From a virus: 64,000 nucleotides of DNA. The translations under genes were made by a program, and so were the position numbers. The number at the start of each line of letters is the position of its first letter. Within the stretch, counting starts at the first letter, position 1. The notes under the pieces were generated by a model. It had not been told where the DNA came from. It searched no databases and saw nothing but the letters and a program-made list of their open reading frames with translations. The DNA lies in IMG/VR virus record IMGVR_UViG_3300015371_000008, positions 1-64,000 of that record. One strand, given 5' to 3'. This document shows positions 1 to 64,000 of the stretch, one piece after another.

Positions 1-95
1 GCCGGGCGTCAGGGAAGGGTTACAGATCGGCATAGGTGGCTATCTGATAGGCCAGGTAGCCGACCGCAGGTCGAACTCCTGCTCGCCGATCTCGT

Positions 96-482
96 TCACG
101 GCGCCACCTCCAGCGGGCCGACGGCCGCCCATACCCGGCACAGCGGGATGTCGCATTCGCTCCAGTCCTTGCGGGACAAAATCGGCTGGGTGTCGGGGTC
201 GGCGTGGAAGCCGCCTGCGTATTGCCACAGGTCGCCGTGGCAGTCACGGAGATCGCGGCGGAGGTCCCAGACGATGCGACCGGTGGCGTCCTTCCACGTA
301 TCCGGGTCGCTCTCGCCATAGCCCTTCTGCATGTCGCAGTCGGGGTGTGGGGCGACATGCTCGGCGGCGCCCAGGGCGATGAGCAGGGCGCCGGTCATCG
401 ACGTATTGAGGTCGCCGTCCTGGTGGAGCTGACGAACAAGCGCGGCCGTATCGCGCAGCCGCATCTCAGTCACGACGCTCAC
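96..482 (-). CDS. hypothetical protein
   Basis: ORF track; overlaps upstream gene; GC3-rich codons. Confidence 0.7.
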   Translation of the reverse strand: MSVVTEMRLRDTAALVRQLHQDGDLNTSMTGALLIALGAAEHVAPHPDCDMQKGYGESDPDTWKDATGRIVWDLRRDLRDCHGDLWQYAGGFHADPDTQPILSRKDWSECDIPLCRVWAAVGPLEVAP

Positions 483-843
483 CTGCTTCTTCTTCCTGGG
501 CCCGCTGCGCCGTGGCGGCGGCTTCGCCGATAGACTGGACTTCGGCGAGCAGGTCGTGAGCGGCGTTTTTGACCGCGTCTACACCGCTTTTCCAGCCGAG
601 GTCGTACGCGGTCCTGGCGCGGCGCTCGGCCCATCCCCACAGGAGTGCGACGATGCCCGCCATGGCGAACGCGAACCCGGCCTCACGGTCGCCGGAGGTG
701 ACATGGCCGATGGTCAGGCCGACCATGACAGCGGCGACGGATGTAGCCAGACTTTCCAGGATGGCGGAGGCGAGGGGGCGATGCGCGAGGACGCGCCGCC
801 CGGTGTGGGCGACGCGCTCCGCGATCTGGTGAAACCTGTTCAC
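466..843 (-). CDS. hypothetical membrane protein
   Basis: Two hydrophobic segments; GTGA overlap with upstream stop. Confidence 0.7.
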   Translation of the reverse strand: MNRFHQIAERVAHTGRRVLAHRPLASAILESLATSVAAVMVGLTIGHVTSGDREAGFAFAMAGIVALLWGWAERRARTAYDLGWKSGVDAVKNAAHDLLAEVQSIGEAAATAQRAQEEEAGERRD

Positions 844-1715
844 AGGTTCTCGTATCCTTCCTCTGCGGCGATCTGCTCCTCATGTCTGGCCTGAAGTGCT
901 TCCTGGATCTGGTCGTACAGCACGTCCTCGCTTTCGCCGGTCAGCATGCAGAACGCCTTCTCCAGCCCCCGGACGTAGCCGCCCCGATCCTCAGACTGGC
1001 AAGAGTGGGAGGCGTCCAGGATTTCGGTGAACAGGCGCTGGCCCATCTCTGCGGAGACGCGGTGCTTCAGCGGGATGCGCACGTCGCCCTCGTAGGCGAA
1101 TACCTTCGAGTGATCGACGCCCCGGGCGGGGCTGAAGACGACCTGGAGGTTGACCACATGGCCACGCTGTCCGTCGCCAGTCTTCTCGACGACCGTGTGG
1201 TCTGCACCGTGCAGGGTGACTACGTCGCCCGACTTGACGTTGCGCATGGCAACGGTGGGGTAGGCGGCGGTCAGCTCGTGCATGTGCAGGGCGAACAGGT
1301 GCCGCAGCGCGGCGTCCTTGGTCTCCTGGTCGGCCTGCGCCACGGCGTCGTCTGCGGCGGTCCAGAGGTTTTCCGGGGCACCGTGGTTCCAGGGGGGGCC
1401 GACGGGGGTGGCGTTGAGAAGGCGGCGCACGGCGGAGGCGCCGTGCATGCGGCCCTGGGGGTCGGCGCCTCCGGGTTCGTCGCGGTGCAGCGGGGAGGTC
1501 GTCGGCGGGACCTGTATGCGGTAGTAGTCGTTGCCGGGGTATGCCTGGTTGTTCTGGGCGTCGCCGGGGCCGTAGTCGGCGCACTGCCAGCGGCCGTTGT
1601 GGTCGTGCACCCAGCGGCCGTAGCTGGGGCCGGTGATGTAGTGGATCGGCAGGCCACAGGTGGGTCTGGCGCAGGTGGCGTTGCGGGGGCTCTGGATGGG
1701 GGCCGGGTCGGGCAT
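840..1715 (-). CDS. hypothetical protein
   Basis: Start moved to MPDPAP after AGGAGG SD; N-terminal Cys/His motif. Confidence 0.75.
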   Translation of the reverse strand: MPDPAPIQSPRNATCARPTCGLPIHYITGPSYGRWVHDHNGRWQCADYGPGDAQNNQAYPGNDYYRIQVPPTTSPLHRDEPGGADPQGRMHGASAVRRLLNATPVGPPWNHGAPENLWTAADDAVAQADQETKDAALRHLFALHMHELTAAYPTVAMRNVKSGDVVTLHGADHTVVEKTGDGQRGHVVNLQVVFSPARGVDHSKVFAYEGDVRIPLKHRVSAEMGQRLFTEILDASHSCQSEDRGGYVRGLEKAFCMLTGESEDVLYDQIQEALQARHEEQIAAEEGYENL

Positions 1716-1766
1716 GTTTCCTCCTGTGGTGGTGTCGTGCCGCTCTATCGACACCACCACCATACA

Positions 1767-2138
1767 TCACGCGCTAAATGCCTGTACAGCTTTACTGGTG
1801 GACGCCTCAATCAATTCCGACCAGACACTCACAGACAGCAGCTCCCCAGCCGCCTCCACGCGCACGCGCACGACCCGAATGGAACAGTCCTGACACAGCC
1901 CGTACTCCACCAGGTAGGCGGCCGGGCCGATCGACTCCGCCTGGCCACGCCGCACTACGACGGCGGTGGGGTGGTCGCATTCCAATGGCTCCAGCGCGGC
2001 CGTCACCTCCCGGTAGGGGGCTCCGCCGCCGATCGGCGTGGTGATACCGCTGGCCTGGGTGACGTACATGACACGGTCGAGGTGCGCGATGGCGGCCTGG
2101 ATGTCGTCCGGCCGCCCGGTGACCCGGATGTGAACCAT
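1767..2138 (-). CDS. hypothetical protein
   Basis: MVHIRVTG start after GGAGG. Confidence 0.6.
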   Translation of the reverse strand: MVHIRVTGRPDDIQAAIAHLDRVMYVTQASGITTPIGGGAPYREVTAALEPLECDHPTAVVVRRGQAESIGPAAYLVEYGLCQDCSIRVVRVRVEAAGELLSVSVWSELIEASTSKAVQAFSA

Positions 2139-2641
2139 GGGGAAGTGTCCTCCGGCGGGTGTCGCAGGAGACTCGCGGCGTCTCCTGTACACATAGTGAC
2201 GCATGAGATCTCAAATGGTGATGCATGAGATCCAAAAACCTGGCCGGGAAAAGACGGCATCTTGGCCGTCTCCTCGGGCTCAAGGAAGCACTCCTCAGCG
2301 GGAATCCGCGCCCGGCTCCTAAAACACGCCAGCGGGGCCTGGTGAGGTTGCACCCTCTCCAGATCCCCGCCCGTACGTGCAACTGCCAGCGCGGCTGATG
2401 TGAAGTAGAGGCCCCGGGATCAGAAGTGCACCTGGACCGGGGTTCTACTGTCATCCACTCTAATTGATCCCCGTCGGGAGCGCTGCGCGAACAGAATGTT
2501 CCTCCAGGCACCCACCCTACCGGCCGGTAACTTGCGAGAACTTAGCATTCCCGCAAGTTCGCGACCGAGAGCACTGCTCCAGAAAACGAGCGGCCGACAC
2601 CCTGGCGCGAGCGTTGGTCGAATGGGATACTCCGGTTTCGA

Positions 2642-3313
2642 TCACCAGCCTGCGCGCCTCTGGTCTAGCCAGAGATCAACGGATCGTACGATCTTCTTCT
2701 GCTGGTCTCCCGGCCCCTCGATCAGATCAAGCAGCCACTCCTCGTCACCGTCTCGCAGTCGCCCACCCGCCTCTCCAAGACGCTTCATGGCGTAGGCCAG
2801 TCGATGCGCCGCCACCATCAGCGGATGGTCAGCCACAGCCCCCTTGCGCGAGAATGCGCCACCACCACGGCGGGCCACACGGTCCAGGTTCGCCGAAAGC
2901 GTCAGCCGCTCCCGGTGTTCCAGCACCTCTTCGACCCCGACAGAGAAGAGTCGGCCCAATGCCGTCCTTCGAGCCGCATGAGCTGGACCAACGAGGATGT
3001 CCCGTACGGTGGTGGTGTCCACGAGCACCTTCAAGGTCGCACCATCCGGGAAGTCGCGCAGACCCATCCGCAGGGCGTGCAGCTCGCAGACGTCCGTCCG
3101 CATACGACCCTCATGCGTAGCCAGCGCCGGGGGGCAGGTGAACCAACCGCCCGAGACACCGCCACTACCGTCCACCGTGCCGTAAGCGCCGATCAGCATC
3201 CGACTGGATACCGAACCGTCCACGGCCAACAGCCACTCGTCAAGATCCAGGGCGGCGGAATCAAGGTGTACCGTGCCCACGTCAGAGACATCGGGCGCTG
3301 AGGTGCCCATCAT
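2642..3313 (-). CDS. RNase HI-like protein
   Basis: AVDGS, CELHAL, VLVDT and HPLMVAAHRLA match RNase H motifs; last Asp replaced by His. Confidence 0.65.
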   Translation of the reverse strand: MMGTSAPDVSDVGTVHLDSAALDLDEWLLAVDGSVSSRMLIGAYGTVDGSGGVSGGWFTCPPALATHEGRMRTDVCELHALRMGLRDFPDGATLKVLVDTTTVRDILVGPAHAARRTALGRLFSVGVEEVLEHRERLTLSANLDRVARRGGGAFSRKGAVADHPLMVAAHRLAYAMKRLGEAGGRLRDGDEEWLLDLIEGPGDQQKKIVRSVDLWLDQRRAGW

Positions 3314-3372
3314 CCTCCTTGAAAGCCTGGCCCGCGATAAGCGGTGTTATCACGGGTCAGGCGACTGATGAC

Positions 3373-3795
3373 CTAGAGATTCTTGAGCGCCACAGCCAGG
3401 GGCTCGCGAGAGTTGGGGATGAGGTCGAGGTCGAGAACCTCGTCCTTGGGGACCCACCTGTAGCCGTCGATGAAGTCGCCCGGCCCGTGGCGGCTCATGT
3501 CCACCTCGTCGCCGCCCGCCTCGCAGAGTCGGGCAACGGCCACCACCGTCGGGCTGTCGGGCTGATTTCCGAGACGCCATGACCAGACGGCCAGCGGGCG
3601 TCCAGGGGACACCTCCAGGCCCACCTCCTCGTACACCTCCCGGATAAGTGCTTCGTCTGGCGTTTCGCCGTTCTGCATGCGTCCGCCCGGCAGCTCCCAT
3701 CGACCCGGTTGATGCGGGTCGTCCATGCTCTTTCTGACCAGCAGCAGCTTGCCTTGCCACTGGATTACGGCCTTCTGCGCGAATTGCACGTACAT
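3373..3795 (-). CDS. Nudix hydrolase
   Basis: Nudix box GGRMQNGETPDEALIREVYEEVGL. Confidence 0.92.
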   Translation of the reverse strand: MYVQFAQKAVIQWQGKLLLVRKSMDDPHQPGRWELPGGRMQNGETPDEALIREVYEEVGLEVSPGRPLAVWSWRLGNQPDSPTVVAVARLCEAGGDEVDMSRHGPGDFIDGYRWVPKDEVLDLDLIPNSREPLAVALKNL

Positions 3796-3836
3796 GGATC
3801 CCCTTCTTCGGCGGGGGGTTATTGTCCGCCCTCAGG

Positions 3837-4340
3837 TCATCCTTTCCGGCTGTAGTAGCGGGCTGCGATGATGAAGGCGATGGTGTGGGTTACCAGGGCG
3901 GCGTTGGAGATGCCGAGTCCCAGGGCCAGCCAGTCGCCGTCGTCGGTGATGGTGGCTCCCGCCAGGGACGCGAACTCCGCACCGAAGATCGCGAAAAGCA
4001 CGGGGATGACCATGGCGACCACTCCGGCGAGGAATCCCGCCTTGTCCTGGAGGCGACTCTGGCGTTCGTCCTGCCACGGCCCGCCTTCGGCAATCATGGC
4101 GGCATCGCTCCTCGGCGGCTTCTTGCGGAGCAGCCGGATTATGAAGTAGGCGTTACGGGCGAGGAGGGGGATAGCGAGCGCGCCGAGCATCGAGATGCGG
4201 ACGTCCCAGGAGGCGTCACTGGCGATGCTGTAGCCGACGATGACCATCCCCGCGACCCAGAGCAGGATCAGGGCCAGGTTGCCGAGGCGGTAGGCGGCGG
4301 CACCGTCAGCTTCCGGTGCCGTTGACGCTGTGGTCTTCAT
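3837..4340 (-). CDS. four-TM membrane protein co-transcribed with XRE regulator
   Basis: Hydrophobic helices and DERQ motif typical of XRE-linked membrane proteins. Confidence 0.7.
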   Translation of the reverse strand: MKTTASTAPEADGAAAYRLGNLALILLWVAGMVIVGYSIASDASWDVRISMLGALAIPLLARNAYFIIRLLRKKPPRSDAAMIAEGGPWQDERQSRLQDKAGFLAGVVAMVIPVLFAIFGAEFASLAGATITDDGDWLALGLGISNAALVTHTIAFIIAARYYSRKG

Positions 4341-4524
4341 AGAAGATCTCCCGAAGGTCGATGACGCCGAAAAGGTCTGCGATCTTGAGCGCCAGTGGCA
4401 GGGACGGGTTATATCGGCCCTGCTCGATGGAGATGATCGTCTGACGGCTCACGCCGAGTTTCTCGGCCAGGTTCTCCTGGCTCATGTCGCTTCCTTTGCG
4501 GAGCTGTTCGAGGTTGTTCCGCAT
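4306..4524 (-). CDS. XRE-family HTH regulator (leaderless)
   Basis: SQENLAEKLGVSRQTIISIEQGRYNPSLPLA; ATG 7 nt after -10. Confidence 0.92.
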   Translation of the reverse strand: MRNNLEQLRKGSDMSQENLAEKLGVSRQTIISIEQGRYNPSLPLALKIADLFGVIDLREIFYEDHSVNGTGS

Positions 4525-4531
4525 GTCGAGT

Positions 4532-4578
4532 AGCGTATGTAAAGGTCCCTTGACTGTCAAGGTCGCTTTACATACGCT
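4532..4578. promoter_or_regulatory. symmetric back-to-back sigma70 promoters with two probable XRE operators
   Basis: Minus TTGACA-17-TACGCT and plus TTGACT-17-TACGCT in one inverted repeat; two TGT(A/C)AAG-N4-CTT(T/G)AC boxes. Confidence 0.8.
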
Positions 4579-4716
4579 CGCTGTGTGTCGATGATTGTTC
4601 GAAGGTGTTTCGATCCGTCCAACCCCCCGGCGCCACCCCCGGCGCGCACGGCATCATAGACACACACCCGATTTCCGATCCCGGCAGAGCGAACCGGGAA
4701 CCACCAGGAGACCCCC

Positions 4717-5310
4717 ATGACCATGGCCAGCGACAGCGGCAAGCAGCCCGGCATTCTGATGGCCATCGGCCACTACCTGGACCCGGTATGGCCCCCCGCC
4801 ATGGTGGCGTCCGGCGTAGCGTCCACCCTCATCCCCTCCGGCTCCGCACTGTCGTGGACATTCAGCGCCGCCTACTTCGCCGTCTTCTTCGGCGCCCTGG
4901 CCTGCGACCTCTTCGTCCACATGGGGAACCTATGCGAGCGGTGCATCCGAGCCATCCCCCTGGATCCACAGGCCGCCATCGAACGCGACCGCATGTGGTT
5001 GAAGCTCTTCCACCGAACCTCCAGCCAGATCTGGGTGCACATCCGGTCCGTCCGTGTTCCGGTACCGAACAAACTCCTCGCCCTCATGCTGCTCGGAACG
5101 GCCGTCCTTACCGCGATCCGGCTCACCTTCGACCCCGGCGAGCAGGCGCTGAAGTTCGTCGCCCTGCTCACATGGACCACCCCTCTTGCCAGCATTTTCT
5201 GGGCAACCTACCGGCACAACCGGCTTCAGCCATGGTGCCCGTTCTGCCCACGTGACGACGGCGACGACAGGGTGGAGGCTCCGGAACCTGACCCGTCGAT
5301 CAGCAGTTAG
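4717..5310 (+). CDS. membrane protein with His/Cys motifs
   Basis: AGGAG SD, TM helices, HxxxLCERC and [11 protein letters not shown]. Confidence 0.75.
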
Positions 5311-5947
5311 CCCGCGACGGACCCCCGGAACCCCTTCCAGTTGCTTTACCGGGTATCCTCAGCGTCGGTCGGCTGGGCCCTCGCCAGTCGGAATCCAGGA
5401 ACGAGCGTGACTCCACCGGCCCATGCTGCCCCTGATATCGCGATCCCAGACCTGGGCTTCCGTACGGCCGGGCGGCAGGCGACGACATCCGCATGAAGCA
5501 GAGCTGACCCACCTTCATCCCCGGGTGCAGCAGGATCGGCAGGGCGGCCACGTTCGACAGCTCCAGGGTGATGCGGCCGGTGAAGCCGGGGTCGATGAAT
5601 CCGGCCGTGGAATGGGTCAGCAGCCCCAACCGGCCGAGCGACGATTTCCCCTCCAGGCGGGCGGCCAGGTCGTCGGGCAGCGTCACCTCCTCCATGGTGG
5701 AGGCCAGCACGAATTCGCCCGGGTGCAGCACGAACGGCTGACCGTTGCCGACGCGCACCAGCCTGGTCAGATCAGGTTGGTCGGTCGCCGGGTCGATGGC
5801 CGGGTGCCGGTGGGTCTCGAACACCCGGAACAACCGGCTCAGCCGAACATCCACACTCGCCGGTTGGATCATGGCCGGGTCGTACGGGTCGATCCCGAGT
5901 GCGCCCGTATCCAGGCACATCTTGATGTCGGCATCCGACAGCAGCAC
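5300..5947 (-). CDS. dcd: dCTP deaminase
   Basis: [45 protein letters not shown]. Confidence 0.96.
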
Positions 5948-5964
5948 AGCTTCCCCTCGATCTA

Positions 5965-6441
5965 TCAGCGTGCCGGTAGCGGCGGCACGGCCTGCTGCGG
6001 CACGAACCATGACGGCCGCCGCCCGCCCGGGTTGCGCATCCACTCCGGCCGTCGCGCCGCCCGGCCCTGCATCGCGCCGACCACCCGGAAGGTCGGAGGG
6101 TCGGCGATGACCAGCACGTACCAGCGGTCTTCCGGGTCGTTGTCTCGGACGATCAGGCAGCCGTCGGCGCGGGGGGTGGCCCGGATCTCCCAGGCGCGGC
6201 CCGCGTCCGGCTTGCCGTGGAAGGTGTTGACGGAGCCGTCCCAGTACAGCGACCGCACCTTGCAGAATGCCCGCTCCGCGCACGCCCCGTAAATCTCGTC
6301 GGCCAGACGCTCCATCCAGGAGCGCGGGCTGCCGGTGGATTGGTGCGGGTCCAGGTTCTGCAACCCGGAGGTGGCGAACCGGAGGAGGCCGACATGGGCG
6401 GCGCCCAGGAACTCGTACCAGTTCAGCCGGACCTCGCTCAC
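5965..6441 (-). CDS. hypothetical protein, possible PD-(D/E)XK-like fold
   Basis: GACAE...PDAG...WEIRAT pattern. Confidence 0.6.
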
Positions 6442-6965
6442 CCGGGGAAGGACCTGCCGGGCAGCAGGGGAGGAGGCGGCGGCATCGCGGCGACGTCGTC
6501 CTGGATCGCCAGTTTGAACTCCGCCAACGTGATGTTCAGGGGGGACGACCCGGAATGCTTGATCATCAACCCGATCGGTGTGTTCGGAAACACGAAAATC
6601 TCATGCGCATAGTGCCGGTACTGGCCGCCCGGCGTCGGGCTGTCGTCCACCGTAGCCGTGGAGTCGGCGCCGGTGGTCAGGTTGAGGGGGTCACGGACGA
6701 ACTGGGCCCGGTACTCCGTGGAGCTACCGGCGGCCCAGAACACCATCGCCGTCAGGCTGCCCCACCCAGCCGTGATCGGCCAGATCAGCCCTGAGCGGGC
6801 GTCGGGATAGGTGGAGGCTCCACCCACGGGCTGGGCGGCGGGGTGCATGTTGTGCGGGTCGAACGACTCGGCCGCGCCGTACGGGAAACGCACCAGGTAG
6901 TAGTCGCCGCTGACCGGCACCACCTGCGGATCCACGACCTTCAGGGAGCAGACGTTAAGTGTCAC
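6438..6965 (-). CDS. hypothetical protein, probably virion-associated
   Basis: Beta-rich ORF, leaderless behind class II promoter. Confidence 0.65.
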
Positions 6966-6971
6966 CCGCCC

Positions 6972-7002
6972 AGGGTGGTAGGCAGCGGCCGGTAGCGTCG
7001 CG
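6972..7002 (-). promoter_or_regulatory. class II (putative late) promoter
   Basis: CGCGAC-N19-CACCCT-N6-GTG. Confidence 0.75.
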
Positions 7003-7272
7003 GTCTAACCGCATCATCCTTTCGCTGACTCAACCGTGGAAGAAGACGATCACGCCGGTTGCTGCGGTGGCACCTGCTACATTGATGCGCGGAGCGTCGT
7101 TGCCCGAAATGCCGAACCCCGGGGAACTTCCCAGGCTTTGCCGGGGCGTACTGAAACATCTGATGGCAGCCTTATCAAGGGCAAAAGTAGTAAGACCCGC
7201 GATTGACTGCTAATTGGACTAATAGGGAAAACTCGTCGTCTGGGCGGGCAACGGCGCTCCGCCTTCTTTTCG

Positions 7273-7346
7273 AAGCCTGAGGGGGGATCGAACCCCTGAA
7301 CCGACGGCTTTGCAGGCCGCCTCCCGCGCCAGCGAGAACCCAGGCT
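7273..7346 (-). tRNA. tRNA-Cys(GCA)
   Basis: Cloverleaf, loop CTGCAAA, U73. Confidence 0.85.
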
Positions 7347-7569
7347 ATGTATTCAGACGTATGGCTGCCGCCCATACGATCAGGAGGACCAGGGCCGCCA
7401 ATTTGATGAACGTCCACACGCCGCGCTTGGCGTCCTGCTCCATTTTCGGAAGTGCGGCCAGAGTACCCTGCCATCTGCGCCACAGGTCCAACATCACCTG
7501 GAATCGTCTGCCGACGATGAATAGCATCATTCCGACGATGATGAGCAGCAGGACCCATTTGTGTGCCAA
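7345..7569 (-). CDS. small membrane protein
   Basis: Two hydrophobic helices, GGGAG SD. Confidence 0.6.
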   Translation of the reverse strand: MAHKWVLLLIIVGMMLFIVGRRFQVMLDLWRRWQGTLAALPKMEQDAKRGVWTFIKLAALVLLIVWAAAIRLNT

Positions 7570-7651
7570 GTCTCACTCCCGCAGGTCAGAGGACTGCAAA
7601 GCGCCTCCGCCAACGTACGCGCGGACGTCTCCGAATGTGGGGCGTTCAGTG

Positions 7652-7798
7652 TCATCGGGTCGCGTCGAATCGTACGGCGCCGCCCGGCTGCGACTGCTCC
7701 AGGTCCACCACGGCAGCCAGAAATCCGGCGGCGTCCAACTCTCCTCGCTGCAACCGCGCGACCAGATCGGACGCGTCCAGAATCACCACTTCGTTCAT
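7652..7798 (-). CDS. 48-aa hypothetical protein abutting tRNA-Tyr 3' end
   Basis: MNEVVILDASDLVARLQRGELDAAGFLAAVV..., GC3-rich; below ORF track cutoff. Confidence 0.5.
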   Translation of the reverse strand: MNEVVILDASDLVARLQRGELDAAGFLAAVVDLEQSQPGGAVRFDATR

Positions 7799-7799
7799 G

Positions 7800-7883
7800 T
7801 GCGCCAGGAGAGATTCGAACTCCCAATGCCCGGAAGGGCCACAGCTTTACAGGCTGCTGAGCGACCAACTGCTCAACTGACGC
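7800..7883 (-). tRNA. tRNA-Tyr(GTA)
   Basis: Loop CTGTAAA, long variable arm. Confidence 0.92.
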
Positions 7884-7884
7884 T

Positions 7885-7972
7885 TGGGGTGACCGACGGG
7901 ACTCGAACCCGCATGAACCTTTCGGCTCCGGGGGTTCACAGCCCCCTTCCTCAACCAATTCGGATCGGTCAC
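7885..7972 (-). tRNA. tRNA-His(GTG) with long variable arm
   Basis: Loop CTGTGAA, C73, encoded CCA. Confidence 0.88.
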
Positions 7973-7974
7973 AG

Positions 7975-8046
7975 TCGGCCTGGAGGGAATCGAACCCACA
8001 CCTGATCTTTAGGAGAGATCTGCTCGGTCCTTCGAGCTACAGGCCG
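7975..8046 (-). tRNA. tRNA-Arg(CCT)
   Basis: Loop CTCCTAA. Confidence 0.85.
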
Positions 8047-8055
8047 TGCCGCCGG

Positions 8056-8397
8056 TTACTTCGCCAGGCGGCTCGCGGTACGCCGCGCCGCTTCCGCCGA
8101 GTCGGGCGACGCCCTGAACACGTTGACCTCGTAGACGTCAACCTGCTCACCCAGCACCGGGAGCGTCTCCAACGTCCGCACCGTGGCGACGCCCGCATCA
8201 CGCGCTTCGACGACGAAGGTCGCTTGCACCGCCGTATTGGCGGGGTCTCCCACCCAGGTCAGGTGCATAACGTTCGGCACCACGTCCCTGCCGGGGGGCA
8301 GAGACGACAGCCTGGTGCGCGCCTCCTCCGCATCCGCCTTCGTCGCGAAGCCCCCCAGGATCAGTTTGACGTGCCAATTCTGCATGTCAGTCACCAC
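8056..8397 (-). CDS. hypothetical protein
   Basis: ORF track; overlaps upstream stop. Confidence 0.65.
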   Translation of the reverse strand: MVTDMQNWHVKLILGGFATKADAEEARTRLSSLPPGRDVVPNVMHLTWVGDPANTAVQATFVVEARDAGVATVRTLETLPVLGEQVDVYEVNVFRASPDSAEAARRTASRLAK

Positions 8398-8549
8398 CCA
8401 TTCCCTCGCAAGATCTTGGCGCGTTCCTCGCTCCGCCGCAGCGCCTTGAAGCCGTACTTGTCGTCTTCCGCCACGGCCCTCTGGCGGCGCCAGATCTTCG
8501 GAGCCTTCTTCGGCTTGTCGTCCTCGCTCGCGCTCTTGCCGAATCCCAT
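8391..8549 (-). CDS. small basic hypothetical protein
   Basis: MGFGKSAS after AGGAGG and GAGCGAC leader. Confidence 0.65.
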   Translation of the reverse strand: MGFGKSASEDDKPKKAPKIWRRQRAVAEDDKYGFKALRRSEERAKILRGNGW

Positions 8550-8580
8550 GCGTTCCTCCTGTGGTTGTGTCGCTCTGACG

Positions 8581-8651
8581 TACCCGGTGAGGGAGTCGAA
8601 CCCCCGCCTTCGCCTTGTAAGGGCGTTGCTCTCCCGTTGAGCTAACCGGGC
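8581..8651 (-). tRNA. tRNA-Val(TAC)
   Basis: Loop CTTACAA. Confidence 0.92.
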
Positions 8652-8668
8652 TTGACCATACACCAAAC

Positions 8669-8697
8669 AGCGTACAGTCATTTAGCGTTCAAGTCTA
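8669..8697 (-). promoter_or_regulatory. class I promoter with CGCTAAATG box
   Basis: TAGACT-17-TACGCT. Confidence 0.7.
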
Positions 8698-9129
8698 GGT
8701 TGTTTTGTGATCGTGACCGCAACCGCTGACCAGCGGCGGCACCTGAACGCGGACGACTTGTTCTCGATCGCCATAGCGGATCTGGATGAGTTCGTTCAGC
8801 GATGCCTTACCGGCCCGCTTCGACGCCTTGTCCTCGCCGAGCAGGACGGCGGCCAGTTCGTCAAAGGTCTGATTGACGCGGGCGACCGCGTGACGCATCG
8901 CCGCTTCGGTCGCATCCGCCAGCTTGGCGACTTCGGCCTTCAGCCGGTCGTTGACCGCCTGGTCGGTGAGCTGGGGGATGCGGTCGATGAGCGCTTGCAG
9001 CGCCTTGCGTTCGGCGATCATATCCTTCAGGACGCCCCTGGCCTCACTAGTCGCCTCCCGCAGGCTCTCCTCTGTCGTGATTGCCGATGAGATGTCGTCT
9101 GGCCGCTGCTGACGGCGTTTGGTTCCCAT
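8695..9129 (-). CDS. coiled-coil hypothetical protein
   Basis: Helical ORF; ATG directly after tRNA-Val(GAC). Confidence 0.65.
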   Translation of the reverse strand: MGTKRRQQRPDDISSAITTEESLREATSEARGVLKDMIAERKALQALIDRIPQLTDQAVNDRLKAEVAKLADATEAAMRHAVARVNQTFDELAAVLLGEDKASKRAGKASLNELIQIRYGDREQVVRVQVPPLVSGCGHDHKTT

Positions 9130-9130
9130 G

Positions 9131-9203
9131 TAGTCGCGGCAGGATTTGAACCTGCGACCTTCGCTGTGTCGAAGCGGTGCTCTACCAGCTGAGCTACACG
9201 ACC
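9131..9203 (-). tRNA. tRNA-Val(GAC)
   Basis: Loop TCGACAC (C33). Confidence 0.88.
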
Positions 9204-9208
9204 TTTTG

Positions 9209-9344
9209 TGGTCGAACCCGGATCCCGGCATGCAGGGTAGTCCCTTGCGTTCCCTGTCTGCCGTCGGCGGGCCCGGCCGGTCGGCCCAGGCTTTCAGGGG
9301 GCGATACAGCCGTGGGTATCGCTAGGTTGGTCCGGGTTCGACCA
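9209..9344 (-). ncRNA. putative stem-closed structured spacer RNA
   Basis: 14-bp terminal stem TGGTCGAACCCGGA/TCCGGGTTCGACCA with internal hairpins between two tRNAs. Confidence 0.5.
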
Positions 9345-9345
9345 G

Positions 9346-9418
9346 CACCGGTGGGAGGGTTCGAACCCCCGGCCTTCCGCTTTGGAGGCGGCTGCTCTAC
9401 CAACTGAGCTACACCGAT
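9346..9418 (-). tRNA. tRNA-Trp(CCA)
   Basis: Loop CTCCAAA. Confidence 0.92.
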
Positions 9419-9524
9419 CGGGCGCGAGTGAGGTATCGCGCAGCTTTTTGCAGGACTTCCGGATCATCGCTCCTGACGATGAAGGCCGACGCCTGAGACG
9501 GGATCCAGGCGTCGGCCCGCTGAG

Positions 9525-9598
9525 TGGCGGGGGCAGGATTTGAACCTGCGACCTCTGGGTTATGAGCCCAGCAAGCTACCGAACTGCTCCACCCCGCT
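9525..9598 (-). tRNA. initiator tRNA-fMet(CAT)
   Basis: 1:72 mismatch, GGG/CCC anticodon stem. Confidence 0.93.
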
Positions 9599-9608
9599 AC
9601 GTCCCATC

Positions 9609-9959
9609 CTACTTGGGACGCTCCACTACGTGGAGATCCTTTAGTGCGTCCTCGATCGCACGGTTCGTCGTCGCCGTCTCAATGACGGCGACACGCTGCT
9701 CATGCTCTACGAGGCTCAGGCGCCGATCGGCATAGGCGTCGGCCACCTGCTGCAACGCGTGGTCACGGTCGTCGCCGGTCGGCCTGGCGGCCAGCCAGCG
9801 TTCCATCTGCCGGGAGCGCCGCGCGTCCTGGATTACCTGCCTCTTCCGCTTCGCGTGGTCGATCTTCTCGGTCATCCACGGAATAGCCACAACGATCACA
9901 ATTACGGCTATGGCCAGCCACAGGATGGCGAATGCCGGTAGAGCTGCCTTCATCATCAC
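9609..9959 (-). CDS. membrane-anchored DUF1707/SHOCT-like protein
   Basis: TM helix plus DRDHALQQVADAYADRRLSLVEHEQRV. Confidence 0.7.
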   Translation of the reverse strand: MMMKAALPAFAILWLAIAVIVIVVAIPWMTEKIDHAKRKRQVIQDARRSRQMERWLAARPTGDDRDHALQQVADAYADRRLSLVEHEQRVAVIETATTNRAIEDALKDLHVVERPK

Positions 9960-9993
9960 TCATCTCCTTCGGGTGGGTCGCTCTCCACCAACG

Positions 9994-10067
9994 TGCCGCC
10001 GACGGGATTCGAACCCGCAAAACCCCAGATTGAAAGTCTGGTGACTCTACCCTTCGTCCACGGCGAC
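9994..10067 (-). tRNA. tRNA-Glu(TTC)
   Basis: Loop CTTTCAA. Confidence 0.9.
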
Positions 10068-10079
10068 CAGGGACTTACG

Positions 10080-10151
10080 TACTCCGCGCGGGGATCGAAC
10101 CCGCACCTCCTGATTGAGAATCAGGTATCCAGACCACCAGACCAGCGGAGC
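10080..10151 (-). tRNA. tRNA-Glu(CTC)
   Basis: Loop TTCTCAA. Confidence 0.9.
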
Positions 10152-10217
10152 TTGTAGGGCCAGGCAGCGCATACCCAGATCACCCCTCCGATTCCTGGGG
10201 ATGGCGCCTGACCCTTC

Positions 10218-10733
10218 TCACGCAACAGTTGCCGACTCTACTCGGAACCATTCGCGAGCCTGTGCGAAATGCTTGGCCGATACACCATGCTGCCACCCGG
10301 TGTGAATCAGCCGGAAGTCGCCGACGCCCGGATGCCCTTTCAGCCACACCTTGTCACGCCTGGTCAGCTCGTCATCGAACCAGACGAACGGCCGCCCCTG
10401 CACGAACTTCGCCACCCTCGGCGTCTTGCGGTGCACCCGGTAGTCATCCCCCGGCTCCACCGCCTCCCGCATGTCGATGACCGGCAACTGAGGCAGCCCC
10501 AGAAGGGGAGCGATATGCGCGTTTGCGTCGTGGCTCCACATGGTCGCCCACACCAGGTCGGCGCCGACCGTCTCGGCCAGCTCCAGCAGCACCGGTCCAT
10601 GTTCGGGGTTGAGCAGGACGTTGTACGTCTCGCCCTGGCAGGTCAGCCTGTGCGCCTGCCACTGCGGACCGGGACGCCCGAACGGTGCGAGCACACCATC
10701 CACGTCCAACAGGATCAACTTGTCCACGTGCAC
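10218..10733 (-). CDS. HAD phosphatase, Swiss Army Knife RNA-repair-like
   Basis: LLDVDGVL, LVWATMW, FVWFDDE. Confidence 0.85.
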   Translation of the reverse strand: MHVDKLILLDVDGVLAPFGRPGPQWQAHRLTCQGETYNVLLNPEHGPVLLELAETVGADLVWATMWSHDANAHIAPLLGLPQLPVIDMREAVEPGDDYRVHRKTPRVAKFVQGRPFVWFDDELTRRDKVWLKGHPGVGDFRLIHTGWQHGVSAKHFAQAREWFRVESATVA

Positions 10734-10795
10734 ATCCTCTCCTTCGCGCGGGGTCGCTCTTCCCGCACCCGCGAAGACGTAGACCGTCTTCGCCG

Positions 10796-10868
10796 TACCC
10801 CCGCCGGGATTCGAACCCGGATTTCGACGCTTAAAAGGCGCCTACTCTGCCAATTGAGCTACAGGGGC
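10796..10868 (-). tRNA. tRNA-Lys(TTT)
   Basis: Loop CTTTTAA. Confidence 0.93.
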
Positions 10869-10871
10869 ATG

Positions 10872-11015
10872 TCACGCAGGATTGGCGATCACCATCCCGC
10901 AGTCCTCACAGTGCGGCGGCCAGACCAGCCACCCCATCCACTCCTCCGAACGATCCAGTCCCTCCGGAACGATCCTGCCGCCGCACTGCTGACAGTCGGG
11001 ATAGAACCAGGTCAT
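10872..11015 (-). CDS. small zinc-ribbon protein
   Basis: CQQC...HCEDC, GGAGG SD. Confidence 0.55.
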   Translation of the reverse strand: MTWFYPDCQQCGGRIVPEGLDRSEEWMGWLVWPPHCEDCGMVIANPA

Positions 11016-11029
11016 AGACCCTCCGTACG

Positions 11030-11102
11030 TGCGCCGTGAGAGATTCGAACTCCCAACCATCCGGGTAGAAACCGGCCGCGCTATCCATTGCGCCAACGAC
11101 GC
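11030..11102 (-). tRNA. tRNA-Arg(TCT)
   Basis: Loop TTTCTAC. Confidence 0.92.
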
Positions 11103-11130
11103 GAACCTTTCACGATCCGAAACGATCGTT

Positions 11131-11325
11131 TCATTCCATCGCCACGCCCGGTCCTAGAACCGGGCAGAACGACACTGGCACCAGCCGCCCGGTGGCCATG
11201 TCGCTGCACGCGAGGCAGATCTCCGCCGGGATCGTGTGGCGGCTTTCCCCGTCGGGCCGGTAGTCGATCGACTCGTGCCAGCCCGACTCCGGGTCGTCCG
11301 GGTCATAGCCCATATTTCGCCTCAT
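11131..11325 (-). CDS. small hypothetical protein
   Basis: ORF track; CxxC. Confidence 0.55.
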   Translation of the reverse strand: MRRNMGYDPDDPESGWHESIDYRPDGESRHTIPAEICLACSDMATGRLVPVSFCPVLGPGVAME

Positions 11326-11710
11326 CCTTCACGTACACCATGTAGGCGATCACGCCCGCTTCGTAGGCGGCCCGCCGAGCGTCGGCGTCGGTGTCGTACT
11401 TGGTGCCGTCCAACGGGTGCCTGATGATGTCGCAGCCGCCTTCGGGCTTGTACTTGATCTGTCTGATACTCAGCTCGATCTTGCCGTCGTCGGCTGCGAC
11501 CACGGACGGCGAGGACATCACCTTGCACAGTCGCGGGAACGACACTCCCCACTCGGCGTGAGTCACTATCGGCGGCCCGCCGTCGGCGTAGGTCGGGAAG
11601 CGGCCGTAGGGGGCTTCATTGAAGGTCCAGATGCGGTAGCGACCGTCGTGCCAGTCGTATTCCTGGCCCTGCATCGGCGGGTAGTCGGTAACGTTCTGTG
11701 GCGTGTCCAT
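11303..11710 (-). CDS. hypothetical protein
   Basis: MDTPQNV after GGAGG and class I leader. Confidence 0.75.
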   Translation of the reverse strand: MDTPQNVTDYPPMQGQEYDWHDGRYRIWTFNEAPYGRFPTYADGGPPIVTHAEWGVSFPRLCKVMSSPSVVAADDGKIELSIRQIKYKPEGGCDIIRHPLDGTKYDTDADARRAAYEAGVIAYMVYVKDEAKYGL

Positions 11711-11749
11711 GGGGTCCTCCGTGGGGGTTGGTCGCTCTCCAACACCCCA

Positions 11750-11779
11750 AAGATACATCCATTTAGCGTCTTAGGTCAA
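11750..11779 (-). promoter_or_regulatory. class I promoter with CGCTAAATG box
   Basis: TTGACC-18-TATCTT. Confidence 0.8.
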
Positions 11780-11782
11780 GGG

Positions 11783-11873
11783 CGGAAAATGGAGGACTCG
11801 AACCCCAGGGCCGTTCACACCAGCCCTCATCCGGTTTAAATCGGCGGCCACCTCCTTGGTGGCGTCATTTTCC
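11783..11873 (-). tRNA. 8/4-fold Ser-type tRNA with aberrant anticodon loop
   Basis: 8-bp acceptor, 6-bp D stem, long V arm, 4-bp T stem, G73; loop ATTTAAAC. Confidence 0.7.
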
Positions 11874-11899
11874 CCCACCGTGTTGAGGGGTGGGTCCAG

Positions 11900-11983
11900 C
11901 GGAAGGCGGAAGACTCGAACTTCGGCCGCCGCCGACGGCCACGCGGATTCCAGCCGCGTCCCGGCACCTGCCGGTCACCTTCC
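11900..11983 (-). tRNA. tRNA-Ser(GGA), 8/4 fold
   Basis: Loop CTGGAAT; GGAAGGTG/CGCCTTCC acceptor, GAAG/CTTC T stem. Confidence 0.85.
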
Positions 11984-11984
11984 A

Positions 11985-12060
11985 TGGTCCTCGGAGCAGG
12001 AGTCGAACCTGCCGTCGCCCGGTTATCAGCCGGGTGCCTTCACCGCTTGGCCACCCGAGG
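11985..12060 (-). tRNA. tRNA-Ile(GAT)
   Basis: Loop CTGATAA, encoded CCA. Confidence 0.92.
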
Positions 12061-12064
12061 AAAG

Positions 12065-12149
12065 CGGAGAGGGAGGGTATCGAACCCCCGCCGGTGTGAC
12101 CCGGGCAGCGGCGTAGCAAGCCGTCCCATTACCTCTCTGGCACCTCTCC
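12065..12149 (-). tRNA. tRNA-Ser(GCT)
   Basis: Loop TTGCTAC, long V arm, G73. Confidence 0.88.
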
Positions 12150-12250
12150 ACGATACTTCCATCTAGCGCCTGCCGGTGCTACCTTGGAGTGGTACGCCCC
12201 TGGTCCGGCTCTGCACCGCATCCCGCCAGGGGCACGGCCATTTCTGGGAC

Positions 12251-12325
12251 TGGTGCCGACCCCGGGATTCGAACCCGCCCTACCGCCTTGGCAAGGCGAT
12301 GTGCGACCGCTGACACTTCACCCAC
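12251..12325 (-). pseudogene. chimeric tRNA-Gly(GCC) with non-pairing acceptor stem
   Basis: Loop TTGCCAA; 5' GTGGGTG cannot pair with 3' GGTCGGC-A-CCA. Confidence 0.7.
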
Positions 12326-12328
12326 AAG

Positions 12329-12396
12329 TTCCGTGACCGGTGGACCGACGACTCGGGTGTGGACGGGGCCGGGGCGACCATCCTCCGGTCACGGAA
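12329..12396 (-). ncRNA. putative stem-closed spacer RNA
   Basis: 12-bp inverted repeat TTCCGTGACCGG filling the gap between tRNAs. Confidence 0.4.
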
Positions 12397-12398
12397 AG

Positions 12399-12468
12399 AG
12401 CCCAACCCCGGAGTCGAACCGGGCAGGCCGTTCGTACCAAGAACGGGTGCACACCAGGTGCGAAGGGC
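12399..12468 (-). tRNA. tRNA-Thr(GGT)
   Basis: Loop TTGGTAC; U:U pairs in acceptor. Confidence 0.75.
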
Positions 12469-12517
12469 AAACGGGTAGGGGTGTCCGGGCCGTGAACGCC
12501 CGGCCCGGACACCACCG

Positions 12518-12590
12518 CTCTGGGATCAGGAATCGAACCTGAGCAAACCGGAACCAAAATCCGGCCGCCGAGCCAGCACGGCATCCCAGA
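12518..12590 (-). tRNA. tRNA-Gln(TTG)
   Basis: Loop TTTTGGT, U1-A72, G73. Confidence 0.88.
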
Positions 12591-12595
12591 ATGCG

Positions 12596-12666
12596 AGCCC
12601 AAGGGCGGAATCGAACCGCCTCGAACGCCTTACGGGGGCGCTGCTCTGCCAGTGAGCTACAAGGGC
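12596..12666 (-). tRNA. tRNA-Thr(CGT)
   Basis: Loop CCCGTAA (C33). Confidence 0.82.
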
Positions 12667-12681
12667 GTGACCCCGAAGGGC

Positions 12682-13359
12682 CTACATGTCCGGCCGGGGC
12701 TGAAACTCCGGCCTGGAGCTGATCTCCTCAACCCAGTCCGACAGGGAGATCTCTTCGCCGGAGCCACTATAGAAGGCGAGATCGTCCACCTTCGCATGCA
12801 GTTCCACGTCATGCGGCATTGGCAGGATGCCTTCTGCTTCGGCGGTGTCGCGGTGCTTAACGACCGCGAAGGCGAGGCGGAACAGGGTGTCCTGGTTCCG
12901 TTTGCGCTTGTCCGGATTAGGTTCTGCCGGATGCCTGCCGTTCAGCTTGTTCGGCCCGGAGGCTGCGCGGATCCGTTTGATGTCGGAATGCCGCAAGCTG
13001 ATGATCTGCTTGTCTTTGAGGATTTTCGTACGCCACAGGTCATATTCGCCCTTGGCGGCGAAATACTTGCGTTTCCCCTCTTCGCCCAGATTCCAGCACT
13101 GCTGATGGTAGGAGTCCATCTCTGCTCTCCGCGTCGCGATCTGGTCGTCCAGGGCACGCAGCAGACGAACCAGAGCCTGCTCGGTCCGTTCGATCAGCGA
13201 CGGCCCGGAGAGCATCCCCCAAAGCTGTTGACGCTTTTCGGTCACCGAGACGTCGTCGTGGCGACGAGGGTCGGGATAGCCGATGTTTTGACGGATCAGC
13301 AGGTCGAAGCCTTCAGGCTCCAGCTCTTGAATGGCGGCAAGGCTCACGGGGATGGCCAT
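12682..13359 (-). CDS. hypothetical protein
   Basis: MAIPVSL after AAGGA; helical. Confidence 0.7.
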   Translation of the reverse strand: MAIPVSLAAIQELEPEGFDLLIRQNIGYPDPRRHDDVSVTEKRQQLWGMLSGPSLIERTEQALVRLLRALDDQIATRRAEMDSYHQQCWNLGEEGKRKYFAAKGEYDLWRTKILKDKQIISLRHSDIKRIRAASGPNKLNGRHPAEPNPDKRKRNQDTLFRLAFAVVKHRDTAEAEGILPMPHDVELHAKVDDLAFYSGSGEEISLSDWVEEISSRPEFQPRPDM

Positions 13360-13434
13360 GGGTGGCGTGTTCCTTCTTCCGGGGGTTGCCGTCCCGGCGC
13401 CGGACAAGACACCGGGACGATCCTGTGTGGTGCG

Positions 13435-13507
13435 TGCGCCCGCCGGGACTCGAACCCGGATCATCCGCATCCTTAGTGCGACGCCTCTGCCATTGGGCCA
13501 CAAGCGC
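13435..13507 (-). tRNA. tRNA-Leu(AAG), short variable arm
   Basis: Loop CTAAGGA, A73. Confidence 0.85.
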
Positions 13508-13543
13508 TTCAGGACGGTTCTACAGGCCGCCACCGACAAAACG

Positions 13544-13612
13544 AGCCGCCCCCCGGAATCGAACCGGGCCTACCCCCTTACAAGGGGGGCGTCGCATCCA
13601 TGGCGCGGCGGC
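13544..13612 (-). tRNA. tRNA-Thr(TGT)
   Basis: Loop CTTGTAA; weak D arm. Confidence 0.75.
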
Positions 13613-13620
13613 AGACGGAA

Positions 13621-13712
13621 GAGGGTGGCGACGGAAAGGATTCTGCAGCCAAACCGCCCAACCAGCCCGGCGGTCTCCTTCCCGTTCTTCTGTGGCTGTC
13701 CACGCCACCCCC
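13621..13712 (-). ncRNA. pseudoknotted structured RNA, copy 2
   Basis: Covarying stems with 13841-13932; conserved GTGGACAGCCNCAGAAG and GCCGGGCTGGTTGGGCG. Confidence 0.7.
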
Positions 13713-13715
13713 GTG

Positions 13716-13835
13716 TGGACCCGGCGGGATTCGAACCCGCATCTCCGGCTCTCCCTATGACGCACACCGCCCCCGGACGGAGGTGGCCACCTCGTATCCG
13801 GATCGCGCGGTCACGCCCGATTGAGTTACGGGCCC
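13716..13835 (-). ncRNA. tRNA-like RNA with G3:U70 acceptor and no canonical anticodon arm
   Basis: GGGCCCG/CGGGTCC-A, perfect T arm, long internal hairpin. Confidence 0.6.
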
Positions 13836-13840
13836 TGGCA

Positions 13841-13932
13841 GATGATGGCGACGAGGGGGACAAAGCCTCCAAAGCGCCCAACCAGCCCGGCGCGCTCCCT
13901 CTCGTCCTTCTGCGGCTGTCCACGCCACCACC
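13841..13932 (-). ncRNA. pseudoknotted structured RNA, copy 1
   Basis: See copy 2; G:U pairs support the minus strand. Confidence 0.7.
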
Positions 13933-13936
13933 TGAG

Positions 13937-14019
13937 CTGTCGGGCGGAGAATCGAACTCCGGCCGCCCCTCGCGCGAGGAGAACGACCCTGCCACACGTC
14001 TCAACGACGCGACCCGACA
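13937..14019 (-). ncRNA. tRNA-like RNA (acceptor and T arm, aberrant core)
   Basis: TGTCGGG/CCCGACA; CGGAG-TTCGATT-CTCCG. Confidence 0.55.
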
Positions 14020-14098
14020 CCGTGACGGTTCCTCCGGATCACCTCGGGAGCAGCCGACAAGCCCGAGAGGGCGGGAGCGACCCTATTCGGTACCCTTC

Positions 14099-14194
14099 CG
14101 TCGCGAGCCGGTGCGGACTCGAACCGCCGTTGACCGTCACCGGCCGTCCCCACTCGCGACGCGGGGACGGTCGGCCGCCGGAGTCGAACCGGCA
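14099..14194 (-). ncRNA. double T-loop pseudoknot RNA
   Basis: Two GTTCGA T-loop hairpins; 9-bp loop pairing CGTCGCGAG/CTCGCGACG. Confidence 0.55.
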
Positions 14195-14203
14195 TACCCA
14201 ATG

Positions 14204-14273
14204 CTCCCGGACCAGGAATCGAACCTAGAGACACAGGGGCCAGAACCCTGCTGACGGCCACCGCCATCCGGGA
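14204..14273 (-). tRNA. tRNA-Gln(CTG)
   Basis: Loop TTCTGGC; short D arm. Confidence 0.8.
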
Positions 14274-14335
14274 AGGAGCAGACCCGGTTGCAGCCGGGCC
14301 CGCCAATTATCCGCCTGCTCTACGGACGGGCAAAT

Positions 14336-14764
14336 CTACCAGGAGTCCCACACGCCGAAGTGGCGGTGGCGCGGGTCCGGGTATTCGACGTCCCAGGCGG
14401 CCTGTACGGCATCCTGGGCGCCTCGCAGCATCTTGCCGGCCTCCCGGCCAACGGCCCGATCGGCAGCGCGCAGGGCGCGTTCCTGACGGTTGGAGATGCC
14501 GCCGATCACGTGCCCCAGGTTGAAGGTACGCGGGTAGGTGCCCGCCTCCAGGCGGCGGGTCACCCGGTCCGGGCGCGGACGGTGCCCGGCGCGCTCAGCC
14601 TGGGCCAGCGCGGCGGCGCTGTAGCGCAGCGCGGACCGGATCTCGTTGGCGGTGCTCGGGTAGGTGGCACGCCACCAGGCGAAGATGTAGAGGCGACCGT
14701 CGGCGTCGTAACGCCGGGTGCCAGTGCGGTGGTTGTAGGGGACGTGGTGAACAGTACGGGACAT
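14336..14764 (-). CDS. basic hypothetical protein
   Basis: MSRTVHHVP, GGAG SD. Confidence 0.7.
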   Translation of the reverse strand: MSRTVHHVPYNHRTGTRRYDADGRLYIFAWWRATYPSTANEIRSALRYSAAALAQAERAGHRPRPDRVTRRLEAGTYPRTFNLGHVIGGISNRQERALRAADRAVGREAGKMLRGAQDAVQAAWDVEYPDPRHRHFGVWDSW

Positions 14765-14849
14765 TCGGACTCCGACGTGCGGGCCCGCCCCGGATGGGCA
14801 AGCCGTCTACGTCTCACCCGCCGTGAACATCACATTCGCCTCCTTCGCG

Positions 14850-14922
14850 TAGGGGTGGCCGGATTTGAACCGGCATCATCCGCATTTTGAATGCGGCGCC
14901 TCTGCCGTTGGACTACACCCCC
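14850..14922 (-). tRNA. tRNA-Leu(CAA), short variable arm
   Basis: Loop TTCAAAA, A73. Confidence 0.87.
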
Positions 14923-14923
14923 G

Positions 14924-14995
14924 TGCGCCGTCAGGGACTCGAACCCTGCTCTCTCGATTAAGAGTCGAGTGCATAACCATCCATGCTCACGGCGC
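14924..14995 (-). tRNA. tRNA-Lys(CTT)
   Basis: Loop CTCTTAA. Confidence 0.9.
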
Positions 14996-15103
14996 TTTCC
15001 GTCCGGCCGGTTAGCGTCGGCCTGCCGGACGATCCCTGACCCGCCCGGGGGACGCCAATCCCGCCGGTGCAGTATCAGGGCACCCCACCCAAGTGGGGTG
15101 TAG

Positions 15104-15174
15104 AGCCGTACCGGAGAGTCGAACTCCGCTCCCCGCGTTGGAAGCGCGGGACATCGCCACAATGCTTGTACGGC
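15104..15174 (-). tRNA. tRNA-Gly(TCC)
   Basis: Loop CTTCCAA, U73. Confidence 0.9.
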
Positions 15175-15175
15175 A

Positions 15176-15243
15176 TGGGGACCAGGCGGGGAATCGAACC
15201 CCGCTTTCCTAGGATTTCCGTGCCCTTTCCGGGGGCCTGGTCC
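15176..15243 (-). ncRNA. tRNA-like RNA lacking an anticodon arm
   Basis: GGACCAG/CTGGTCC followed by CCA; intact T arm. Confidence 0.55.
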
Positions 15244-15409
15244 ACGGCGGGAAACGGCCCGGGTGCCCACGAGTGATCAGCTCGCAAACACTGACGGTAT
15301 CCGTAGGGGTTTCCCCCTTTCCGATCCGGTTCATCCCGCGTGCTCGACGACGCTCCGGATCCCCCTTCGCTGGCAACCCAGCTACTAAGTTCACCTGCAC
15401 CGTCGTGCG

Positions 15410-15481
15410 TGGCTCCCCAGAGAGTCGAACTCTGTCCTCTGGATCTTCAGTCCGGCGCTCATCCCCATGAGCTTGAGAGCC
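15410..15481 (-). tRNA. tRNA-Phe(GAA)
   Basis: Loop CTGAAGA. Confidence 0.88.
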
Positions 15482-15695
15482 TTTCGATCTCACCCGGCCG
15501 CAGAAGCTAGTGGTCGGGTGTCTTGTTCTCGTCGTCTATGACGCGTGTGGCCGCTGCCGCTGTGGCATCCTTCTTGGCCGCTATCCGCTTATTGATCTCT
15601 CTTATGTCTGCCTCGATCTCACGCAGTTCGCGTGCCTTTCGTCCGAACATGTCGCCTCCTGGCTAGGGGGGTGTCAACCTGGCGGGGAATTTTCG

Positions 15696-15914
15696 TTACG
15701 GTGCCTGGTCGAAGTATCGGCGGCCACGTTCGAACGCCGTCGTCCGATGTACGCCGTGCACGCCCTCCGTTGCCGCCAGGACGCGTCCCAGCGCCGTCTT
15801 GTAGGCGCTACGGGCGGTCGCCGCTCCAGGGAGTGGCCCGTCCGCGTTGTTGACTCTGGCGTCTTCACGGGCGATGTCAGCCAGCAGGTCTTCAACAAGC
15901 TTCTGTATGTCCAT
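15696..15914 (-). CDS. hypothetical protein
   Basis: AGGAG SD plus GAGCGAC hairpin. Confidence 0.7.
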   Translation of the reverse strand: MDIQKLVEDLLADIAREDARVNNADGPLPGAATARSAYKTALGRVLAATEGVHGVHRTTAFERGRRYFDQAP

Positions 15915-16044
15915 GGTTCTCCTGTCGGGTCGCTCTCCCGTTGGGTGGTGGGCTGCTGTACAGCGCCGCCCACCAGGCGCTCCCCCGCACGGCCGTGCGG
16001 GGGCCGGTCACCCATACTCGATGACTTTCAGGTGATTCCGGACG

Positions 16045-16116
16045 TACCCGCGACAGGATTCGAACCTGCATCCTCGACGTTCGTAGCGTCGCGCTCATCC
16101 ATTGAGCTACACGGGC
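16045..16116 (-). tRNA. tRNA-Arg(ACG)
   Basis: Loop CTACGAA. Confidence 0.93.
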
Positions 16117-16235
16117 ATGATGCACGACAGGGCCAGGGACTTCCGTCGCAATGCGTGTTACCGCTCTTCCAGCCCTGCCGTGCACGATCTCCTGGCCGAC
16201 CACGCGGGCGTCTCACCCCGCGACCGGACCCCCAC

Positions 16236-16463
16236 CTAACCGGCCAGGTCGTTCTCACCGCCCAGTGCGGCGCATTCCGTGCACGGGCGCGTCCTCAGCG
16301 GACCAGGCCGCCAGAACAGGATCAGCGCCCCGAACGGCGGAATGATCGCCGCTATGGACGGGTTGCAGAACTCGTCCTCACCCTTGAAAATCGTTGGCTT
16401 CCACCAGCAGGTGAGCGTGGTGGGCGACCACCACATCAGGCGGCCGATGTTGAACTGCTTCAC
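16236..16463 (-). CDS. hypothetical protein
   Basis: ORF track. Confidence 0.55.
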   Translation of the reverse strand: MKQFNIGRLMWWSPTTLTCWWKPTIFKGEDEFCNPSIAAIIPPFGALILFWRPGPLRTRPCTECAALGGENDLAG

Positions 16464-16490
16464 ACTCGCCTTTCGGATCAGCCGGGAAGG

Positions 16491-16664
16491 TCACTTCTTG
16501 TTGTTGATCTTTGCGCTACGGGCGACCGTCCTGGCCCGCTCGTAATGCGCATCCGACTCCGCCTTGTCGCCGTCCAGCTCCGCGATGAAACCCTTCGCGG
16601 CATGCTTGGCGACCTGGTCAAGCTGCTTGTCGGTCAACTTCCCATACTCCGCATTGCCCGCCAT
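16491..16664 (-). CDS. small hypothetical protein
   Basis: MAGNAEY after AGGAGG and GAGCGAC hairpin. Confidence 0.7.
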   Translation of the reverse strand: MAGNAEYGKLTDKQLDQVAKHAAKGFIAELDGDKAESDAHYERARTVARSAKINNKK

Positions 16665-16832
16665 GGGCGCCTCCTGTGAGACTCCCGAGTCGCTCAACCG
16701 GGAGAAGGTGCGGGTGCCGCTTCACTACGGCCTAGGCCACGACCGACCGGCTTTCTCCGCAACGCGTACGCTTCGCCGACCAGCCTCCCAAGGGCCAGAG
16801 CCCGGGGTAAGGGTTCCCGGGCGCTCCCGCCG

Positions 16833-16987
16833 TCCCTGGTGCTGGATTCGAACCAGCAACTTCCGCCCCCGTATTCGGGATTACCCGGCCAGGTCCCCGC
16901 CCTGCCCGACTAGTACGGGCTGAACGGTTTACCCCTGACAAACGGGCCCCGGCGGGACGATGCCTCTACCAATTGGGCTACCCAGGG
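16833..16987 (-). ncRNA. tRNA scaffold with an ~80-nt structured domain replacing the anticodon loop
   Basis: Canonical Leu-like D arm, T arm and A73 flanking a multi-hairpin insert. Confidence 0.7.
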
Positions 16988-17020
16988 CTGGAGTGAGGCG
17001 TGATGTGCCTCACTCTCGCG

Positions 17021-17096
17021 TACCCGCAGCAGGATTCGAACCTGCACCATGCCCCACTCCGGAGGTGGGTGCCCTGTCCAGTTGGGCGATACGGGC
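17021..17096 (-). tRNA. tRNA-Arg(CCG)
   Basis: Loop CTCCGGA. Confidence 0.87.
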
Positions 17097-17100
17097 GTGC

Positions 17101-17170
17101 GTCAGATCGTGGACGCCTGTCGAGGGTCGAACCGGCTCACGATCTGACTTGCGACGTCACGTGTCGTCGC
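17101..17170 (-). ncRNA. T-loop RNA, short copy
   Basis: Homologous to 17645-17770 with compensatory stem changes. Confidence 0.55.
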
Positions 17171-17357
17171 CGTCCGAAGCGTACGGGTTCACCTGGTAGA
17201 GCTGCTCCCGAAGCTTGTCGTAGTCGAGAACGAGGGCCTCAGTTCGACCGTCACTGGGGATTCGCATGAGGACGGCATGCCCGTCCTCATCCCACCCCAA
17301 CTCGTAGGGGTTGCCGACTTTGTCATGACACGTTTTCCACGATCCACTGAACTTCAT
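17157..17357 (-). CDS. small hypothetical protein
   Basis: AAGGAGG SD. Confidence 0.65.
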   Translation of the reverse strand: MKFSGSWKTCHDKVGNPYELGWDEDGHAVLMRIPSDGRTEALVLDYDKLREQLYQVNPYASDGDDT

Positions 17358-17381
17358 GCTGTCCCTCCTTTCTCTGTGACG

Positions 17382-17457
17382 TACCGCTGGCCGGAATTGA
17401 ACCGGCGACCTTCAGATTGAGAATCTGACGACCCGAACCAGCAGAGTCTTCAGCGGC
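17382..17457 (-). tRNA. tRNA-Glu(CTC)
   Basis: Loop TTCTCAA. Confidence 0.85.
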
Positions 17458-17567
17458 CTTGTGACATCCGGACTCGAACGAGCCGGTACGTATGCCCACC
17501 GTACGAATTACCGCGCGGACCTTCGTACAGTGCGGTACCGCTGGGGAGTGCCACGCCCCCCGGGCCG

Positions 17568-17640
17568 TGCTCGCAGCAGGATTCGAACCTGCGGTCTCCT
17601 CCTCCGGAGGGAGGCGCCTTGTCCTCTGGGCCATACGAGC
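17568..17640 (-). tRNA. tRNA-Arg(CCG)
   Basis: Loop CTCCGGA. Confidence 0.9.
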
Positions 17641-17644
17641 GTGC

Positions 17645-17770
17645 GTTAGATCATGGGCGCCTGCCGGGGAGTCGAACCCCTCTACGACTTGGATGCGCAT
17701 CCGCTGCCGCTTCGCCGGACCTGGAGTCGAACCGGATCATGATCTAACTTGCGACGTTGTACACCGTCGC
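17645..17770 (-). ncRNA. double T-loop RNA, long copy
   Basis: 11-bp terminal stem, two GGTTCGACTCC hairpins, 5' GCGACG hairpin. Confidence 0.6.
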
Positions 17771-17772
17771 CG

Positions 17773-17847
17773 TGCCGCTGACCGGAATCGAACCGGCGAC
17801 CTCCAGGGTGAAAGCCTGGCAACCCAACCAGCAGGGTCTTCAGCGGC
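17773..17847 (-). tRNA. tRNA-Glu(TTC)
   Basis: Loop CTTTCAC. Confidence 0.87.
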
Positions 17848-17885
17848 ATTGCCCGATTGCGGCTCGGGGCGGCCGTCGGACAACG

Positions 17886-18044
17886 TCAACTCTTCCCCTT
17901 GGAAGCACGGGCCGCGAGGCGCCTTTCGTAGTTCTGTTTGGCCCTAGCGTTCGACTCCCTAAGGTCCTTCCTCATCTGAGCTACGCCCTCGATCAGCACG
18001 ACGACGGCGTCACCAACTGTCAACTTTCTGCGCAATATGATCAC
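17886..18044 (-). CDS. small hypothetical protein
   Basis: GTG after AGGAGG. Confidence 0.5.
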   Translation of the reverse strand: MIILRRKLTVGDAVVVLIEGVAQMRKDLRESNARAKQNYERRLAARASKGKS

Positions 18045-18272
18045 CTCCTCCTGGTCATATTCACGATCGGCCCTCGGTCCCACCCCTGCGCGGCGCGTGT
18101 ACACCACGCCGCACAGGCTCCCGAGGTCTCTCCGCCCCGTCCGCCGATCGCTAAGCCGCCTTCTGTCCGAGGGTGACGGCCCCCATACCCATGGGTGGAC
18201 ACTGTGCTGAGAGGGCCGCAGGTCCCCGCGTACGGCGTACCTGCGCTGCCAGGCCAAAGGACCCTCTCACCG

Positions 18273-18343
18273 CGCCTGCGACGGGATTTGAACCCGCGCC
18301 CCCCACGCTGACAACGTGGTGCTCTGCCTTGAGCTACACAGGC
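18273..18343 (-). tRNA. tRNA-Asp(GTC)
   Basis: Loop TTGTCAG, G73. Confidence 0.9.
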
Positions 18344-18376
18344 TTGCCGTGCAGGCGGTCACCCGCACGGGGATGG

Positions 18377-18508
18377 TTACTCGTCGTGCCAGGAACCTGG
18401 CCCGCACGGGTTCTTCTTGCAGTCAGCGCACACGCCCGGATTGGCGATGTCGTTGACCATCATGTGAACGCCGCAACAGGTGCAGTCCGCAACGCCGGAT
18501 TCAGCCAT
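18377..18508 (-). CDS. small Cys-rich protein
   Basis: AGGAGG plus GAGCGAC hairpin; CxxC pairs. Confidence 0.6.
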   Translation of the reverse strand: MAESGVADCTCCGVHMMVNDIANPGVCADCKKNPCGPGSWHDE

Positions 18509-18775
18509 ATCGTCCTCCTGGTAAAGGGGTCGCTCTCCCTTTGCGATCACAGGCATTTTGCGGGGGAGTGGCCCTCCTGGCTGACGTCCGGACGTCTCCA
18601 GGTCAGTTCCCCCTCCGTGATGGGATTGCCTCGATTGAGGACGACCGGCCACCTCACCGGATCCCCGGCGGTTCCCGGCAGGCGACCGAAGCCGCCTACC
18701 GGACTGGAGACTCATCACGGGTGATCGGCGCGTTTTCCCGGGAACCACCCCGAAGATTGGCGCCGAACCACTGCG

Positions 18776-18847
18776 TAGCGACAGCAGGGTTCGAACCTGC
18801 GACCTTCTCGTTATGAGCGAGGCGCTCTACCACTGAGCTATGCCGCC
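18776..18847 (-). tRNA. tRNA-Met(CAT) elongator (or Ile2)
   Basis: Loop CTCATAA. Confidence 0.9.
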
Positions 18848-18866
18848 AGAAATCATCGACAGACGT

Positions 18867-19091
18867 CTACGCCAGGTCATAGCCGCCACGCGGGTCGATA
18901 TCGTCAATAGCGATTCCTTCGGCAAGACACAGGGCTCCGCGAGCATCTGCCATCGACGTTCGCAGATCAGCCAACGCCACCGAGTCACCGCGCTCCTTCG
19001 CCAAGCGCATGTCACCTGCCAGACTGAGCATCAGGTACTTGGGGTGAAGTTCCAACCCAAGGGGGATCTTGGTCACATGAACCTCCAGCAT
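18867..19091 (-). CDS. hypothetical protein
   Basis: ORF track. Confidence 0.5.
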   Translation of the reverse strand: MLEVHVTKIPLGLELHPKYLMLSLAGDMRLAKERGDSVALADLRTSMADARGALCLAEGIAIDDIDPRGGYDLA

Positions 19092-19222
19092 TGGGGGTGG
19101 TAAAAACGGACCCCCCGGCGAACGGGTTACCCCCGCCCTACGCGGCCCTCAGGGGCTCTCAGGTCCGCGATTTCGCATGGATCGGGGGATCCGGTCGGGA
19201 CGTCCGCGAGAACGTCCCTGCG

Positions 19223-19294
19223 TGCGGATGACAGGATTCGAACCTGCGCACTCCTCGCCCCAAACGAGGTGGGCTACCACTGCCCTACATCCAC
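19223..19294 (-). tRNA. tRNA-Pro(TGG)
   Basis: Loop TTTGGGG. Confidence 0.88.
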
Positions 19295-19299
19295 AGTGA

Positions 19300-19368
19300 C
19301 GGGTACTTCGGGGGCTGTTTCCTCTTGCGTCGGAGCGACCAACCACGGAGCGCTCCCCGAAGTACCCG
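19300..19368 (-). ncRNA. candidate antisense sRNA against GAGCGAC+SD leaders
   Basis: Perfect 14-bp closing stem; loop contains CTCCGTGGTTGGTCGCTCCG. Confidence 0.55.
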
Positions 19369-19371
19369 AAG

Positions 19372-19441
19372 TGGACCGGCGGGATCCGAGCCCCCGCATC
19401 CGCCCCCCGTCGGAGGCGAGTCTTCCTTAGACTGACGGCCC
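19372..19441 (-). pseudogene. degenerate Ala-type tRNA
   Basis: GGGCCG/CGGTCC acceptor; broken T and anticodon loops. Confidence 0.5.
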
Positions 19442-19481
19442 TGATGATGTTCCGATCATCTGCGGTGTGTGCGCAACACAG

Positions 19482-19554
19482 TGGACCTGAGAGGACTCGA
19501 ACCTCCCGCCTACGCCCTGCCGAGGCGTCGCTCTACCTGATGAGCTACAGGCCC
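19482..19554 (-). tRNA. tRNA-Ala(GGC)
   Basis: G3:U70, loop TCGGCAG. Confidence 0.88.
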
Positions 19555-19739
19555 ATATGGGACGGGCGCCGGGTACAGCCGGTTCTCCCGGTGTGGCGAT
19601 CGGCTTCTGCTTCTCGCCCGTCCAGAGGGGACTTACCCGACCCCTCGGCGGTGGGACATATCCGGTCCCTGCGGAGGCAGCCTTTCCAGTGTTTTTGAAA
19701 GGAGATTCCGGTCGGCTGCCACCCACCTGTCTTCTCCTT

Positions 19740-19807
19740 GTGGACCGGCCAGATTCGAACTGGCGACTATCCCCGCTAAGGGTTGCCACGCCAACGGCTG
19801 CGGTCCT
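19740..19807 (-). pseudogene. tRNA-like, anticodon uncertain (AGC?)
   Basis: Good T arm, 6-bp acceptor, weak anticodon stem. Confidence 0.5.
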
Positions 19808-19884
19808 GGGGATCATCCACGAGGTGCTAGACCGAACGTCGGTGACTAGTACGACGCTCACGCTTGCCTCCCGGCTTCACCCTT

Positions 19885-19957
19885 GCGCACCGACGGGATT
19901 CGAACCCGCACCCTTCCCCTGGCCTTACGGGGTGCTCTCGCCATGAGCTGCGGCGCG
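19885..19957 (-). tRNA. tRNA with non-canonical anticodon loop (undetermined)
   Basis: Good acceptor, D and T arms; loop GTAAGGCCA. Confidence 0.6.
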
Positions 19958-20096
19958 TCCGACGGTCAGGTGTGCAGGTGGCCTGCCTGCGTCTGCCGCC
20001 GGAAGTTGGTGGGGCCCGCAGGTGAGCGCCGTGGCGCAGGAACCCCTTCGCGTCTGACTGTGCGCCAGCGCGTCGGGCACCGTATTGGACCCCGCG

Positions 20097-20166
20097 TGGA
20101 CCTGGAGAGATTCGAACTCGTCTTCCCGCACCTTGCAAGGGTGGGGCGTCCCCTGGACTCAAGCCC
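20097..20166 (-). tRNA. tRNA-Ala(TGC)
   Basis: G3:U70, loop CTTGCAA; short D arm, weak T stem. Confidence 0.75.
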
Positions 20167-20170
20167 GTGG

Positions 20171-20554
20171 GGGTGGATGCCGGTCGCCGGGTGCACGAAT
20201 CGTGCGCCGACCGGTAGCGGGAATCACTGACCATCTGGGGTTAGCTACCCGCCGGGCCATGGCGCCGCGTCATCGCGGAACCTGTTGGCTTCCGGCATCC
20301 ACCCGATCCCCTTGCCTCATTCGCGGCGCATGACAGTTACCGGCGGACCGGGTTGTGGGCTGTGAATGAGGTTCGGGAATTCTTTCATATGCCCCGGGAT
20401 GGCGCCCGGGGCGAAGTCGGCGTGTACGGGACCGTGGGTCGCCGGAAGCGAGTCGGCGCGGTGTTGCCGCGTTCGCTTGGCCCGTGAGGCGTTTGCTTGG
20501 CGACAGGTCCGGGCTAGGGTCGCATATCCGGCGGCCCACGGAGCCCGTGCACAC
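20171..20554. ncRNA. putative large structured RNA
   Basis: Several long-range stems, no convincing ORF. Confidence 0.45.
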
Positions 20555-20573
20555 CTTTCTTAGGTGTCTTCTT

Positions 20574-20609
20574 CCACTGTTGAGTTTTCAACGCGCCCCG
20601 GCTGGGGCT
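20574..20609 (-). promoter_or_regulatory. rrn-like boxB-boxA antitermination element
   Basis: GCCCC-AGCC-GGGGC hairpin then TTGAAAACTCAACAG. Confidence 0.55.
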
Positions 20610-20648
20610 CCTACCCGTACACACCCCGTGGTGGCGGTGTGGGGTGCG

Positions 20649-20720
20649 CACCGATGGCTGGATTCGAACCAGCAGTCCTCGCCTTAACAGGGCGGCGCTC
20701 TGCCATTGAGCTACATCGGT
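20649..20720 (-). tRNA. tRNA-Asn(GTT)
   Basis: Loop CTGTTAA, G73. Confidence 0.92.
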
Positions 20721-20958
20721 ATGGAGTTTGGGGCCGGGGCGGTGGTGAAGCCGCCCCGGGATTCAGGTTCCCGGTCGGGCGGCTTCGGTGTCATCCGGTT
20801 TTCCGGATTTACACGTCTGCCACCCGTTCGGAGGCGAAGCCCGTGTCGGGGTGCACCAGGCGCGTGTGGCTCTGGGTCCCGGTGTTCGGGTCTGTGGCCT
20901 GTCGGTTGGTCACCTGCTGTGCACCTCCTGCCGTGTTCTTCGTTCTTTCGATAACCCA

Positions 20959-20988
20959 AAGGTACAGTCATCTAGCACGAGACGTCAA
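20959..20988 (-). promoter_or_regulatory. promoter of the tRNA array (class I variant)
   Basis: TTGACG-18-TACCTT, box TGCTAGATG, A-rich upstream element. Confidence 0.8.
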
Positions 20989-21029
20989 GAGGTATTTCTG
21001 GTTTCTTTTGTATAGACAAGAACCGCAGG

Positions 21030-21449
21030 TCAGGCCGCTGCCAGGCCCTCCTCCGGCTCGCCCTCGGCCAGGACGGATCCGGCGGGCAGCGTCTCCTGCT
21101 CCGGCGGAGACGGCGGGGAGACCATGTCGGCGAGGCGGCCGACCGTGGCGGCGGCGGCCACCGGGTCGGCACGCAGCAGCAGCCCGGCCAGTTCGCCGAC
21201 CACCTGCGCAACCATGGCGGGGGGTAGGAGGTAGAGGGCGCGGACCCGGTCGGTGGTGTCGTCCACCACGCCGCCGACGGCGTAGGCGATAGTGATCTCT
21301 CCGGCGACGGGGTGTTCGATGAGGCATCCGTCGGTGCCAGTGACGACGATGCCGTAGCGGGTGTCCACCTTGCGGCCGTTGTCGTCGTGGGTCATGGCCT
21401 GTCCGGAGATACTGCCGGGCAGGAACCGGGGGTTGGTGGTTTCCATCAT
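21030..21449 (-). CDS. hypothetical protein
   Basis: GGGAG SD plus GAGCGAC leader. Confidence 0.7.
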   Translation of the reverse strand: MMETTNPRFLPGSISGQAMTHDDNGRKVDTRYGIVVTGTDGCLIEHPVAGEITIAYAVGGVVDDTTDRVRALYLLPPAMVAQVVGELAGLLLRADPVAAAATVGRLADMVSPPSPPEQETLPAGSVLAEGEPEEGLAAA

Positions 21450-21542
21450 GTGGTGCTCCCAGGGGTCGCTCTTACCCGTTGAAGATTGGCCGCATCATGA
21501 CACAGGGGTGCGGCGGGCGGTAGCGAGGCGGTAACGGGGCGT

Positions 21543-21860
21543 TTACGGGACATTGCCGGGCAGAACATCAGAATCGATGATCAGGGTGACGCCGAACAGC
21601 TTCGCCCACGCCATCCCCGGTCGGGGAGAAACGGCCAGGTTGAACCGGGTCGTACGGGGCTGCGCCCCGGCCGGGGTCTCCATGAACATCTCCCATGCTT
21701 CACCCTGGGCACAATCCAGCAACAAAAAAGCTTCACCCGACGTGATCAGCATGGCGGCGCGCACCGTTGCGGTATCCAGCCCACCCGACTGCAACGCCAT
21801 GGCGAAGGCGTAGACCCGCTGGATCAGCTCACGGGCACCCGGCGGCAGCGACGCGGTCAT
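21543..21860 (-). CDS. hypothetical protein (leaderless)
   Basis: ATG 7 nt after class II -10. Confidence 0.6.
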   Translation of the reverse strand: MTASLPPGARELIQRVYAFAMALQSGGLDTATVRAAMLITSGEAFLLLDCAQGEAWEMFMETPAGAQPRTTRFNLAVSPRPGMAWAKLFGVTLIIDSDVLPGNVP

Positions 21861-21867
21861 GACGGCC

Positions 21868-21898
21868 AGCATGGGAGGAGCGAGGCGCTTACGTCTCG
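21868..21898 (-). promoter_or_regulatory. class II promoter variant
   Basis: CGAGAC-N19-CATGCT-N7-ATG. Confidence 0.6.
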
Positions 21899-22181
21899 CC
21901 CTGACCGGCGGCCGATACGCTAAATAACGGCTACCATGGGCCCGTCACTTGCCGCCCTTTGCATGGGGTGGCTGGTGGTCGGAGATATCCCTCTTGGGAG
22001 TCGGCGGACCCACCTTGCCCCGCAGGCGCCCGCGATGAGGGAGGCGGCACATCGAGGGCCTGACGGCGGCCAAAGAGTCGCGCACCCCTTCGGCGTAAGA
22101 CCTACCCGTTGAGCCCAGCTCCGGGGGGCGGTCGAGGATCGCGCGGACCGCGCTGTCAGATCACCCTCGATGTTGTCGTTT

Positions 22182-22502
22182 TCAGGCGGCCACACGTACC
22201 CGGCGGCTGGTGTTCAGTCGTCCGGCGGCGTGCAGTCTCTCCACGACCACCCGCGCCCGGTCCCGGTCGGTGACGCGGTCGGTCCACATGTCGGCGAGTG
22301 CCTGAGTTCCCATCTCGACGCAGGCGTCAATACCGGCGCGGTCGGCGGGGTCGATGGCGGCCGGACGCACCGCCTCGTTAATGTGCCGCAGAGTGGGCCC
22401 GATGCCGGTAATCGGGGTCGGGCACTTCAGGCACTCACGGTAGCCGTCTTCGTTCCGCCATTCGACGGCCTGGTGGTCGTAGGGCTTCACCACGGTCATC
22501 AC
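22182..22502 (-). CDS. hypothetical protein
   Basis: ORF track, GAGGGG SD. Confidence 0.65.
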   Translation of the reverse strand: MMTVVKPYDHQAVEWRNEDGYRECLKCPTPITGIGPTLRHINEAVRPAAIDPADRAGIDACVEMGTQALADMWTDRVTDRDRARVVVERLHAAGRLNTSRRVRVAA

Positions 22503-22598
22503 CCCTCTGACCTGATCATACCCAGATGTCGTTGCACACGCACTTAGTTTCCAAGTGGGGTAATCTTCGCTCCCCTGCGGCGGAACCAGGCGGCGGCC

Positions 22599-22895
22599 TC
22601 ACCCCTTGCCGGACCGGTTCTTCGCCGCCAGGACGCGAGACAGACCCTGCACGGTGAGCCGGTACCGGCGGCGGGGGAGTATCTCCTCCCCATACTGGTC
22701 GATCTCTGTCATCTCCCAGTGGGAGTTGATCCAGTCGGAGCGTTCCAGCCTGGCCAGATCGGGATACAGGTTGCCCGACCACGACAGGTTCAGCGCGTGG
22801 TAGAGGTCGATCCCCGTCATCCCCCCATCGGGCCCGTTGAACAGGGCGACCAGGATCGCCACCTGTCGCTTGACCCGCCGCTTCCTCCCGAACAT
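22599..22895 (-). CDS. PadR-like winged-helix protein
   Basis: SGNLYPDLARLERSDWINSHWE...RRRYRLTVQG. Confidence 0.8.
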   Translation of the reverse strand: MFGRKRRVKRQVAILVALFNGPDGGMTGIDLYHALNLSWSGNLYPDLARLERSDWINSHWEMTEIDQYGEEILPRRRYRLTVQGLSRVLAAKNRSGKG

Positions 22896-23260
22896 CACGC
22901 GGACTCCTTCAGGGCCTTGTCGTACTCGATCAGGGCGGCGGCCAGGGCCGACTGGTGGATGTCGGTGTAGAACGCCTGCCAGGATTCGCCGAACTCGTGT
23001 TGGGCCCATGAGCGGACGATATGGAAGGCGGCCCAGGCGCGCGCCTCCGGGCCGTCCTGGTCGGTGTGGACCTGGCCGCGCCGTTCCTGCATGGCGGCCA
23101 GCGCCGGTCCGCCGAGGAGGCGGGCGCATTCGGTGCAGTTGAGTCCGGCGGGGTGGTTGACGCTGCGGCAGGGCCGCAGCCCCTTCTCATCTTCGGGGTG
23201 CGCCGGTGTGGGGTGGCCGCACATGGTGCAGTGGGTGAACTCCGTGTCCGTGTCGCTCAT
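22895..23260 (-). CDS. hypothetical zinc-binding protein
   Basis: CxxCGH...CxxC; GAGGAGG SD. Confidence 0.7.
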   Translation of the reverse strand: MSDTDTEFTHCTMCGHPTPAHPEDEKGLRPCRSVNHPAGLNCTECARLLGGPALAAMQERRGQVHTDQDGPEARAWAAFHIVRSWAQHEFGESWQAFYTDIHQSALAAALIEYDKALKESA

Positions 23261-23283
23261 ACGGACCTCCTCATGTGTTGGTG

Positions 23284-23565
23284 TTACGGCGTTTGGGTGA
23301 TCTTCTTCTCTGCTTGCCGCAGGCACGTCTTACAGGTGCGTGAATCCCGGGGCCAGTCAATCTTGCGGTAGTCGCGGTCGGTGGGCAGCCAAACCTGGCG
23401 CCCACACAACGCCCTGTAGGGAACCTTGTAACCTTCGAACCGGGCAGGCCGGGGGCTGCCTGCGGTGGTGGAGCCCTGCGGCACGGCATGGTCTGTGAAT
23501 CCGACGCCGAAGTCCCGCCCCACCCAGAAGGTGGCCGGGGCGGCTGGGCGGCCGTTGCCGGTCAT
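23284..23565 (-). CDS. hypothetical protein
   Basis: ATGA overlap; ALCG...CKTC. Confidence 0.6.
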   Translation of the reverse strand: MTGNGRPAAPATFWVGRDFGVGFTDHAVPQGSTTAGSPRPARFEGYKVPYRALCGRQVWLPTDRDYRKIDWPRDSRTCKTCLRQAEKKITQTP

Positions 23566-24020
23566 GGCGTTTCCGGGGTTTGCCGGTCGATGGCATGCCG
23601 TGCTGCGTCGGCGGCCATGGCGAGCATGGCCAGGAACAGTTTGGCCAGCCTGTCAGACTCCTCCTGCCAGTAGGGCTTCAGGATGGCGGCCATCATCTGG
23701 TGGTCGTCGTTCTTGTAGCAAGTGACCAACCTGATGACGTCGCGCCCTTCCGGTGACATGGTGGTCTGGTCAAGGGTGACGGGCTGCCCGGTGGTGACGT
23801 CGATGATTTCGACGTACCAGAAGTCTCCGCCAGATGGGCCGTCGCTCATCTGGTCGGCTATGAGGTGGGCCCAGGCGCACATGGCGCCGTGGACGGCCCT
23901 AATGCCATGTTCGACGATCAGTGAGGTTGCGGTGGCGGCCATTTCGCGGTCGCCTGCGAGGGCGGCGATGAGGGCCGTCTTGACGGCTTCGCCCACCTCG
24001 GGTGGCATGGTCTTGGACAT
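23562..24020 (-). CDS. hypothetical protein
   Basis: ORF track. Confidence 0.7.
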   Translation of the reverse strand: MSKTMPPEVGEAVKTALIAALAGDREMAATATSLIVEHGIRAVHGAMCAWAHLIADQMSDGPSGGDFWYVEIIDVTTGQPVTLDQTTMSPEGRDVIRLVTCYKNDDHQMMAAILKPYWQEESDRLAKLFLAMLAMAADAARHAIDRQTPETP

Positions 24021-24029
24021 TGGTGGTCC

Positions 24030-25385
24030 CTAGGAGTTGTGGGGCTGGGCCATATCGACGAATCTGCTGTAGTGGCCCTGGAAGGCGACGGTGATCGTCG
24101 TTGTGGGGCCATTGCGGTGTTTCGCGACAATAAAGTCCGCTTCGCCTGCGCGGGGGCTTTCCTTTGTGTAGGCGTCTTCGCGGTGCAGCAGGAGAACCAT
24201 GTCCGCATCCTGCTCTATCGATCCGCTTTCACGTAGATGGACCAATTCAGGGCGTTTGTCGGCTTTCTGCTCCGGGCCCCGGTTCAGCTGCGACATCGCC
24301 ACCACGGGAATCTCCAGCTCCTTGGCCAGCAGCTTGATCGACCGGGAGATCTCCGACACCTCATTCTGCCGATTCTCCGACCGGCTGCTGCCCGACGACA
24401 TCAACTGCATGTAGTCGATGACGACGAACCGCAGGTCGTGCCGCTCCTTCAACCGGCGGGCCTTGGCCCGGATCTGCATCATGTTCTGATTGGCGGTGTC
24501 GTCGATGAACAGCGGCGCCTCGGTGATGGCGGCCATCCGCTTGGCCATGCGGGTCCAGTCGTCTTCGCCGAGTGTGCCGCTTCGGATGCCGTGCAGGACG
24601 ACGCGCGCCTCGGCGGCCAGCAGGCGTTGCACGATCTCCAGCCGGGACATTTCCAGGCTGAAGATGGCGGTGGTCAAACCATGCTTGATGGCGGCATTTC
24701 GGGCGAAGTCGAGTCCGAGGGTCGATTTGCCGATGGCGGGCCTGGCCGCCACGACGATCATCTGCTGTGGGTGGAGTCCCCCGGTGAGCCGGTCCAGATC
24801 CTCGAAACCGGTCGGGATGCCGACCAGCTCGCCGCCCCGGCCGCCCGCCGCCTCGATCTCGTCCAGGGCGCCCGGCATGATGTCGGACAGCGGGGCGTAG
24901 TCGTCGCTGGGCCGCAGCCCTGGCACCTTGCCCAGCTCCGCCTGGGCCCGCTCCAGAACCGCGTCAGCGCTTTCCCCAGCCGGGTTCCGCGCCCAGCTCT
25001 GCACCCGGATCGTTGCTTCCAGCAGGCGGCGCAGCACCGCCTGCTCACGCACGATCTTGGCGTAGTGGGAGGCGTTGACAGCCGTCGGCGTCACCGCCGT
25101 CAGCTCATGCAGATACAGCGGCCCGCCGACGCGACCCCCTTCCCCGTTGTTCTGCAGCACGCTGTAGACGGTGACGGTGTCGGCCGGTTTGCCCTTGCCG
25201 AACAAGTCCACGACCACGTCGTAGATCATCTGGTGGGCTGGGCGGTAGAAGTCGTCCGCCTTCACCACCTCCACCACGTCGGAGATGGCGTCGCGGGACA
25301 TCAGCATGGCGCCCAGCACCGACTGCTCCGCTTCGATGTTGTGCGGCGGAGGCGTCTCGAAATCCGCCTCCAGCATGTCGGTCAC
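24030..25385 (-). CDS. dnaB: replicative DNA helicase
   Basis: PPHNIEAEQSVLG, AARPAIGKST, IDYMQLM, LRESGSIEQDAD. Confidence 0.97.
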   Translation of the reverse strand: MTDMLEADFETPPPHNIEAEQSVLGAMLMSRDAISDVVEVVKADDFYRPAHQMIYDVVVDLFGKGKPADTVTVYSVLQNNGEGGRVGGPLYLHELTAVTPTAVNASHYAKIVREQAVLRRLLEATIRVQSWARNPAGESADAVLERAQAELGKVPGLRPSDDYAPLSDIMPGALDEIEAAGGRGGELVGIPTGFEDLDRLTGGLHPQQMIVVAARPAIGKSTLGLDFARNAAIKHGLTTAIFSLEMSRLEIVQRLLAAEARVVLHGIRSGTLGEDDWTRMAKRMAAITEAPLFIDDTANQNMMQIRAKARRLKERHDLRFVVIDYMQLMSSGSSRSENRQNEVSEISRSIKLLAKELEIPVVAMSQLNRGPEQKADKRPELVHLRESGSIEQDADMVLLLHREDAYTKESPRAGEADFIVAKHRNGPTTTITVAFQGHYSRFVDMAQPHNS

Positions 25386-26440
25386 GCAGCCTCCAGTTTC
25401 GGCTTGCCGTCCAGGGACGTCCACAGGCGGGCGTCCATCATGCCCAGCTCTACGCAGAAGGGGTGCGGGTCAGCCAGTTCACCGGCTTGCCGCCACCGCT
25501 CCACCACGTCCAGGATCTGGGCGATGCGCTCCTCCTGGCCGGGCTTCGGGCCGTGGGCTTTGCCGCCGTCCCAGGCCAGGCCGAGCGCCTTGCGGGCCCG
25601 CCTGATCGTATGGTCCTCGACGGCGGGCGTCGTCAGGCGCAACTGCTTGGCTATCTCGCCCAGGCTCATGTTGTACTGGACCGCCATCCGGGCCACCTGC
25701 ATGTGCAGCAGCGCTTCCCGGTCGCGGCGGGCCCAACGCTCCTCGATCTTCTCGTTGCGGATGTCGCCCTCCCACAGCAGCCCGTCTGGGGCGTAGTCGT
25801 CGGGAGTGCGGAACCCGTACCGGCGGGCCAGGTCCTTGGCGCGGATGTGGTGGATGCCGGTGTAGGGGATCGCGCACATCTGGTCAAAGAAGGCGTTGAC
25901 GTCGTCAAGCATGTCGCGGGCGACGCGACGACGATGTCCCGTAACGATCTGGAGGATGGTGGTGTAGCCGTATCCGAGGCGGGAGCCCTGCACGGCGGCG
26001 GGCCAGCCATTGGCGCACAGCGAACCCAGCTTCCACCTGATGAGACGGGCGGGGACGCTCGTCGTAGATGCCGCGATCAGGTCGTCTTCGGTGATGGCCG
26101 CGATGCGGCGTCCGGTACTGACGAGGACAGAGTCCACCTGCCCGTTGAGGATCTTTTCGAGGCCATGGCGGGACAGTCCAGCTGCGCGAGCCACAGGCTG
26201 GTGCACCCACTCTTTGTCGTCGATCCAGGTCCGCAGGATGGTGCGAAGTTCGGATACGCGGTAGCGGCGCGGAACTCCTTGACGGACCTTCTGCCGACGT
26301 TCGGCGTCGGCAAGGCGGATGATCTCCGAACACGTGGAGGCTCCGGGGCAAGGGTAGGTGGCCCGGCATCCGGCCCGGTAGCCGAGTGCGGTGCCGTGCG
26401 GGAAGTCGGGGTCGTTGGGGTCACGCGGACGTGCGGGCAT
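25382..26440 (-). CDS. multi-HTH phage protein with N-terminal His/Cys motif
   Basis: HGTALGYRAGCR; several HTH-like segments. Confidence 0.7.
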   Translation of the reverse strand: MPARPRDPNDPDFPHGTALGYRAGCRATYPCPGASTCSEIIRLADAERRQKVRQGVPRRYRVSELRTILRTWIDDKEWVHQPVARAAGLSRHGLEKILNGQVDSVLVSTGRRIAAITEDDLIAASTTSVPARLIRWKLGSLCANGWPAAVQGSRLGYGYTTILQIVTGHRRRVARDMLDDVNAFFDQMCAIPYTGIHHIRAKDLARRYGFRTPDDYAPDGLLWEGDIRNEKIEERWARRDREALLHMQVARMAVQYNMSLGEIAKQLRLTTPAVEDHTIRRARKALGLAWDGGKAHGPKPGQEERIAQILDVVERWRQAGELADPHPFCVELGMMDARLWTSLDGKPKLEAA

Positions 26441-26489
26441 GCAGCATCACTCCTTGAGGGTGGACCCGGTCGCTCACGGGTACACTCAT

Positions 26490-26792
26490 TTAGTATGACC
26501 GCTCGTTGCGGAATCTGGCAAGGACGTCAGCCTCCATCGCTGCCGCGTTCGCTCTCATGACCTGCACCAACGCTTCACAGATCTCGCGTGCCTGACGCCG
26601 GGTGAAGGCGTGGCCTTCCTCGTCTGAACGGGCGGCGTCCCACCTCTGCACCACCCCCGTAGCGTCCCTGATTTCGACGCTGGGGCGGGTCAGGCGGATG
26701 GCGTGCCGGTGGATACGGAAGGGCCGGGATGGGCGCCACCGGGTGCGTTCCAGGGCCGCAGACAGGGCGTCGTGGAGGTCGTACGGGTTCAG
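26490..26792 (-). CDS. hypothetical protein with probable CTG start
   Basis: 100-codon open frame; GAGGAGG SD; CTGA overlap with upstream stop. Confidence 0.5.
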   Translation of the reverse strand: MNPYDLHDALSAALERTRWRPSRPFRIHRHAIRLTRPSVEIRDATGVVQRWDAARSDEEGHAFTRRQAREICEALVQVMRANAAAMEADVLARFRNERSY

Positions 26793-27049
26793 GATCGCTC
26801 CTCCTCTTCTGCGGTCAGTGGGCCGGTCGGGTGCGCCTCCGCCGTAGTGGCTTCATCGGAGCAGGCCCAGACGGCGAGCATCGCCGGGAGGGTGGAGTCG
26901 TAGGAGTTGACGCCCACCACGTCGCCGGTGGGACGCAGGCGGCACACGACGGCCAGGGCTGGGGCGTAGAGCAGGTCGGCGAACGCCGCCACCACGATGT
27001 CGATGGCGGCGTTAGACGGCATTTCGGGCATGGGTATAGCAGGGCTCAC
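26789..27049 (-). CDS. hypothetical protein
   Basis: GTG after GGAG and class I leader. Confidence 0.55.
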   Translation of the reverse strand: MSPAIPMPEMPSNAAIDIVVAAFADLLYAPALAVVCRLRPTGDVVGVNSYDSTLPAMLAVWACSDEATTAEAHPTGPLTAEEEERS

Positions 27050-27140
27050 AGGGGGTCTCCAAAGGTATGCCCGGGTCGCTCTACCGGGCCGGTCGGACCC
27101 CTCAATTCTACAATCATTTAGCGGATCGGGTGTGGCTTTG

Positions 27141-27857
27141 TCATATCGGCACACCCCAGCCCTGAAACAGCGTCGCCGTGTAGGTGAGCCGGACCTGCCC
27201 CGCCCGTCCGGCAGCGCCCGCCAAGGTGCCCGAGTTGGTGCCGCCCGCCCCGCCACCACCACCGCCAGGGCCGGATGCTGGAGTTGTCGCGTTGTTGGAC
27301 CCCTGAGTGCCGCCGGTACCACCAGGCCCACCGCCGGTGACTGCCGTCGCACCCGCGCCTCCGGCGCCGCTGCTCGTTGACGCGTTACTCCCCGCGTTGC
27401 CAACGGCGGCGGTACCAGCGGAACCTCCTCCACCTCCACCGCCGCCCCAGGAGGAGTTGCCCGCACCGCCCGCACCGCCGTTGAAATGCGTGCCTGTCGC
27501 CGTGCCGGTGCCGCCTGCACCGCCCGCACCCGCCGCAGCGGAAGCGCCTCCGCTGCCGCCGTGTCCCGTCACCGTGACGGACGTGCCCGTGAAAGTCGAG
27601 CTCCCTCCGGAGCCGCCGGTCGCCTGGGCTACGCCGGTGCCGCCCGCACCGACCGTGTAGGAGTAGCCGGTGCCGGGCGAGACCGCCACGCCGGTCACCT
27701 TGGCGTACTCGCCGCCGCCGCCTCCTCCGCCGTTCTTGGACGTGGACGCGCCACCGCCCGCGCCGCCGCCGCCCCAGCATTCGACGTCAACGCTGGTGAC
27801 CCCGGATGGGCAGGTCCACGTAGATGTGCCCGCCGTGGTGAACGTGTCGGTCGCCAT
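27141..27857 (-). CDS. glycine-rich virion/fibre protein
   Basis: TWTCPSGVTSVDVECWGGGGAGG and Gly repeats. Confidence 0.85.
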   Translation of the reverse strand: MATDTFTTAGTSTWTCPSGVTSVDVECWGGGGAGGGASTSKNGGGGGGGEYAKVTGVAVSPGTGYSYTVGAGGTGVAQATGGSGGSSTFTGTSVTVTGHGGSGGASAAAGAGGAGGTGTATGTHFNGGAGGAGNSSWGGGGGGGGSAGTAAVGNAGSNASTSSGAGGAGATAVTGGGPGGTGGTQGSNNATTPASGPGGGGGGAGGTNSGTLAGAAGRAGQVRLTYTATLFQGWGVPI

Positions 27858-28345
27858 CAGCAGAGAATCTGCACTACTAGGTCCGCCCCGGCCACGGTGC
27901 TCCCAATTTGATCTATGTCCACGGTGAAGTAGGCCCCATCGGCGATCGTCGTCGTGTTCATGTTCGTGACCTTGCCGGAGGTGTTTCCGCTGATCGCGAT
28001 CGTCGGCCGGTTGCCCTGCGTAGAGAAGATCGTGGTGCCGTTGACGTTGATGTCCACGATGATCGCGGCGCCCGTGGGGGCCGTGCCGACACTCGCGCGT
28101 ACGCCCTTGATGTCGAGGGTGGCGGTGGTGTCGTTGTAGATCCGGAACGTCCCGGCGCCCGTGGTCAGAGTGCCAGCGCGGGAGAACGGGAACAGAATCC
28201 CCGCCTCGACAAGGTGTTCCGCACCTGCACTGTTACGCGTCCACAGCACCGCATTGGGCCTGGCGAATACGGCGCACCATCCGGACGGCGGATTGCCCGG
28301 ACTGGCTTGCTCCGGCAGCGCCACCGCGCTCGCGAACTTCGGCAT
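27857..28345 (-). CDS. virion structural protein
   Basis: GTAPTGAAIIVDINVNGTTIFST...VDIDQIGSTVAGADL. Confidence 0.75.
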   Translation of the reverse strand: MPKFASAVALPEQASPGNPPSGWCAVFARPNAVLWTRNSAGAEHLVEAGILFPFSRAGTLTTGAGTFRIYNDTTATLDIKGVRASVGTAPTGAAIIVDINVNGTTIFSTQGNRPTIAISGNTSGKVTNMNTTTIADGAYFTVDIDQIGSTVAGADLVVQILC

Positions 28346-28539
28346 CAGACGTCCTTGGTTTCGAGCCCCTCCGGGCGCCAGCCGACTCCGTGACAGTGAT
28401 CACACTGCACGAGGCGTTGTGCGACGGCCAGGGCGCGCAGCCGGTGCGGGAACGGACGTGGCTCGTCGGTGGAGGTGGAGTAGCACGGCTCCCCTGGCTC
28501 GGCCAGGCAGCAGGAGCAGGTCGCCTCCAGCGGATCCAT
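28345..28539 (-). CDS. small zinc-finger protein
   Basis: CSCCLAEPGEPC...HRLR. Confidence 0.55.
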   Translation of the reverse strand: MDPLEATCSCCLAEPGEPCYSTSTDEPRPFPHRLRALAVAQRLVQCDHCHGVGWRPEGLETKDV

Positions 28540-28541
28540 GT

Positions 28542-29744
28542 TCACGCCCTGGCCTGCACGACGACGCGGTAGACGGCGGAGGAGGCGGAGTTGGCTGAGG
28601 TCAGGGAGATGTTGTTGGTGTCCACCACGATCTCGTCCATGTAGACGCGGGCGCCGCCGGTGTTCTCGTACACGAACACCTGGACGTCCTTGGTCCCCAG
28701 GTTGTGGGTGATATTGAGGGCGCTGCCGCCGGTCAGCGCGCCGACGTCGGCGGCGTAGGCGGTGACGGCGACCAGGTTGGTACGGGCGGCCGACGCGCTG
28801 GTGGCGTTGGTGCCGCCCTTGCTGAGGGGTACCAGGCCCACGGTGATGTCGTTCGAGTTCACCGTCAGGCTGCCGTCGGCGGCCACGACGTCGAACGTCG
28901 AACCGGTCAGGGTCAGACCGGCCCCGGCGACGTAGGTGGTGCCGGAGGTCGTGTAGACGGTCCACGTCTGCGTCCACGAGCCTGGCGAGCCTGACGGGGT
29001 GGCCGTCTGGATGTACTGGCCGCCCGCGTAGGTGCCCTCGGCTACGGCGACGAGGGTGCCGTCCAGGATCTCCCCGGTGGCGTCGGCGTCGGGAGCGCGG
29101 GTGGCGGCGGAGCCGGACCCGTTGAAGACGTAGATGCCGTTCTGGGTGCCGGTCGTCTGCCCGGCGGCCAGGAATCGGTCGCCGCTGGTCAGGGTGACGC
29201 CGTCCACGGTCGTGCCGGGGCCGGACAGGGTGACGTTGGATTGGGTGGCCACCCTGACGGGGTCCTTGACGCCCACGATCCCGGCCCGCGCATCGTCAAC
29301 GTACTGTTTGTTGGCGGCGTCGGTGCCGGTGCTGGGCGCCAACAGGTTGGTGATCTTCTGGGAGTTGAGGGATACCGACGCCGTCGGCGCCGCCATCTGG
29401 TCCAGGCGGGACGTACGAACCTGCGTGTCGAAGTCGCTGATCGTGGACGCGGTCTGAGTGCCGGTGTGGTTGGCGCGGGCCAGCGGGTCGGTGGCCAGTT
29501 TGGACAAGGCGATGGCGGCGCCGGAGGCGACCTTGGCGTTGGTGATCGTGTCGTCGGGGATGTCCCCGCCATCCATGCGGACCCAGGATGTGCCGTTGTA
29601 GTACTTGTCCACCGGCGGCGTCAGAGACGTGTCGGTCCACATCTGGCCGGTGACCGGGCTGCTCGGCGCAGTGCCGGACGCTTCCGGCGTCAGCCCCTTG
29701 ACCGGAATCTTGGACGTGTCGATCGGCGCCAAAAACTTCGGCAT
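28542..29744 (-). CDS. head/tail fibre-like protein
   Basis: DAANKQYVD, VRVAT...LSG...VDGVTL...QNGIYV. Confidence 0.85.
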   Translation of the reverse strand: MPKFLAPIDTSKIPVKGLTPEASGTAPSSPVTGQMWTDTSLTPPVDKYYNGTSWVRMDGGDIPDDTITNAKVASGAAIALSKLATDPLARANHTGTQTASTISDFDTQVRTSRLDQMAAPTASVSLNSQKITNLLAPSTGTDAANKQYVDDARAGIVGVKDPVRVATQSNVTLSGPGTTVDGVTLTSGDRFLAAGQTTGTQNGIYVFNGSGSAATRAPDADATGEILDGTLVAVAEGTYAGGQYIQTATPSGSPGSWTQTWTVYTTSGTTYVAGAGLTLTGSTFDVVAADGSLTVNSNDITVGLVPLSKGGTNATSASAARTNLVAVTAYAADVGALTGGSALNITHNLGTKDVQVFVYENTGGARVYMDEIVVDTNNISLTSANSASSAVYRVVVQARA

Positions 29745-29752
29745 CCTGCCCC

Positions 29753-30145
29753 CTACGAGGTGAGGTCGAGTTGGCCAGCCATGGGGAAGGCCCACTCGAC
29801 GCGGACTTGTGTGGGGGTGGGATAGGAGACGTCGCCCTCAATGAGGACTCCGCCGGTATCGGTAGCGATCACGTTGGGGGTGATGGGGATCGTGTGGGTG
29901 ACCTGCCACACCGCCAGCGGGGAGGCGAAGACGTAGGTCTGCTGTATCGCTCCGCCGGGAGGTCCTGCCGGACCGGTAGGCCCGGCAGGACCCTGCGGCC
30001 CGGTCGTGCCGGGCGGCCCCTGCACGCCCGGCATGGTGAGTTCCAGGGCGACGTCAGGGCCGCCGTCAACGGTGACGGTCGTCTGAGAGTCGATCTCGAC
30101 CAGAATGGCGCCCGGCGCCTCGACGACCTCCAGCAGGATCGTCAC
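29753..30145 (-). CDS. collagen-like virion protein
   Basis: GxP repeats; fibre-operon context. Confidence 0.8.
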   Translation of the reverse strand: MTILLEVVEAPGAILVEIDSQTTVTVDGGPDVALELTMPGVQGPPGTTGPQGPAGPTGPAGPPGGAIQQTYVFASPLAVWQVTHTIPITPNVIATDTGGVLIEGDVSYPTPTQVRVEWAFPMAGQLDLTS

Positions 30146-30498
30146 CGGGTCACCTCGGCGGACACCTCAACCTCGCCCCGCAGCAGCCGCGTGGTATCGC
30201 CACCCGGCGACTCAATCTCCAGGTCATAGACGCCGTAACGCCACGTCCAGGCGGCGGTGACGTCGTCGGCGACGGCCAGCCGGATCTCCCCTTCGGCGGC
30301 GTCCACCGTGATGCCGGATCCGACGGTCAACGACAGCAGCGGAGTCGGCGACGTGATCGACTCACGGACCTGCATGCGTACGGCGTAGCCGGTCAGGTCG
30401 ATCGGCGTGGGCGGGTCGTCGGCCGGGTTTTTGAGGCGCAGCAGCATGGACCAGGACTCACCCTGGCCAATTTCGATCTTCCAATACGCGGCTGGCAC
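30142..30498 (-). CDS. virion protein, BppU-N-like fibre adaptor
   Basis: IDLTGYAVRMQVR...GVYDLEI...LLRGEVEV. Confidence 0.8.
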   Translation of the reverse strand: MPAAYWKIEIGQGESWSMLLRLKNPADDPPTPIDLTGYAVRMQVRESITSPTPLLSLTVGSGITVDAAEGEIRLAVADDVTAAWTWRYGVYDLEIESPGGDTTRLLRGEVEVSAEVTR

Positions 30499-30505
30499 GC
30501 GGCCC

Positions 30506-30536
30506 ACCGTGACGGACCGGGACAGTTAAGGTCGCG
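30506..30536 (-). promoter_or_regulatory. class II (putative late) promoter
   Basis: CGCGAC-N19-CACGGT-N7-GTG. Confidence 0.8.
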
Positions 30537-30549
30537 CCCTACAGGCACG

Positions 30550-30586
30550 AAAAAGCGGGCCCCGACGCCGTGTCGGTGGCCCGCTC
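30550..30586 (-). terminator. intrinsic terminator after ssb
   Basis: GCGGGCC...GGCCCGC hairpin followed by TTTTT. Confidence 0.8.
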
Positions 30587-30596
30587 CTGTTGGGGT

Positions 30597-31058
30597 TTAG
30601 AACGGCGGCTCCTCCGGAGCGTTAGCTGGGGTCGCCCACGGGTCGTTCGCCGGTGCGCCACCCTGCCCGTGCTGTCCGTTGCCGCCCTGCCGGGCCGTCT
30701 TGTTGACCTTGGCGGTGGCGTTGCGCAACGACGGGCCGACCTCGTCCACCTCAACCTCATAGGTGGTGATCTTATGGTTCTCCTTGTTGGTGTACTGCCG
30801 CTGCTTCAACCGGCCCTGCACGATGACGCGGGAGCCCCGGATCAGACTCTCGGCGACGTTCTCCGCCATCTGCCGCCACACGTTGCAGCGCAGGAACAGC
30901 GTGTCGCCGTCCTTCCACGTGTTCGTGGCCTTGTCCATGAAGCGGGGGGTGGAGGCGATAGTGAACCCGGCGACCGCCTCCCCCTTGCCGGTGAAGCGGA
31001 GGGTGGGGTCGTCGGTCAGGTTCCCGACGAGCGTGACGACGGTGTCTCCTGCTGCCAT
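30597..31058 (-). CDS. ssb: single-stranded DNA-binding protein
   Basis: [28 protein letters not shown], acidic EEPPF tail. Confidence 0.97.
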
Positions 31059-31097
31059 GGTGATCTCTTCTCTACTCGTTGTGGATTTGCTGGGGCG

Positions 31098-31481
31098 TCA
31101 GGCGACGCACTTCTCCCAGTCGGACCAGGTGTTGGGGCGGCGGAACCGGCCGGTGCCGAACTCGCCGAACTGCAGAATGATCTGCAACGCGACGCCCGCC
31201 TCGACATGCAGCCTGGTCAGCCCGTCATGTTCGTTGTCGAGGTAGGCGTCCTGGAGGCTCTCGTCCCACTCGTCCTTGAACCCAGGCTCGACGATCCCGG
31301 CGACGCTGTGCAGCACGGAGGAGGTGCCGTAGGGCCGCTTCGGGTCGATGGCGGGGGCGCCGAACTCCGGCCCCCGCCAGGTGATGCAGGCCCGCCGCAG
31401 CAGCGCCAGATGACTGTCGGTGATCTCGAACTCGGTCAGCCGGTCGGCTTCGCGGATCTGCTTGCTGTAGACGTCGTCCAT
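31098..31481 (-). CDS. hypothetical protein
   Basis: IDPKRPYG motif; GGAG SD. Confidence 0.75.
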   Translation of the reverse strand: MDDVYSKQIREADRLTEFEITDSHLALLRRACITWRGPEFGAPAIDPKRPYGTSSVLHSVAGIVEPGFKDEWDESLQDAYLDNEHDGLTRLHVEAGVALQIILQFGEFGTGRFRRPNTWSDWEKCVA

Positions 31482-31496
31482 GTGGGGTGTCTCCGT

Positions 31497-31811
31497 TCAG
31501 TTGGTGGGCCACAGGAACACGGCCAGGAGGGCGCCCGGCGGCGCCGGATCGTATGCGTCGGCGTCGTCGCGGCTGAGCCGGTCCGGCTCCGTCATGTAGT
31601 GGTCGCCGCACCAGGGCTGATTCGGCATGTACATGCCGACGTCCACCCCGTCCTTGAGCGGAAGGGGGGAACAGCCGTTGTCCTGGGCAGACGCGTCGCT
31701 GGACAGCACCACGAGGGTGTTCCCGGGGGTGCCCTTCGCCTTCAGTTCGGTCAGGGCGGCCAGCAGCGAGTCGAGGGTATGGGAGTCGGCTATGGCGTCC
31801 GTGATGCTCAT
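31497..31811 (-). CDS. hypothetical protein
   Basis: ATGA overlap. Confidence 0.7.
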   Translation of the reverse strand: MSITDAIADSHTLDSLLAALTELKAKGTPGNTLVVLSSDASAQDNGCSPLPLKDGVDVGMYMPNQPWCGDHYMTEPDRLSRDDADAYDPAPPGALLAVFLWPTN

Positions 31812-32038
31812 CGTGGGGCCTTTCGTGCGAGTGGAATGTGCAGGGTTCCGGAGGTGTGATCGCAGGTGACTGGGAATCCGGCTCCGGCGAGAGCACGCGA
31901 GGCGGTGATGCGGTTGGTGCGGCCGGTGACCCGGACGGCGAGGCCGCCGTTGATGTGGCGGACAGCCGCCACGGTGCCCCAGACGGGCAGGGAGCCAACG
32001 ACCAGATCAACAACACGGTCGAGATCGGTGGCGTGCAT
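31808..32038 (-). CDS. hypothetical protein
   Basis: AGGAGG SD plus class I leader. Confidence 0.7.
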   Translation of the reverse strand: MHATDLDRVVDLVVGSLPVWGTVAAVRHINGGLAVRVTGRTNRITASRALAGAGFPVTCDHTSGTLHIPLARKAPR

Positions 32039-32118
32039 GGATACACCTCCTGGTCGAGCCAGCCGGGTCGCTCAACCGGCCAGCACGTTACAACACCCGA
32101 TTGTACAGTCATTTGGCG

Positions 32119-32910
32119 TCAAGTGATAGGGGAAGTCCAAGCCGCCTCCCAGGTGATCGGCCCAACCACGCCGTCGGCCACCAGCCCCTTCTCCGCCTGG
32201 AAGGCGCGGGCAACGTCGGCGTCGGCGCGGGCCCACGCCGAGTCCACGACGATGGACCAGCCGCGCTGCCGCATCTGCCGCTGCCACGTAGCGACGTCGC
32301 TGCCGCGCATAGGCGGGTTCTTCACCGTGAAGTAGCGGCCCGGCCACACCGGCACCTGGACGGCGGTCACCGGCGGCTCCGTCGTGATGGCATTAAGCGC
32401 CTCATGGACCATGGCCAGGAACCAATCCCACGGGAAGCCCGGCCCCGGGTCGGTGTGGTCGGAGCGTTTGTAGACGGCCGACACGTCGGCGTGGCAGGTG
32501 ATGCCGCGATTGCCTGCCGCCAGCTCCGCCCGGGTCAGCCGCCGGACGGGCAGGCCGTACTTTGCGCACCAGGCGGCGGTCACCTTGGCCGCCTGACCCA
32601 AGGCCGCCTTGGAGTAGTCATCCAGCCATTCGTCGCGGGACTGCCGCATGTATCCGGCGATCTCCAGTTGGAGGCCGTCAGTGTTGGCGCCGGGCGCGGC
32701 GTACGCGGTGTCCTCGTCGGGGACGCAGCGCACCGCAGAATCGTTGTCTACGCAGATGTGGGCGGAGGCGACGACGCCGGAGTCCCGGAAGTAGCGGGCC
32801 ACGTTCTCGGCCGTCAGCGGCCCCTCAGGGGCTTCCGCATCGTGGATGACGACGAGCCGGACGGTGGCGAGGCGGCCCTTTCTGTACTGGCTGGACAGGA
32901 TGGTCTGCAT
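32119..32910 (-). CDS. endolysin: N-acetylmuramoyl-L-alanine amidase with peptidoglycan-binding domain
   Basis: VIHDAE, SAHICVD, HADVS...HTDPG, FQAEKGLVADGVVGPITW. Confidence 0.92.
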   Translation of the reverse strand: MQTILSSQYRKGRLATVRLVVIHDAEAPEGPLTAENVARYFRDSGVVASAHICVDNDSAVRCVPDEDTAYAAPGANTDGLQLEIAGYMRQSRDEWLDDYSKAALGQAAKVTAAWCAKYGLPVRRLTRAELAAGNRGITCHADVSAVYKRSDHTDPGPGFPWDWFLAMVHEALNAITTEPPVTAVQVPVWPGRYFTVKNPPMRGSDVATWQRQMRQRGWSIVVDSAWARADADVARAFQAEKGLVADGVVGPITWEAAWTSPIT

Positions 32911-32916
32911 ATCGGC

Positions 32917-32947
32917 ACGGTCGCGCCCGACAGGCATTAACGTCGCG
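32917..32947 (-). promoter_or_regulatory. class II (putative late) promoter
   Basis: CGCGAC-N19-GACCGT-N6-ATG. Confidence 0.75.
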
Positions 32948-33014
32948 GGCTGCGACACGCAGACGCCCCGCCGAAGCCTTGCGGCAAAGACTCCGGCGGG
33001 GCGGGAACGGGGGA

Positions 33015-33470
33015 TCAGGGGGTGTGCTTCCAGGCGGTCCGCTGCGCCGGGTCGGCGTAGACGAGGCCGAATAGGAGGGTGGCCGGGCTGCACCGGTCAG
33101 GGTCGGGCACGAGGCGTACGGAGGAGCCGCAGATCTGCGGCTTGTGCTTCAGCACCATGACGCCGTCCCAGATGTCGGCCGGATGTTCGGAGCGGAAGCC
33201 GAGCAGGCCGTCTCCCGCCTCCAGCCTGGCGACGGGGACGGGGGTGACCGGGTATACGCCGGTGGCACAGAACAGCATCCAGTCGCCGGGGCGGAACGTG
33301 ACGACTCCGCTGTTGCGGGTGGCGACGCGGTAGCCGCGCTGTTGGGTGACGGAGAAGTCGGCGCCGAGGGCGGAAAGTGTTCCCGCGATGGCGCCGTGTG
33401 TTTCGAATGCGGATTCGTCGGCTTGCTGTTCCAGGGCGGGGATGTGGAACACGGTTCTGATCGGTGGCAA
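33015..33470 (-). CDS. hypothetical protein
   Basis: TTG after AAGGAG. Confidence 0.6.
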   Translation of the reverse strand: MPPIRTVFHIPALEQQADESAFETHGAIAGTLSALGADFSVTQQRGYRVATRNSGVVTFRPGDWMLFCATGVYPVTPVPVARLEAGDGLLGFRSEHPADIWDGVMVLKHKPQICGSSVRLVPDPDRCSPATLLFGLVYADPAQRTAWKHTP

Positions 33471-33496
33471 GGTGGTCTCCTTTTGGCGGCGTCGCT

Positions 33497-33772
33497 CTAG
33501 CCGCTTTCGTCGATTCTGGTGGGCAGTTCGGATTGTATGGAGCGGTAGTGCGGGCTCGGTTGCTCGCGTGGTGGCGGCGGTTTGGTCACTTCTTCCAGGT
33601 AGGCGTTGACTCGGGCGTAGATGTAGTCGAGCAGGGCTTTGGCTTCGACTGTGTTGACGCCTTCTCCTAGGTGGAGCCTGACCTGGTTCGTCCAGTCGAA
33701 GCTGATCACTAGGCGGAAGCGGTCGAGTTGAAGAGTCGGAGGTCGCCTACCTTGGGGTTGTTGTGGAGCCAT
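33497..33772 (-). CDS. hypothetical protein
   Basis: ORF track. Confidence 0.55.
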   Translation of the reverse strand: MAPQQPQGRRPPTLQLDRFRLVISFDWTNQVRLHLGEGVNTVEAKALLDYIYARVNAYLEEVTKPPPPREQPSPHYRSIQSELPTRIDESG

Positions 33773-33998
33773 CGTCTGGTTTGTCCTGTCCTGTCAGGCA
33801 GGCGATTAGCGTCTGCGGCTCCACCATGTCACGGTTAAGTTTCGCCAGGTAGGCGATCGACAGGGCCCGCTGATTGGCATCGGCGATCATGACCAGTCGG
33901 CGCATGACCTCTCTGCTGTCAGCTTCCGCCTTGGACTTAGCGGCTATAGCCCTCCGAAGCATGGTCAGGAGGGCCAAGTCGTCTACGTCGCCACCCAT
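33747..33998 (-). CDS. hypothetical protein
   Basis: GGAGG SD. Confidence 0.55.
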   Translation of the reverse strand: MGGDVDDLALLTMLRRAIAAKSKAEADSREVMRRLVMIADANQRALSIAYLAKLNRDMVEPQTLIACLTGQDKPDDGSTTTPR

Positions 33999-34113
33999 GA
34001 TTCCTCCCGCTTCTCCCGCGCACGCTTTCGGTACGGATGTGGGGTCGCCCGTCCCACTTCTACTCATCCCCACCATGGCACGCATTTAGCGGCAGGTCTC
34101 GGACTGTTCGCAT

Positions 34114-34983
34114 TTAGTTATCAGACGGTGCGAGGTCGTCAAGGATTCTGCGCGCCACCTGGTAGGCGAAGTAGCCGGGGCACTCCTCCGGCGTGACGTA
34201 CAGGTCGCCGCAGGCGGTGCACTCCCACACTCCGGAGTTGTCGGGTCGGTAGGGCGCCTCGTGCACGTCGTGGCCCTGCTTGGCCAGCCTGCCGAGCAGG
34301 CAGCCCAGCGACCACGACTTGTCGGCCAGGTCGGGGATGCGCACCTTGCCGCTTGACAGGAGCGAGCCCGCCCGGCCGAGAGCTTCATGAGTCTCGGCCG
34401 CCTCCGCTTCTGCCACGTCCAGCCGGTTGCGCAGCATCTCCCGCAGCGGGGCGATTACAGCGCACAGTTCGTCGGCGGCGGCCCGCCAATCGTCGCGGGC
34501 GTCCAGCGGCACCGCGTTGATGGTCCAGTGGTTGACCAGGTAGCGGCGCTGCTCCGCCGTCTTGCACATCGCCATCTCCTCCCACGGGTTGGTGCGGAGC
34601 GGCCCCGCCGTGGTGGACAGTTCCACCGCCCGGTCCCGGATGTCGGTCAACCGGGCCTTCTCGGCGTCGTAGGCGGCCTGCGCCTCCGCCCGCTCCTCCT
34701 CGTCCATCCAGTCGGCGGGCGGCAGCATCCCGATCGGCTTGATCGCCTTCTCCGGGTCTTCGCGCCGCCGGTGGTAGATCTCCTTGCCCCAGAGGGCGTC
34801 CACCAGGGCTCCGTCGATCCATTCGTAGTCACTGCCGGTTACCAGCAAATGCTCCAGGGCGGCCGTCCGGTTGGAGTATCCGGCGGGCCAGAAGCGGATC
34901 AGCCGTTCCACGGTGCAGTCCACCGAGTCGCACGGGTAGTCCGGCAGCCGGGTTTCCCGGCCACACCGTTCACACGTCGTCAT
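34114..34983 (-). CDS. hypothetical protein
   Basis: AGGAG SD; Cys motifs. Confidence 0.75.
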   Translation of the reverse strand: MTTCERCGRETRLPDYPCDSVDCTVERLIRFWPAGYSNRTAALEHLLVTGSDYEWIDGALVDALWGKEIYHRRREDPEKAIKPIGMLPPADWMDEEERAEAQAAYDAEKARLTDIRDRAVELSTTAGPLRTNPWEEMAMCKTAEQRRYLVNHWTINAVPLDARDDWRAAADELCAVIAPLREMLRNRLDVAEAEAAETHEALGRAGSLLSSGKVRIPDLADKSWSLGCLLGRLAKQGHDVHEAPYRPDNSGVWECTACGDLYVTPEECPGYFAYQVARRILDDLAPSDN

Positions 34984-35254
34984 CGTCGTACTCCTGCCAG
35001 GACTTCTTGGGGGTGCCCGTCAGACGGCGCACGATGGCGGCGCCGGGGCCGGATGCGGTGGCCAGGTTGTCCTGGTGGCGGTGCCGCCACCACCAGCGGG
35101 CCGTGTGGATGACGTACGCGGGCCACAAGATCCACCACAGCCACAGGGTGGCCAGATGCTCGAACGCCTCGTCAGTGCCGTCCAGCCGCAGAATGACGGC
35201 GCCGAGGCCGGTCAGGGCGATGCCCGCGCCGACGCCGCACAGGAAGCCGGTCAT
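34970..35254 (-). CDS. small membrane protein
   Basis: ATGA overlap; TM segments. Confidence 0.65.
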   Translation of the reverse strand: MTGFLCGVGAGIALTGLGAVILRLDGTDEAFEHLATLWLWWILWPAYVIHTARWWWRHRHQDNLATASGPGAAIVRRLTGTPKKSWQEYDDDDV

Positions 35255-35859
35255 CGTCCGTCCTCCTTGGTCATGCCGAGTGCGATGAACATGAAGGCGG
35301 TGACGAATCGGTCCTTTGCTCTCAACCTGGGCGACCTGGGCGAGCTGGGCACCTGACCCTTCTGGACCATTGCATGCGCGTCCAGCGCCCACTGCGGGAA
35401 GACGACGGGGCCCAGGCCGTGTTCGGCCCGAATCTCGTTGATCAGGTAGGTCGCCTGGACGTCCGTCCAGTCTCCTTCGAGTGCGAGCAGGAGACGCTTG
35501 CGGACAGCCATGCGGGCCTTCATGTCGGGCCGGGCCGCAGCCACCTGCGGATCGGGGATCGCATCGGCGTCGGGCATGGGCACGTCGTAGCGGAAGATGA
35601 GCCCGTTCATGAGGACGGCCAGGTGGTGCCCGAACGGGCCCGGTTCGAACGCGAACATCTTGGCGTAGTGCCATTCGTCGATAACGTCCTCGACGGCATG
35701 GCGCCCGGTCGCGATCTCGCCTCTGGCCGTGAAGCACATGCCATGGATGGTGCTGTCTCCGGCGACGGTGGCGGCGTTGCGCAGCGCGTCGGCGGCCTGC
35801 TCCCGTGTGATGCGGATGCTGATCATTTCACTCCTCAATGGGACTGGCGGTTCGGTCAC
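35251..35859 (-). CDS. hypothetical fusion of modules found in the two upstream genes
   Basis: Shares SIRITREQAA/PGPFG with 35856-36269 and NEIRAxHGLxPV with 36254-36592. Confidence 0.75.
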   Translation of the reverse strand: MTEPPVPLRSEMISIRITREQAADALRNAATVAGDSTIHGMCFTARGEIATGRHAVEDVIDEWHYAKMFAFEPGPFGHHLAVLMNGLIFRYDVPMPDADAIPDPQVAAARPDMKARMAVRKRLLLALEGDWTDVQATYLINEIRAEHGLGPVVFPQWALDAHAMVQKGQVPSSPRSPRLRAKDRFVTAFMFIALGMTKEDGR

Positions 35860-36269
35860 GGCCCCTCCAGTTCTTCGCGCTGGTTGACGTAGTGCACGAG
35901 GGCCTGGTAGGCGTCCTCGGCACGGGAGGAGACGCCGCCGTTTTCGTTCTCCAGCAGTTCGAAGATGAGGTCGGCGTACTCGGCCAGGAACGCCTCAGCG
36001 GGCGTCTGGTCGGGCATGGGCACGTCGAAGTGGAAGACGGTGAGTCCGAGCAGCATGGACAGGTCGTAGCCGAACGGTCCCGGCTGGTAAGCGAGGAGGG
36101 TGGCGTGTTCGAGCTGGACCATCAGCACGTGGATGGCCGTCTCCTCCGAGACGAGCGCGCCGCTGGAACTGTGCCACAACACTTTGACCGTGCCGTCCTT
36201 GGCGGCGGCGCGCAGTGCGGCGGCGGCCTGCTCGCGGGTGATGCGGATGCTGGTCATGTATTTCTCCAT
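35856..36269 (-). CDS. hypothetical protein
   Basis: Paralogous to N-terminus of downstream gene. Confidence 0.75.
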   Translation of the reverse strand: MEKYMTSIRITREQAAAALRAAAKDGTVKVLWHSSSGALVSEETAIHVLMVQLEHATLLAYQPGPFGYDLSMLLGLTVFHFDVPMPDQTPAEAFLAEYADLIFELLENENGGVSSRAEDAYQALVHYVNQREELEGP

Positions 36270-36592
36270 TCCGGCATTCCCAGGGCCAGGAAGGCGCTGC
36301 GCAGGGCGTATTTGGCGGCGTAGTCGGAGTGGCCGCTTGCCGACGCTTCGATTTCGCGGATGAGGTCGATGCCGACCGGTTCCAGGCCGTGTCCGGCACG
36401 GATCTCGTTGACCAAGGCGTGCATCTGTTCCGCTTCCCAGGCGACCCAGGCGAGTTCCTGTCCGCCGTCGGGGGCGGCCACCAGGTCTTCCCGCTCGTGC
36501 CGCTGTTGGGTGATGCGGAGGAGTAGCTGCCAGAAGCGGTCGCGTGTCTGCATGCGTTCACGGATGGGGACGGTAGGCCCCGGGTTCGTCAT
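36254..36592 (-). CDS. hypothetical protein
   Basis: AGGAGG SD. Confidence 0.75.
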   Translation of the reverse strand: MTNPGPTVPIRERMQTRDRFWQLLLRITQQRHEREDLVAAPDGGQELAWVAWEAEQMHALVNEIRAGHGLEPVGIDLIREIEASASGHSDYAAKYALRSAFLALGMPEWRNT

Positions 36593-36663
36593 GCTGGACC
36601 TCCTGTAAGTCGGGCGGCCACCCTCGGGGGATCCGGGGTGGCCGCTGAATTCGACGGGTCGAT

Positions 36664-36834
36664 CTACTTGTAGAAGCTGTCCGGGTCGTTGTAGATCTTC
36701 TTGAAGTCGGCGCTCGCCTTGTCGTGCTCCGGGCTGCCGAGCGGGGTTGATGTCAGCCGGTCCACGACCTTCTTGGTCTTGGATACGAGCGACTTCTTCA
36801 GTTCGCCGGGCTTCGGCTGGTCGGACTTCGCCAT
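36664..36834 (-). CDS. small hypothetical protein
   Basis: AAGGAG SD. Confidence 0.65.
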   Translation of the reverse strand: MAKSDQPKPGELKKSLVSKTKKVVDRLTSTPLGSPEHDKASADFKKIYNDPDSFYK

Positions 36835-36935
36835 GTTGATCTCCTTGTGCTGATGATGTTGCACGTGATGTTGCACGCCCCGGAGGGGCCAACAACATCG
36901 CTTCCTCCTGGTTGGGTCGCTCCCCAACACCACTC

Positions 36936-36964
36936 AATGTACAGGCGTTTAGCGTCTGCGGCTA
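36936..36964 (-). promoter_or_regulatory. class I promoter
   Basis: TAGCCG-17-TACATT, box CGCTAAACG. Confidence 0.65.
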
Positions 36965-37309
36965 GTGGTTGCCCTCAGTCTTTGCGGACACCCGCGCGTA
37001 GGTCTCCCCGCCAAACTCCTCCCGCAGTGCGGTAAGCGTCCGGTCGGCGTCTTTTACCCAGCGGTCGGCGTTGCGGGCGGCGTCCCGGCGTTCACGGCGA
37101 ACCGCGTCGCCGTCCCATTGCGCGTTGATGAGGGCGTTCAGGGTTACGCACAGGGCGTCCGCGACCGCCTTGCCGTGCCTGAGGTCGGACAGGGGGTCTG
37201 AGATGTCGTTCTCCAGGATGCTGCTCAGCCACGGGGCCAGGTCGTGCAGCTCTTCGCCGGTCAGGCGGAAGGTCACGCCGGACAGTTTGTAGTCGGGAAT
37301 GACGTCCAT
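36962..37309 (-). CDS. hypothetical protein
   Basis: AAGGAG SD. Confidence 0.7.
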   Translation of the reverse strand: MDVIPDYKLSGVTFRLTGEELHDLAPWLSSILENDISDPLSDLRHGKAVADALCVTLNALINAQWDGDAVRRERRDAARNADRWVKDADRTLTALREEFGGETYARVSAKTEGNH

Positions 37310-37311
37310 GA

Positions 37312-37578
37312 TCAGATGAACTCCTTTCGGGGATCGTTTTCCACCCAGTCCTCCAGATCCAGTAGCACCTGGTTGGCCAGCTCGCGGCGGTCGTATGTGC
37401 TGCCGTCGAACTCGACGGTGGCGGCGGTGTCGCGCCACCGCTCCATCTCGTCGGCCAGCATTTCCAGGAGGTACAAGCCGTACTCGCCGAGCAGGATGTC
37501 AGCGTTGATCGCACGCTGTAGGCCCGCTTCGAAGTACTTCTGCTGCCGCTCCTGCTTGCTCAGCTCCGGGCTACTCAT
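37312..37578 (-). CDS. hypothetical protein
   Basis: ORF track. Confidence 0.7.
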   Translation of the reverse strand: MSSPELSKQERQQKYFEAGLQRAINADILLGEYGLYLLEMLADEMERWRDTAATVEFDGSTYDRRELANQVLLDLEDWVENDPRKEFI

Positions 37579-37783
37579 CCTCGGCTACCCCCCAGGAACG
37601 CTCGGACATTCCGTCACTGAAGATCCAGGCGGCCATCAGCCGGTCGGCGATCTCGTTCTGCTCAGCGAGGGACAACGCGCCCCATGCCTGCGGGGTTAGG
37701 CAGGTGTCCGCCTCGTGGTCGAAGTTGAAGGGCATGCCGCTCAGCGTGAACGACATGGACAGCCGGACGGTTGGGGTGTTCAT
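37571..37783 (-). CDS. hypothetical protein
   Basis: AAGGAG SD. Confidence 0.65.
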   Translation of the reverse strand: MNTPTVRLSMSFTLSGMPFNFDHEADTCLTPQAWGALSLAEQNEIADRLMAAWIFSDGMSERSWGVAEDE

Positions 37784-37793
37784 GTCGATCTCC

Positions 37794-37961
37794 TTAGGAC
37801 TTGCCCAGCTTCTTGTCGGCCCTGGCCTTGACATTCCGGGCCGTCCTGGTCGCCGACTGAAGGTCGGCGTTGTCGCTCTTGCCGTGCTTGGTGATGAGGT
37901 CGTCGCAGGCGGCGGACAGCTTCTCCAGGTCCACACGCTGCTGGTCTGTGATCTTCTTCAT
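37794..37961 (-). CDS. small hypothetical protein
   Basis: MKKITDQQRVDLEKL; below ORF track cutoff. Confidence 0.55.
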   Translation of the reverse strand: MKKITDQQRVDLEKLSAACDDLITKHGKSDNADLQSATRTARNVKARADKKLGKS

Positions 37962-38026
37962 GGTGGATGCTCGCTTTCTCGGGTTCTCCTGGCGTCGGGT
38001 CGCTCAACCGACGCGTTCCTACGGGT

Positions 38027-38260
38027 TTATGCCGCCCTGGCTTCGCCCTGGGCGACCGTCGTGCCCTCCACGGGCTGTGAGTGGTCGCTGACGGCCCAGT
38101 TGTGCCAGCGGTGCGGAAGAGTCTCAACGACGCTCCAGGCGGCACCCTGGAGCCGGGCAGCTTCGCTGCGGGCGTGCTGTTCGGCGTCGGCCTTCGTGGT
38201 GAAGCCGCCGCGCGTTTTGGCCAGGGTGCCGTCGGCGTAGAAGGCGTGCGCGATGAACAT
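38027..38260 (-). CDS. hypothetical protein
   Basis: GGFTTKADAE motif also present in 8056-8397. Confidence 0.6.
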   Translation of the reverse strand: MFIAHAFYADGTLAKTRGGFTTKADAEQHARSEAARLQGAAWSVVETLPHRWHNWAVSDHSQPVEGTTVAQGEARAA

Positions 38261-38865
38261 CACCGCTCCGCCCGGTAGTAGCCGTCGGCAGTGGGCCGCA
38301 TCCGTGACAGCTTGACCCGGATGGACCGACCGATGTGACTGACCGCCCACGGGTAGGGCTGCTCGCAGCGGTGACGCAGCGCGTCGGTGTTGCAGTCGAG
38401 CATTCGGCGCGTCTCGTCCGTGTCAGTCAGCACCACGCCGTAGGCGTAGCCGTCGGTGATGGCGGTGATGCGGAAGGTCCGGCCGCGCGTCAGAACGCCG
38501 TAGTTGGCCCACACATCGCCCACAACCACCGGGGCGCCCACGATTCGGCCGCGCGGGTCACGCTTCGGCGTCGGCGGCAGCGACCGCTGCCATTGCTCGA
38601 CCGCCGCAGCCAGATCGGCGGCCTCGTCGCCGGTCGGCATGGACAGGTGACGCAGCAGTTCATACAGGTCGTCGTAGGTCTCGTTGACGCCGGGGCCAGC
38701 CACGATGGCGCGGCTGAACCCGGCGCTGGTGTAGAACACCTCGATGGTGAGGCCGTCGATGGTGGCGGCCAGGTAGTCGTCGCCGTCCGGGCTGGGCAGC
38801 AGCACCGTGGCGGCGCCGTGCGCCTCCAGGTGCGCGCCCAGCTCGGCGGAGGTCATCGTCGTCAT
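38260..38865 (-). CDS. hypothetical protein
   Basis: MTTMTSAEL start; GC3 bias. Confidence 0.7.
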   Translation of the reverse strand: MTTMTSAELGAHLEAHGAATVLLPSPDGDDYLAATIDGLTIEVFYTSAGFSRAIVAGPGVNETYDDLYELLRHLSMPTGDEAADLAAAVEQWQRSLPPTPKRDPRGRIVGAPVVVGDVWANYGVLTRGRTFRITAITDGYAYGVVLTDTDETRRMLDCNTDALRHRCEQPYPWAVSHIGRSIRVKLSRMRPTADGYYRAER

Positions 38866-38873
38866 GGCCGGGC

Positions 38874-39194
38874 TCAGTTCCGGTGTCCGCCGCGCCGGTG
38901 ACCGGTCCGCAGGGCGTTGGCCAGCTCCTTCAGCGTGGTCGCGCTGCCCAGTTCGCATTCGGTGGCCACGCAGCCGTCGCGCATGAACCGGCCGTCGATC
39001 TCGTCGAATGCGGCGGTGACCATGCGGTCGCAGCGCTCTCCGAGGTAGGCGTGGACGTACTTGACGCCGTCCTCGTATTCGATCTCCGTTCGGGCGCCCT
39101 GCTTGGCGCACCAGTCGGCGAACATGCGCGGGATGGCGGAGTAGTCGTCGGGCAACGTCCGATCGATGATCGGGTGGGGCGGGTTGGTCAGCAT
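38874..39194 (-). CDS. hypothetical protein
   Basis: AGGAGG SD plus class I leader. Confidence 0.7.
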   Translation of the reverse strand: MLTNPPHPIIDRTLPDDYSAIPRMFADWCAKQGARTEIEYEDGVKYVHAYLGERCDRMVTAAFDEIDGRFMRDGCVATECELGSATTLKELANALRTGHRRGGHRN

Positions 39195-39237
39195 GGGTTC
39201 CTCCTGTGGGTGTCGGGTCGCTCTCCAACACCCTTCC

Positions 39238-39266
39238 AACGTACACCCATTTAGCATCTACGTCCA
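39238..39266 (-). promoter_or_regulatory. class I promoter
   Basis: TGGACG-17-TACGTT; second box at 39282-39290. Confidence 0.7.
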
Positions 39267-39291
39267 GCGTGGGCGGACAGCCATTTAGCCC

Positions 39292-39879
39292 CTACTCGTC
39301 GCCGTCAAACCCCTGCTCCACCACATCACCCTCCACGACACCGGAGGCGCCCCCGTCGATCGCTGCCAGCTCAGCGTGCAACCGCTGCGCCAACTCCCCG
39401 ATAGACGCTGAATGCTCCACCTGGATCGCGCCACCGCCCGGCCCGGACACCTCCGTAGGCTGCCGCCCCCAGCCGCGATCCCAGAACCGGCGAGCCAGGA
39501 TCTCCAGACCGACCCGGCCATCCGCCGGGGCCGTCTGCTCCTCCTCCTCCACCGTCCCGTCAGGCTTCCGCCGTGTGACGCGCTTAACGACGTAACCGCC
39601 CATTGCTGCTTTCATCACCGATCCGGCGACAACCCGCACTTCAAGCTCATCACGCGCCCGATAAAGATCCTGAAGGAACTGAACCTTCCAACTTGGGGCG
39701 TTGGGTTCTTCGGCTTCGTTGATCCAGTTGTAGAGGGTGCGTTCGCTGATGCCTGCGGCTCCGGCGGCGGCGTTGAAGGTGGCGCCTGCTCGGACGGCGT
39801 TGACGATGCGGTCGTGGATTTCGGGGGTGAGTTTGGAGCGTCGGCCGCCTGTGCGGCGTCGTGTGGGTGCGGTGTCCAT
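39292..39879 (-). CDS. terminase small subunit-like HTH protein
   Basis: GRRSKLTPE...AAGAAGISERTLYNW...EVSGPGGGAIQVEH. Confidence 0.75.
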   Translation of the reverse strand: MDTAPTRRRTGGRRSKLTPEIHDRIVNAVRAGATFNAAAGAAGISERTLYNWINEAEEPNAPSWKVQFLQDLYRARDELEVRVVAGSVMKAAMGGYVVKRVTRRKPDGTVEEEEQTAPADGRVGLEILARRFWDRGWGRQPTEVSGPGGGAIQVEHSASIGELAQRLHAELAAIDGGASGVVEGDVVEQGFDGDE

Positions 39880-39889
39880 AGTGGGGTCT

Positions 39890-39920
39890 ACGGTGACCGG
39901 GGGCTGGTGTTTGTGTCGCG
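39890..39920 (-). promoter_or_regulatory. class II (putative late) promoter
   Basis: CGCGAC-N19-CACCGT-N10-ATG. Confidence 0.75.
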
Positions 39921-39987
39921 TGGTGGCGTACAGGAACGCCCCCGGGTCCTGTGTGGGGCGCCGGGGGCGTTGCTGGTGTGGGGGGGG

Positions 39988-40416
39988 TCAGGCGTCGTCG
40001 TCCTCGTTGTGCTGTTCGAGGAAGGTGGTGTAGGCGCACGCCTCCTTCCAGCGTTCGGCGGCTTCGATGTCGCCGACCATGCATTTCAGCAGTAGGTAGA
40101 GGTCGGGGAAGGCGTCTTCACCGGATGCGTCGTCGCTGGGGTCCAGGAGGGCGAAGGTGATCTCCCCGATGGAGGTGGGGATGGTGTCGGGGTTGATGTG
40201 CTCCTGGCTTGGGTCGTGCGGGCTCATCTCCCATGTGGTGCCGGTCGGCATGGCGGTGCTCTGGCGTGACCAGTTCAAGTAGGTGATCCACCGTTCGGCT
40301 TGGTGGCGGAACGGAATGGGGCCGTAGCGCAGGGTGTCACGGCCGGGCCTGGTGATGACGACATCCGTCATAGGGTCGCCGGTGTGTGGGTTGATAGCGC
40401 GCGGGTCGTGGCTCAT
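39988..40416 (-). CDS. hypothetical protein
   Basis: AAGGAG SD. Confidence 0.7.
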   Translation of the reverse strand: MSHDPRAINPHTGDPMTDVVITRPGRDTLRYGPIPFRHQAERWITYLNWSRQSTAMPTGTTWEMSPHDPSQEHINPDTIPTSIGEITFALLDPSDDASGEDAFPDLYLLLKCMVGDIEAAERWKEACAYTTFLEQHNEDDDA

Positions 40417-40614
40417 GACTGCTCCTTGATGGCGGCGCGGCGGCGGTCGCTGCGGGTGCGCAGGCGTTTGGTTCCGCGTGCGTGGCGTCCTGCTGCGTTG
40501 CTGGTGCGGAGTCCGGCCAGGCGGGCGCCGGTTGCGGTGGGGGCGGTGCGCTTCATGGCCGGTCTTCCTTTCGTGGGGCCGCCCATCCGGAGCGGATGGG
40601 CGGCGGTGGTGCGG

Positions 40615-41229
40615 TCAGGCGAGAGAGAGTCCGTCTTCGGTGGACACTCCGCCGTAGAAGCGTCTGTCGAAGTAGTCGATCTGCGGCTCGCTGCCGTCGT
40701 GGTTGTAGGCGTTGGAGACGGCCTTCAGTTCTTTGGCCAGGGCGCGGAGGGCGTCAGTGGGCATGGCGCGCTCGTGGCCCCAGTCGTCGGTGACGGTGGT
40801 GAATCCCCACAGGTCGGGGATGTTCTTGACCGTGATTTCGATGCTTCCGCCGCCGCTGTAGTAGGAGGTGCGGACACTGAAGGTGATCTGGTCGGGGGCG
40901 TCGCCGATGGGGTCGATGACGGCGATGTCGCCGGGGACGGCCGGGGTTGTCTTGGCCAGTTTGCGGGCCAGGGCGAGGTCGGCGCGGATCATTTTGGCGA
41001 TCTCGGTGAGGGTCTTGCCGGTGGTGAGGTGGTACTTGTCGCCGTACCAGCGGTTGTAGAGGTTCCAGCCGCTTTCGCCGCCGTCGGTCTTGGCCTGGCC
41101 GTTGAGGAGGCGGGCGAGGGCGCGGGCGGCGTTGCTGCGTTCGCCGTCGCCGGTGGTCTTGCGCTCGATGATGGCGCGCAGGGTGGCGATGCGGCGTTCG
41201 CGGCGGTCGGCCTTGGTGGTGGTGCTCAT
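40615..41229 (-). CDS. LPD29-like polyvalent-protein domain protein
   Basis: EIAKMIRADL...FSVRTSYYSGGGSI...DYFD. Confidence 0.65.
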   Translation of the reverse strand: MSTTTKADRRERRIATLRAIIERKTTGDGERSNAARALARLLNGQAKTDGGESGWNLYNRWYGDKYHLTTGKTLTEIAKMIRADLALARKLAKTTPAVPGDIAVIDPIGDAPDQITFSVRTSYYSGGGSIEITVKNIPDLWGFTTVTDDWGHERAMPTDALRALAKELKAVSNAYNHDGSEPQIDYFDRRFYGGVSTEDGLSLA

Positions 41230-41267
41230 GTTCTGCTCCTGTACGTTGGTCGCTCTCCAACACCACC

Positions 41268-41297
41268 AACGTACAGTCATTTAGCGTCTCAGGTCAA
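41268..41297 (-). promoter_or_regulatory. class I promoter
   Basis: TTGACC-18-TACGTT with CGCTAAATG. Confidence 0.8.
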
Positions 41298-42010
41298 GGG
41301 GTTGGGGGGCGCAGCATCTTCGCGAACTCTGTCACCTGCTCATCCATCAGCGTGATCGTCAACAGCCGCCGATCGTTGATGTGCCGCATGCGCACGGACA
41401 CGACGAAGTCCAACGGTGCGTTCATCGCGGTGAAGAAGTCGGTGATGGTGTCGTAGTCGGCGCCGAACTTCTCCCGCACCTCCGCCTCTTCTGCCTCCCG
41501 GGCCTTCCTCGCTTCCGCGATCTCCGCCTTCGTCTTCGCGTCCTGCTCTGCCACGAGCGCCTGGTAGGCATCCGGCAGGATGACCCACAGTGCGCGGGCG
41601 TTCGGCTGGTGATACACAGCGCCGTACTTGCTCACCAGGAAGCCGAAGGTGTCCACAGTGAACCGCAGCGTCTGGTCGGACTCCCACTGGAAGTCGTAGC
41701 GGTCGGCGTCCGGTGCGTCCGGCGGCAGCGGCACCATCTGGTCCGTCAGGCTGCCGTCGATCTCGCTGCGCCAGATCATCACCTGCCCCGCTTTGCAGGC
41801 CGCCCTCAGCCACTCCAACGCCTTGTCCTGGTGGGTGTGCAGCGCGGACGCCAGGTAGCGGACGACATACTCCTGCCGGACGAACTCCGCTTCGCTGCCG
41901 TCGTCTGCTCTGATGCGGTGCGCGGGCCAGCCGTGCATGCCGTTCTTCGACGGCATCTCCCGCAGTGCGGCGGCCACCTCTTCGGGGGTCGCAGGGACAC
42001 GCTTAGCCAT
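41294..42010 (-). CDS. hypothetical protein
   Basis: AGGAG SD. Confidence 0.75.
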   Translation of the reverse strand: MAKRVPATPEEVAAALREMPSKNGMHGWPAHRIRADDGSEAEFVRQEYVVRYLASALHTHQDKALEWLRAACKAGQVMIWRSEIDGSLTDQMVPLPPDAPDADRYDFQWESDQTLRFTVDTFGFLVSKYGAVYHQPNARALWVILPDAYQALVAEQDAKTKAEIAEARKAREAEEAEVREKFGADYDTITDFFTAMNAPLDFVVSVRMRHINDRRLLTITLMDEQVTEFAKMLRPPTP

Positions 42011-42296
42011 GGTCTTCTCCTGTCGCGCATTCGGGTGCGGTGGTGTGGAGTTCGCCGCAGGGGCACATGTGCAGGCCAGCCGCAGCCGCTTCTGTCGCCA
42101 TCCGGTCCATCACGGCGGGATAGTGGCCCATGCGGTTTTGCGTCTTCAGTTCGAGCTTCAGCAGTCTGCACGTGTTGTCGTGGTTGAATCCGAACTCCTC
42201 GCGGATCACCTGCCATTTGCCGAGCATTGGCCGGTCCGCGTCGTAGGCGGCCACCAGTTCCTCCAGAACCCTGGCGAGGTCTTCTCCGGCGCTCAT
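42003..42296 (-). CDS. hypothetical protein
   Basis: ATGA overlap. Confidence 0.65.
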   Translation of the reverse strand: MSAGEDLARVLEELVAAYDADRPMLGKWQVIREEFGFNHDNTCRLLKLELKTQNRMGHYPAVMDRMATEAAAAGLHMCPCGELHTTAPECATGEDHG

Positions 42297-42763
42297 CCCA
42301 GAACCTCCTTCAGGGCTTCGACTGCGGGAACCAAGGTGATGGTCCCATCGGGGTTGTGCGCGGCCACCATCCGGTCGGGCCGGTCCGGGAACGTGTGGAT
42401 GTCGCCCCACCGGGAGGCGGGGATGCGACCGGGCAGGACATACCAGTGGACGGCCGCCTCCATGCCGCCGCCGTGGTGGATCAGGCTGTCACGGACATCG
42501 CGGCGCATCTTCGACAGGGCGGGCGGCCAGTCGAGCCAGCGGATCGCGGGCACGTTCACGGTGATCCGTACTTGCTTCTTGTCGTACAGCGACCCTTCCA
42601 TGCCGTGGGAGACGTCGCCCAGGTCGGGCAGGTCTGTCAGCCACACCACCTGCGGTCCGGCGTTCGGGACGGTGCGGGAGAAGTTCGACTCGGTCGGCCG
42701 GATCACCCCGTCTGCCTGGATCTTCGGCAGGTGGTACAGGCTGGTGAAGTGGTAGAGGGTCAC
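42293..42763 (-). CDS. putative ADP-ribosyltransferase-fold protein
   Basis: LYHFTS...KIQADGVIRP...VVWLT. Confidence 0.55.
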   Translation of the reverse strand: MTLYHFTSLYHLPKIQADGVIRPTESNFSRTVPNAGPQVVWLTDLPDLGDVSHGMEGSLYDKKQVRITVNVPAIRWLDWPPALSKMRRDVRDSLIHHGGGMEAAVHWYVLPGRIPASRWGDIHTFPDRPDRMVAAHNPDGTITLVPAVEALKEVLG

Positions 42764-43152
42764 GACGCACCATCCTTCCCGCCCGAACCGGGCAGCAGGA
42801 CGCCCAGGGGGGCCCTACGGCGCTCCGCACGGGTGCGGGCGGCCCCGACAGCACGGGCGGCGTCAGCGCGGCGCAGCGACTCGTACCGGTCCGGGCGAGC
42901 CACCCCGGCGTTGTCCACCCTGCGAGACAGGATGTGCAGGTAGGCGACCTCCGATTCGATCGTGACGGCTACCCGCCACGACAATTCGGCCCGGCCCGCC
43001 GGATCCGGCGCCGTCGCAGGGTCGGGGCGGGGGGAGGCGAACTCCCACGCGATGCACTCCTCCAGCCACGCGGCGTGCGCGGGCCGGTCGGCGGTCGCTT
43101 CGCGAAGCGCGGCAAGCCGCTCCTGGACGATCTCTTGATTTCTGTCGTTCAA
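42760..43152 (-). CDS. hypothetical protein
   Basis: TTGA overlap start. Confidence 0.55.
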   Translation of the reverse strand: MNDRNQEIVQERLAALREATADRPAHAAWLEECIAWEFASPRPDPATAPDPAGRAELSWRVAVTIESEVAYLHILSRRVDNAGVARPDRYESLRRADAARAVGAARTRAERRRAPLGVLLPGSGGKDGAS

Positions 43153-43997
43153 CGGATCTTCCCTGTCTCGGGGCAGATGGAGTCGAGGCGGTGCTGCTGA
43201 CCGGTGAAGCGGGTGATGGTGGCGCGGCGGCCGAAGTTGTTGACGTGGACCACGTCGTAGGTCTCCAACGTCCCGGACACGGCGCCCTGCTGCCGCCATG
43301 TGGTCACGAGGTCGCGGGCTGACGCTTCGGTCAGGCCGAACTGTGCTGCGGTGCTGCCCCGGTCGGATTCCCAGCGCAGTTCGTAGGCAAGGTGATGCTC
43401 ATGCCCCTCAGGAACGTAGGCGACCGGCTTCCGGTAAGGATACGGAGCGCCGACGGCCGGGACCGGCTTACCGTCCACCTCGTACGGCATGACGCCGAAC
43501 GAGCGGACCCAGCCGACCACCGGGTGATCAGGCAGGTACAGGAAGGTTCCGGTGACGACGCGCCTGGCGTGGTCGATCTTCACGTCCTTCGCGCGCAGCG
43601 CTTCCGCCGACATCGCAATGTCGCGCAGGCGCCGGTCGATCTCTTCCTGCGGCATGTCCCGGGACGGGGTGACGGTGTCGCGGGTGCCCATCATGAACGA
43701 GCCTGCGATCTTGTATTCGGCGTGCCGGAAGTTGGCGGTCGCCTCGAATGCGAAACGGTTCTCCGCCCCGTACGGCATCCACGGGTAGACGCTGACGTCA
43801 GGGTCGGTCCAGTAGGCGACGCCGCCACCCGTGCACGGCACGTACCTGTGCGGCAGCATCTCTGTCAGCTTCACCGACGGGGAACACGTGCGGGTCATCT
43901 CCCGCAGGTGGTGACCGAGGACGAAGGTGCAGGTGTCGTGGGCGTCGGCGATCTCCTGCATCGACACCGGCCTCTTGTCCAAGCTGTAGTGGCTCAT
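43149..43997 (-). CDS. hypothetical protein
   Basis: ATGA overlap; GC3 bias. Confidence 0.75.
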   Translation of the reverse strand: MSHYSLDKRPVSMQEIADAHDTCTFVLGHHLREMTRTCSPSVKLTEMLPHRYVPCTGGGVAYWTDPDVSVYPWMPYGAENRFAFEATANFRHAEYKIAGSFMMGTRDTVTPSRDMPQEEIDRRLRDIAMSAEALRAKDVKIDHARRVVTGTFLYLPDHPVVGWVRSFGVMPYEVDGKPVPAVGAPYPYRKPVAYVPEGHEHHLAYELRWESDRGSTAAQFGLTEASARDLVTTWRQQGAVSGTLETYDVVHVNNFGRRATITRFTGQQHRLDSICPETGKIR

Positions 43998-44305
43998 GAC
44001 GCCGCCTGTCGCAGGGCTGCCGCACGCTGGTCGATCAAGTACAGCAGGGTCTCGAACATGTCGAGGGTCATGGTCACGGCCGTCACCTCAAGTTTCGGGA
44101 GGCCGTCCGGGCGCGGACCGTACAGGTAGTCGATCAGGGAGGCGAACATGGCGCCGGTCAGGGTCAGCCCGGTCACGGTGCCGTCGATGCCGCGCTTCAG
44201 CTCGATCGGCTCGAACATGATGCGGGACGCGATTCTGCCGTTTACCGCGTACTGGCCGAACTCGTCGATCAGCTTGGCGGCACGTTCCTCGGTGGTGGTG
44301 TTCAT
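43994..44305 (-). CDS. hypothetical protein
   Basis: GAGGAG SD. Confidence 0.7.
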   Translation of the reverse strand: MNTTTEERAAKLIDEFGQYAVNGRIASRIMFEPIELKRGIDGTVTGLTLTGAMFASLIDYLYGPRPDGLPKLEVTAVTMTLDMFETLLYLIDQRAAALRQAAS

Positions 44306-44430
44306 GGTCAGCTCCTCGTGAAGTAGTCGGCGACGGCGGTACGAACGGAGCGCATCGCCTGGTGCTTGTAGCGTCACCGTCAAGGCGCAGGAAACGCCCC
44401 CGGACCACGAGATCCGAGGGCGCAGGCCGG

Positions 44431-44994
44431 TCAGCCGCACTGCATGAAGTGGACCTGCTCCAGGCCCTCCTCCAGCGGCCACAGGAAGCGGGCGCTGGCC
44501 GGGTCGTCCAGGGTGGCCGTCGGCTCGTCCCAGTCCTGGGACGGGTTGACGTACAGCCAGCCGTTCCGGGGGAGGGAGATGGTCCAGGCGTTGTCGGCGT
44601 GCTTCTCCATCACGATGTCGTCGTGCTGGCCGTCGCCGCCGTAGAACTTGCAGTCGCCGTGGCAGAGCTGGGCGGGGAAGTCGAACCGGGTCACCTTGTC
44701 GATGTGTCGGATGGCCGGATGGCTGAGGACAGAGTCGGCGAAGTTCACGTAGAACGCGGACGCGTACGGCTTCGCCGCCTCCTTGGCCTCGTCCATGGTG
44801 ATGTGGAAGCTTTCGGCCTTCGAGGTGTCGAACATCTGCTTGGGCAGGTTGACCTTCAGTCGATAGCCGAACTGGAGGACGCGGTCGATCTCGAAGGCGG
44901 CGAAGGCGCCGCCGACGCTACCGGTGGCGTTGTGCCGATCGTGGTTGTAGTGGGTCCAGTGGATGTCAACGTTCAGGGCGTTCGTGTCGGCCAT
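44431..44994 (-). CDS. hypothetical protein
   Basis: AGGAG SD plus class I leader. Confidence 0.75.
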   Translation of the reverse strand: MADTNALNVDIHWTHYNHDRHNATGSVGGAFAAFEIDRVLQFGYRLKVNLPKQMFDTSKAESFHITMDEAKEAAKPYASAFYVNFADSVLSHPAIRHIDKVTRFDFPAQLCHGDCKFYGGDGQHDDIVMEKHADNAWTISLPRNGWLYVNPSQDWDEPTATLDDPASARFLWPLEEGLEQVHFMQCG

Positions 44995-45060
44995 GCCTAC
45001 TCCTGGGTTCGGGTCGCTCTCAACCCCTTCAGTGTACATCCATTTAGCGTCTTTGGGGGG

Positions 45061-45426
45061 TTATTCGACGGGCGGATTTTCAATGATGCGGCGGGCGTAG
45101 CGGACCGCCTCCGGGATCCCCTCGTCCGGGTGGCGGAGAGAGTCGTAGATCTCGACCTGTTCGCGGTTGGGCCGATCGCGGGCGGCCAGAAGGGCGGCGA
45201 TGGCCTCCTCCACTGAGGCGTGGTGGGTGGCCGGGCCGACAGCGAACAGGGGGGAGGCGTGGAAGGGGAGGCGGTCGTGGATGCCGGGTTCGCACAGGGC
45301 GTCTTGGTGACTGGTGTCCTCGTGCGGGGCGGGTGCCTTGTCGGGCCAGTAGCAGCCGAGGAGGGCGCCGTCTGCGTAGACGCTGCGTCCTTTGACGCGG
45401 AAAGGCTGGGTTGTGATGTCTGGCAT
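45061..45426 (-). CDS. hypothetical protein
   Basis: GGAG SD plus class I leader. Confidence 0.7.
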   Translation of the reverse strand: MPDITTQPFRVKGRSVYADGALLGCYWPDKAPAPHEDTSHQDALCEPGIHDRLPFHASPLFAVGPATHHASVEEAIAALLAARDRPNREQVEIYDSLRHPDEGIPEAVRYARRIIENPPVE

Positions 45427-45558
45427 GGGCTTGCTCCGTGGTGCGTGTGGTGTCGCTCTTCAAGCCATGTCAGGCTACATGCATTTAGTGTTTCGGTGTA
45501 GATGCCTGTGGGGCTCAACCGTGTCACGGTGACCGGTCAAGCCCCACGTCAGAGGTGT

Positions 45559-45840
45559 TCACGCTGAGTCGCTGCGCAGTGTCTCCAGGTAAGGGTTGTG
45601 CGGGCCGGGCTTGACGATGCCGGTCTCGCGGGCGTAGCGGACCCGGGCCAGTTCCCACGCCATCGACAGGGCGCCGGTGATGGATCGCGGGGAGTTGTGG
45701 GCCACATCGTCGATCAGCGCCGACAGGCGCTCCAGATCAGTCCGACTGGCGCGGGCGAGCTTGTTCAGTTCGGCTGTGCGGGGGTCGGAGGGGGTGCGGC
45801 CCCGGCGGGGGCCGAGGGTGAGTTCGCGGGCGCGGCTCAC
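45559..45840 (-). CDS. hypothetical protein
   Basis: GTGA overlap. Confidence 0.6.
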   Translation of the reverse strand: MSRARELTLGPRRGRTPSDPRTAELNKLARASRTDLERLSALIDDVAHNSPRSITGALSMAWELARVRYARETGIVKPGPHNPYLETLRSDSA

Positions 45841-46013
45841 CGGCCCGTCTCCCGCCGTACCGTCTTGATCACCATGATGACGACGAGGGCGGCCCAGTGG
45901 GCGGCGCACGTGGTCAGGGCCATCCAGGCGCCCAGTTCCGGGGTGATGACGCCGACGGCCATCAGGAGGGTGAAGACGGCCAGGAAGCCGAGCACGGACG
46001 CGGTGAACTTCAT
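45837..46013 (-). CDS. small membrane protein
   Basis: Two TM segments. Confidence 0.6.
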   Translation of the reverse strand: MKFTASVLGFLAVFTLLMAVGVITPELGAWMALTTCAAHWAALVVIMVIKTVRRETGR

Positions 46014-46126
46014 CGGCCGCTCGCCACCTTTACGGTGGCGTAGGCCAGGACGGCGCTGATCTGGATGACGATGACGGTGACGATCATTTCTTACTCCTGT
46101 GGTGTTGGTCGCTCTCCAACACTCCA

Positions 46127-46156
46127 AAGATACAGTCATTTAGCGTCTCGGGTCAA
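46127..46156 (-). promoter_or_regulatory. class I promoter
   Basis: TTGACC-18-TATCTT with CGCTAAATG. Confidence 0.8.
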
Positions 46157-46797
46157 GGGGTTTTGACGAGGTCGAAGAACTCGCTGCGCATCGCCACACT
46201 GTCCCGGAACGAGCCGCGCAGGTGCGACGTCACCATGGCCGCGCCGACCGCGCGGGCTCCCCGCAGCGTCATGCAGGAGTGCGCTGACCGGATCACGCAC
46301 GCCGCCCCCTCGGTGTCGAGGTTGCGGACGATCGCGTCCACGATCTGATCGCCGAGGCGTTCCTGCATCTGCGGCCGGGCCGCGTACTCCTGCACGATCC
46401 GGGCCAGCTTCGACAGGCCGACCACGCGGGCGCCCGGCGCTGGAACGTAGCCGACGGCGGCCGTGCCGGTGAAGGCGAGGAGGTGGTGTTCGCAGATTGA
46501 GGTGAACGCGATACCCGGCACGATGATCATGCCGGGGTTGTTCGACGGCGGCGGGAATGTCCGGGCGAAGTGCCGGTCCGGGTCGGCCCGAGTTCCGGCC
46601 GTCAGCTCGACCAGGGCGCGCACGAACCGGCCCGGCGTCTCCTCGGTGCCGTCGTCGTCGCACGGCATCCCCAGCGCCCGCAGCATCGCGCGGGCATGCA
46701 TGACGGCGACGTTGAAGTCCCCGGCCGCTTCCGGGTCCGTCTCGATGTAGCCGACCGGGTCCGGCAACCCGTACGTGTAGATCTCTTCTACGGCCAT
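46153..46797 (-). CDS. folE: GTP cyclohydrolase I
   Basis: ETPGRF, SICEHHLL, GLSKLARIV, PQMQERL, HSCMTLRG. Confidence 0.96.
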   Translation of the reverse strand: MAVEEIYTYGLPDPVGYIETDPEAAGDFNVAVMHARAMLRALGMPCDDDGTEETPGRFVRALVELTAGTRADPDRHFARTFPPPSNNPGMIIVPGIAFTSICEHHLLAFTGTAAVGYVPAPGARVVGLSKLARIVQEYAARPQMQERLGDQIVDAIVRNLDTEGAACVIRSAHSCMTLRGARAVGAAMVTSHLRGSFRDSVAMRSEFFDLVKTP

Positions 46798-47534
46798 CAG
46801 CGCCCCCGCTCGTCTCCCCAGAGCAGCACATGCATGCGATGGGTGTAGTTGAACCGGTAGAACAGCGCCTGCTCTACGGTGTTCCTGGTGGTGACGGCCA
46901 GCACTTCGGCGCTCCGCCCCTCCGGCATGATCCAGACGCGTTCGGCCGGGATGTCCAGGTCAGTGACGTAGGCGGCGACCGCATCGACGTCAGAGGCGAT
47001 ACGGCATACCCACTTGAAGACGGCTTTGCCCGTGTCGCGGAACGCGGTCAGCACCTCGGGCCGGATCCGCTTCTCCTCGCTCATCCCGGCGTGCGCCAAC
47101 TTGGGGCTCACGTTGAACTGGCTTACGCAGGCAACCGTGTAGGCGTCGGGGGTGATGGTGCCGTTCGTCTCCACCTCCACCCGTTTGCCGAGCCGCTTCA
47201 GCCCGTCCAGCAGGCTGCGCCATCCCTCCTGCTGCTGGTGCAGTAGCGGTTCACCGCCGGTGATGACGACCATGTCGGCGCCGTGCTGCTCCACTTCGGC
47301 CAGGATCCCGGCGACCGGCGCCCGCGTCAGCTCCTCGCGCAGGTTGTAGCGGTCGGCGTTCCAGGTGTATTGGGTATCGCACCAGCCGCAGGACAGGTTG
47401 CAGCCGCCAGTGCGGACGAACGACGCCGTACGGCCCGCCGACGCTCCTTCGCCTTGCCAGGTTGGGCCGAAGCATTCGGCGATCACCAGGGATTCGTCTG
47501 TGCTGAACAGCTCAACCGGGGGGGTGTCGGTCAT
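46797..47534 (-). CDS. queE: 7-carboxy-7-deazaguanine synthase
   Basis: QGEG, CNLSCGWCDT, ITGGEPLL, VETNGT, NVSPKL. Confidence 0.95.
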   Translation of the reverse strand: MTDTPPVELFSTDESLVIAECFGPTWQGEGASAGRTASFVRTGGCNLSCGWCDTQYTWNADRYNLREELTRAPVAGILAEVEQHGADMVVITGGEPLLHQQQEGWRSLLDGLKRLGKRVEVETNGTITPDAYTVACVSQFNVSPKLAHAGMSEEKRIRPEVLTAFRDTGKAVFKWVCRIASDVDAVAAYVTDLDIPAERVWIMPEGRSAEVLAVTTRNTVEQALFYRFNYTHRMHVLLWGDERGR

Positions 47535-48037
47535 GCGCTCTCCCGTAGGGGTTGGGTGGCTCGGGACCACACCTCGCGCACGGTGACGCGGGGGGCGGGC
47601 GCCTCCCACTCTGCCGCGTTGACGTGGGTCTCCGTCACCACAACGCGCGCAATGTGGGTGCCGTCCGGCGGTTCCGGCGGCAGCCACATGACGGCCCGGT
47701 CGGCGATCATCTCCGCGACCGCCTCCACCGTCGGCCAGTCGGCGCCGGGCCAGTCGTAGCCGAACCGGAACACCTTGCAGCCGTGCTCCAGCAGGATCTT
47801 GGCCAGCGGATCCTGATTGCCGAGCATGGCGCCGTGGTCAAGGTTGGTGTCGATCCAGGCGCGCATGTGCGCCTTGAAGCCGCCGAACTCCACGATCGTG
47901 CCGTAGCCGTCCAGTTCGGGGGCGGACACCGTTACCGTGGCCCACCAGGAGTGGCCGTGCAGGTTGGTGCACTTGTCGCCGAGTAGCGGCAGCCGGTGGG
48001 CCGCTTCGAAATTATGACGAACGGAAATGGAGCGCAT
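47531..48037 (-). CDS. queD: 6-carboxytetrahydropterin synthase
   Basis: FEAAHRL, CTNLHGHSW, LDHG, PTVEAVA, VVVTET. Confidence 0.93.
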   Translation of the reverse strand: MRSISVRHNFEAAHRLPLLGDKCTNLHGHSWWATVTVSAPELDGYGTIVEFGGFKAHMRAWIDTNLDHGAMLGNQDPLAKILLEHGCKVFRFGYDWPGADWPTVEAVAEMIADRAVMWLPPEPPDGTHIARVVVTETHVNAAEWEAPAPRVTVREVWSRATQPLRESA

Positions 48038-48043
48038 CCCCGG

Positions 48044-48074
48044 ATCGTGGCGGGGATGCGCTCCTTGTGTCGCG
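48044..48074 (-). promoter_or_regulatory. class II (putative late) promoter
   Basis: CGCGAC-N19-CACGAT-N6-ATG. Confidence 0.8.
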
Positions 48075-48242
48075 GCCTGGGTCAGTCCAGGTTGCGGGAC
48101 AGCCAGCGGTCGTATTCCGTTTCGCGGGCTGCCTGCTCCGTCTTCTCTTCGCAGGCCGGGGTGCAGACGAAGTGGCCGCAGTCAGAGCACATACTGTTCA
48201 TGAATTTCTCCCTGGGGGGGTCGCAGGTTAGCGGTTGGGGGG

Positions 48243-48659
48243 TTAGGCGGCGCACTTGTCGGCGTCGCGGCAGAAGTGCTGGGCGGGGCCGCAGATGCGG
48301 GCGGCTTCGCGGATCGTCTTCGGGCTCCAGTAGCAGTCCCGCTCCACGTAGATCGGGACGGGCAGGCCGTACCTGGCCCGGCCCACCGTCTGCTCCAGGT
48401 CGCGCAGGTCGAAGTAGCACAGCTCGGCACCCTGCGGGTTACCGGCCAGTCGGACGTAGCCGAATACTTCGCCGGTGGTGTCGAAGTCGTCGGCGAACTC
48501 GGTCACCCACCAGTCGCCTGCGGCGCCGAAGTAGTGGACGTGGACGGTGGCGTCCAGCCCCTTGCCTTCCTGGGCGTAGAGCTTCGGGTATTTGGCGAGT
48601 TCGCGGGCGGTGGGGTAGAAGCGGTGGCCGCGAAGGCGCCGGTTCTTCTCGATGAACAT
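48243..48659 (-). CDS. DUF2958-like protein
   Basis: HYFGAAGDWWVTE...FGYV...ELCYFDL...VERDCYW. Confidence 0.75.
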   Translation of the reverse strand: MFIEKNRRLRGHRFYPTARELAKYPKLYAQEGKGLDATVHVHYFGAAGDWWVTEFADDFDTTGEVFGYVRLAGNPQGAELCYFDLRDLEQTVGRARYGLPVPIYVERDCYWSPKTIREAARICGPAQHFCRDADKCAA

Positions 48660-48717
48660 CTGTTCTCCTGTGCGTCGCTCAAGGTGGGGGCCCCGGATCC
48701 CGGGGCCCATCGGCCGG

Positions 48718-48852
48718 TCAGAACATGCATCCCAGGCGGGCGACGACGATCTCCCAGGCCCACTCGCGGAAGGCGGGGACGAAGATCAGGGCGGCGATGT
48801 GGGCGACGAACAGCGTGACGCCGATAACGAAGGGGAGGTCGCTGCGCTTCAT
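48718..48852 (-). CDS. small membrane protein
   Basis: MKRSDLPFVIGV after AGGAG; class I leader. Confidence 0.55.
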   Translation of the reverse strand: MKRSDLPFVIGVTLFVAHIAALIFVPAFREWAWEIVVARLGCMF

Positions 48853-48894
48853 GATCTTCTCCTGGGGGTGTCGGTCGCTCTTTCCGATACCCCA

Positions 48895-48924
48895 AAGATA
48901 CAGTCATTTAGCGCCTCAGGTCAA
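48895..48924 (-). promoter_or_regulatory. class I promoter
   Basis: TTGACC-18-TATCTT with CGCTAAATG. Confidence 0.8.
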
Positions 48925-49787
48925 GGGCCGTAGCCCATCGCGTTCATCACCGCGTACACCTCGCCCAGCCGGGCCGGACTCGTCGTCACGACGTTCCAGT
49001 GCAGCCGGTTCCAGAACTCGCGTGCCGGTTCGGTGAAGTCGATGCCGTCCGGATACGTCGCCTCCACCTGCCGCCGGTAGCCCCGGGCGGCGAACGCCAC
49101 ATACCGGTACAGGCAGGCCCAGCAGCGTCCGCAGTGGCCCGGCATGTCGGCGAAGCAGGAGCGGGCGGCCAAGGCGTCCTCCAGCCAGCCCCGGGCGGCC
49201 CACCATGACACGCAGTCGGCCTTGGACATGCCGATCAGTGGGGAGGACAGGCGGAAGTCGAAGCCGTTCGCGGTGGCCATGTGCTGCATGGTGGACGCCC
49301 ACCGGAACGACTTGTCGCCGCCGACGATCGGTGTCTCCAGGTAGTTGCCGCCCAGGTGGCCGAACCAGACTTCGCCCCACCAGCCGTGAGCGTGCGCCCA
49401 TTCCAGCAGCCGCCACACGATGATCGAATTGCGGCCGATCTGGAAGTCTCCGACGGCGGTCCAGTCGTCGCCCACCTCCAGCATGTGCAGGCGGCCCTCA
49501 GTCAGCCGTAGCGCGGCTTCCCGGTCGCGGCGGGCGTACGGCACGCCGGTGGCCGCCATGACCGCCTCTACGGGCAATCCAGCGGCGCGGGCCATCCGGT
49601 AGCAGGTGGAGGAGTCCAGGCCGCCGGACACCGGGATGATGATCCGGAAACGCGGGTCGTCACGGTCGGCGTGCGGCAGCATCTGCCGCCGGAACGCGGT
49701 GTCGTCGCGACCCAGCCGCCACACCGCGCCCGGGTCGCCGCCGTCCAGCGCCGTCATCTCTTCGACTGCGTCGCCGGGCAGGTTCAC
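48921..49787 (-). CDS. queC: 7-cyano-7-deazaguanine synthase-like
   Basis: SGGLDS PP-loop, RN, SPL...SKAD, SCF...CGRCWAC..R. Confidence 0.88.
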   Translation of the reverse strand: MNLPGDAVEEMTALDGGDPGAVWRLGRDDTAFRRQMLPHADRDDPRFRIIIPVSGGLDSSTCYRMARAAGLPVEAVMAATGVPYARRDREAALRLTEGRLHMLEVGDDWTAVGDFQIGRNSIIVWRLLEWAHAHGWWGEVWFGHLGGNYLETPIVGGDKSFRWASTMQHMATANGFDFRLSSPLIGMSKADCVSWWAARGWLEDALAARSCFADMPGHCGRCWACLYRYVAFAARGYRRQVEATYPDGIDFTEPAREFWNRLHWNVVTTSPARLGEVYAVMNAMGYGP

Positions 49788-50731
49788 GCTGCCGCCTCCT
49801 GTCGTGTGCGCTGCACGACCAGGTCCACGATCAGGTCGAAGTCGCCCTCCGATCCAACCGCGAGGTAGATCTTGGGGCCGTTGAAGTGGATTCCGGGCGG
49901 TGTCGGTACGTAACGGTGGACGGCCAGGTGGTCGGCGTAGTTCATCCACGACAACAGTGCGGAGGAGGAGGTCCAGTCGCGTTCGGCCCGGCCCAGCTCC
50001 TTGCCGCGCATGCCGACGCGGGCGAAGCCAGGGTTGGCCAGAGCGACGGGATCGCCGCCATAGGCGCGCACCAGACTGGCGGAGGGGCGTCTAACTCCCC
50101 TTTTGATGTCGTCGGGGTGGCGCACGCACACCCATCGACCTCGCCCGCTATCGAAAAGGGTGATGGAGCCGTTGCGACTGCCCTGGGACCAGAAGGATGA
50201 GTCCACGCTGTAGAAGGGCAGCAGATCGGGGTAGGGCGGCCGGGTCATGCCGAGTCCGTGCAGGACGGCGCCGTGCGCTCGTGCGATCTTGTGGGCGCGG
50301 ATGAGCCACTGCATCATCGCCTTGCCCCGGGCGTTGACGGCGACGCCGCCGCCGAGGGCGACGAACGGATGCGTCGCGCACCACCGTTCCAGTTCCGACC
50401 ATGGCGAGCCGACGTGGAAGATCGGGATGATGTAGGTGGCGTCGCCCACCATCTGCTCCAGTTCCAGGGTGTTGCGGCCGGACGCGGCCGGATCCCCGAT
50501 GACGTCCAGTGTCATGGCGCAGTTGACGTACGGGCCGTATACCTGCAACCAGGTTGCATACCCCTTCAGCGAGATCGTCTTGCCTGTGGTGTAGGCGGTG
50601 AACGCCCCCGAGTCGGCCATGAAATCCACCTCCACGCCCCGTTCCCGGGCCCGGCGGACCAGCTTGCCCAGGTCCGTCTTGGCGAAGTAGGCGAACGAGC
50701 CGAGGATGGTGACGCGGCGTTCAGGCTGCAC
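49784..50731 (-). CDS. dpdA: DpdA-like 7-deazaguanine DNA transglycosylase (TGT fold)
   Basis: ADSGAFTA, LDVIGD, IPIFH, LHGLG, SVDSSFW; beside que genes. Confidence 0.75.
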   Translation of the reverse strand: MQPERRVTILGSFAYFAKTDLGKLVRRARERGVEVDFMADSGAFTAYTTGKTISLKGYATWLQVYGPYVNCAMTLDVIGDPAASGRNTLELEQMVGDATYIIPIFHVGSPWSELERWCATHPFVALGGGVAVNARGKAMMQWLIRAHKIARAHGAVLHGLGMTRPPYPDLLPFYSVDSSFWSQGSRNGSITLFDSGRGRWVCVRHPDDIKRGVRRPSASLVRAYGGDPVALANPGFARVGMRGKELGRAERDWTSSSALLSWMNYADHLAVHRYVPTPPGIHFNGPKIYLAVGSEGDFDLIVDLVVQRTRQEAAA

Positions 50732-51377
50732 TGTCGTGCGCCCACTCGATCAGCCGAATGAACCGGGCGGAGTCGTCCAGTTCCCCGTACGGCTCGGTCA
50801 AGTCCATGAAGAAGTTGCGGATGTGCGGCGGCACCTTGAACCGCAGCAGCGGCCACAGGTCGGAGTCGTCGGGGTCGCCGTATTCCTTCTCCAGGTCGTC
50901 CAGGGTGGGCGGCTCACCCAGGGATGCGATCATGTCGTCCAGGTCGGTTTGGGAGTATCCGGCGAGTTCGAGCAGGTCGGGGTTGTCGTCGGCGATCTCG
51001 TCCAGGACTTCGACCAGGAGACGGTCGTCCCAGCCGCCCAGTTCCGACAGCCGGTTGTCGGCCACCAGGTACGCCTCGGCTTCGGCGTCGGAGCGGGATG
51101 CCCAGCCGCGCACGATCGGGACCAGCCAGTCGCCGTCGGCTTCGGTGACGCCTTCGGGCGGGGTGGCGCCGTCGGCGCGCATGGAGTCCAGGGCGGCCAG
51201 GCGGCCGTGCCCGGCGACGAGGCGGCCGGTGCGTTCGTCGAGGAGTCCGGCCATGGTGACGCCGAATTTTTCGATCGACGCGCGGATGGCGCTGGCTTGG
51301 TGCGCTTTCGGATTGCGGGTCGCGCGGGTGATGCCGGACAGGGGCAGGTGGTCGATGCGGCGGGAGGTGGTCGTCAC
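50721..51377 (-). CDS. ParB-N-like domain protein
   Basis: RNPKAH, SIEKFG, LVAGHGRLAAL, YLVADNRL. Confidence 0.85.
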   Translation of the reverse strand: MTTTSRRIDHLPLSGITRATRNPKAHQASAIRASIEKFGVTMAGLLDERTGRLVAGHGRLAALDSMRADGATPPEGVTEADGDWLVPIVRGWASRSDAEAEAYLVADNRLSELGGWDDRLLVEVLDEIADDNPDLLELAGYSQTDLDDMIASLGEPPTLDDLEKEYGDPDDSDLWPLLRFKVPPHIRNFFMDLTEPYGELDDSARFIRLIEWAHDSAA

Positions 51378-51384
51378 GTCCGGC

Positions 51385-51415
51385 AGCGTGCCCGACGCCG
51401 GAGGTTAAGGTCGCG
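51385..51415 (-). promoter_or_regulatory. class II (putative late) promoter
   Basis: CGCGAC-N19-CACGCT-N7-GTG. Confidence 0.8.
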
Positions 51416-51854
51416 TCCTTTCGGCGCGGCCGAACAGCCACAGGATGTGGGTGACGACGACGTCCAGGCGGTGGGTGTCTCCGATCGTGTTGCCCCATTC
51501 GGAGATGTAGGCGCAGGCTCCCCGCACGGGCACGACGGTGATCTCTATTCCGGCGTCGTGAATGGCGGGTGGTCCTGCGTGCACGCAGGAGCTTCCGGCG
51601 TCGTCGGTGTAGGTGTAGCCCGGTAGGCCGTGTTCGGTGAGGCGCTGCATGAGGACCCGTCCGGCCGTCTGTGGTTCCCACCGTCGCATGATGCCCGCGC
51701 CGACCTTTCGTCGCTCCCGAAAGTCCTGCCACTTAGCGTTCGCATGACGATACGCCTCGTTACGCGGGAAGGTCTCGGGATCGTGCACCTTTTCGGCGCG
51801 TCCTACTGCTTCAACGGCATCGTCCGGATCTTCGGGTGCTGGCAGAACGGGCAC
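51405..51854 (-). CDS. hypothetical protein
   Basis: ORF track. Confidence 0.55.
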   Translation of the reverse strand: MPVLPAPEDPDDAVEAVGRAEKVHDPETFPRNEAYRHANAKWQDFRERRKVGAGIMRRWEPQTAGRVLMQRLTEHGLPGYTYTDDAGSSCVHAGPPAIHDAGIEITVVPVRGACAYISEWGNTIGDTHRLDVVVTHILWLFGRAERTRP

Positions 51855-52435
51855 TTACAGCGGGTGTAGCGCTTCCCGCGACGCAGCTGCTGAAGGGCTA
51901 TCTTCCCCGAACAGCGGTAGTGCCGCCCCTCCCGGCACGGATTCGACACATCGACGAGCTTGCCGACCAGCGGGGTGGTGTGGTTCGGCCCCAGCGCCTC
52001 CCATGTGGCCTGCGCCCCCGCCTTCCGCCCCCGCTCTTCGGCCGCGAGGGCGGCCACGAGGGCGGCGCGGATCTGCTCCAGCGTTCCGGAGGCGACACCG
52101 GGCAGGGCCAGCAGGTCGGCGTCGGCCATCTCCAAGAGATCTCCGATCTTGGGGTTGTGGGTGACAGCGTCACGGAGCAGGACGTGCGCACGCAGCCCTC
52201 GATCCAGGGCCCTGCTTGCGCGGCTTGGCACGCCGGGCAGCCCGTCGGCGACGGGCTCATCTGCCGACACCAACTCCAGATCCAGGAAGTGTCTTACCAG
52301 ATGGCGGATCTCCGTGCTGCTCACTGTGACCACGGCGACACTCACAAAATCGTTGTACCCGGACAGCCTCGCGGCCACCCGGGAACCGGCAGGTTGCGTG
52401 GCCGCGAACAGCCACTTGATCCTTTCTATCATCAA
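51803..52435 (-). CDS. protein with RNA polymerase alpha-CTD-like HhH domain
   Basis: SRASRAL...KIGDLLEMADADLLALPGVASGTLEQIRAAL. Confidence 0.65.
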   Translation of the reverse strand: MMIERIKWLFAATQPAGSRVAARLSGYNDFVSVAVVTVSSTEIRHLVRHFLDLELVSADEPVADGLPGVPSRASRALDRGLRAHVLLRDAVTHNPKIGDLLEMADADLLALPGVASGTLEQIRAALVAALAAEERGRKAGAQATWEALGPNHTTPLVGKLVDVSNPCREGRHYRCSGKIALQQLRRGKRYTRCKCPFCQHPKIRTMPLKQ

Positions 52436-52488
52436 GGGCCGGGCCCCCGACAGTAGGGGGTCCGGCCCTTGAGATGGGCGCTAAATGG

Positions 52489-54252
52489 CTATGACTTCGG
52501 TGTGGTGGCCCGCCGCCGGTACTCATCCAGGTAGACGGCGGCGCAGTCCACCAGCGCCTTCTCCTGCATCTTGGCCGGATCATTGGTGCAGCCGGACGCC
52601 GTCGCCTGGGTGGTGGCGTTGACGTTGGTCTGCGTCGTGGGCGGCTGTGTGGCGGCGTCCAGGGTGACGACAGAGGTGGCTGACGCCTGCCCGTAGGTGA
52701 CGTCCATGTACAGCTTGGTGACACCGCGCACCTCGCCGAACAGTCGCCACTTCGTCTCCGTCAACGGCGTGAACTCCGTGAGCTTCAACCCCGAGGGGAC
52801 CAGCGTGGAGTAGTCGCGGGAAATGGCCAGGTAGTTGACGGCGTCGGACAGCATGTCGTTGAAGTTGACGGGGTTGTGGTCGGCGCCGAAGACGTGGATG
52901 TCGAGCGGGTTCAGGGTGCCGCTGGTCACCCGGTCGGCCGGGATCATCGTGTAGGCGATGATCGACTGCGACTTTGAGCCGTTCGGCGTGGCCGGGGTGA
53001 CGAACCACAGCCGCCGGGTCTTGCGGTCACGCAGAAGGAACTCCGAGGTGTTGCCCGCCTGAACCTCATCGGTGGCAGGCTCGAAACCGAAGCTGGCAAG
53101 GTTCATGTAGCGGCGTCCGGCGGTCCATTCGGTCGCCTCCCGCTGGTCGGTGACGATCGACAGCGGGTAGACCGGGCCGGGGAACTCGCCCGCCTTGACG
53201 TTCGGCTTCCACGTGATGTCGGGGGTTCCGGATGTGGAGCCCTTCAGCACCAGGACACCGGCCGGGACGCGGACCGTCTGCACCTCGAACGGTACGGCCT
53301 GCTGCACCGGGATGACGATCACCGGGTAGCGGTCGGCAACCGGCGCCTTGGGGTCACCGGCGCAGTAGCCCCACACGTCGCTGCGCTCGAACAGCAGCTG
53401 CGGGTAGTACTCGGTGACGTAGTTCTCCAGGTCGTTCATCCTGTCGCCGTTGAAGGCGCGGTTGAACTTGTAGCCGTCGCGGAACGGGCACACCTGGGCG
53501 GCCTGCGCCTTGCCGTCCCACTCGGCCACGCCGGAGATCGGCTGGATCCGCTCGGAGCCGTCCAGGATGGTGGTCCACACGCCGGTGTCGGCGTCCTTGC
53601 CGGGCAGGTAGGTGGCCGACTCCTCCATGACGTCCACCCGTTGCACCGTCGAGGCGGCCTTGCCGATCGCCTTGAGGGCGCCGTTGAGGGAGGCGGTACG
53701 GCCCTCCCAGTCGGGCACGAACGGGGTGTCGGACACCTTGATGCACGCCTTGACGTCGTGCACGCCGTATTGGCAGCCGTTGGCCGCCTTGGTCATCGTG
53801 GCGGGCTTGTCGTCGGCCGTCTTGAACAGCGGCGCCGTGGAGGGGGGCGTCTTGGTCGGCAGGTGGTAGACGGTGGCGGAGGAGTAGTAGCGGCCGTCGT
53901 CCTTGTCGTTGTCCCAGAACGCGGCCACCATCGGGGCCAGGCAGACCAGCGCCAGGATAGCGGCGAGCACTCCCACGGAATTGTCCCCGACGGAGGGTCG
54001 ATACTCGCTGGTGAGCATGATGACCGCCGTGCCGATCATGCCGACGATGACGTAGATCCAGGCCAGCGGCGTGTAGGAGCCGACATCGAACAGGCCGCCG
54101 GGCAGCAGCCACTCCTGGACAGCCAGGGAGAGGGACTGGCGGGCTTCTCCGAGGCCGTGTCCGAAGAGGGCCAGGAATCCGGTGATGATGAAGTAGACGG
54201 CGGGGATCCACAGCCACCAGACGATGACGCCGACGATACGACCAAGCGACAT
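52489..54252 (-). CDS. large membrane-anchored protein
   Basis: Three N-terminal TM helices, long soluble domain, AAGGAG SD. Confidence 0.85.
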   Translation of the reverse strand: MSLGRIVGVIVWWLWIPAVYFIITGFLALFGHGLGEARQSLSLAVQEWLLPGGLFDVGSYTPLAWIYVIVGMIGTAVIMLTSEYRPSVGDNSVGVLAAILALVCLAPMVAAFWDNDKDDGRYYSSATVYHLPTKTPPSTAPLFKTADDKPATMTKAANGCQYGVHDVKACIKVSDTPFVPDWEGRTASLNGALKAIGKAASTVQRVDVMEESATYLPGKDADTGVWTTILDGSERIQPISGVAEWDGKAQAAQVCPFRDGYKFNRAFNGDRMNDLENYVTEYYPQLLFERSDVWGYCAGDPKAPVADRYPVIVIPVQQAVPFEVQTVRVPAGVLVLKGSTSGTPDITWKPNVKAGEFPGPVYPLSIVTDQREATEWTAGRRYMNLASFGFEPATDEVQAGNTSEFLLRDRKTRRLWFVTPATPNGSKSQSIIAYTMIPADRVTSGTLNPLDIHVFGADHNPVNFNDMLSDAVNYLAISRDYSTLVPSGLKLTEFTPLTETKWRLFGEVRGVTKLYMDVTYGQASATSVVTLDAATQPPTTQTNVNATTQATASGCTNDPAKMQEKALVDCAAVYLDEYRRRATTPKS

Positions 54253-54351
54253 GGCGACTCCTTTCCGATCTTTTCGGGTGTCGGTCCCGGGCGGGACCGG
54301 CTACCGGGGGCGCCACCACGCGGGGTTGGTGACGCGGCCTGGTGGCCGGTA

Positions 54352-54837
54352 CTACTTGCGGGTGGTGCTGGAACGGAAGGTGCCGGTGCTGCCGGACTTG
54401 GGCTGCCGCCGGTCGTCGCCGGACTTGACGCTCCCGCCGTAGCCGGGCTTGGCCTGGTAGGTCGGGGCGATGCCGAGCGTCTTGCGCACCGCCTCGTTGT
54501 AGGAGCGGGCCGCGCCTTGGGCGCGAGCGCTGCCGCCGTAGCGGGGATCACGAACCGTGGTCAGGACGTTGACGGGGCGGTGCGTTGCGCCGCCGCGCAC
54601 GTACCAGCGGTTGCCAGTGCGGTAGGTGGAGCCGCCGTAGTACCAGACTGGCGGATAGTAGACGCCGCCGTAGTACCAGTTGGCATGATCCACGCAGTAG
54701 TCATCGGGTACGACCTGGACGGAACCGTCGGGGTAGGTCGCCGTGCACTGCTGAAGTACGTAGGTGGGGCTGGAGCCGCAGGCGGTCAGGGCCGCGATGG
54801 CGGTGGCGGCGGCTACTGCCAGGGGGAGGGTTTTCAT
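54352..54837 (-). CDS. lipoprotein
   Basis: Signal peptide with LTAC lipobox; Tyr/Gly-rich with basic tail. Confidence 0.8.
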   Translation of the reverse strand: MKTLPLAVAAATAIAALTACGSSPTYVLQQCTATYPDGSVQVVPDDYCVDHANWYYGGVYYPPVWYYGGSTYRTGNRWYVRGGATHRPVNVLTTVRDPRYGGSARAQGAARSYNEAVRKTLGIAPTYQAKPGYGGSVKSGDDRRQPKSGSTGTFRSSTTRK

Positions 54838-55167
54838 GGCGTTCCTCTCATCAGCGCCGGGGCCGGGAGTGGCCTGGCTACCTGAGGTGCACTCGCGGGC
54901 GGGGATGTGGTTGGGGGCCCGCGAGGGCACGGCCAGGGGGCCAGCTCTACCTATCGGCCGCTCTGGGAGACGCGGATGGCGCGGTGCCGGACGTTGGTCC
55001 GGTTGCCTCGCTGGGCACGCCGGTGGCGGTTGCCGACCGGGGTGTAGCGCGGGTCGGGCTCGATGGTCGGGTACTCGTCGTCCATGTCGCGGTGCATCTA
55101 AGACTCCTGTGGTCAGGGGGCCGGTGTCGCTCAACCCGGTGGATCCCCGTCTGTTGTGTTAACTCAG

Positions 55168-55196
55168 AACGTACAGTCATTTAGCGGCTAGCGCAA
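55168..55196 (-). promoter_or_regulatory. class I promoter
   Basis: TTGCGC-17-TACGTT with CGCTAAATG. Confidence 0.7.
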
Positions 55197-55671
55197 GCTC
55201 GTTGAGCCGATTCCCTTCAGAACTTCGCCCACCTCGTCAACGACCAGCCGGGGCAGGTCGTTCCGTGCAGGCATCTTCCGCACACGCAGACGCCCACCGT
55301 CCAGCTCTTCCAGCACGCCACAGCGCACCAGGGACAGCTCCGCGAAGGCGAACCACGCCTCCGCCGCATCGGCGTCGTCCGGGCGCCGCATCGGCGTCGT
55401 CCGGGCGCTGTACGTCCACGTCAGCGGCGCACGCCGCCACGGCGGCCACGCCGGACGGGAAGACGTCGCCGGGCAGCAGGCCGCGATACAGCGGCGCCTC
55501 ACCGAGCCCAGGCTTGATGCTGGTGCAGCGGATGTGCGGCAGTTCGCCGCCGTGCAGGGCTGCGACGATGAGCTGGCAGCGCCGGTAGCAGTCCATGTAG
55601 TCGCGGCCGGGCTCGCCCACCATGAAGGTGTCCAGGCCGGGCCACGTGACCACGTGCAGGGTGTAGGTCAT
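55188..55671 (-). pseudogene. gene frameshifted by a 22-bp tandem duplication
   Basis: RPDDADAA appears in two frames; removing one copy joins the ORFs. Confidence 0.7.
55363..55406. repeat. perfect 2 x 22-bp tandem repeat
   Basis: GCCGCATCGGCGTCGTCCGGGC twice. Confidence 0.95.
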
Positions 55672-55777
55672 GACTCACCCTCCTGCCGGGGGTAGGGGCG
55701 GCGGCGGCCGGTCGGCACACCGCGCCGGGTCTGGCGCAGACCTTTGCGCCAGACCCGGGCGTTGTCGGCGGGACGCA

Positions 55778-56089
55778 TCAGGCGTCCGCCTGGTTGAGGT
55801 AGTGCAGGGGGCAAACGCTGATTGACCAGTAGGTGACCGGCTCGATCCAGATGCCGTCCAGGTTCGCAGCGTGGATGCCGTTGACGCGGGCCTTGGCGTC
55901 GTCGAGGTCGAATCGGATAGACCAGTCGTCCGGGCCTTCCTCCCACACGATCGCCCAGCGGGTGGGGGCCGACTCTAGCCAGTCCCAGTTCTCGATCAGT
56001 TCGGGACTGCGTGTGTCGGTGAGGTAGGCGGGGTGCGTGGCTCGGACGGCGGCGAGGACGGCCTCTGCCTGTTCACGGGTAACAGCCAT
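55778..56089 (-). CDS. hypothetical protein
   Basis: AGGAG SD plus GAGCGAC. Confidence 0.75.
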   Translation of the reverse strand: MAVTREQAEAVLAAVRATHPAYLTDTRSPELIENWDWLESAPTRWAIVWEEGPDDWSIRFDLDDAKARVNGIHAANLDGIWIEPVTYWSISVCPLHYLNQADA

Positions 56090-56167
56090 GATCTTCTCCT
56101 AGGTTGTCGCTCTTGCGCGCCCCCGTCGGTCGCGAACCGGCGCCGCCGATGCGGGCGGAGGCTGCGG

Positions 56168-56401
56168 CTACGGCCGCTTGACGTATTCGCCGGGCGCCAC
56201 CGTGAAGGTGCTGCCGTCGGCGTACTTCTCGATCCAGCCGAGTGAACCGGTGACGCGCGGGTTGTGCGGGACGCGCCGCTTGATCCATCGGTCGCAGGTG
56301 GTGCAGTGGCTGCGGTCGTTCAGCTTGAGGTTGGTGCACTTCACTTCGACGGTGGACTTCGGGTAGTGGCTGTTCTGGTACTTGGTGCGGCGGTTGGCCA
56401 T
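56168..56401 (-). CDS. hypothetical protein
   Basis: GGGGAG SD. Confidence 0.65.
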   Translation of the reverse strand: MANRRTKYQNSHYPKSTVEVKCTNLKLNDRSHCTTCDRWIKRRVPHNPRVTGSLGWIEKYADGSTFTVAPGEYVKRP

Positions 56402-56404
56402 GAC

Positions 56405-56665
56405 TTACTCCCCGCCTTCAAGGTCGGCCTTGAGACCGGTGACCATGACGTACGTGGTGCCGTAGGGGTCCTCGATCACATAACCGGCGTCGTCGAGTGT
56501 CTTGGCGATCTGCGTCGCCGTGTGGACGGCGACCAGAGTTGTGGCGTGGATGGCAAGGACCTTGATCTCCGTGCTGCTCCAACTGACGAGGACATCTCGC
56601 GGCACGGCGTATCCGGCGGCGCGGACGGTTCTGATGATGTCGGCGGTGTCGAACTTGACGGCCAT
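56405..56665 (-). CDS. hypothetical protein
   Basis: AGGAG SD plus class I leader. Confidence 0.7.
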   Translation of the reverse strand: MAVKFDTADIIRTVRAAGYAVPRDVLVSWSSTEIKVLAIHATTLVAVHTATQIAKTLDDAGYVIEDPYGTTYVMVTGLKADLEGGE

Positions 56666-56749
56666 TTCGTTTCTCCTGTTGGTTGTCGCTCTCAACACAA
56701 CCTACTGTACACCCATTTAGCGTTACGTCAAGGTGTGCTGATGGCGGAT

Positions 56750-57109
56750 CTACGCGGCGTTCCGGGCCGCCGCACGCGCCTCCCGCTCCGCACGCAACCC
56801 GACGAACCGGCCATGCCGGAGGGCATTCTGGTTGCCCTTCGGCGCCCCGCCCTTGGCCGGTTCGTAGTTCTTGAACCACTCCCACGCCTGCTCCACGTTC
56901 CACACCCGGCAGGTCGGGCCGTAACCCTGCCGAACCCGGCAAGGCTCCGGCATGCCGGTCCTGTCACGGTGGATGTACCAGCTATTGACCTGCTTGTCGG
57001 TGATGTAACGGACGCCGCCCTTCGACTCGGCGGAGCGGGCAGTGAACAGGACGGCCAACTCCTTGGCGGAAGCGTCGGGATTGCGGCCGAGAATCGAGTC
57101 GCTCATCAA
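56750..57109 (-). CDS. putative HTH/excisionase-like DNA-binding protein
   Basis: SAKELA...ITDKQVNSW...GMPEP...VWNVEQAWEWF. Confidence 0.55.
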   Translation of the reverse strand: MMSDSILGRNPDASAKELAVLFTARSAESKGGVRYITDKQVNSWYIHRDRTGMPEPCRVRQGYGPTCRVWNVEQAWEWFKNYEPAKGGAPKGNQNALRHGRFVGLRAEREARAAARNAA

Positions 57110-57121
57110 GGTTTCTCCGAT

Positions 57122-57742
57122 CTATCCGAAGGCACCCCAGACGCGGTACGGCACACCCATCGTGATGGCGTGCCGCACCGTCGCCGAGGTGCCAGGGCTG
57201 TTGTTGTAGTTCCACGCCATCAGCAGGGAGACGCGGGCGTCCGGGATCGGCGTGTAGTGCTTGCGTTCGCACCTGTTCGGCGGGCCGTCGTACAGGTAGC
57301 CGACCACGTTCGGGTTACGCCAATGCCCGGCCGATGGGCAGTAGTCGGGCAGGTGGCCCCGGCGCGGATGGTCCGGGTAGCCGGGGTTGGGTCGCCGGTG
57401 CGGCGAACCGTCGGCCTTGAACTCTTTGCAGTGCGGGTTGCAGGCGGCCCAGTCGGCGGGCAACCGCTCCTCGATGATCTCGACGTCGGCGCGATTCGGG
57501 ATAGCGGGACCCGCCTGGCCCTGCATGTGCGCGACCAGCGCGCTGCGGGGCGAAGATGCCCAGCGGTGCGCGATGGCGTCGGGGCCCTCGTCGGCGTCGC
57601 CGTGCCGCACGTACAGGGTGGAGTTCTCCGGCATGCGCAGCAGGTAGTCCGACAGTTCGTCGGTGACGACCGCATGCCACGCTGGACCCTGAGGCCATCC
57701 GACGGATCCGGCGATGGCCAGCCGCCGCCACGGCCTGCTCAT
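57122..57742 (-). CDS. SLOG (YspA-like) family protein
   Basis: AIAGS, VRHGDA..GPDAIA, PADW, AGHWRN, SPGT. Confidence 0.75.
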   Translation of the reverse strand: MSRPWRRLAIAGSVGWPQGPAWHAVVTDELSDYLLRMPENSTLYVRHGDADEGPDAIAHRWASSPRSALVAHMQGQAGPAIPNRADVEIIEERLPADWAACNPHCKEFKADGSPHRRPNPGYPDHPRRGHLPDYCPSAGHWRNPNVVGYLYDGPPNRCERKHYTPIPDARVSLLMAWNYNNSPGTSATVRHAITMGVPYRVWGAFG

Positions 57743-58506
57743 GCCGCTTCCCGGCGCTGTGCGGTCGCCTGCGGGCCGCTCGCCGCGCTGCGCATGTGGC
57801 GCCACCACAGTCCGGCGCGGGCCGCCCAGATGACCCAGCGGGGCGCGTAGGCCATGTCGTACAGGGCCATCGCCCACTCCACATCGCCGCGTGCCGTATG
57901 GGCGTCGTAGGCGCCAGGGTCCACACCCAGGGCGCGGGACAGGTCCTTGGAGTACCAGTGCGGCCGGATGCCGAGCCGGGCGGCGGCGGCGGTCTCAGCG
58001 TCGAAGATGTGGTGATGCCACGGCGGTTCGGAGTCGATCAGGCCGTGGCGGCGCAGCAGATCGCCGATACCCAGGTCTTCGAATCCGGGGACGCAGCCGA
58101 TCAGGACAGGCTTGGCGTCCATGCCGGTCAGGCCGGATGTCGGCCGGAACATGTAAGCGACGTCTGCGGCCAGTGCCGCCTCCACCGCCACCGGGTCGTA
58201 GGCGCCGTTGCGTTGCGGGTGCCGCTCGTCGAAGCGGCCGTAGCGGTTCATCAGGGCGAGCTGTTCGGGGTCGTCCAGGTTGAACGGCAGGTCCTCCAGT
58301 CGGACGAACGCCTGCAACCACTCTTCGGAGCCGTCGGGGTTGCGGCGGCATAGGGCGATGTCCCAGATGCGGCGGCCGTCGAGCAGGAACGGCAGGCGCA
58401 GGCCGCCGCGTCTGCCGCCGGTCTCGGTGTCGGCGAACACCAGCGCCGGACCTTTCGGCTGGTACGACGGGGGCAGCATGCCGAGCATCGGGTAGTGCAG
58501 GGACAT
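57739..58506 (-). CDS. DnaQ-like 3'-5' exonuclease
   Basis: DEDDh motifs DTETGG and HTARGDV. Confidence 0.85.
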   Translation of the reverse strand: MSLHYPMLGMLPPSYQPKGPALVFADTETGGRRGGLRLPFLLDGRRIWDIALCRRNPDGSEEWLQAFVRLEDLPFNLDDPEQLALMNRYGRFDERHPQRNGAYDPVAVEAALAADVAYMFRPTSGLTGMDAKPVLIGCVPGFEDLGIGDLLRRHGLIDSEPPWHHHIFDAETAAAARLGIRPHWYSKDLSRALGVDPGAYDAHTARGDVEWAMALYDMAYAPRWVIWAARAGLWWRHMRSAASGPQATAQRREAA

Positions 58507-58768
58507 GGGCGGGCTCCTCTCATGCCCTCCGGGGGCCGAAGCCCCCGGGGGATGGTGCCGGATGGCGGGGTTACTGTCGCGGCCTCAGCGCAGGCTGCTC
58601 GCGGCCAGGTGGCGCAGTACGGCGATGGCGACGACGGCGGCGGCCAGGATCAGAGCGCTTATAGCAGCACAGTGGAGGTGCAGCCGGTGGCCAGCCACAG
58701 GATGACGAACGGGGTGAACGGCGCGGCGGACAGGGCGATCCAGAACGCCATGATGGCGAGGCGGCGGT

Positions 58769-59113
58769 TCACGCGACACGCGCCCGCTCGTGGAACGGCA
58801 CGATCATGTGGAGGCGGAGCGCGTCGGTCCGGCCGAACGGCCGGGAGACCGCTGTCCACTCGTCGTGCCGGTAGGCGCGCTTCCACTCGTACCAGCGCAG
58901 GAGGGTGGGTGCCAAGCCGGTGACGCGGTCGTACTTGAGGGCGAGGCGCTTGAGCCGGTCACCGCTGTCGTCGAGCAGGGTGAGGGTCTGGTCGCCGACG
59001 AACAGTTCGCCGTCGGGCTGACCGTGGGTGACGTCCTTGGAGATGACGATCGTGTAGGTCTTGAACAGGAACGGGAAGGCAAGCCTCAGGTAGAGGCCGA
59101 CGTACTCCTTCAT
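58769..59113 (-). CDS. hypothetical protein
   Basis: AGGAG SD plus GAGCGAC. Confidence 0.7.
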   Translation of the reverse strand: MKEYVGLYLRLAFPFLFKTYTIVISKDVTHGQPDGELFVGDQTLTLLDDSGDRLKRLALKYDRVTGLAPTLLRWYEWKRAYRHDEWTAVSRPFGRTDALRLHMIVPFHERARVA

Positions 59114-59219
59114 GTTGATCTCCTGACTGGCCGGGTCGCAGGTCGCTCACCGAGACGACGGCCGGGGATGGTGGGACTCGCCTACGGCGGTCCTAGATTC
59201 GTGGGTATCAAACACAACC

Positions 59220-59248
59220 ATTGTGTCAGTCATTTAGCGTGTGGTCAA
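59220..59248 (-). promoter_or_regulatory. class I promoter
   Basis: TTGACC-17-CACAAT with CGCTAAATG. Confidence 0.7.
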
Positions 59249-59309
59249 GAATGGGAACGGCCCCCGCCGGGGAGTGGCGGGGGCCGTTCGATCTGGAGGC
59301 CGGTGGCGG

Positions 59310-59951
59310 TCAGGCCAGGTCGTTGCTGCTGATCGCGAACTCCGGCATCCGGTAGATCATGCGGTCGCGGAACCGGTCGTTCGCGGCGATCTCTTCCTCG
59401 CTTCGAAGGCCGCCACCGAGGCTGCGGAGAACGATCCGGATGGCGGCGATGACAGTCTTGCGGGTCAGGTCGCCCAGGTCGGCGTCGTGCTCGGTGACGC
59501 CCTGGAGAATGTCGGCGGCGATGTCGCCGAGGTGGATGGCGATGTGCGCGGACCGAAGGTGGCGTGCCTGGCTGGAAACGTGAATGCTGGACAGGTTGGC
59601 GATCTCCTCGCGGGCCTTGTCGGCGTCGTTCATGAACTCGTTGAGCGCCATCATGATGCGGCGGTCGTTGGAGACGGCGTCTCGCTTCTCGGCCAAGGAC
59701 TTGGCGGAGGAGGTTTTCGCCACTTCCTGCTTGACGAACCTCTCGACCCAGTCGGCCTTGGTGGCGGGCTTGGCGTCGTACTGGGACAGAGTGACGAGGT
59801 CGCGAAGTTCCGCGATGGTCATCCCGTTGGCCTTCTCGCGCAGTTCGTCGGCAAACTTGGCGATGCGCGGCTCCAGGATGGGCTCAGCTTCGGCCAGGGC
59901 GCGGGTGGCGGGGGTGTTCATGTTGTCGGTGTCGAACCGGGTGGCGGTCAT
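59310..59951 (-). CDS. helical protein with Rho-N/HeH-like motif, paralog 2
   Basis: MTIAELRDL...AKPATKADWVE. Confidence 0.75.
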   Translation of the reverse strand: MTATRFDTDNMNTPATRALAEAEPILEPRIAKFADELREKANGMTIAELRDLVTLSQYDAKPATKADWVERFVKQEVAKTSSAKSLAEKRDAVSNDRRIMMALNEFMNDADKAREEIANLSSIHVSSQARHLRSAHIAIHLGDIAADILQGVTEHDADLGDLTRKTVIAAIRIVLRSLGGGLRSEEEIAANDRFRDRMIYRMPEFAISSNDLA

Positions 59952-59987
59952 CTGTTTCTCCTGTGATTGTCGCTCCGAACACAACCA

Positions 59988-60016
59988 GCGATACATCCAT
60001 TTAGCGCGTACGTCAA
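59988..60016 (-). promoter_or_regulatory. class I promoter
   Basis: TTGACG-17-TATCGC with CGCTAAATG. Confidence 0.7.
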
Positions 60017-60090
60017 GGCTGTTATTCGTGTCGTTCGCGCCCCGCCTGGTCACGAACCGGCGCCCCCCGAAGAGGAGCGGGGCTGACGCA

Positions 60091-60777
60091 CTACGGCTTG
60101 ATCATGTCCACGGTGATCGGCATGCTCCGGTCCAGGGACATCACCAGAGCGCTGCGGAACCGCTCCGCCGCCGCCGCCTCCAGCAGATAGTCGGCCTTCA
60201 GCATGCTGGACAGCCCGTTGGCCAAGACCGCCGAAGGGAACTCGAACAGCGTCTCCATGGCTTCGGCGAGGGCCGCCAGGACGGCGTCACGCAGGTCGTC
60301 GCCCTTCTGTACGGCGCGGAGAACCCGGATCGCCCGACTGGCGGTCAGTTGCGCGATGGCGATGGAGTCGACCTGCCAGCGCATCACGGCGTACAGAGCC
60401 CTGCCGTTGGAGTCGTTGGCCAGTTCCCGCAGCTCCTTGTCGGCCGTGTCGGAGGCGTCGAGGAAGTCGTTTAGCTTCTCGGCCAGGTGCCGGTCCCGCT
60501 GCGCCTCCTTCTGGAGCTGCTTGAGCGTCTGGGCGGCGGCGGTCTTCTTCGACTCCTGATTGATGTACAGCTCGACCCAGTCGGCCTTGGTGGCGGGCTT
60601 GGCGTTGACCGGCTTGCCCACGAACTCCTTGAGTTCGGCCACGGTCATCTCCTCGGCCGCCTCGTACGCCTCCCGCGTTCGGGTGGCGACGGCGTCCAGG
60701 AGGACGTCCTTGGCTTCGGCCAGGGCGCGGGTAGCAGGGGTGTCGAGTGTGTCGATGTTGAAGCGGTTGGCGGTCAT
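60091..60777 (-). CDS. helical protein with Rho-N/HeH-like motif, paralog 1
   Basis: MTVAELKEF...AKPATKADWVE. Confidence 0.75.
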   Translation of the reverse strand: MTANRFNIDTLDTPATRALAEAKDVLLDAVATRTREAYEAAEEMTVAELKEFVGKPVNAKPATKADWVELYINQESKKTAAAQTLKQLQKEAQRDRHLAEKLNDFLDASDTADKELRELANDSNGRALYAVMRWQVDSIAIAQLTASRAIRVLRAVQKGDDLRDAVLAALAEAMETLFEFPSAVLANGLSSMLKADYLLEAAAAERFRSALVMSLDRSMPITVDMIKP

Positions 60778-60862
60778 CTGGCTACTCCTGTGGTTGTTGT
60801 CGCTCTGGAGTGCCCCGCCCGGTCATGAACCGGGAGCCGACTACGGTCGGGGCTGGTCGTGC

Positions 60863-61252
60863 TCAGTCGCTCAGGAGGTTGTTCAGCCCCCAGGTTTCGC
60901 TGCGGTCGTGCAGCTGAACGGGGCCCCGGGTGCCGAACAGGCTGATCCAGGCGTCCTCGTACAGGCTTCCGCCGCCCATTACGACCCAGGCGCCACCGGG
61001 CATGTACGGCGTGTGAGTCCTGCTGTCCGGCTCGGCCAGCGGGCGCAGGGTCGGGCCGTAGCCGATTCCGGCCACGATGACGGCGGGGGCGTCCGGGCGG
61101 ACCGGACGCAGTGCCGCGCCGTTCGTCAGCTTCAGGGCGTCCACGTCGGGTCCGACGATGGTGACGTCCCAGTAGGTGGCGCTGATTCCGCCGTTAGGGC
61201 TGTGGAACTGGCTCTTGAGGATCTGGCCCGGGATGCCGTGGGTGTAGTTCAT
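60863..61252 (-). CDS. hypothetical protein
   Basis: GGAGG SD; C-terminal LHDRSET. Confidence 0.75.
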   Translation of the reverse strand: MNYTHGIPGQILKSQFHSPNGGISATYWDVTIVGPDVDALKLTNGAALRPVRPDAPAVIVAGIGYGPTLRPLAEPDSRTHTPYMPGGAWVVMGGGSLYEDAWISLFGTRGPVQLHDRSETWGLNNLLSD

Positions 61253-61299
61253 GTCAGCGGTCCTCCGACTCCTGTTGCTTGTCGCTCCGAACACAACCA

Positions 61300-61328
61300 A
61301 CGGTACATCCATTTAGCGCGTACGGCAA
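61300..61328 (-). promoter_or_regulatory. class I promoter
   Basis: TTGCCG-17-TACCGT with CGCTAAATG. Confidence 0.75.
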
Positions 61329-61331
61329 GGG

Positions 61332-61787
61332 TTATCCGGAAGCGATGCCAGCAGCCGCCAGAATGCACACCTCATGCAGCATCTGGTCCACCAGCGTCTT
61401 GCCGTCGTCGTACCAGTCGCCGGACCCGGTCGCCTCCATGAACCGCTTGACCGGCCAGCGCCGGTCTATGACGGCGTGGGACGCCCACGAGAACGCCACA
61501 GCAGCGGCGGCGCGGCCGGGCCGGACCCGGACGCCGGTCGTCGCGGCTACCGCCGCCACGGTGGCGATGAGGGCCGCGTGGTAGGTGGCGCAGTGGCGCT
61601 GGTTCGCCTTCCACGTCTCCCGATTGGGCGTGCCGTTGTCCTGCCCCGTCTTCGGGTCGATGTTGTAGCCGGGCGCCGCCTTATGTGTGGCGTCGTGGTC
61701 GGTCTGGGGGCCGTAGTCGCCGAGCAGGTGGCCGACGCGGGCGGCGATGGCCAGGACGGCGAAGCGGATGGCACGGTCATGGTTCAT
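61332..61787 (-). CDS. DUF3307-like membrane protein
   Basis: GHLLGDY..QTD, SHAVIDRRW, DQMLH. Confidence 0.8.
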   Translation of the reverse strand: MNHDRAIRFAVLAIAARVGHLLGDYGPQTDHDATHKAAPGYNIDPKTGQDNGTPNRETWKANQRHCATYHAALIATVAAVAATTGVRVRPGRAAAAVAFSWASHAVIDRRWPVKRFMEATGSGDWYDDGKTLVDQMLHEVCILAAAGIASG

Positions 61788-61890
61788 GATTTCCTCCTGA
61801 TGACGTGTCGCTCGTTGAACGTCATTACAGACCTGATAGGGCACCGGGAACCCGTATTAGTACGGGTTCCCGGTGTGGCGTGGGACACCT

Positions 61891-63384
61891 TCATTCGAAG
61901 AAGGCGTCCAGCTTCTTCTTGAAGGAGCGCAGTGCCCTGTCCTTCTCCTTGATGTCGTGCTCCAGCTCCTCGTTGCGCGCCTCCAGGTAGGTCAGGCGCT
62001 CCTTCATGGCCGGGTACTCGGTCATCATCCGGAAGGCGGCTTCGGCCGGTGTCTCGTCCGCGCCGGTCGGTGCGGCACCGTTGACGATGGCGGCCGGGGC
62101 GGGAACCGCCACCGTCTTGGCCTTGGTCGGTTTCGGAGTGGCGGGTGTCACAGCAGCCGTCGGAGGCGCGTCCTCCTTTACCGGAGTCGGCTCGTCGGCG
62201 TGCGTGCGGCGCAGTGCCTCGGGGTGGACTTCCTTCAGGTGGGTGCGGTACTTCGGCGTACCGTCGAACCATTGCAGGCAGTCCAACTTCTGACACATGA
62301 CGTCGCTGTTCTTGTACTTGTCCGGATGGTCCCGCACTAGGTGCTTGCGGTAGGCGTAGGTGGTCAGGCGGACCGCGCCGCAGCCTTCCGGGCAGGGCAG
62401 GCCCGGCACTCCGACGGGGTGCTCTTCGGGGCGGGAGTTGAACTTGTTGATATGCGCCTGGGTGGCGTGCTCGACAGGATCGACGAACGCGCATCCGGTG
62501 GTGGGGCACGGGTAGAGCTTCACAGCTGCGGGAGTCTCCTCCGGTACGGTGGCGGGCTCCGGGGGGATTGACGCCGCGACCAGCGGTGCGAGGGTCGGGG
62601 TAGTGGTGGCGCTCATGGGGACTTCCTTCGGAGATGGCGCAGTCATGACGACCGGTTCGGCCACTGCTCTTCTGCCGTCGTCCCGGACACGCCACACATC
62701 CTTGCCGCCCTTGCGGGCAGTGGGGGCGGAAATCTGCTTTCGTAGCGCGCCGGTGCGGCGCATCTCAGGGATGAGCTGGACATACAGCCGCTTCAAGTCG
62801 TCGGCATCCGGCTGAACCGGGAGGTCCGGCCACAGGCTGCGTAGCACGTCGTACAGGTCTCCGGACCAGTCGTAGACGGTGACGCCCCGTTCTTGGACCG
62901 GGGGGACGTCGGCTGCCCTGGCAAGTTCGAGAACGGCGGCGGTGATCAGGTCCATGGAGTAGGAGGTGTCGGAGAGGATTTCGTCGGCGGCTTTTGTCAT
63001 GTCTACCTCGGGGGATTGGTTCGTTGTTGTGGGGGTGGCCTCTGGCAGCTGTTCGCTCGCCGCCGATGTTTCGTCGGCGACCTGTCGCCGGGCCTGTCTG
63101 GCTTGTTTCTGGAGTCGGTCGGGGCGGATCTCGATGCCCCAGCGGGCTAGCCGGGCTTCGACGTTGACCCGCTTCGACCCGTTGCCGAGCTGTGCGCCGA
63201 AGGTGATCGGCGGGTCCTGCGACCCAACCTTTGTGATCATGTATCCGTTTTTGGTCGTCCCCCTAATTTTGATCTGTGCGTCATCCTCGACGCTGGTCAG
63301 AATGATCGCTCCACCATCCTCCCGCCTGGTGAAGCCGTCAGCGGCACACACTTTGTCGATCAGTTCCGTTCCGTCGCTGACCAC
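61891..63384 (-). CDS. protein with tandem C2H2-like zinc fingers and coiled coil
   Basis: CPEGC...HLVRDH and CQKLDC...HLKEVH. Confidence 0.75.
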   Translation of the reverse strand: MVSDGTELIDKVCAADGFTRREDGGAIILTSVEDDAQIKIRGTTKNGYMITKVGSQDPPITFGAQLGNGSKRVNVEARLARWGIEIRPDRLQKQARQARRQVADETSAASEQLPEATPTTTNQSPEVDMTKAADEILSDTSYSMDLITAAVLELARAADVPPVQERGVTVYDWSGDLYDVLRSLWPDLPVQPDADDLKRLYVQLIPEMRRTGALRKQISAPTARKGGKDVWRVRDDGRRAVAEPVVMTAPSPKEVPMSATTTPTLAPLVAASIPPEPATVPEETPAAVKLYPCPTTGCAFVDPVEHATQAHINKFNSRPEEHPVGVPGLPCPEGCGAVRLTTYAYRKHLVRDHPDKYKNSDVMCQKLDCLQWFDGTPKYRTHLKEVHPEALRRTHADEPTPVKEDAPPTAAVTPATPKPTKAKTVAVPAPAAIVNGAAPTGADETPAEAAFRMMTEYPAMKERLTYLEARNEELEHDIKEKDRALRSFKKKLDAFFE

Positions 63385-63454
63385 GCGATCTCCTCTCGGT
63401 CAGGATTCCCGGGGCGGGTCTGGCTAGCCCGCCCAGGGGAATCGGATGGGGGTG

Positions 63455-64000
63455 TCAGGCACGGCCACCGAATCCGCGCCGGGTGTAGGCCCAGGCGACG
63501 TCGCCGACTACTTCAGCCTCCGCCTGATCCTCGACCTCCGGGTCGGCGAACCGGCCGTTGAGGACAGCGTCCAGGGTGACCCGCTTACCTCCGACCATGT
63601 CGTCAAGGTAGGAGTCGATCAACGGGTTACCGTCGGCATCCGTGCGGGCCACCAGGCGATAGGCGGTGCAGGGCCGGGTCTGGCCGATGCGGTGGATGCG
63701 CTTGGCCAGCTGATCCTCATCGCCGGGCCCCCACGTCAACTCCACCTGGAGGATGCGGTTGCAGCCGCCGTCCGCGTGCAGGGTGTGGCCCGTGCCGCCC
63801 GCCTTGATGGCTATGGAGATGACCTTGGCTGTTGGGTCGGTCTGGAACCGCTTCTTGTCGGCCTGCTTGGACTCCGACGACTGGCCGCCCTGCAACCGCA
63901 GACCGCCGTACGCCTTGGCGTAGGCGGTGACCTCTTCGCGCCGGTCGGCTGAGACGACCACTTTCTCTCCGGCGGCCACCTGCCGGTCGATCCATCGCAT
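63455..64000 (-). CDS. SNF2/HARP-like helicase, C-terminal part
   Basis: KAGGTGHTL, ELTWGP, QLAKRIHRIGQ; truncated by the window edge. Confidence 0.88.
   Translation of the reverse strand: MRWIDRQVAAGEKVVVSADRREEVTAYAKAYGGLRLQGGQSSESKQADKKRFQTDPTAKVISIAIKAGGTGHTLHADGGCNRILQVELTWGPGDEDQLAKRIHRIGQTRPCTAYRLVARTDADGNPLIDSYLDDMVGGKRVTLDAVLNGRFADPEVEDQAEAEVVGDVAWAYTRRGFGGRA

Follow-up and report, generated by a model that had tools for sequence, protein, structure and literature searches.

A putative second promoter class ahead of late-type genes of an uncultured soil phage

Does the recurring motif CGCGAC-N19-CACNNT mark a second class of promoters in this phage, and if so, what reads it? The window analysed here is a stretch of 64,000 nt from a contig of 89,220 bp, which is about 62% complete. 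The contig belongs to a soil phage that has not been cultured and infects high-GC bacteria, the host being a high-GC actinobacterium. A first class of strong promoters in this phage, the CTAAATG/GAGCGAC class, has -10 hexamers of the form TACnnT with TTGAC 16-18 nt upstream, and T stands at -12 in nearly every one of them.

Seven sites and their anatomy

In the window the full pattern CGCGAC-N19-CACNNT has 6 exact matches compared to 0.55 expected ones, and 0 of 100 shuffled sequences reached this number. All matches are located on the minus strand, i.e. the gene strand; the other 25 kb of the contig contain no exact match. The bare dyad CGCGAC-N19-CAC is unremarkable genome-wide (5 observed, 2.1 expected). 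A preliminary description had listed seven sites with 19-nt spacing, and all were found at the same positions, five as exact matches (6972, 30506, 39890, 48044, 51385) and two, 21868 and 32917, re-located as variants (Table 1). Its list of matches was incomplete, omitting a sixth exact match (7634-7664, minus strand). This match has no start codon behind it and the second half of its box does not fit; we regard it as a probable chance occurrence. It overlaps the end of a small ORF.

Table 1. Class-2 sites of the window, the units behind them and neighbouring hairpins
Feature	Coordinates	Strand	Description	Start codon (position), distance past hexamer
Class-2 site	6972..7002	-	CGCGAC GCTACC N13 CACCCT; weight matrix score 19.9	GTG, 6 nt
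Unit of site 6972	5300..6965	-	genes 6438-6965 and 5965-6441; dCTP deaminase 5300-5947	
Variant site	21868..21898	-	CGAGAC GTAAGC N13 CATGCT	ATG (21860), 7 nt
105-aa gene	21543..21860	-	start as implied by the promoter at 21868	
Class-2 site	30506..30536	-	CGCGAC CTTAAC N13 CACGGT; weight matrix score 26.2	GTG (30498), 7 nt
Terminator-like hairpin + T5	30550..30587	-	behind SSB gene, 13 nt upstream of box 30506	
Fibre/virion unit of site 30506	27857..30498	-	fibre-assembly-like 30142-30498; collagen-like fibre 29753-30145; 400-aa virion protein 28542-29744; 66-aa zinc-finger protein; 162-aa protein	
Variant site	32917..32947	-	CGCGAC GTTAAT N13 GACCGT	ATG (32910), 6 nt
17-bp terminator-like hairpin	32964..33003	-	16 nt upstream of box 32917	
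Endolysin	32119..32910	-	Amidase_2 + PG_binding_1; behind site 32917	
Class-2 site	39890..39920	-	CGCGAC ACAAAC N13 CACCGT	ATG (39879), 10 nt
Terminator-like hairpin	39935..39971	-	14 nt upstream of box 39890	
TerS-like gene	39292..39879	-	HTH protein resembling small terminase subunit (TerS); behind site 39890	
Class-2 site	48044..48074	-	CGCGAC ACAAGG N13 CACGAT	ATG (48037), 6 nt
Perfect 14-bp hairpin	48029..48064	-	z = -5.7; -10 hexamer inside loop, queD ATG inside 3' arm	
QueD, QueE, FolE unit	46153..48037	-	QueD, QueE (radical SAM), FolE (GTP cyclohydrolase I); behind site 48044	
Class-2 site	51385..51415	-	CGCGAC CTTAAC N13 CACGCT	GTG (51377), 7 nt
Unit of site 51385	48921..51377	-	ParB-like 50721-51377, DpdA/TGT-like 49784-50731, QueC-like 48921-49787	

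All seven sites are intergenic and on the gene strand; the box of site 51385 contains the TAA stop of the upstream gene. Our annotation of the genes behind the sites, i.e. fibre, Amidase_2 endolysin, TerS-like protein, QueD-QueE-FolE and the ParB-like/DpdA/TGT-like/QueC-like unit, agrees with the functions previously assigned to them.

The upstream element had been described as the hexamer CGCGAC, but it is really a 12-mer, CG(C/A)GAC-(C/G)T(T/A)A(A/G)C, at about -37 to -26; sites of related phages were used in refining this consensus. It is followed by a 13-nt spacer of fixed length and non-conserved sequence and by a -10-like hexamer, nA(C/T)nnT. The distance between box and hexamer is exactly 13 nt in 12 of 12 sites from the window and the relatives, and A-11 and T-7 are present in the 7 window sites and in 5 sites of the relatives, too. 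The ACnnT of the -10 is common to both promoter classes. The GAC of CGCGAC, all that is kept of a TTGACA-like -35 hexamer, stands in the register of a TTGAC spaced by 18 nt, with GC in place of the TT. Position -12 is C or G, never T, in all seven window sites.

The 12-mer of site 21868 is identical to one ahead of the capsid gene in the relative G001. At site 32917, variant strains carry four well-supported changes, all of them in the spacer or at box position 12, where T to C gives GTTAAC; CGCGAC and the hexamer are untouched by all four. Terminator-like hairpins are located 13-16 nt upstream of three boxes (30506, 32917, 39890). Folding is better than that of shuffled sequences at only one of the seven sites, indicating that RNA structure is not a common feature of the class.

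Start codons and leaders

The start codons behind the sites are ATG in four and GTG in three cases. Since they follow the hexamer after 6-7 nt, once after 10 nt, the predicted transcription start lies at or just before the start codon, resulting in a leaderless mRNA. Neither a Shine-Dalgarno sequence (SD) nor a GAGCGAC leader was detected at any of the seven sites, and these traits, together with the distances, hold as reported before. Class-2 starts comprise the majority of the stand-alone SD-less starts of the window. The start-codon corrections proposed in the preliminary description follow if the promoter model holds; a motif-blind gene caller based on codon usage and coding potential independently gave the same start codon at five of the seven sites. 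Judged by their arrangement, the window sites are placed for leaderless mRNAs. Leaderlessness is, by the sequences of the relatives, not intrinsic to the promoter class, as 4 of 5 strong sites there have a leader and an SD.

Recovery of the motif in related phages

The small comparison set consisted of three phages with about 130 kb in all, including G001, a record of 27.5 kb which is about 23% complete. In L117, a weight matrix trained on the seven window sites alone yielded two scores above the shuffle maximum of 17.3, namely 19.9 and 18.7, while the next best score was 9.2; in G001 it yielded 21.2, 17.3 and 15.1. Scores for two unrelated high-GC phage loci were within the shuffle range. The degenerate 12-mer pattern showed 5 and 3 matches on the gene strand compared to 0 and 0 on the opposite strand; there were none in a backwards control and none in phage records of 225 kb and 94 kb.

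In the preliminary description a search for the motif ahead of capsid, portal and tail genes had been proposed, and in two metagenomic relatives it was found ahead of capsid and packaging genes. In L117 the sites are located upstream of the genes for Peptidase_S78 (prohead protease) and Phage_capsid. In G001 they are located upstream of TerL, which the portal gene follows, of an ORF containing a protease, and of the gene for the major capsid protein (MCP). The contig itself is without head genes. The TerL site of G001 was found with a pattern fixed before the site was seen; it has a terminator hairpin upstream and an SD-less ATG 8 nt after it. Alignment of the two capsid upstream regions revealed conservation of 9 of 12 positions in the box, 3 of 13 in the spacer and 5 of 6 in the hexamer, and a highly conserved leader starting directly after the hexamer. 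Three of the five sites in the relatives exhibit a canonical TAYnnT.

The case for the motif is based on the full pattern, on the location of all seven sites between genes, on the motif-blind start calls and on the recovery in relatives. The sites are very probably promoters, of a second class distinct from the CTAAATG/GAGCGAC class, as had been suggested.

What may read the box

Our preferred explanation, which we hold with moderate confidence, is that the seven sites constitute a second, lineage-specific promoter class of hybrid type, served by the host primary sigma factor and a phage factor for the box. Host RNA polymerase with its primary sigma would read the -10, whereas the box would stand in for the -35 TTG, and a phage-encoded DNA-binding factor on the box would form the bridge to sigma region 4. 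The promoter would fire only while this factor sits on the box, leading to delayed (middle or late) expression of the units for fibre, endolysin, TerS-like protein and deazaguanine modification and of two others. As these genes have no SD, ribosomes should translate them poorly from RNA that reads through from early units upstream, and the promoter may thereby gate translation, too. A point against this explanation is that genes for DNA modification and dCTP deaminase do not belong to the classic late genes.

We consider it rather unlikely that a sigma factor encoded by the phage recognises the 12-bp box as well as the hexamer, in the manner of SPO1 gp28/gp34 or ECF-type sigmas. The long and specific upstream element, the spacing without any variation compared to 16-18 nt in the sigma-A-type class 1 and the absence of T from -12 in the window would all suit such a factor. 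The hexamer, with its A-11, T-7 and class-1 ACnnT and with TAYnnT at most of the relatives' sites, does not, and an ECF-type AAC/CGT register is not consistent. The preliminary description had proposed a search for a phage sigma or WhiB-like gene. The domains Sigma70 r2, r4 and r4_2 (PF04542, PF08281, PF04545) gave nothing above cut-off in the 89-kb contig or in G001, no sigma domain was present among about 130 proteins scanned against Pfam, and no WhiB gene was found in the contig. Weak HTH cross-matches appeared below the cut-off in the sigma-domain search. Because both records are incomplete, the gene of a phage sigma may lie in the missing part, for this phage in the missing third. By the conserved A-11 and T-7, the ACnnT shared with class 1 and the register of GAC, a host sigma with an activator is no less likely than a phage sigma. 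Promoters of a T7-like single-subunit polymerase form a contiguous block of about 20 bp, and this candidate was rejected, the motif being bipartite with an unconserved 13-nt spacer; the T7-type polymerase family PF00940 gave no match, nor did the control.

That the sites are plain host primary-sigma promoters (nnGACn-N18-nAnnnT), unassisted, modest and constitutive in infection, with CGCGAC kept by descent or GC bias, appears improbable to us. GAC, A-11 and T-7 are in sigma-A register, a good -35 is often absent in actinobacterial promoters (PMC8635444), and the same phage has a canonical leaderless promoter, TTGACA-N17-TACGCT, at 4524. Yet positions for which sigma-A has no preference, i.e. 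CGC before GAC and TAAC in the spacer, are kept in three phages despite diverged flanks and spacers, the spacing is rigid, and the T-12 avoided in the window is near-universal in class 1. Highly improbable is a function other than that of a promoter, be it chance, sites for packaging, partition or recombination, or a signal at RNA level. The counts of the bare dyad, the exact match at 7634 without a gene behind it and the coincidence of site 48044 with a terminator-like hairpin would agree with it; the constant spacing from a -10-like hexamer and from start codons, the intergenic position of every site on the gene strand, the recovery across phages before unrelated genes and the folding results argue against it.

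In G001, the unit directly ahead of the motif-driven terminase begins with the gene of a 248-aa protein. This protein combines an alpha-CTD, which shares 67% identity with the domain of Streptomyces coelicolor, with a helical linker and a helix-turn-helix at the C-terminus, and it has a single full-length homologue among 5.8 billion proteins. Such a protein might bind the 12-bp box and show an alpha-CTD surface to sigma region 4 or the polymerase, turning on the leaderless late genes. The reader of the box would then be a novel type of phage activator, built from a captured copy of the host RNA polymerase alpha-CTD, with the counterpart of the window phage encoded in the missing third; we regard this as distinctly improbable.

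Hybrid promoters in which a host -10 is combined with a box for a specific factor, the latter substituting for the -35, are known from T4 (PMC2988021) and from actinobacteria (PMC8635444). In T4 middle promoters, where AsiA and MotA act by sigma appropriation, the MotA box is located 12-13 bp upstream of the -10 (PMC2988021). As in the phage studied here, with its 13 nt to the hexamer, they have a host-type -10 and, instead of a -35, a phage box of about 10-12 bp ending near -26, and they form a second temporal class beside strong host-type early promoters, the timing being a prediction in our case. The T4 box wwwTGCTTtA and CGMGACSTWARC are unrelated sequences, however, and T4 needs an excellent -10 while T-12 is missing here. 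Furthermore, our phage differs by its high-GC actinobacterial host and its predicted leaderless mRNAs, and no MotA DNA-binding domain (MotCF, PF09158) was found in the contig (G000) or G001, both of them incomplete records.

An actinobacterial precedent for the proposed logic is the 'sigma adaptation' of mycobacteria by PafBC, in which a canonical -10 is combined with a factor-specific element for the -35 and the factor is positioned between DNA and SigA domain 4 (PMC8635444). Motif and spacing differ (tGTCgg-N10-tAnnnT compared to the 12-mer and N13). PafBC itself, a heterodimer of WYL-domain proteins, belongs to the DNA damage response of the host. The WYL family was found neither in the Pfam lists of 99 proteins nor in single-protein scans of the contig.

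In mycobacteria, an RTG at the mRNA 5' end is necessary and sufficient for translation (PMC4633059). Leaderless actinobacterial mRNAs resemble those predicted here by ATG or GTG at +1, a -10 6-7 nt upstream and no SD; in this phage such an arrangement goes with a single phage promoter class and with genes of late type. Transcription of the virion genes of actinobacteriophages starts upstream of the structural operon, apart from SigA-like early promoters, and few late promoters have been characterised (PMC9262239). Hence there is no described consensus for comparison, and the present motif is known from uncultured phages only.

A defined consensus across phages, consisting of box, fixed spacer and -10, can now be given together with the start-codon corrections that it implies, and may help in searching for relatives and for the factor reading the box. 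It would explain why genes of late type can alternate with early units on the same strand: each of these genes comes with a terminator, a promoter of its own and a start without an SD, from which translation should occur on the leaderless transcript only. If the factor acts by taking over the -35 contact, it would correspond, on the phage side, to the PafBC-type sigma adaptation of Actinobacteria.

Class-2 sites and their genes

The class-2 promoter signal, CGCGAC-N19-CACNNT, was recovered at the seven window sites, five exact and two variant, as the preliminary description had it: an RTG start codon follows 6, 7 or (once) 10 nt past the hexamer (the -10-like element), with neither a Shine-Dalgarno sequence (SD) nor the GAGCGAC leader. 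The sites, named by first coordinate, are listed in the table together with those of two relatives. A pattern scan of the window gave six matches to CGCGAC-N19-CACNNT against 0.55 expected, every one on the minus strand, and there was no match in the contig outside the window. The sixth exact match, at 7634, was treated as a chance occurrence, since it lacks a downstream start codon and departs from the extended motif. The bare dyad CGCGAC-N19-CAC is unremarkable across the genome, and a de novo dyad count over the genome did not rediscover the short motif; significance is carried by the full pattern together with its position and the comparative data.

All seven sites are intergenic. A motif-blind codon-usage gene caller agreed exactly with the implied start codon at five sites; at the remaining two its choice lay 9 and 12 nt further upstream, within the hexamer. 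The start codons are ATG or GTG throughout, and the seven genes make up most of the stand-alone genes without SD.

Class-2 sites in the window and in two relatives, with the genes that they precede
Locus	Site	Strand	Box, spacer and hexamer	Genes downstream
Window	6972	-		two genes of unassigned function, then dCTP deaminase
Window	21868 (variant)	-		105-aa gene of unassigned function
Window	30506	-		fibre-assembly-like protein, collagen-like fibre protein, 400-aa virion protein
Window	32917 (variant)	-		Amidase_2/PG_binding_1 endolysin
Window	39890	-		HTH protein resembling small terminase subunit (TerS)
Window	48044	-		QueD, QueE, FolE
Window	51385	-		ParB-like, DpdA/TGT-like, QueC-like
L117		gene strand	CGCGACCTAAAC-N13-TACGTT	570-aa Peptidase_S78 prohead protease
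L117		gene strand	CGCGACCTTAGC-N13-TACGGT	403-aa Phage_capsid protein
G001			CGAGACGTAAGC-N13-TATGGT (12-mer identical to window variant 21868)	capsid gene
G001			GGAGACCTAAGC-N13-CACTCT	head-gene group including S78 protease ORF
G001			CGCGACCTTAGC-N13-GACGCT (past terminator hairpin, 8 nt before SD-less ATG)	large terminase; portal gene downstream

Alignment of the sites sharpened the upstream hexamer originally noticed to a 12-mer box, CG(C/A)GAC followed by (C/G)T(T/A)A(A/G)C (e.g. CGCGACCTTAAC, present twice, CGCGACGTTAAT, CGCGACACAAAC and CGAGACGTAAGC), after which come 13 unconserved bases and nA(C/T)nnT. The class-1 promoters of the same phage consist of TTGAC, the spacer box CGCTAAATG and a -10 TACnnT, usually with the GAGCGAC leader and an SD behind. 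The class-2 hexamer retains A-11 and T-7, the bases flipped out by sigma-70-family proteins, and shares ACnnT with class-1 hexamers (TACGTT, TACATT and others). Furthermore, the GAC of CGCGAC lies in the register of the GAC in an 18-nt-spaced TTGAC. Compared to class 1, class 2 lacks the T at -12 (7/7 window sites), carries CGC (consensus CG(C/A)) at the place where sigma-A would prefer TT and has an additional conserved element, the box half TAAC. Its spacing does not vary among the 12 sites of the window and the relatives, whereas that of class 1 is 16, 17 or 18 nt.

Class-2 units alternate on one strand with class-1 units (SSB, DnaB-type helicase, many small genes). At 30506, 32917 and 39890 a strong terminator-like hairpin ends 13-16 nt before the box, so that stop codon and terminator are followed by box, -10 and start codon.

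A further element, CGCGAC-AGTAAC at 58550-58581 (minus strand), has 18 instead of 19 nt to CACCAT and is directly followed by a strong GC hairpin and the SD-led gene 57739-58506. It was left out of the count and may represent a class-2 site that is degenerate or leadered, or a terminator only. Boxes of the form CGCTAAAT(G/A) also occur in the orientation opposite to most genes (plus strand; 1774, 21920 and 52481). A plausible -10 accompanies some of them only, and they may be antisense promoters.

Predicted leaderless starts and possible translational gating

The stand-alone gene 4306-4524, encoding a 72-aa Xre-type HTH_3 protein and lacking an SD, has the canonical promoter TTGACA-N17-TACGCT 7 nt before its ATG (4524-4565, minus strand). 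Leaderless starts thus seem to be combined with host-type promoters as well in this phage. This gene adjoins a divergent plus-strand gene (4717-5310). In the relatives, four of the five strong class-2 sites are followed by a leader with SD, indicating that leaderlessness is this phage's use of the promoter and not a trait of the promoter class.

Transcripts that run on from early units upstream would present the late-type ORFs with neither an SD nor a 5'-terminal start codon. At 48044 a perfect 14-bp hairpin (48029-48064, minus strand, z = -5.7) overlaps the site, with the hexamer in the loop and the queD ATG in the 3' arm. The queD ATG would be buried in read-through RNA, and an mRNA starting at the ATG would be devoid of the 5' arm. 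The hairpin fits such a gating; it may terminate the upstream unit as well as make the SD-less ATG inaccessible in transcripts that read through. Folding was better than in shuffles at 48044 only, and an RNA hairpin was rejected as a shared feature of the sites.

Occurrence of class 2 in related phages

The record G000 (IMGVR_UViG_3300015371_000008) is a linear IMG/VR virus of 89,220 bp, whose first 64 kb form the window; the contig is about 62% complete (CheckV). It has a G+C content of 66% and 37 tRNA genes, and the gene strand is almost entirely minus. Capsid, portal and tail-tube genes are absent from the contig. Similar DNA is present in rhizosphere and soil metagenomes according to a sequencing-run search, which listed no RNA runs. 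The nearest protein relatives of a 587-aa protein of the phage are P0001 (91% identity) and P0002 (56%). The host is probably an actinobacterium, because homologues of one lineage-specific protein are labelled Actinocorallia and Thermomonospora. Outside the window, the contig (L105) contains a cluster of about 10 GGACAT copies, part of them at a 12-nt period (87536-87800), and, 500 nt beyond, an inverse ATGTCC cluster of about 11 copies (88256-88524). These iteron-like inverted arrays in or beside two plus-strand genes are possibly a replication origin.

The annotated phage collection INPHARED contains no near relative. The class-1 box-plus-leader pattern detected short relatives and L117 (13.3 kb of a 20.7-kb contig, three exact class-1 matches) in JGI metagenomes and nothing related in IMG/VR and GTDB genomes. 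No relatives were found in IMG/VR with the TerS-like protein or the 587-aa protein; L106 and L107, two IMG/VR loci that encode distant homologues of the latter, contain neither class 1 nor class 2. The L117 capsid protein led to G001 (IMGVR_UViG_3300036857_000618), an IMG/VR record of 27.5 kb whose capsid protein is 65% identical, and the capsid alignment search yielded nothing beyond it. L117 genes gave no protein match to G000 and tblastx of G001 against G000 noise-like matches only, so that kinship rests on the common regulatory motifs. CTAAGTG stands for CTAAATG in class-1-like boxes at window 51747-51777 (minus strand) and at G001 10860-10900, the latter followed by a GAGCGA hairpin leader, which suggests that class 1 reaches G001 in variant form.

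The preliminary description had staked its reading in part on the motif recurring upstream of structural operons. Both relatives have it in front of packaging or head genes, such head genes being absent from the window's contig. The two L117 sites, both with a spacing of 19 nt, were found by using a pattern derived solely from the window; for the G001 terminase site, the pattern that detected it had been fixed beforehand. A weight matrix (PWM) built only from the seven window sites scored 19.9 and 18.7 in L117 (next best 9.2, top of 20 shuffles 17.3) and 21.2, 17.3 and 15.1 in G001; on two unrelated high-GC phage loci it stayed within shuffle range. Matches to the degenerate 12-mer pattern on the gene versus the opposite strand were 5/0 in G000 and 3/0 in G001, with none for the pattern read backwards and none in 225-kb and 94-kb phage records of similar G+C.

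Between the capsid upstream regions of L117 and G001, conservation is 9/12 in the box, 3/13 in the spacer and 5/6 in the hexamer, and a strongly conserved leader starts directly past the hexamer in both. Such a footprint is what a promoter would be expected to leave. The capsid 5' leader itself (about 115 nt; L117:10975-11095, minus strand; L151:1455-1574, plus strand) is far better conserved than either the spacer of the promoter or the DNA upstream and contains the hairpin CCCGG-TGCTGA-CCGGG; it may therefore act as a structured leader with a regulatory role. At 32917, four well-supported changes in related strains (three soil runs), among the best-supported differences listed, are confined to the spacer and box position 12, where T-to-C yields the consensus GTTAAC; the spared positions lend the motif weak support.

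Candidate readers of the box

Judged from these sequence comparisons, class 2 is very probably a genuine promoter class, specific to this lineage and associated with late-type genes, and it most likely needs a phage factor. The earlier interpretation, a late promoter read by a phage sigma factor or activator, is supported in part. No gene for Sigma70 region 2, region 4 or a WhiB-like factor was found in the about 62%-complete contig, nor were MotA-type or T7-type polymerase genes (a T7-type control likewise had no match); Pfam scans of about 130 contig proteins returned none of these. The DNA-binding proteins present, Xre, a weak PadR-like protein (22599-22898), GntR/UTRA (contig 82355-83110), a small zinc-finger protein and the TerS-like HTH protein, could not be tied to the box.

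We favour a hybrid promoter, in which the host sigma-A holoenzyme would bind the -10 and a phage factor would occupy the box, replacing the -35. This is based on the host-like -10, the register of the GAC, the differences from class 1 and the lack of a sigma gene among those found. A serious rival, mainly on account of the rigid spacing, is a sigma factor made by the phage itself from a gene in the missing third of its genome. T4 middle promoters, with the MotA box 12 +/- 1 bp from the -10 (box at -35 to -26 where the distance is 13 bp; PMC2988021), have the same geometry as class 2, and PafBC 'sigma adaptation' represents the hybrid-promoter concept in Actinobacteria (PMC8635444). Neither the sequence nor the proteins of T4 MotA and PafBC were found in the contig, so class 2 may work like these systems without belonging to them.

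As a lead for the reader of the box, G001 encodes a 248-aa protein (1759-2505; L150:1759-2505, plus strand) in the first gene of the unit preceding the motif-driven terminase, a position where late activators often sit. An RNA polymerase alpha C-terminal domain (PF03118, 2.7e-23) occupies residues 1-60; its fold lies within 0.6-1.0 Angstrom of solved alpha-CTDs, and it shows 67% identity to the Streptomyces coelicolor domain. The C-terminus contains a helix-turn-helix; a PDB fold search with the C-terminal part gave no match. A large protein collection contains one full-length homologue only (P0025); G000 and the other loci examined have none, and nothing links the protein to the box.

Late promoters of actinobacteriophages are hardly known (PMC9262239), and for this reason the class-2 consensus is of practical value.

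Follow-up and report, generated by a model that had tools for sequence, protein, structure and literature searches.

The uncultured high-GC soil phage (or phage-plasmid) studied here is represented by an 89-kb record, the first 64,000 nt of which form the window analysed below. It encodes approximately 110 ORFs, the majority without a known family, and CheckV estimated its completeness at 62%, with 38% of the genome missing. The heptamer GAGCGAC, hereafter the tag, was found in coding-strand sense at 48 leaders in the record. All 28 GTCGCTC starts listed in the original prediction are present. Each tag reads on the coding (minus) strand, with GGAG/GAGG 3-18 nt on and a start codon after that. 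The estimate of about 28 copies was too low, as one copy in the window (33491) had been missed and 19 more lie outside it. The leader tags of the window are:

8569-8575, minus: 4 nt after tRNA-Val; no hairpin; ATG 8549
9977-9983, minus: 9 nt after tRNA-Glu; stem GGTGG/CCACC; GTG 9959
10753-10759, minus: stem GTGCGGG/CCCGCGC
11731-11737, minus: 12 nt after the -10 of a CTAAATG-box promoter; stem GTTGG/CCAAC
15929-15935, minus: stem CGGG/CCCG
16689-16695, minus: stem CTCCCGG/TCGGGAG; ATG 16664
18529-18535, minus: stem AAAGGG/CCCTTT
21465-21471, minus: weak stem
26469-26475, minus: stem ACCCG/CGGGT; first in DnaB-containing operon
27075-27081, minus: stem GCCCGG/CCGGGC; promoter 23 nt upstream
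32067-32073, minus: 9-bp stem; variant promoter box farther upstream
33491-33497, minus: absent from the earlier list; stem GCGGC/GCCGC; TTG 33470
36916-36922, minus: promoter class; stem GTTGGG/CCCAAC
37999-38005, minus: stem GCGTCGG/CCGACGC; GGAG-to-start distance unusually long
39217-39223, minus: promoter class; 9-bp stem
41249-41255, minus: promoter class (12 nt); stem GTGTTGG/CCAACGT
45013-45019, minus: promoter class
45452-45458, minus: promoter class; weak stem
46108-46114, minus: promoter class (12 nt); stem GTGTTGG/CCAACAC; before FolE-QueE-QueD genes
48674-48680, minus: no stem; behind GC hairpin
48874-48880, minus: promoter class
55126-55132, minus: promoter 35 nt upstream
56106-56112, minus: 5 nt after discriminator of mini tRNA-like element; no hairpin
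56685-56691, minus: promoter class (12 nt)
59142-59148, minus: longer leader
59969-59975, minus: promoter class (12 nt)
60799-60805, minus: 5 nt after discriminator of mini tRNA-like element; no hairpin
61281-61287, minus: promoter class (12 nt)
61807-61813, minus: 12-nt loop; stem ATGACGT/ACGTCAT

GTCGCTC occurs 36 times on the plus strand and seven times on the other strand of the window (55 and 10 times, respectively, in the whole record). Shuffled sequences gave a mean of 20.7 copies over both strands and a maximum of 31, and none of 100 reached 43. The gap from GAGCGAC to GGAG/GAGG was 3-18 nt in the 48 leaders, with a mode of 9-10, and 44 of the 48 tagged genes start with ATG. The linker between the tag and the Shine-Dalgarno sequence is C/A-rich, poor in G/U and unstructured, and the Shine-Dalgarno sequence and ATG are near optimal. 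The pattern GAGCGAC-N3-18-AGGAG-N4-10-ATG was present 37 times in the record, compared to 0 in the backwards control, and only two to four single-mismatch versions of the tag were found in leader context in the record, compared to 48 exact ones. As leader copies 80553 and 81730 are on the plus strand, each before a plus-strand gene, the orientation of the word is that of the gene. Among genes whose upstream gap is less than 25 nt (overlapping or closely abutting, by the gene calls of this analysis), none had a tag within 60 nt upstream. Plus-strand copies at 306, 23252, 23841, 37872, 57098 and 60866 are inside coding sequence, and the GTCGCTC at 19527 is part of the D arm of tRNA-Ala; none of these is a leader. 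Three related sites were noted:

51710-51716, minus: orphan tag in hairpin CTTTCG/CGAAAG, without clear Shine-Dalgarno sequence
1739-1745, minus: one-mismatch tag GAGCGGC, long hairpin before gene 840-1715
4687-4693, plus: one-mismatch tag GAGCGAA, hairpin CCCGG/CCGGG before plus-strand gene 4717-5310

About half of the tags are preceded by the -10 of a conserved promoter (TTGAC/CGCTAAATG/TGTAnnnT). A tag follows 25 of the 27 CTAAATG-box promoters, and half of the copies thus belong to a repeated promoter-leader cassette. In 20 of these promoters the tag is 8-18 nt from the -10, the commonest spacing being a tag start exactly 12 nt past it (10 promoters). The helix of this class lies right at the 5' end of the predicted transcript. 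A second promoter class carries a CGCGAC box, which has GCGAC in common with the tag. The boxes in the window are:

46127-46142, minus: example of CTAAATG-box/TGTAnnnT promoter core, 12 nt upstream of tag 46108
11765, 26492, 27120, 36951, 39253, 41283, 45046, 45487, 48910, 55183, 56719, 60003 and 61315: 13 more tag-preceding boxes (first T of TAAATG)
8669-8684, minus: CTAAATG-box promoter without tag, driving tRNA-Val
1775, plus: second CTAAATG box without tag

The promoter at 8684 is an informative exception, since it leads into tRNA-Val and the tag appears only after the tRNA, before the ORF. The earlier statement that the word is not a promoter part is borne out by this promoter and by the 23 copies without an adjacent promoter, but needs qualification given the 25 tagged promoters. 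The same observations, together with the tie between the word and Shine-Dalgarno-led starts, agree with the proposed RNA-level leader element, and GAGCGAC very probably acts at the RNA level.

Eleven tags lie directly behind a tRNA (two real tRNAs) or a mini tRNA-like element (nine). The latter are predicted three-way junctions without a D arm, called by neither ARAGORN nor Rfam, and in all nine copies the tag is 5-7 nt past the discriminator. At approximately 31 sites, in promoter and tRNA settings alike, the tag starts at about +5 to +10 from the predicted 5' end of the RNA. Two mini elements adjoin tags listed above:

56119-56162, minus: acceptor stem, small hairpin and T-arm-like hairpin; adjoins tag 56106 upstream
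60812-60853, minus: adjoins tag 60799 upstream

The mean best stem around the tag was 4.92 bp (48 sites), compared to 3.72 ± 0.15 bp when the 3' flanks were swapped among sites (maximum 4.27 bp in 1000 permutations). Stems of at least 5 bp were present at 31 of the 48 sites, against 13.6 expected, and the signal persisted once the repeated promoter cassettes were removed. Only one of ten sites after a tRNA or tRNA-like element had such a stem. Covarying stems around the tag are real and exceed chance, but not at every site; presentation in variable-stem hairpins, as first described, is a tendency and not an invariant property. The word was unpaired in most predicted folds and partly paired in several. 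The two strands had equal predicted fold energies and hairpin potential, and G-U pairs thus carry no information on strand.

The tag is private to this element. The leader pattern, present 37 times in the element, occurred twice in each of two candidate-host-family genomes, equal to the control. The tag was missing from the loci examined in distant relatives, and GUCGCUC was not found in candidate-host 16S rRNA. The leader element matched no known Rfam family. As candidate hosts do not use the tag, its reader should be encoded by the element; the missing 38% of the genome may contain other readers.

An sRNA had been suggested as a possible partner of the tag, and a candidate was found in the tRNA array:

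19300-19372, minus: candidate anti-leader hairpin RNA with a 14-bp stem

Its loop carries CUCC-GUGGUUG-GUCGCUC, which is exactly complementary to the tag, the linker and GGAG. The fold has a z of -4.0 and a predicted apical 5-nt loop, closed by G-C, that carries UCGCU; tRNA-Pro starts about 5 nt past the hairpin. On the transcribed strand CUCC...GUCGCUC occurs only here, besides the backs of two plus-strand leaders. A C/A linker plus GGAG follows 0.155% of antisense-strand positions, so that 0.012 such sites would be expected among the eight antisense copies. The predicted duplexes with the 48 leaders averaged -30.1 kcal/mol, compared to -18.4 ± 1.8 kcal/mol for shuffled loops, and span both the tag and the Shine-Dalgarno sequence; the strongest match was the 11731 leader (-41.8 kcal/mol). 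An nhmmer search with a short leader profile did not rank the anti-leader above copies sharing only the 7-mer, and the sequence occurred in no RNA run.

A shared tag before about 48 genes and a single mirror hairpin RNA suggest that the whole gene class is probably controlled jointly at the RNA level. We propose that GAGCGAC forms the constant core of a short 5' leader common to the Shine-Dalgarno-dependent messages and, tentatively and at somewhat under an even chance, that the RNA of 19300-19372 would silence them. Read 5' to 3', such a leader would comprise a stable helix, the unpaired GAGCGAC, 3-18 nt of C/A-rich linker, (A)GGAG, a further 5-9 nt and ATG. The helix would be either a hairpin whose loop contains the tag, or else a tRNA or mini tRNA-like element immediately 5' of it. 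The tag would start at about +5 to +10 of the mature message, whose 5' end would arise through initiation at the conserved promoter or through tRNA-type processing. The tag may then serve as an address label, read in trans by an element-encoded factor, most likely the hairpin RNA of about 75 nt, which tRNA processing would free from the array. The exposed UCGCU/GUCGCUC of this RNA would make the first contact with the unpaired tag, pairing would then extend over the linker and into GGAG, keeping 30S from binding, and translation of the approximately 48 messages (and probably their stability too) would presumably be lowered together. Because the anti-leader and the tagged genes share a strand and may be expressed simultaneously, damping fits better than a timed switch. 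The single-copy anti-leader could also be an inert inverted copy of an 11731-type leader, its best match, and the predicted loop, with 5 nt and a closing G-C pair, leaves little room for a kissing contact.

The main rival to a silencing RNA, possible although doubtful, is that the tag is read by an element-encoded protein, or is itself a 5' stabiliser or translation enhancer, with the mirror RNA irrelevant or secondary. A 5'-proximal, unpaired GAGCGAC beside a stable helix would recruit a factor that shields the 5' end against RNase E/J-type decay or aids 30S loading. Invariance at seven of seven positions is typical for the site of a specific RNA-binding protein, and the closeness of the tag to predicted 5' ends, the unstructured linker and the near-optimal starts would all suit this reading, as would the disuse of the tag by candidate hosts and the many ORFs without a known family. 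The helix of the promoter class lies at the extreme 5' end, like known 5'-terminal stem-loop stabilisers such as the E. coli ompA leader. However, sites after tRNA-like elements lack a 5' hairpin, which rules out stem-loop stabilisation by itself as a general role, and the exact mirror of tag, linker and GGAG in a stable hairpin of the tRNA array is left unexplained. No RNA-binding family was recognised among the approximately 100 proteins scanned, but the majority of these are orphans, so that this result counts for little.

It is unlikely that the tag is an endoribonuclease cut site that splits cistrons, each message then beginning with the shared leader. Copies do lie in intercistronic gaps behind 3' hairpins, tRNAs and tRNA-like elements, with the word unpaired in most predicted folds, but half of them are at predicted starts of primary transcripts, where a cut would be needless. 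Host tRNA enzymes would already form the end after tRNA-like elements, and no nuclease family was recognised among the scanned proteins of the element.

Quite improbable is a role of the promoter-leader cassettes mainly as recombination linkers that shuffle small genes (PeSL-like), the tag having no regulatory role of its own. In the X5 relative (90-95% identical), the 230 nt between leaders 48674 and 48874, which carry a 44-codon ORF, have given way to one 33-nt leader in which GTTGGAGAGCGACCAAC, including the tag, is retained. This is the pattern published for PeSL-flanked ORFans (PMC2839356). For leader 55126 no base change is listed in this relative. Against this reading, the 25 non-cassette copies have in common just 7 nt and the context of the Shine-Dalgarno sequence, not enough to support homologous exchange, and yet are invariant; shuffling could also be a by-product of a regulatory repeat.

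The spacing from the -10 (12 nt in 10 promoters, 8-18 nt in 20 of 25), the GCGAC in common with the CGCGAC box and the equal hairpin potential of both strands might point to a promoter-proximal operator or initial-transcribed-region DNA element for a regulator or sigma factor, for example a CGCGAC-box factor, but this is very improbable, as 23 copies are promoter-free (several directly behind tRNAs or tRNA-like elements), a tRNA-driving promoter lacks the word, spacing to GGAG is kept while that to the promoter ranges from 1 to 38 nt, the word is asymmetric, and stems that are unrelated yet pair would be useless to a duplex-DNA site. A nut-like antitermination role, which had also been suggested, is unlikely for about 48 copies set against ribosome sites.

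The start-associated sequence (SAS) of Cluster K (GGGATAGGAGCCC), at a distance of 3-7 bp from the start, includes the Shine-Dalgarno sequence (PMC3203893, 2011); its function was still without a test in 2025 (PMC12699233), an RNA or protein reader having been proposed. Both are short asymmetric words private to one actinophage lineage (11-19 copies of SAS compared to 48 here), in one orientation, in non-structural regions, mostly before ATG starts and frequently with an upstream inverted repeat. GAGCGAC lies upstream of a separate GGAG, so the analogy originally drawn with SAS is one of kind, not of position. The SAS consensus was not found at tagged leaders. The ESAS arms are conserved in sequence without covariation, and their authors favour DNA binding, whereas the GAGCGAC stems are unrelated in sequence yet pair. 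No mirror RNA is reported for SAS; GAGCGAC has a candidate.

The promoter-early stem-loop (PeSL) cassettes of the T4-type phages RB49 and phi1 (Arbiol et al. 2010, PMC2839356) are likewise intergenic repeats of a sigma70-type promoter, stem-loop, Shine-Dalgarno sequence and start that flank small orphan genes, with gene gain or loss between close relatives through cassette exchange. The PeSL stem-loops serve as terminators; they lack a constant loop word and sit at different places, for the most part inside the promoter or ahead of it. In the tagged leaders, by contrast, the helix follows the -10, the word in the loop is constant, and half of the copies are promoter-free.

The pairing of c4 RNA covers a ribosome-binding site. 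Among phage antisense immunity RNAs, c4 RNA of P1/P7 regulates Ant expression (Citron and Schuster 1990, via PMC8201110; Rfam RF01695), and P4 uses its CI RNA to terminate transcription prematurely (PMC4825925). The element gave no sequence or Rfam match to c4 (RF01695) or CI RNA. Both are small structured phage RNAs cut from a longer transcript, whose exposed stretches pair with complementary targets in phage messages, as proposed here; they serve one operon with one or two targets, whereas the candidate anti-leader would face about 48 dispersed leaders.

The T4 RegA repressor and RegB nuclease exert global translational control at the ribosome-binding regions of many early messages, much as one phage-encoded factor is proposed to do here. 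They are proteins, with loosely conserved sites that overlap the Shine-Dalgarno sequence or start codon, and no homologue was recognised in the element. In the mitochondrial model, tRNAs punctuate polycistronic transcripts; similarly, RNase P/Z would be able to set message ends here at tRNA and tRNA-like structures located between cistrons. The tRNA-like elements have no D arm. Small stable RNAs are also known inside the T4 tRNA cluster, and the candidate anti-leader would be another non-tRNA stable RNA within a phage tRNA cluster.

The tag, GAGCGAC in gene sense, reads GTCGCTC on the plus strand for leftward genes. In the window, the plus strand carried 36 copies of GTCGCTC and the minus strand 7, a total reached in none of 100 shuffles, and the whole record contained 55 and 10 copies, respectively. 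All 28 sites listed in the original prediction were present; one more at 33491 in the window and 19 beyond the window brought the leader copies to 48. The orientation claimed for them was correct, as the tag lay on the coding strand throughout, including two plus-strand copies before plus-strand genes. The claimed position shortly before GGAG also held, with GGAG or GAGG 3-18 nt after the tag (mode 9-10 nt) and a linker almost devoid of G and U. The start codon, ATG in 44 of the 48 leaders, followed 5-9 nt past the Shine-Dalgarno sequence, so that the tag stood 5' of the latter and 21-35 nt from the start. One-mismatch copies in a leader context numbered only two to four. The other seven plus-strand copies in the window, which fell in coding sequence or a tRNA D arm, were about as frequent as expected by chance. 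Among genes with an upstream gap of less than 25 nt, by our own crude gene calls, none had a tag within 60 nt upstream. A polar DNA word of the FtsK/SpoIIIE type (KOPS- or SRS-like) was rejected, as 48 of the 57 gene-sense copies belonged to leaders, with a set spacing to GGAG.

The original prediction placed the tag in hairpins with variable stems. MAFFT kept the motif in register and missed the stems, and register-normalised counts with permutation were used instead. The mean best stem was 4.92 bp, compared with 3.72 +/- 0.15 bp when 3' flanks were swapped among sites, and none of 1000 permutations reached this value. Stems of at least 5 bp were present at 31 of 48 sites (13.6 expected by permutation), distributed by upstream setting as follows.

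Stems of at least 5 bp by upstream setting of the tag
Near neither promoter nor tRNA-like element: 12 of 15 sites (permuted, 3.1)
Promoter class: 18 of 23 sites (permuted, 12.3)
tRNA or tRNA-like class: 1 of 10 sites (permuted, about 0.1)

Stem sequences in the promoter-free, tRNA-free class were unrelated, and register-normalised pair tables showed several pair types per stem position. Pairing above chance was thus upheld, but the hairpin was nearly absent (1 of 10) after tRNAs and tRNA-like elements. From these class-wise results, the common denominator is an unpaired GAGCGAC beside a stable helix and not a hairpin per se.

A promoter-like cassette was recognised at 27 sites, consisting of TTGAC, a 17-18-nt spacer carrying CGCTAAATG, and TGTAnnnT. 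The CGCTAAATG box was invariant within this sigma70-type spacer and locked to the TGTAnnnT -10, and is probably the site for a regulator.

CTAAATG-box promoters in the window (first T of TAAATG)
1775 (plus strand), 8684, 11765, 26492, 27120, 36951, 39253, 41283
45046, 45487, 46142, 48910, 55183, 56719, 60003, 61315

The tag followed 25 of the 27 cassettes, exactly 12 nt past the -10 in ten cases and 8-18 nt past it in twenty. If transcription starts about 7 nt past the -10, the base of the hairpin would form the 5' end of the transcript and the tag would start near +6. The earlier view that the tag is not a promoter part therefore stands only in part: 23 copies had no promoter and the promoter at 8684 had no tag, but 25 of 27 promoters were tagged. 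Promoter 8684 feeds a tRNA-Val, and the tag appears only past the tRNA, directly 5' of an open reading frame; the tag therefore goes with translated messages and not with promoters.

Between leftward genes, some eleven mini tRNA-like three-way junctions were observed. Each combined an acceptor stem of 6-7 bp with a small hairpin and a CCGGTTCGNGACCGG T-arm-like hairpin, followed by A-CGC, and none was called by ARAGORN or Rfam.

Mini tRNA-like elements
56119-56162 and 60812-60853 of the window
Upstream of 68542, 68793, 69044, 69756, 75350, 76401 and 77700 of the record, and at about 74190 and 74672

These elements look like RNase P/Z punctuation of polycistronic transcripts. Nine tags lay 5-7 nt past the discriminator of such an element, and two more lay 4 and 9 nt past real tRNAs; should RNase Z-type processing take place at these points, the tag would again start at about +5 to +10. 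The remaining tags were located after other GC hairpins or within longer leaders. Sequences resembling a second class of promoter, CGCGAC(C)TTAAC...CACnnT (CGCGAC-N19-CACnnT), were also observed.

Second promoter class in the window (sense-strand start of CGCGAC)
7002, 30536, 39920, 48074, 51415, 58581

In at least three cases (genes 50721-51377, 30142-30507 and 6438-6965) a GTG start followed about 7 nt later, which suggests leaderless genes, with the start codon at about the predicted transcript start.

The record is a single contig of 89,220 bp with 66% G+C, of which the window is the first 64 kb; it was classed as linear in IMG/VR, with a CheckV completeness estimate of 62%, and its sequence was present in metagenome runs from soil and rhizosphere, no RNA run being listed among those that contain it. 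By codon-position G+C, almost every gene before about 83 kb points leftward; gene calls were made in this analysis and are crude. On the same strand as the leftward genes, 37 tRNA genes were located at 7.2-20.7 kb. The array gaps at 13621-14100 and 16833-16987 (minus strand) contained additional, putatively structured non-tRNA sequence, and one Rfam tRNA match, at 13716-13835, spanned 120 nt.

Protein-coding features
24030-25385: DnaB
Among the 1-37 kb window proteins: SSB; an amidase/peptidoglycan-binding protein
46153-46797: FolE
46797-47534: QueE
47531-48037: QueD
48921-49787: QueC-like
71858-72700 of the record: ParA
82355-83110 of the record: GntR/UTRA regulator
Among the 64-89 kb proteins: NUDIX; a PIF1-like helicase
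84049-86814 of the record: FtsK/SpoIIIE-like protein
88552-89214, truncated by the contig end: weak terminase match (E = 7e-4)

The genes of the 7-deazaguanine pathway (FolE, QueE, QueD, QueC-like) were clustered at 46153-49787 on the minus strand, which suggests DNA modification by the element. ParA, GntR/UTRA, NUDIX and the FtsK/SpoIIIE-like protein are reminiscent of conjugative plasmids and integrative elements of actinomycetes, and the record may be a phage-plasmid instead of a plain phage. The GntR/UTRA gene is in the same record as the CGCTAAATG-box promoters. The host is probably an actinomycete of the Actinocorallia/Actinomadura/Thermomonospora group, because one orphan protein had homologues in these three genera.

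A comparison with Rfam, proposed with the original prediction, returned only tRNAs at gathering score (C4 RF01695, 6C and riboswitches were not matched), and at E up to 1 nothing fell over any leader or over 19300-19372. A sub-threshold 6C RNA match (36.7 bits, gathering score 47) was observed at 59252-59323 on the minus strand, just ahead of a promoter; its second hairpin, with a C-rich loop, fits well, and the match may reflect no more than a terminator for gene 59310-59951. Searches of GenBank phages by megablast and tblastn gave no match to the window DNA or to a 587-aa protein, DnaB had distant matches only, and PLSDB gave one weak match. Scans of IMG/VR for promoter plus tag, protein and leader pattern found nothing, or single chance matches among the matches listed. 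Homologues of the 587-aa protein were found at 91% and 56% identity. Distant ones, at 32-40% identity to the window protein (53% between L013 and P0007), came from metagenome contigs and from genomes of Actinocorallia and Actinomadura. The loci of the distant homologues contained no tag, CTAAATG box or analogous enriched leader word. The leader pattern occurred 37 times in the record compared with twice in each of two candidate-host-family genomes, equal to the backwards control, and a host feature was therefore rejected. The tag is private to the element. Contigs of four DNA runs were compared with 44000-63900, and a 90-95% identical relative from a soil run (X5) kept the tag. In this relative 48659-48888 was missing, and the 44-codon open reading frame between leaders 48674 and 48874 was replaced by a single tagged leader; this is one case of cassette-type gene loss or gain at leader repeats.

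A candidate reader of the tag, referred to here as the mirror RNA, was located within the tRNA array.

Candidate mirror RNA
19300-19372, minus strand: stable hairpin just upstream of tRNA-Pro

On the transcribed strand a 14-bp stem was predicted (z = -4.0), with the loop CUCC-GUGGUUG-GUCGCUC, which is the exact complement of the tag, a consensus-like linker (CAACCAC) and GGAG. This is the sole such site on the transcribed strand besides the backs of two plus-strand leaders. A C/A linker plus GGAG follows 0.155% of antisense-strand positions, so that 0.012 such sites would be expected for the eight copies of the word in antisense. Predicted duplexes of the mirror RNA with the 48 leaders had a mean energy of -30.1 kcal/mol, compared with -18.4 +/- 1.8 for shuffled loops. 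Exposed complementary loops like those of kissing-loop antisense RNAs (c4, CopA/CopT, Inc RNA) were predicted, with UCGCU of the mirror RNA in the apical loop and the tag unpaired in most leaders. The tRNA-Pro starts about 5 nt past the hairpin, so tRNA processing could release the candidate RNA. It is present as a single copy and resembles an inverted leader of the type at 11731. A short nhmmer leader profile, too weak to score the mirror site, did not single it out.

Taking all RNA-level readings together, it is quite probable that the tag acts at the RNA level. No strand signal from G-U pairs was found and fold energies were equal on both strands, so base-pair types are silent on which strand folds, and the RNA case rests on context. 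The reading we tentatively favour treats the tag as an address label for messages that depend on a Shine-Dalgarno sequence; the mirror RNA would pair from tag to Shine-Dalgarno sequence and damp or silence these messages. The small RNA would be cut from the phage tRNA array by tRNA-processing enzymes, would recognise the private 7-nt address that about 48 messages display close to their 5' ends, and would zip into their Shine-Dalgarno sites, so that leadered genes would be jointly tuned or switched off. Promoters and mini tRNA-like punctuation might then be two interchangeable ways of placing the address at the 5' end. An RNA directed at Shine-Dalgarno sites would miss the second gene class, whose members are predicted to be leaderless; this makes control in two classes, leadered and leaderless, plausible but unproven. 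The full scheme, a genome-wide RNA-against-RNA regulon in which one RNA from the tRNA array controls about 48 tagged messages while the leaderless class escapes, is rather doubtful. If the pairing is real, one small RNA would control dozens of scattered phage genes, and a portable, orthogonal leader/anti-leader pair would be available for high-GC actinobacteria.

A protein that reads the tag, or a role as a 5' stabiliser or enhancer, is an unlikely but serious alternative: an unpaired word beside a helix near a predicted 5' end would suit it, as would the invariance of all seven letters, and the loop complementarity at 19300-19372 is left outside it. If the pairing is not real, the tag would still be good bait for a new RNA-binding protein. 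An enhancer that pairs with rRNA, of the T7 epsilon type, was rejected, as the 16S rRNA of the candidate hosts Actinomadura and Actinocorallia, themselves only predicted, lacked GUCGCUC and had only GUCGCU, near position 1310. A cleavage signal is improbable; the tags past tRNA-like elements are near putative processing sites, and those past promoters are near a predicted transcript start. A purely recombinational role, like that of the T4-type promoter-stem-loop cassettes (PeSL), agrees with the single case of run X5 and is very improbable. A DNA operator is likewise very improbable; equal folding on both strands is compatible with one, and the association with translated messages past tRNA-Val speaks against it. 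The nut-like antitermination site of the original prediction was dropped, as the copies were too numerous and all against ribosome sites. Also dropped were integron attC-like sites (no integrase family among the proteins scanned), an RNase P microhelix with ACCA (inconsistent from site to site), and mimicry of a tRNA D arm: in the tRNA-Ala at 19527, GAGCGAC corresponds to the 3' strand of the D stem and the bases that follow it, and the leaders have no partner strand.

Short private words before numerous phage genes have been on record since 2011, when the start-associated sequences (SAS) of Cluster K mycobacteriophages were described (PMC3203893). The present case is unusually clean, with 48 exact copies of a word that is separate from the Shine-Dalgarno sequence, unpaired beside a helix and, whether a promoter or a tRNA-like element sets the predicted 5' end, about +5 to +10 from that end, and it includes a concrete candidate reader in the mirror-image RNA of the tRNA array. 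The SAS and extended SAS (ESAS) are the closest described kind. SAS allow up to two mismatches; they share one orientation and stand 3-7 bp before start codons that are mostly ATG (PMC3203893). The original prediction drew a likeness in position together with a difference in sequence, and the latter was confirmed. Orientation and ATG bias agree with SAS; the tag, however, is 21-35 nt from the start and 5' of the Shine-Dalgarno sequence, which SAS contain and from which GAGCGAC stands separate. The 13-bp SAS consensus GGGATAGGAGCCC, which includes the Shine-Dalgarno sequence, had no exact copy in the window; with two mismatches six copies were found (chance 2.3 +/- 1.4), none at a GAGCGAC leader. 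In ESAS the 17-bp inverted repeats are imperfect, their arms are conserved in sequence, and compensatory pairing is lacking (PMC3203893), whereas the stems here were 4-9 bp, unrelated in sequence outside promoter cassettes, and paired above permuted controls. About 25 copies resemble PeSL in repeating a sigma70-type promoter, stem-loop and Shine-Dalgarno sequence, and gene gain or loss at cassette borders between close relatives was seen once (run X5), but 23 copies are promoter-free. PeSL stems are terminators and have no invariant loop word (PMC2839356), whereas here the tag is invariant, the hairpin is downstream of the promoter, and no U runs follow the tagged hairpins. Among known phage RNAs that are released from longer transcripts by processing and pair with phage messages, c4 of P1/P7 (PMC8201110) and CI of P4 (PMC4825925) come closest; they serve single operons, whereas here about 48 leaders would be faced by one RNA.

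Follow-up and report, generated by a model that had tools for sequence, protein, structure and literature searches.

A compact structured RNA present as two copies in the tRNA array of an uncultured rhizosphere phage, and its relatives in other phages

In the tRNA array of an uncultured rhizosphere phage, two closely similar segments alternate with tRNA-like bodies, and the question raised by this locus is what kind of RNA the two segments specify. The window analysed here, 64 kb in length, is the first part of an 89-kb record in IMG/VR (about 62% complete, 66% GC), the DNA of which recurs in rhizosphere and soil metagenomes. ARAGORN identified 37 tRNA genes in the window, all of them between 7.2 and 20.7 kb and on the minus strand; with the Rfam tRNA model, 29 genes were recovered, and neither method called either of the two segments. 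An original prediction, made from the letters of the DNA, held that the segments are copies of a pseudoknotted RNA sharing conserved unpaired and loop motifs and differing by compensatory changes in the stems, that this is a new ribozyme or aptamer-like RNA, and that it is excised by tRNA-processing enzymes; it proposed a comparison with Rfam and a covariance-model search for homologues.

A repeat search of the window revealed a direct repeat, a single two-copy family of 96 nt located at 13617-13712 and 13837-13932 with 78% identity. The covariance model described below placed 89-nt copies (model positions 1-89) at 13842-13930 (copy A, 82.2 bits) and 13622-13710 (copy B, 90.4 bits), both on the minus strand, and found no third copy in the whole 89-kb record. 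The two copies are thus real, and the motifs UGGACAGCCNCAGAAG and CCGGGCUGGUUGGGCG, which they had been said to share, each have two exact occurrences in the 64 kb, without mismatch and both at the copies. Read along the minus strand, the order is a tRNA-like body, copy A, a second tRNA-like body, copy B and tRNA-Thr, as originally stated. The body upstream of copy A (13938-14019), which was read by eye and received no call from ARAGORN or Rfam, has a 7-bp acceptor stem (UGUCGGG/CCCGACA) and a T arm (CGGAG-UUCGAUU-CUCCG), with no anticodon loop. The body between the copies (13716-13835) reached 31.5 bits with the Rfam tRNA model, against a gathering score of 29, and was not called by ARAGORN; it consists of the acceptor stem and the T arm only, with a 69-nt insert replacing the D/anticodon region. 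The tRNA-Thr(tgt) called by ARAGORN (13545-13614) begins 7 nt after copy B, and all of these elements are on the minus strand. A single metatranscriptome shares words with the region; its coverage extends over 14023-14202 plus part of a T arm, and the copies lie outside it.

The fold of the element is a three-way junction composed of a closing stem P1 of 7 bp, a mini-hairpin of 1-2 bp with an 8-nt loop (loop 1), and a P2-P3 arm carrying a 10-nt loop (loop 2). In copy A, the 5′ and 3′ strands of P1 are at 13924-13930 and 13843-13849, respectively, and the helix extends to 10 bp over 13837-13932. Loop 1, GGACAGCC, is at 13914-13921 with its closing pair at 13923/13912, and the P2-P3 arm spans 13851-13905, with the P2 strands at 13896-13905 (5′) and 13851-13860 (3′), the P3 strands at 13889-13895 (5′) and 13872-13878 (3′), loop 2, GGGCUGGUUG, at 13879-13888 atop P3, and a linker bulge of 11 nt at 13861-13871; an invariant bulged C at 13850 adjoins the arm. 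In copy B, P1 is formed by 13704-13710 (5′) and 13623-13629 (3′), with loop 1, GGACAGCC, at 13694-13701 and loop 2, GGGCUGGUUG, at 13659-13668; the single-sequence fold of this copy gave z = -3.34. Pairwise alignment of the copies bore out the compensatory stem changes, namely A-U to G-C and G-C to A-U in P2, and G-C to C-G in P3. Two features that had gone unmentioned in the prediction were a further change, U-A to G-C, in the extended P1, and a single A.C mismatch in P2 of copy A. CAGCC in loop 1 can pair with GGCUG in loop 2 in both copies, as had been proposed.

Relatives of the two copies were sought in IMG/VR. The first scan with a 15-base motif gave about 116 matches, of which 3 were real and the rest were chance; on the 3 contigs concerned, both motifs were present at the same spacing, with stems that differed yet were complementary. 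Combined motif patterns then yielded about 45 members. An alignment of 31 sequences, nearly gapless because the length of the element is almost constant, was the basis of the covariance model R1, which in 680 kb of phage DNA gave 47.9-96.9 bits to members and 22.5 bits or less to everything else. The search for homologues thus yielded a family of about 52 members in soil and actinobacterial phages, among IMG/VR contigs and cultured phages. Five cultured phages carry the element, i.e., Microbacterium phages WaterT and LeeroyJenkins, Micrococcus phage Kurnik, and Curtobacterium phages Commonplace and Nonagon, in each case in a gap with no annotated feature; they came to light when matches to blastn queries with other members (E up to 10) were scored with the covariance model, and the window copies themselves had no match in cultured phages by blastn at E up to 1e-3. 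One provirus record, 91% complete, also has the element. Each complete phage genome contains one copy, and the GC content of the member loci ranges from 43 to 74%. No copy was found in 154 Microbacteriaceae-type genomes (3, plus 151 of the Cryobacterium family), which represent the family of hosts that the cultured phages infect, when the top candidates per genome were scored, a result limited to the genomes searched. Similarly, 100 of at least 120 bacterial loci matching a loose pattern were scored with the model and proved to be chance matches, the best having 22 bits. As far as searched, within about 250 bacterial genomes or loci, the family is restricted to phages.

No known family accounted for the element. 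With Rfam 15 at gathering score, neither copy was matched in a search of the whole window, and in fifteen member loci the same threshold detected tRNAs only. Relaxing the search to E up to 10 for three divergent members produced chance matches to miRNA and snoRNA models, none recurring among members. Literature searching, which included motif strings, retrieved no description; a list of 8,495 IMG/VR candidates (PMC10690425), not comparable by sequence, may hold the family unnamed. Resemblances to the 23S L11-binding region, SRP Alu, Y RNA/YrlA and T-loop motifs were considered, and no Rfam match supports any of them. It is almost certain that the two copies represent a family of compact phage RNAs, about 89 nt long, that had not been catalogued before and is new with respect to Rfam 15 and, as far as it can be searched, the literature. 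The prediction of a new structured RNA was supported, given a family of this size, heavy covariation among its relatives and the lack of an Rfam match.

Evidence for the fold came from an alignment of 47 sequences, in which 91.2% of the pair cells were paired and 27 of the 31 pairs had changes on both sides. The covariation score was 0.63, compared to 0.18 in shuffled alignments, and none of 500 shuffles reached the observed values; in controls with slid pairing, the paired fraction dropped to 32-52% in all cases. P2 (10 bp) was 96.5% paired with double changes in all 10 pairs, P3 (5-7 bp) was 90% paired with double changes in all 7, and P1 (7 bp) was 81% paired. The closing pair of the mini-hairpin covaried strongly, being G-C in 27, C-G in 16 and G-U in 1 of 46 members, and a weaker neighbouring pair helps to close the 8-nt loop. 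Since the 5′ segment holds this strongly covarying pair, the junction is a three-way one formed by P1, the mini-hairpin and the P2-P3 arm; the original prediction, right about a structured RNA with a pseudoknot, was mistaken in regarding this segment as unpaired. Extending P1 by the column of the mini-hairpin closing pair was rejected, as the would-be partner is an invariant C. The frequency of G-U pairs, with U-G at the closing pair of P3 in 19 of 46 members, shows that the transcribed strand is the strand as read.

The alignment also revealed where the element is constant and where it is free, 38 of 46 members being 88-90 nt long in all. In the 3′ strand, P2 runs directly into P1 save for one invariant bulged C; where P2 meets P3, there are 0-2 nt in the 5′ strand and, in the 3′ strand, a bulge of about 11 nt and of free sequence, the latter measuring 10-12 nt in 40 of 46 members and containing an extra hairpin in two members, one of them L246. 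About 20 nucleotides in the junction and loops are near-invariant. A12, C13, A23, G24, G48, G49 and C81, together with the G-C pair of P1 adjoining the junction, are invariant in all members, including the two divergent loop types (types 2 and 3) described below; G11, A14, C16 and G45 do not vary among the 46 sequences of the alignment but differ in type 3. The A-U pair atop P2 is near-invariant (44/46), and at the base of P2 there is a covarying A-U pair, replaced by G-C twice and by C-G once. In the folded molecule, P1 stacks end to end on P2 with the one bulged C between the 3′ strands, and P3 probably folds back along P2, which would cluster A12, A23, G24, G49 and the bulged C at the junction.

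The pairing between the two loops deserves separate consideration. In most members (type 1), loop 1 has CAGCC and loop 2 has GGCUG, never varying, and such constancy by itself provides no evidence for pairing. In type 2, found in Kurnik, WaterT, LeeroyJenkins and the provirus, the loops are CACCU/AGGUG, with two pairs changed on both sides relative to type 1; the loops of WaterT and LeeroyJenkins have one mismatch each. In type 3, found in the Curtobacterium phages, the loops are CCAGC/GCUGG, which can be read as three changed pairs or as a one-base register shift in both loops. The original loop pairing is hence kept in three versions across the family, and the conservation of five base pairs in three sequence versions supports the pseudoknot. 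That the loops change together also argues against an outside partner of constant sequence fixing each of them. GACAGCC is complementary to 7 nt of the conserved 16S segment around position 1055; the idea that the loops are an antisense or mimic of a conserved host RNA was set aside, since types 2 and 3 have both loops altered in concert. Neither loop is anti-SD, and both are near-constant.

Covariation of this kind fits pairing within one molecule and pairing between two equally well. We favour the former, in which P3 would be folded back on P2, since a linker that is free in sequence but has a fixed minimum length has the character of a hinge. Pairing between molecules would make the element a self-assembling RNA, forming dimers or rings in the manner of the phi29 prohead RNA or the cages of ROOL and GOLLD, which are likewise found near phage tRNAs. 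The complementary, covarying loops do sit on different arms of a three-way junction, as in the phi29 prohead RNA, and fixed arm lengths would suit a defined oligomer; moreover, if P3 stacks on P2, the loops would probably be about 17 bp apart and unable to meet in one molecule. Against this, the 11-nt bulge where P2 meets P3 is hinge-like, being free in sequence with a fixed minimum length, and it tolerates an inserted hairpin in L246, the carriers are actinophages of the siphovirus type with ordinary terminases (e.g., WaterT gene 22), and the Rfam model of the phi29 pRNA (RF00044) gave no match. Self-assembly was thus considered very unlikely.

Relation to tRNAs was the next point on which the locus could be compared with its relatives. 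About one-third of the members are situated in tRNA arrays with a tRNA 0-7 nt away on one or both sides, the tRNA-abutting members being those of the window, L134, L161, L162, L201, L250 and L276. In L276, L250 and L134 the element begins directly after the discriminator base of a tRNA, and in L276, L250 and L162 it extends up to the first base of the following tRNA or stops 1 nt short of it; with such ends, RNase Z and RNase P would release a helix-closed molecule of about 89 nt. The predicted excision by tRNA-processing enzymes fits these array members with their short spacers, but it does not extend to the about two-thirds of the family with no nearby tRNA, where the preceding feature is the stop codon of an ORF, a site resembling a promoter, or a terminator. 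The anticodon-less tRNA-like bodies near the copies in the window fit a role as processing handles, which we offer as a suggestion. It was also noticed that aberrant tRNA-like elements adjoin the copies in L035 and L159.

Occupation of tRNA-sized slots in arrays might be taken to mean that the element is itself a degenerate tRNA, a functionless processing spacer, or a chance or selfish duplication. P1 has 7 bp like an acceptor stem, its 3′ strand continues into P2 as an acceptor continues into the T stem, and tRNA-like bodies devoid of the anticodon arm adjoin the element. This closing stem is, however, the only tRNA-like part: the GTTCRANYC motif and a T loop are absent, ARAGORN and the Rfam tRNA model match neither copy, and two thirds of the members are far from any tRNA. 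In addition, about 20 conserved nucleotides and a conserved length, in loci that range over 43-74% GC, show that the fold itself is under selection, and the family-wide covariation comes near to refuting a relic, which we therefore regard as extremely improbable.

Outside the arrays, P1 begins 2-8 nt past an ORF stop codon in about 20 loci, and a perfect hairpin of -21 to -38 kcal/mol follows P1 at 0-11 nt in about 10 further loci, with weaker ones in 3-4 others, so that strong hairpins at this distance accompany about a further third of the members; in L249 the downstream hairpin has a 9-U tail. The WaterT element is 17 nt past an intrinsic terminator and 27 nt before the start codon of gene 14, and some members are 14-27 nt ahead of a start codon. 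In several loci (Kurnik, Commonplace and L280), the next gene begins so near the RNA or its hairpin that no promoter fits in between, and the RNA may therefore remain in the mRNA and act in cis. A cis-acting role could be that of a factor-independent processive antiterminator, like the put RNA of HK022 or the EAR element of Bacillus, allowing read-through of the hairpins and tRNA genes that follow. The absence of a linked protein gene and the range of GC content would be expected if the partner were RNA polymerase. Elements directly before strong hairpins, followed by genes with no promoter room (Kurnik, Commonplace or Nonagon, L280, L128), and elements that are promoter-proximal (WaterT, and probably L287, L119 and L255) are consistent with this, as are the two copies in the window, HK022 having two put sites, putL and putR. 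Nevertheless, tRNAs in the arrays are 0-1 nt away, so that processing would quickly sever the RNA from the polymerase, the L249 element precedes a canonical terminator at a seemingly genuine operon end, and no similarity to put RNA was found with Rfam at E up to 10. We consider antitermination quite unlikely.

The genes around the element gave no indication of a dedicated partner. All-against-all BLAST of 1,202 ORFs from 43 loci (6 kb on each side) revealed gene families in common only within small sets of related phages, and Pfam and PHROGs searches with about 30 flanking ORFs found no family in common. The flanking ORFs are unrelated and include an HNH endonuclease twice, an ArdC-like anti-restriction protein, Lsr2, a DNA-binding protein, an endolysin and many with no family; the HNH gene is downstream in 2 loci only. 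Complementarity of the bulge to 120 nt of either flank showed no excess (mean z about 0), and the possibility that the bulge guides the RNA to flanking sequence was rejected on this ground.

Taken together, the lack of a shared neighbour gene, a bulge not complementary to the flanks, the span of 43-74% GC and the single copy per complete genome point to autonomy. Our leading reading, held tentatively, is that the element is an autonomous folded RNA module that acts in trans and is not a regulator of a particular gene. Such an RNA would be transcribed within early or tRNA operons of the phage. In arrays, as in the window, it would be released by RNase Z and RNase P cuts at the abutting tRNAs or tRNA-like bodies; elsewhere, it may be bounded by the terminator-like hairpin 0-11 nt downstream, by a promoter just upstream or by other cuts. 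The folded RNA would then bind, and thereby titrate or mimic, a factor, or a small ligand, shared by many hosts and not encoded beside it.

What the junction itself does bears on this. The invariant purines round a bulged pyrimidine fit a ribozyme site or a ligand pocket equally well. It is possible, if rather doubtful, that the family constitutes a new RNA class that is either a self-cleaving ribozyme or a free-standing aptamer expressed in bulk from early or tRNA operons and binding a small molecule; in both cases, a catalytic or binding pocket would be located at the three-way junction and built by the loop-loop contact.

Regarded as a new small self-cleaving ribozyme, the element would cut polycistronic phage transcripts, tRNA arrays and spacers between ORFs, with an active site formed at the junction by A12, A23, G24, G49 and the bulged C81. 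Its size is fitting, as are the near-invariant nucleotides in the junction and loops and the pseudoknot, and it has no gene association, being found in varied same-strand intergenic contexts, some adjoining tRNAs. Gene-independent placement in varied intergenic regions of phages is typical of hammerhead, twister and theta ribozymes. By analogy, an invariant unpaired C that follows a near-invariant A-U pair and precedes a helix recalls the C17 site of the hammerhead. On the other hand, no known ribozyme model matches at E up to 10, as anticipated in the original prediction, which had not recognised the fold as twister, pistol, hammerhead or HDV/theta; twister, pistol, hatchet and twister-sister all gave no match at this threshold with the three divergent members. 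Hammerhead ribozymes are three-way junctions with the core CUGANGA plus GAAA and an invariant A15.1-U16.1 pair before the cleavage site at H17. In the new element, P1 and the mini-hairpin are joined by (U/G)AAGA, with no CUGANGA between them, the basal A-U pair of P2 covaries to G-C and C-G, and neither RF00008 nor RF00163 matches. HDV-like and theta ribozymes have a nested double pseudoknot in the order P1, P2, P3, P1′, P4, P2′, with P1 cleaved at its 5′ end. The strands of the element run P1, loop 1, P2, P3, loop 2, P3′, P2′, P1′, with no P3 hairpin between pseudoknot strands and no Rfam match. Furthermore, members of the L249 type, which have an ORF on one side and a true terminator on the other, are followed by nothing that could be processed, and by our own estimate few new motifs of such kind prove to be ribozymes. 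A ribozyme is therefore judged unlikely.

An aptamer would be either free of an expression platform, serving as a sponge or sensor of, e.g., a nucleotide signal, or part of a conventional riboswitch. The three-way junction locked by a loop-loop contact resembles that of purine riboswitches, the invariant junction nucleotides and strict length conservation are in keeping with a binding site, and some members are among early or accessory genes (ArdC-like anti-restriction protein, Lsr2, HNH) or at the above-mentioned distance of 14-27 nt before a start codon. Yet the downstream gene is inconsistent, many members are in tRNA arrays or at operon ends with nothing to switch, and inspection by eye found no alternative pairing, of the antiterminator type or otherwise, between the 3′ part of the RNA and the hairpins that follow. 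A conventional riboswitch was rejected, since what lies downstream is tRNAs, hairpins or unrelated ORFs, and no expression platform was recognised; the aptamer reading in either form was rated as very improbable.

New RNA folds that are well supported and combine about 20 invariant nucleotides with a covarying tertiary contact, yet have no protein partner, are rare, and such folds have earlier proved to be ribozymes, aptamers, or unusual RNP or RNA-only assemblies. The present family is spread over many unrelated phages, of Actinomycetota-type and other hosts, and is often located in tRNA arrays, which are poorly understood. As five cultured, easily handled phages carry the element, direct testing is possible. 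The window might also offer a reason for which a phage retains tRNA-like bodies devoid of the anticodon arm, namely as handles for a neighbouring RNA.

Among known systems, T4 provides a precedent for the position of the copies. Its species 1 and 2 RNAs (rnaC and rnaD) are stable small RNAs other than tRNAs that are co-transcribed in the tRNA cluster and freed by tRNA processing. The two copies in the window are likewise non-tRNA RNAs in a phage tRNA cluster, whereas most members of the new family are outside such clusters. Punctuation by tRNA-like structures is known from MALAT1-mascRNA and from mitochondrial transcripts with tRNA punctuation; by analogy, the bodies lacking an anticodon arm in the window could serve solely as handles that define ends for RNase P and RNase Z, although the setting here is a bacteriophage and only a minority of members is concerned. 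Structured antiterminator RNAs such as HK022 put and Bacillus EAR act independently of factors inside operons, ahead of terminators. The new element resembles them as a structured RNA in operons ahead of terminator-like hairpins, and put also has two copies per genome; the tRNA-abutting members, in contrast, would be cut away from the polymerase. Compared with the purine riboswitch aptamer, the element has in common a closing P1, two arms with pairing loops and conserved junction nucleotides, but one of its arms is of 1-2 bp and the other is a bent two-part helix, and it has neither an expression platform nor a consistent downstream gene. The self-cleaving ribozymes of phages (hammerhead, twister, pistol, hatchet and theta) are similar in size, pseudoknotted compact fold, invariant junction, intergenic placement and occasional tRNA neighbours, and they differ in their Rfam models, in the hammerhead core and in the HDV strand topology, none of which is found in the element. 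Finally, the phi29 pRNA is, like the new RNA, a phage-encoded molecule of about 100 nt having a three-way junction, covarying complementary loops and no adjacent partner gene. The loops of pRNA, however, pair between molecules on the prohead of protein-primed podoviruses, whereas the new family is carried by diverse actinophages with ordinary terminases, lies in tRNA arrays, and is present twice in one genome.

In each of the tRNA-like bodies at 13716-13835, 13938-14019 and 14103-14190 in the window array, all on the minus strand, the T arm is canonical and the acceptor stem has 7 bp, and a long GC-rich hairpin or insert replaces the anticodon arm; the last of these bodies was called by ARAGORN as an 88-nt tRNA-Ala(cgc). 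These bodies may have been retained as handles for RNase P and RNase Z and not as decoders. A 180-nt contig from a plant-associated metatranscriptome (run X17) matched window 14023-14202, which comprises the odd "tRNA-Ala" body plus the 80 nt 3′ of it, at approximately 98% identity, a hint that an RNA library contains this portion of the array or its equivalent from a close relative. Odd tRNA-like elements were also noticed adjoining the RNA in further contigs, i.e., a T-arm-like GGGUUCGAAUUCC in L035 (2540-2580, plus strand), for which ARAGORN gave no call, and "tRNAs" of 94-99 nt on the minus strand of L159 (266-359 and 952-1050), one of which had a 4-nt anticodon.

Besides the window, a second genome, L134, carries two copies of the RNA in tandem (4680-4882, plus strand). 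Copy 2 is located within a truncated tRNA 5′ half and is followed by another tRNA 5′ fragment; what was duplicated seems to comprise the RNA together with the start of the following tRNA. As for the window pair, contigs from two independent DNA runs carrying the phage end between the RNA copies (13705-13836). Such breaks are expected when a 78%-identical repeat is assembled, and the join between the copies in the window itself depends on the original assembly.

Elsewhere in the window, a dCTP-deaminase-like gene (5300-6283, minus strand) adjoins the tRNA array. Further from it lies a head-decoration or structural gene (28542-29795, minus strand); no PHROG family was found for most of the large window ORFs.

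In the cultured Curtobacterium phages Commonplace (L439:1569-1604) and Nonagon (L440), a perfect 14-bp hairpin is situated immediately 3′ of the RNA, and the annotated endolysin starts 3 nt beyond the hairpin end. The sole SD-like sequence, AGGGG, lies within the 3′ arm of this hairpin; therefore, translation or transcription of the endolysin gene in these two phages may depend on hairpin opening or read-through.
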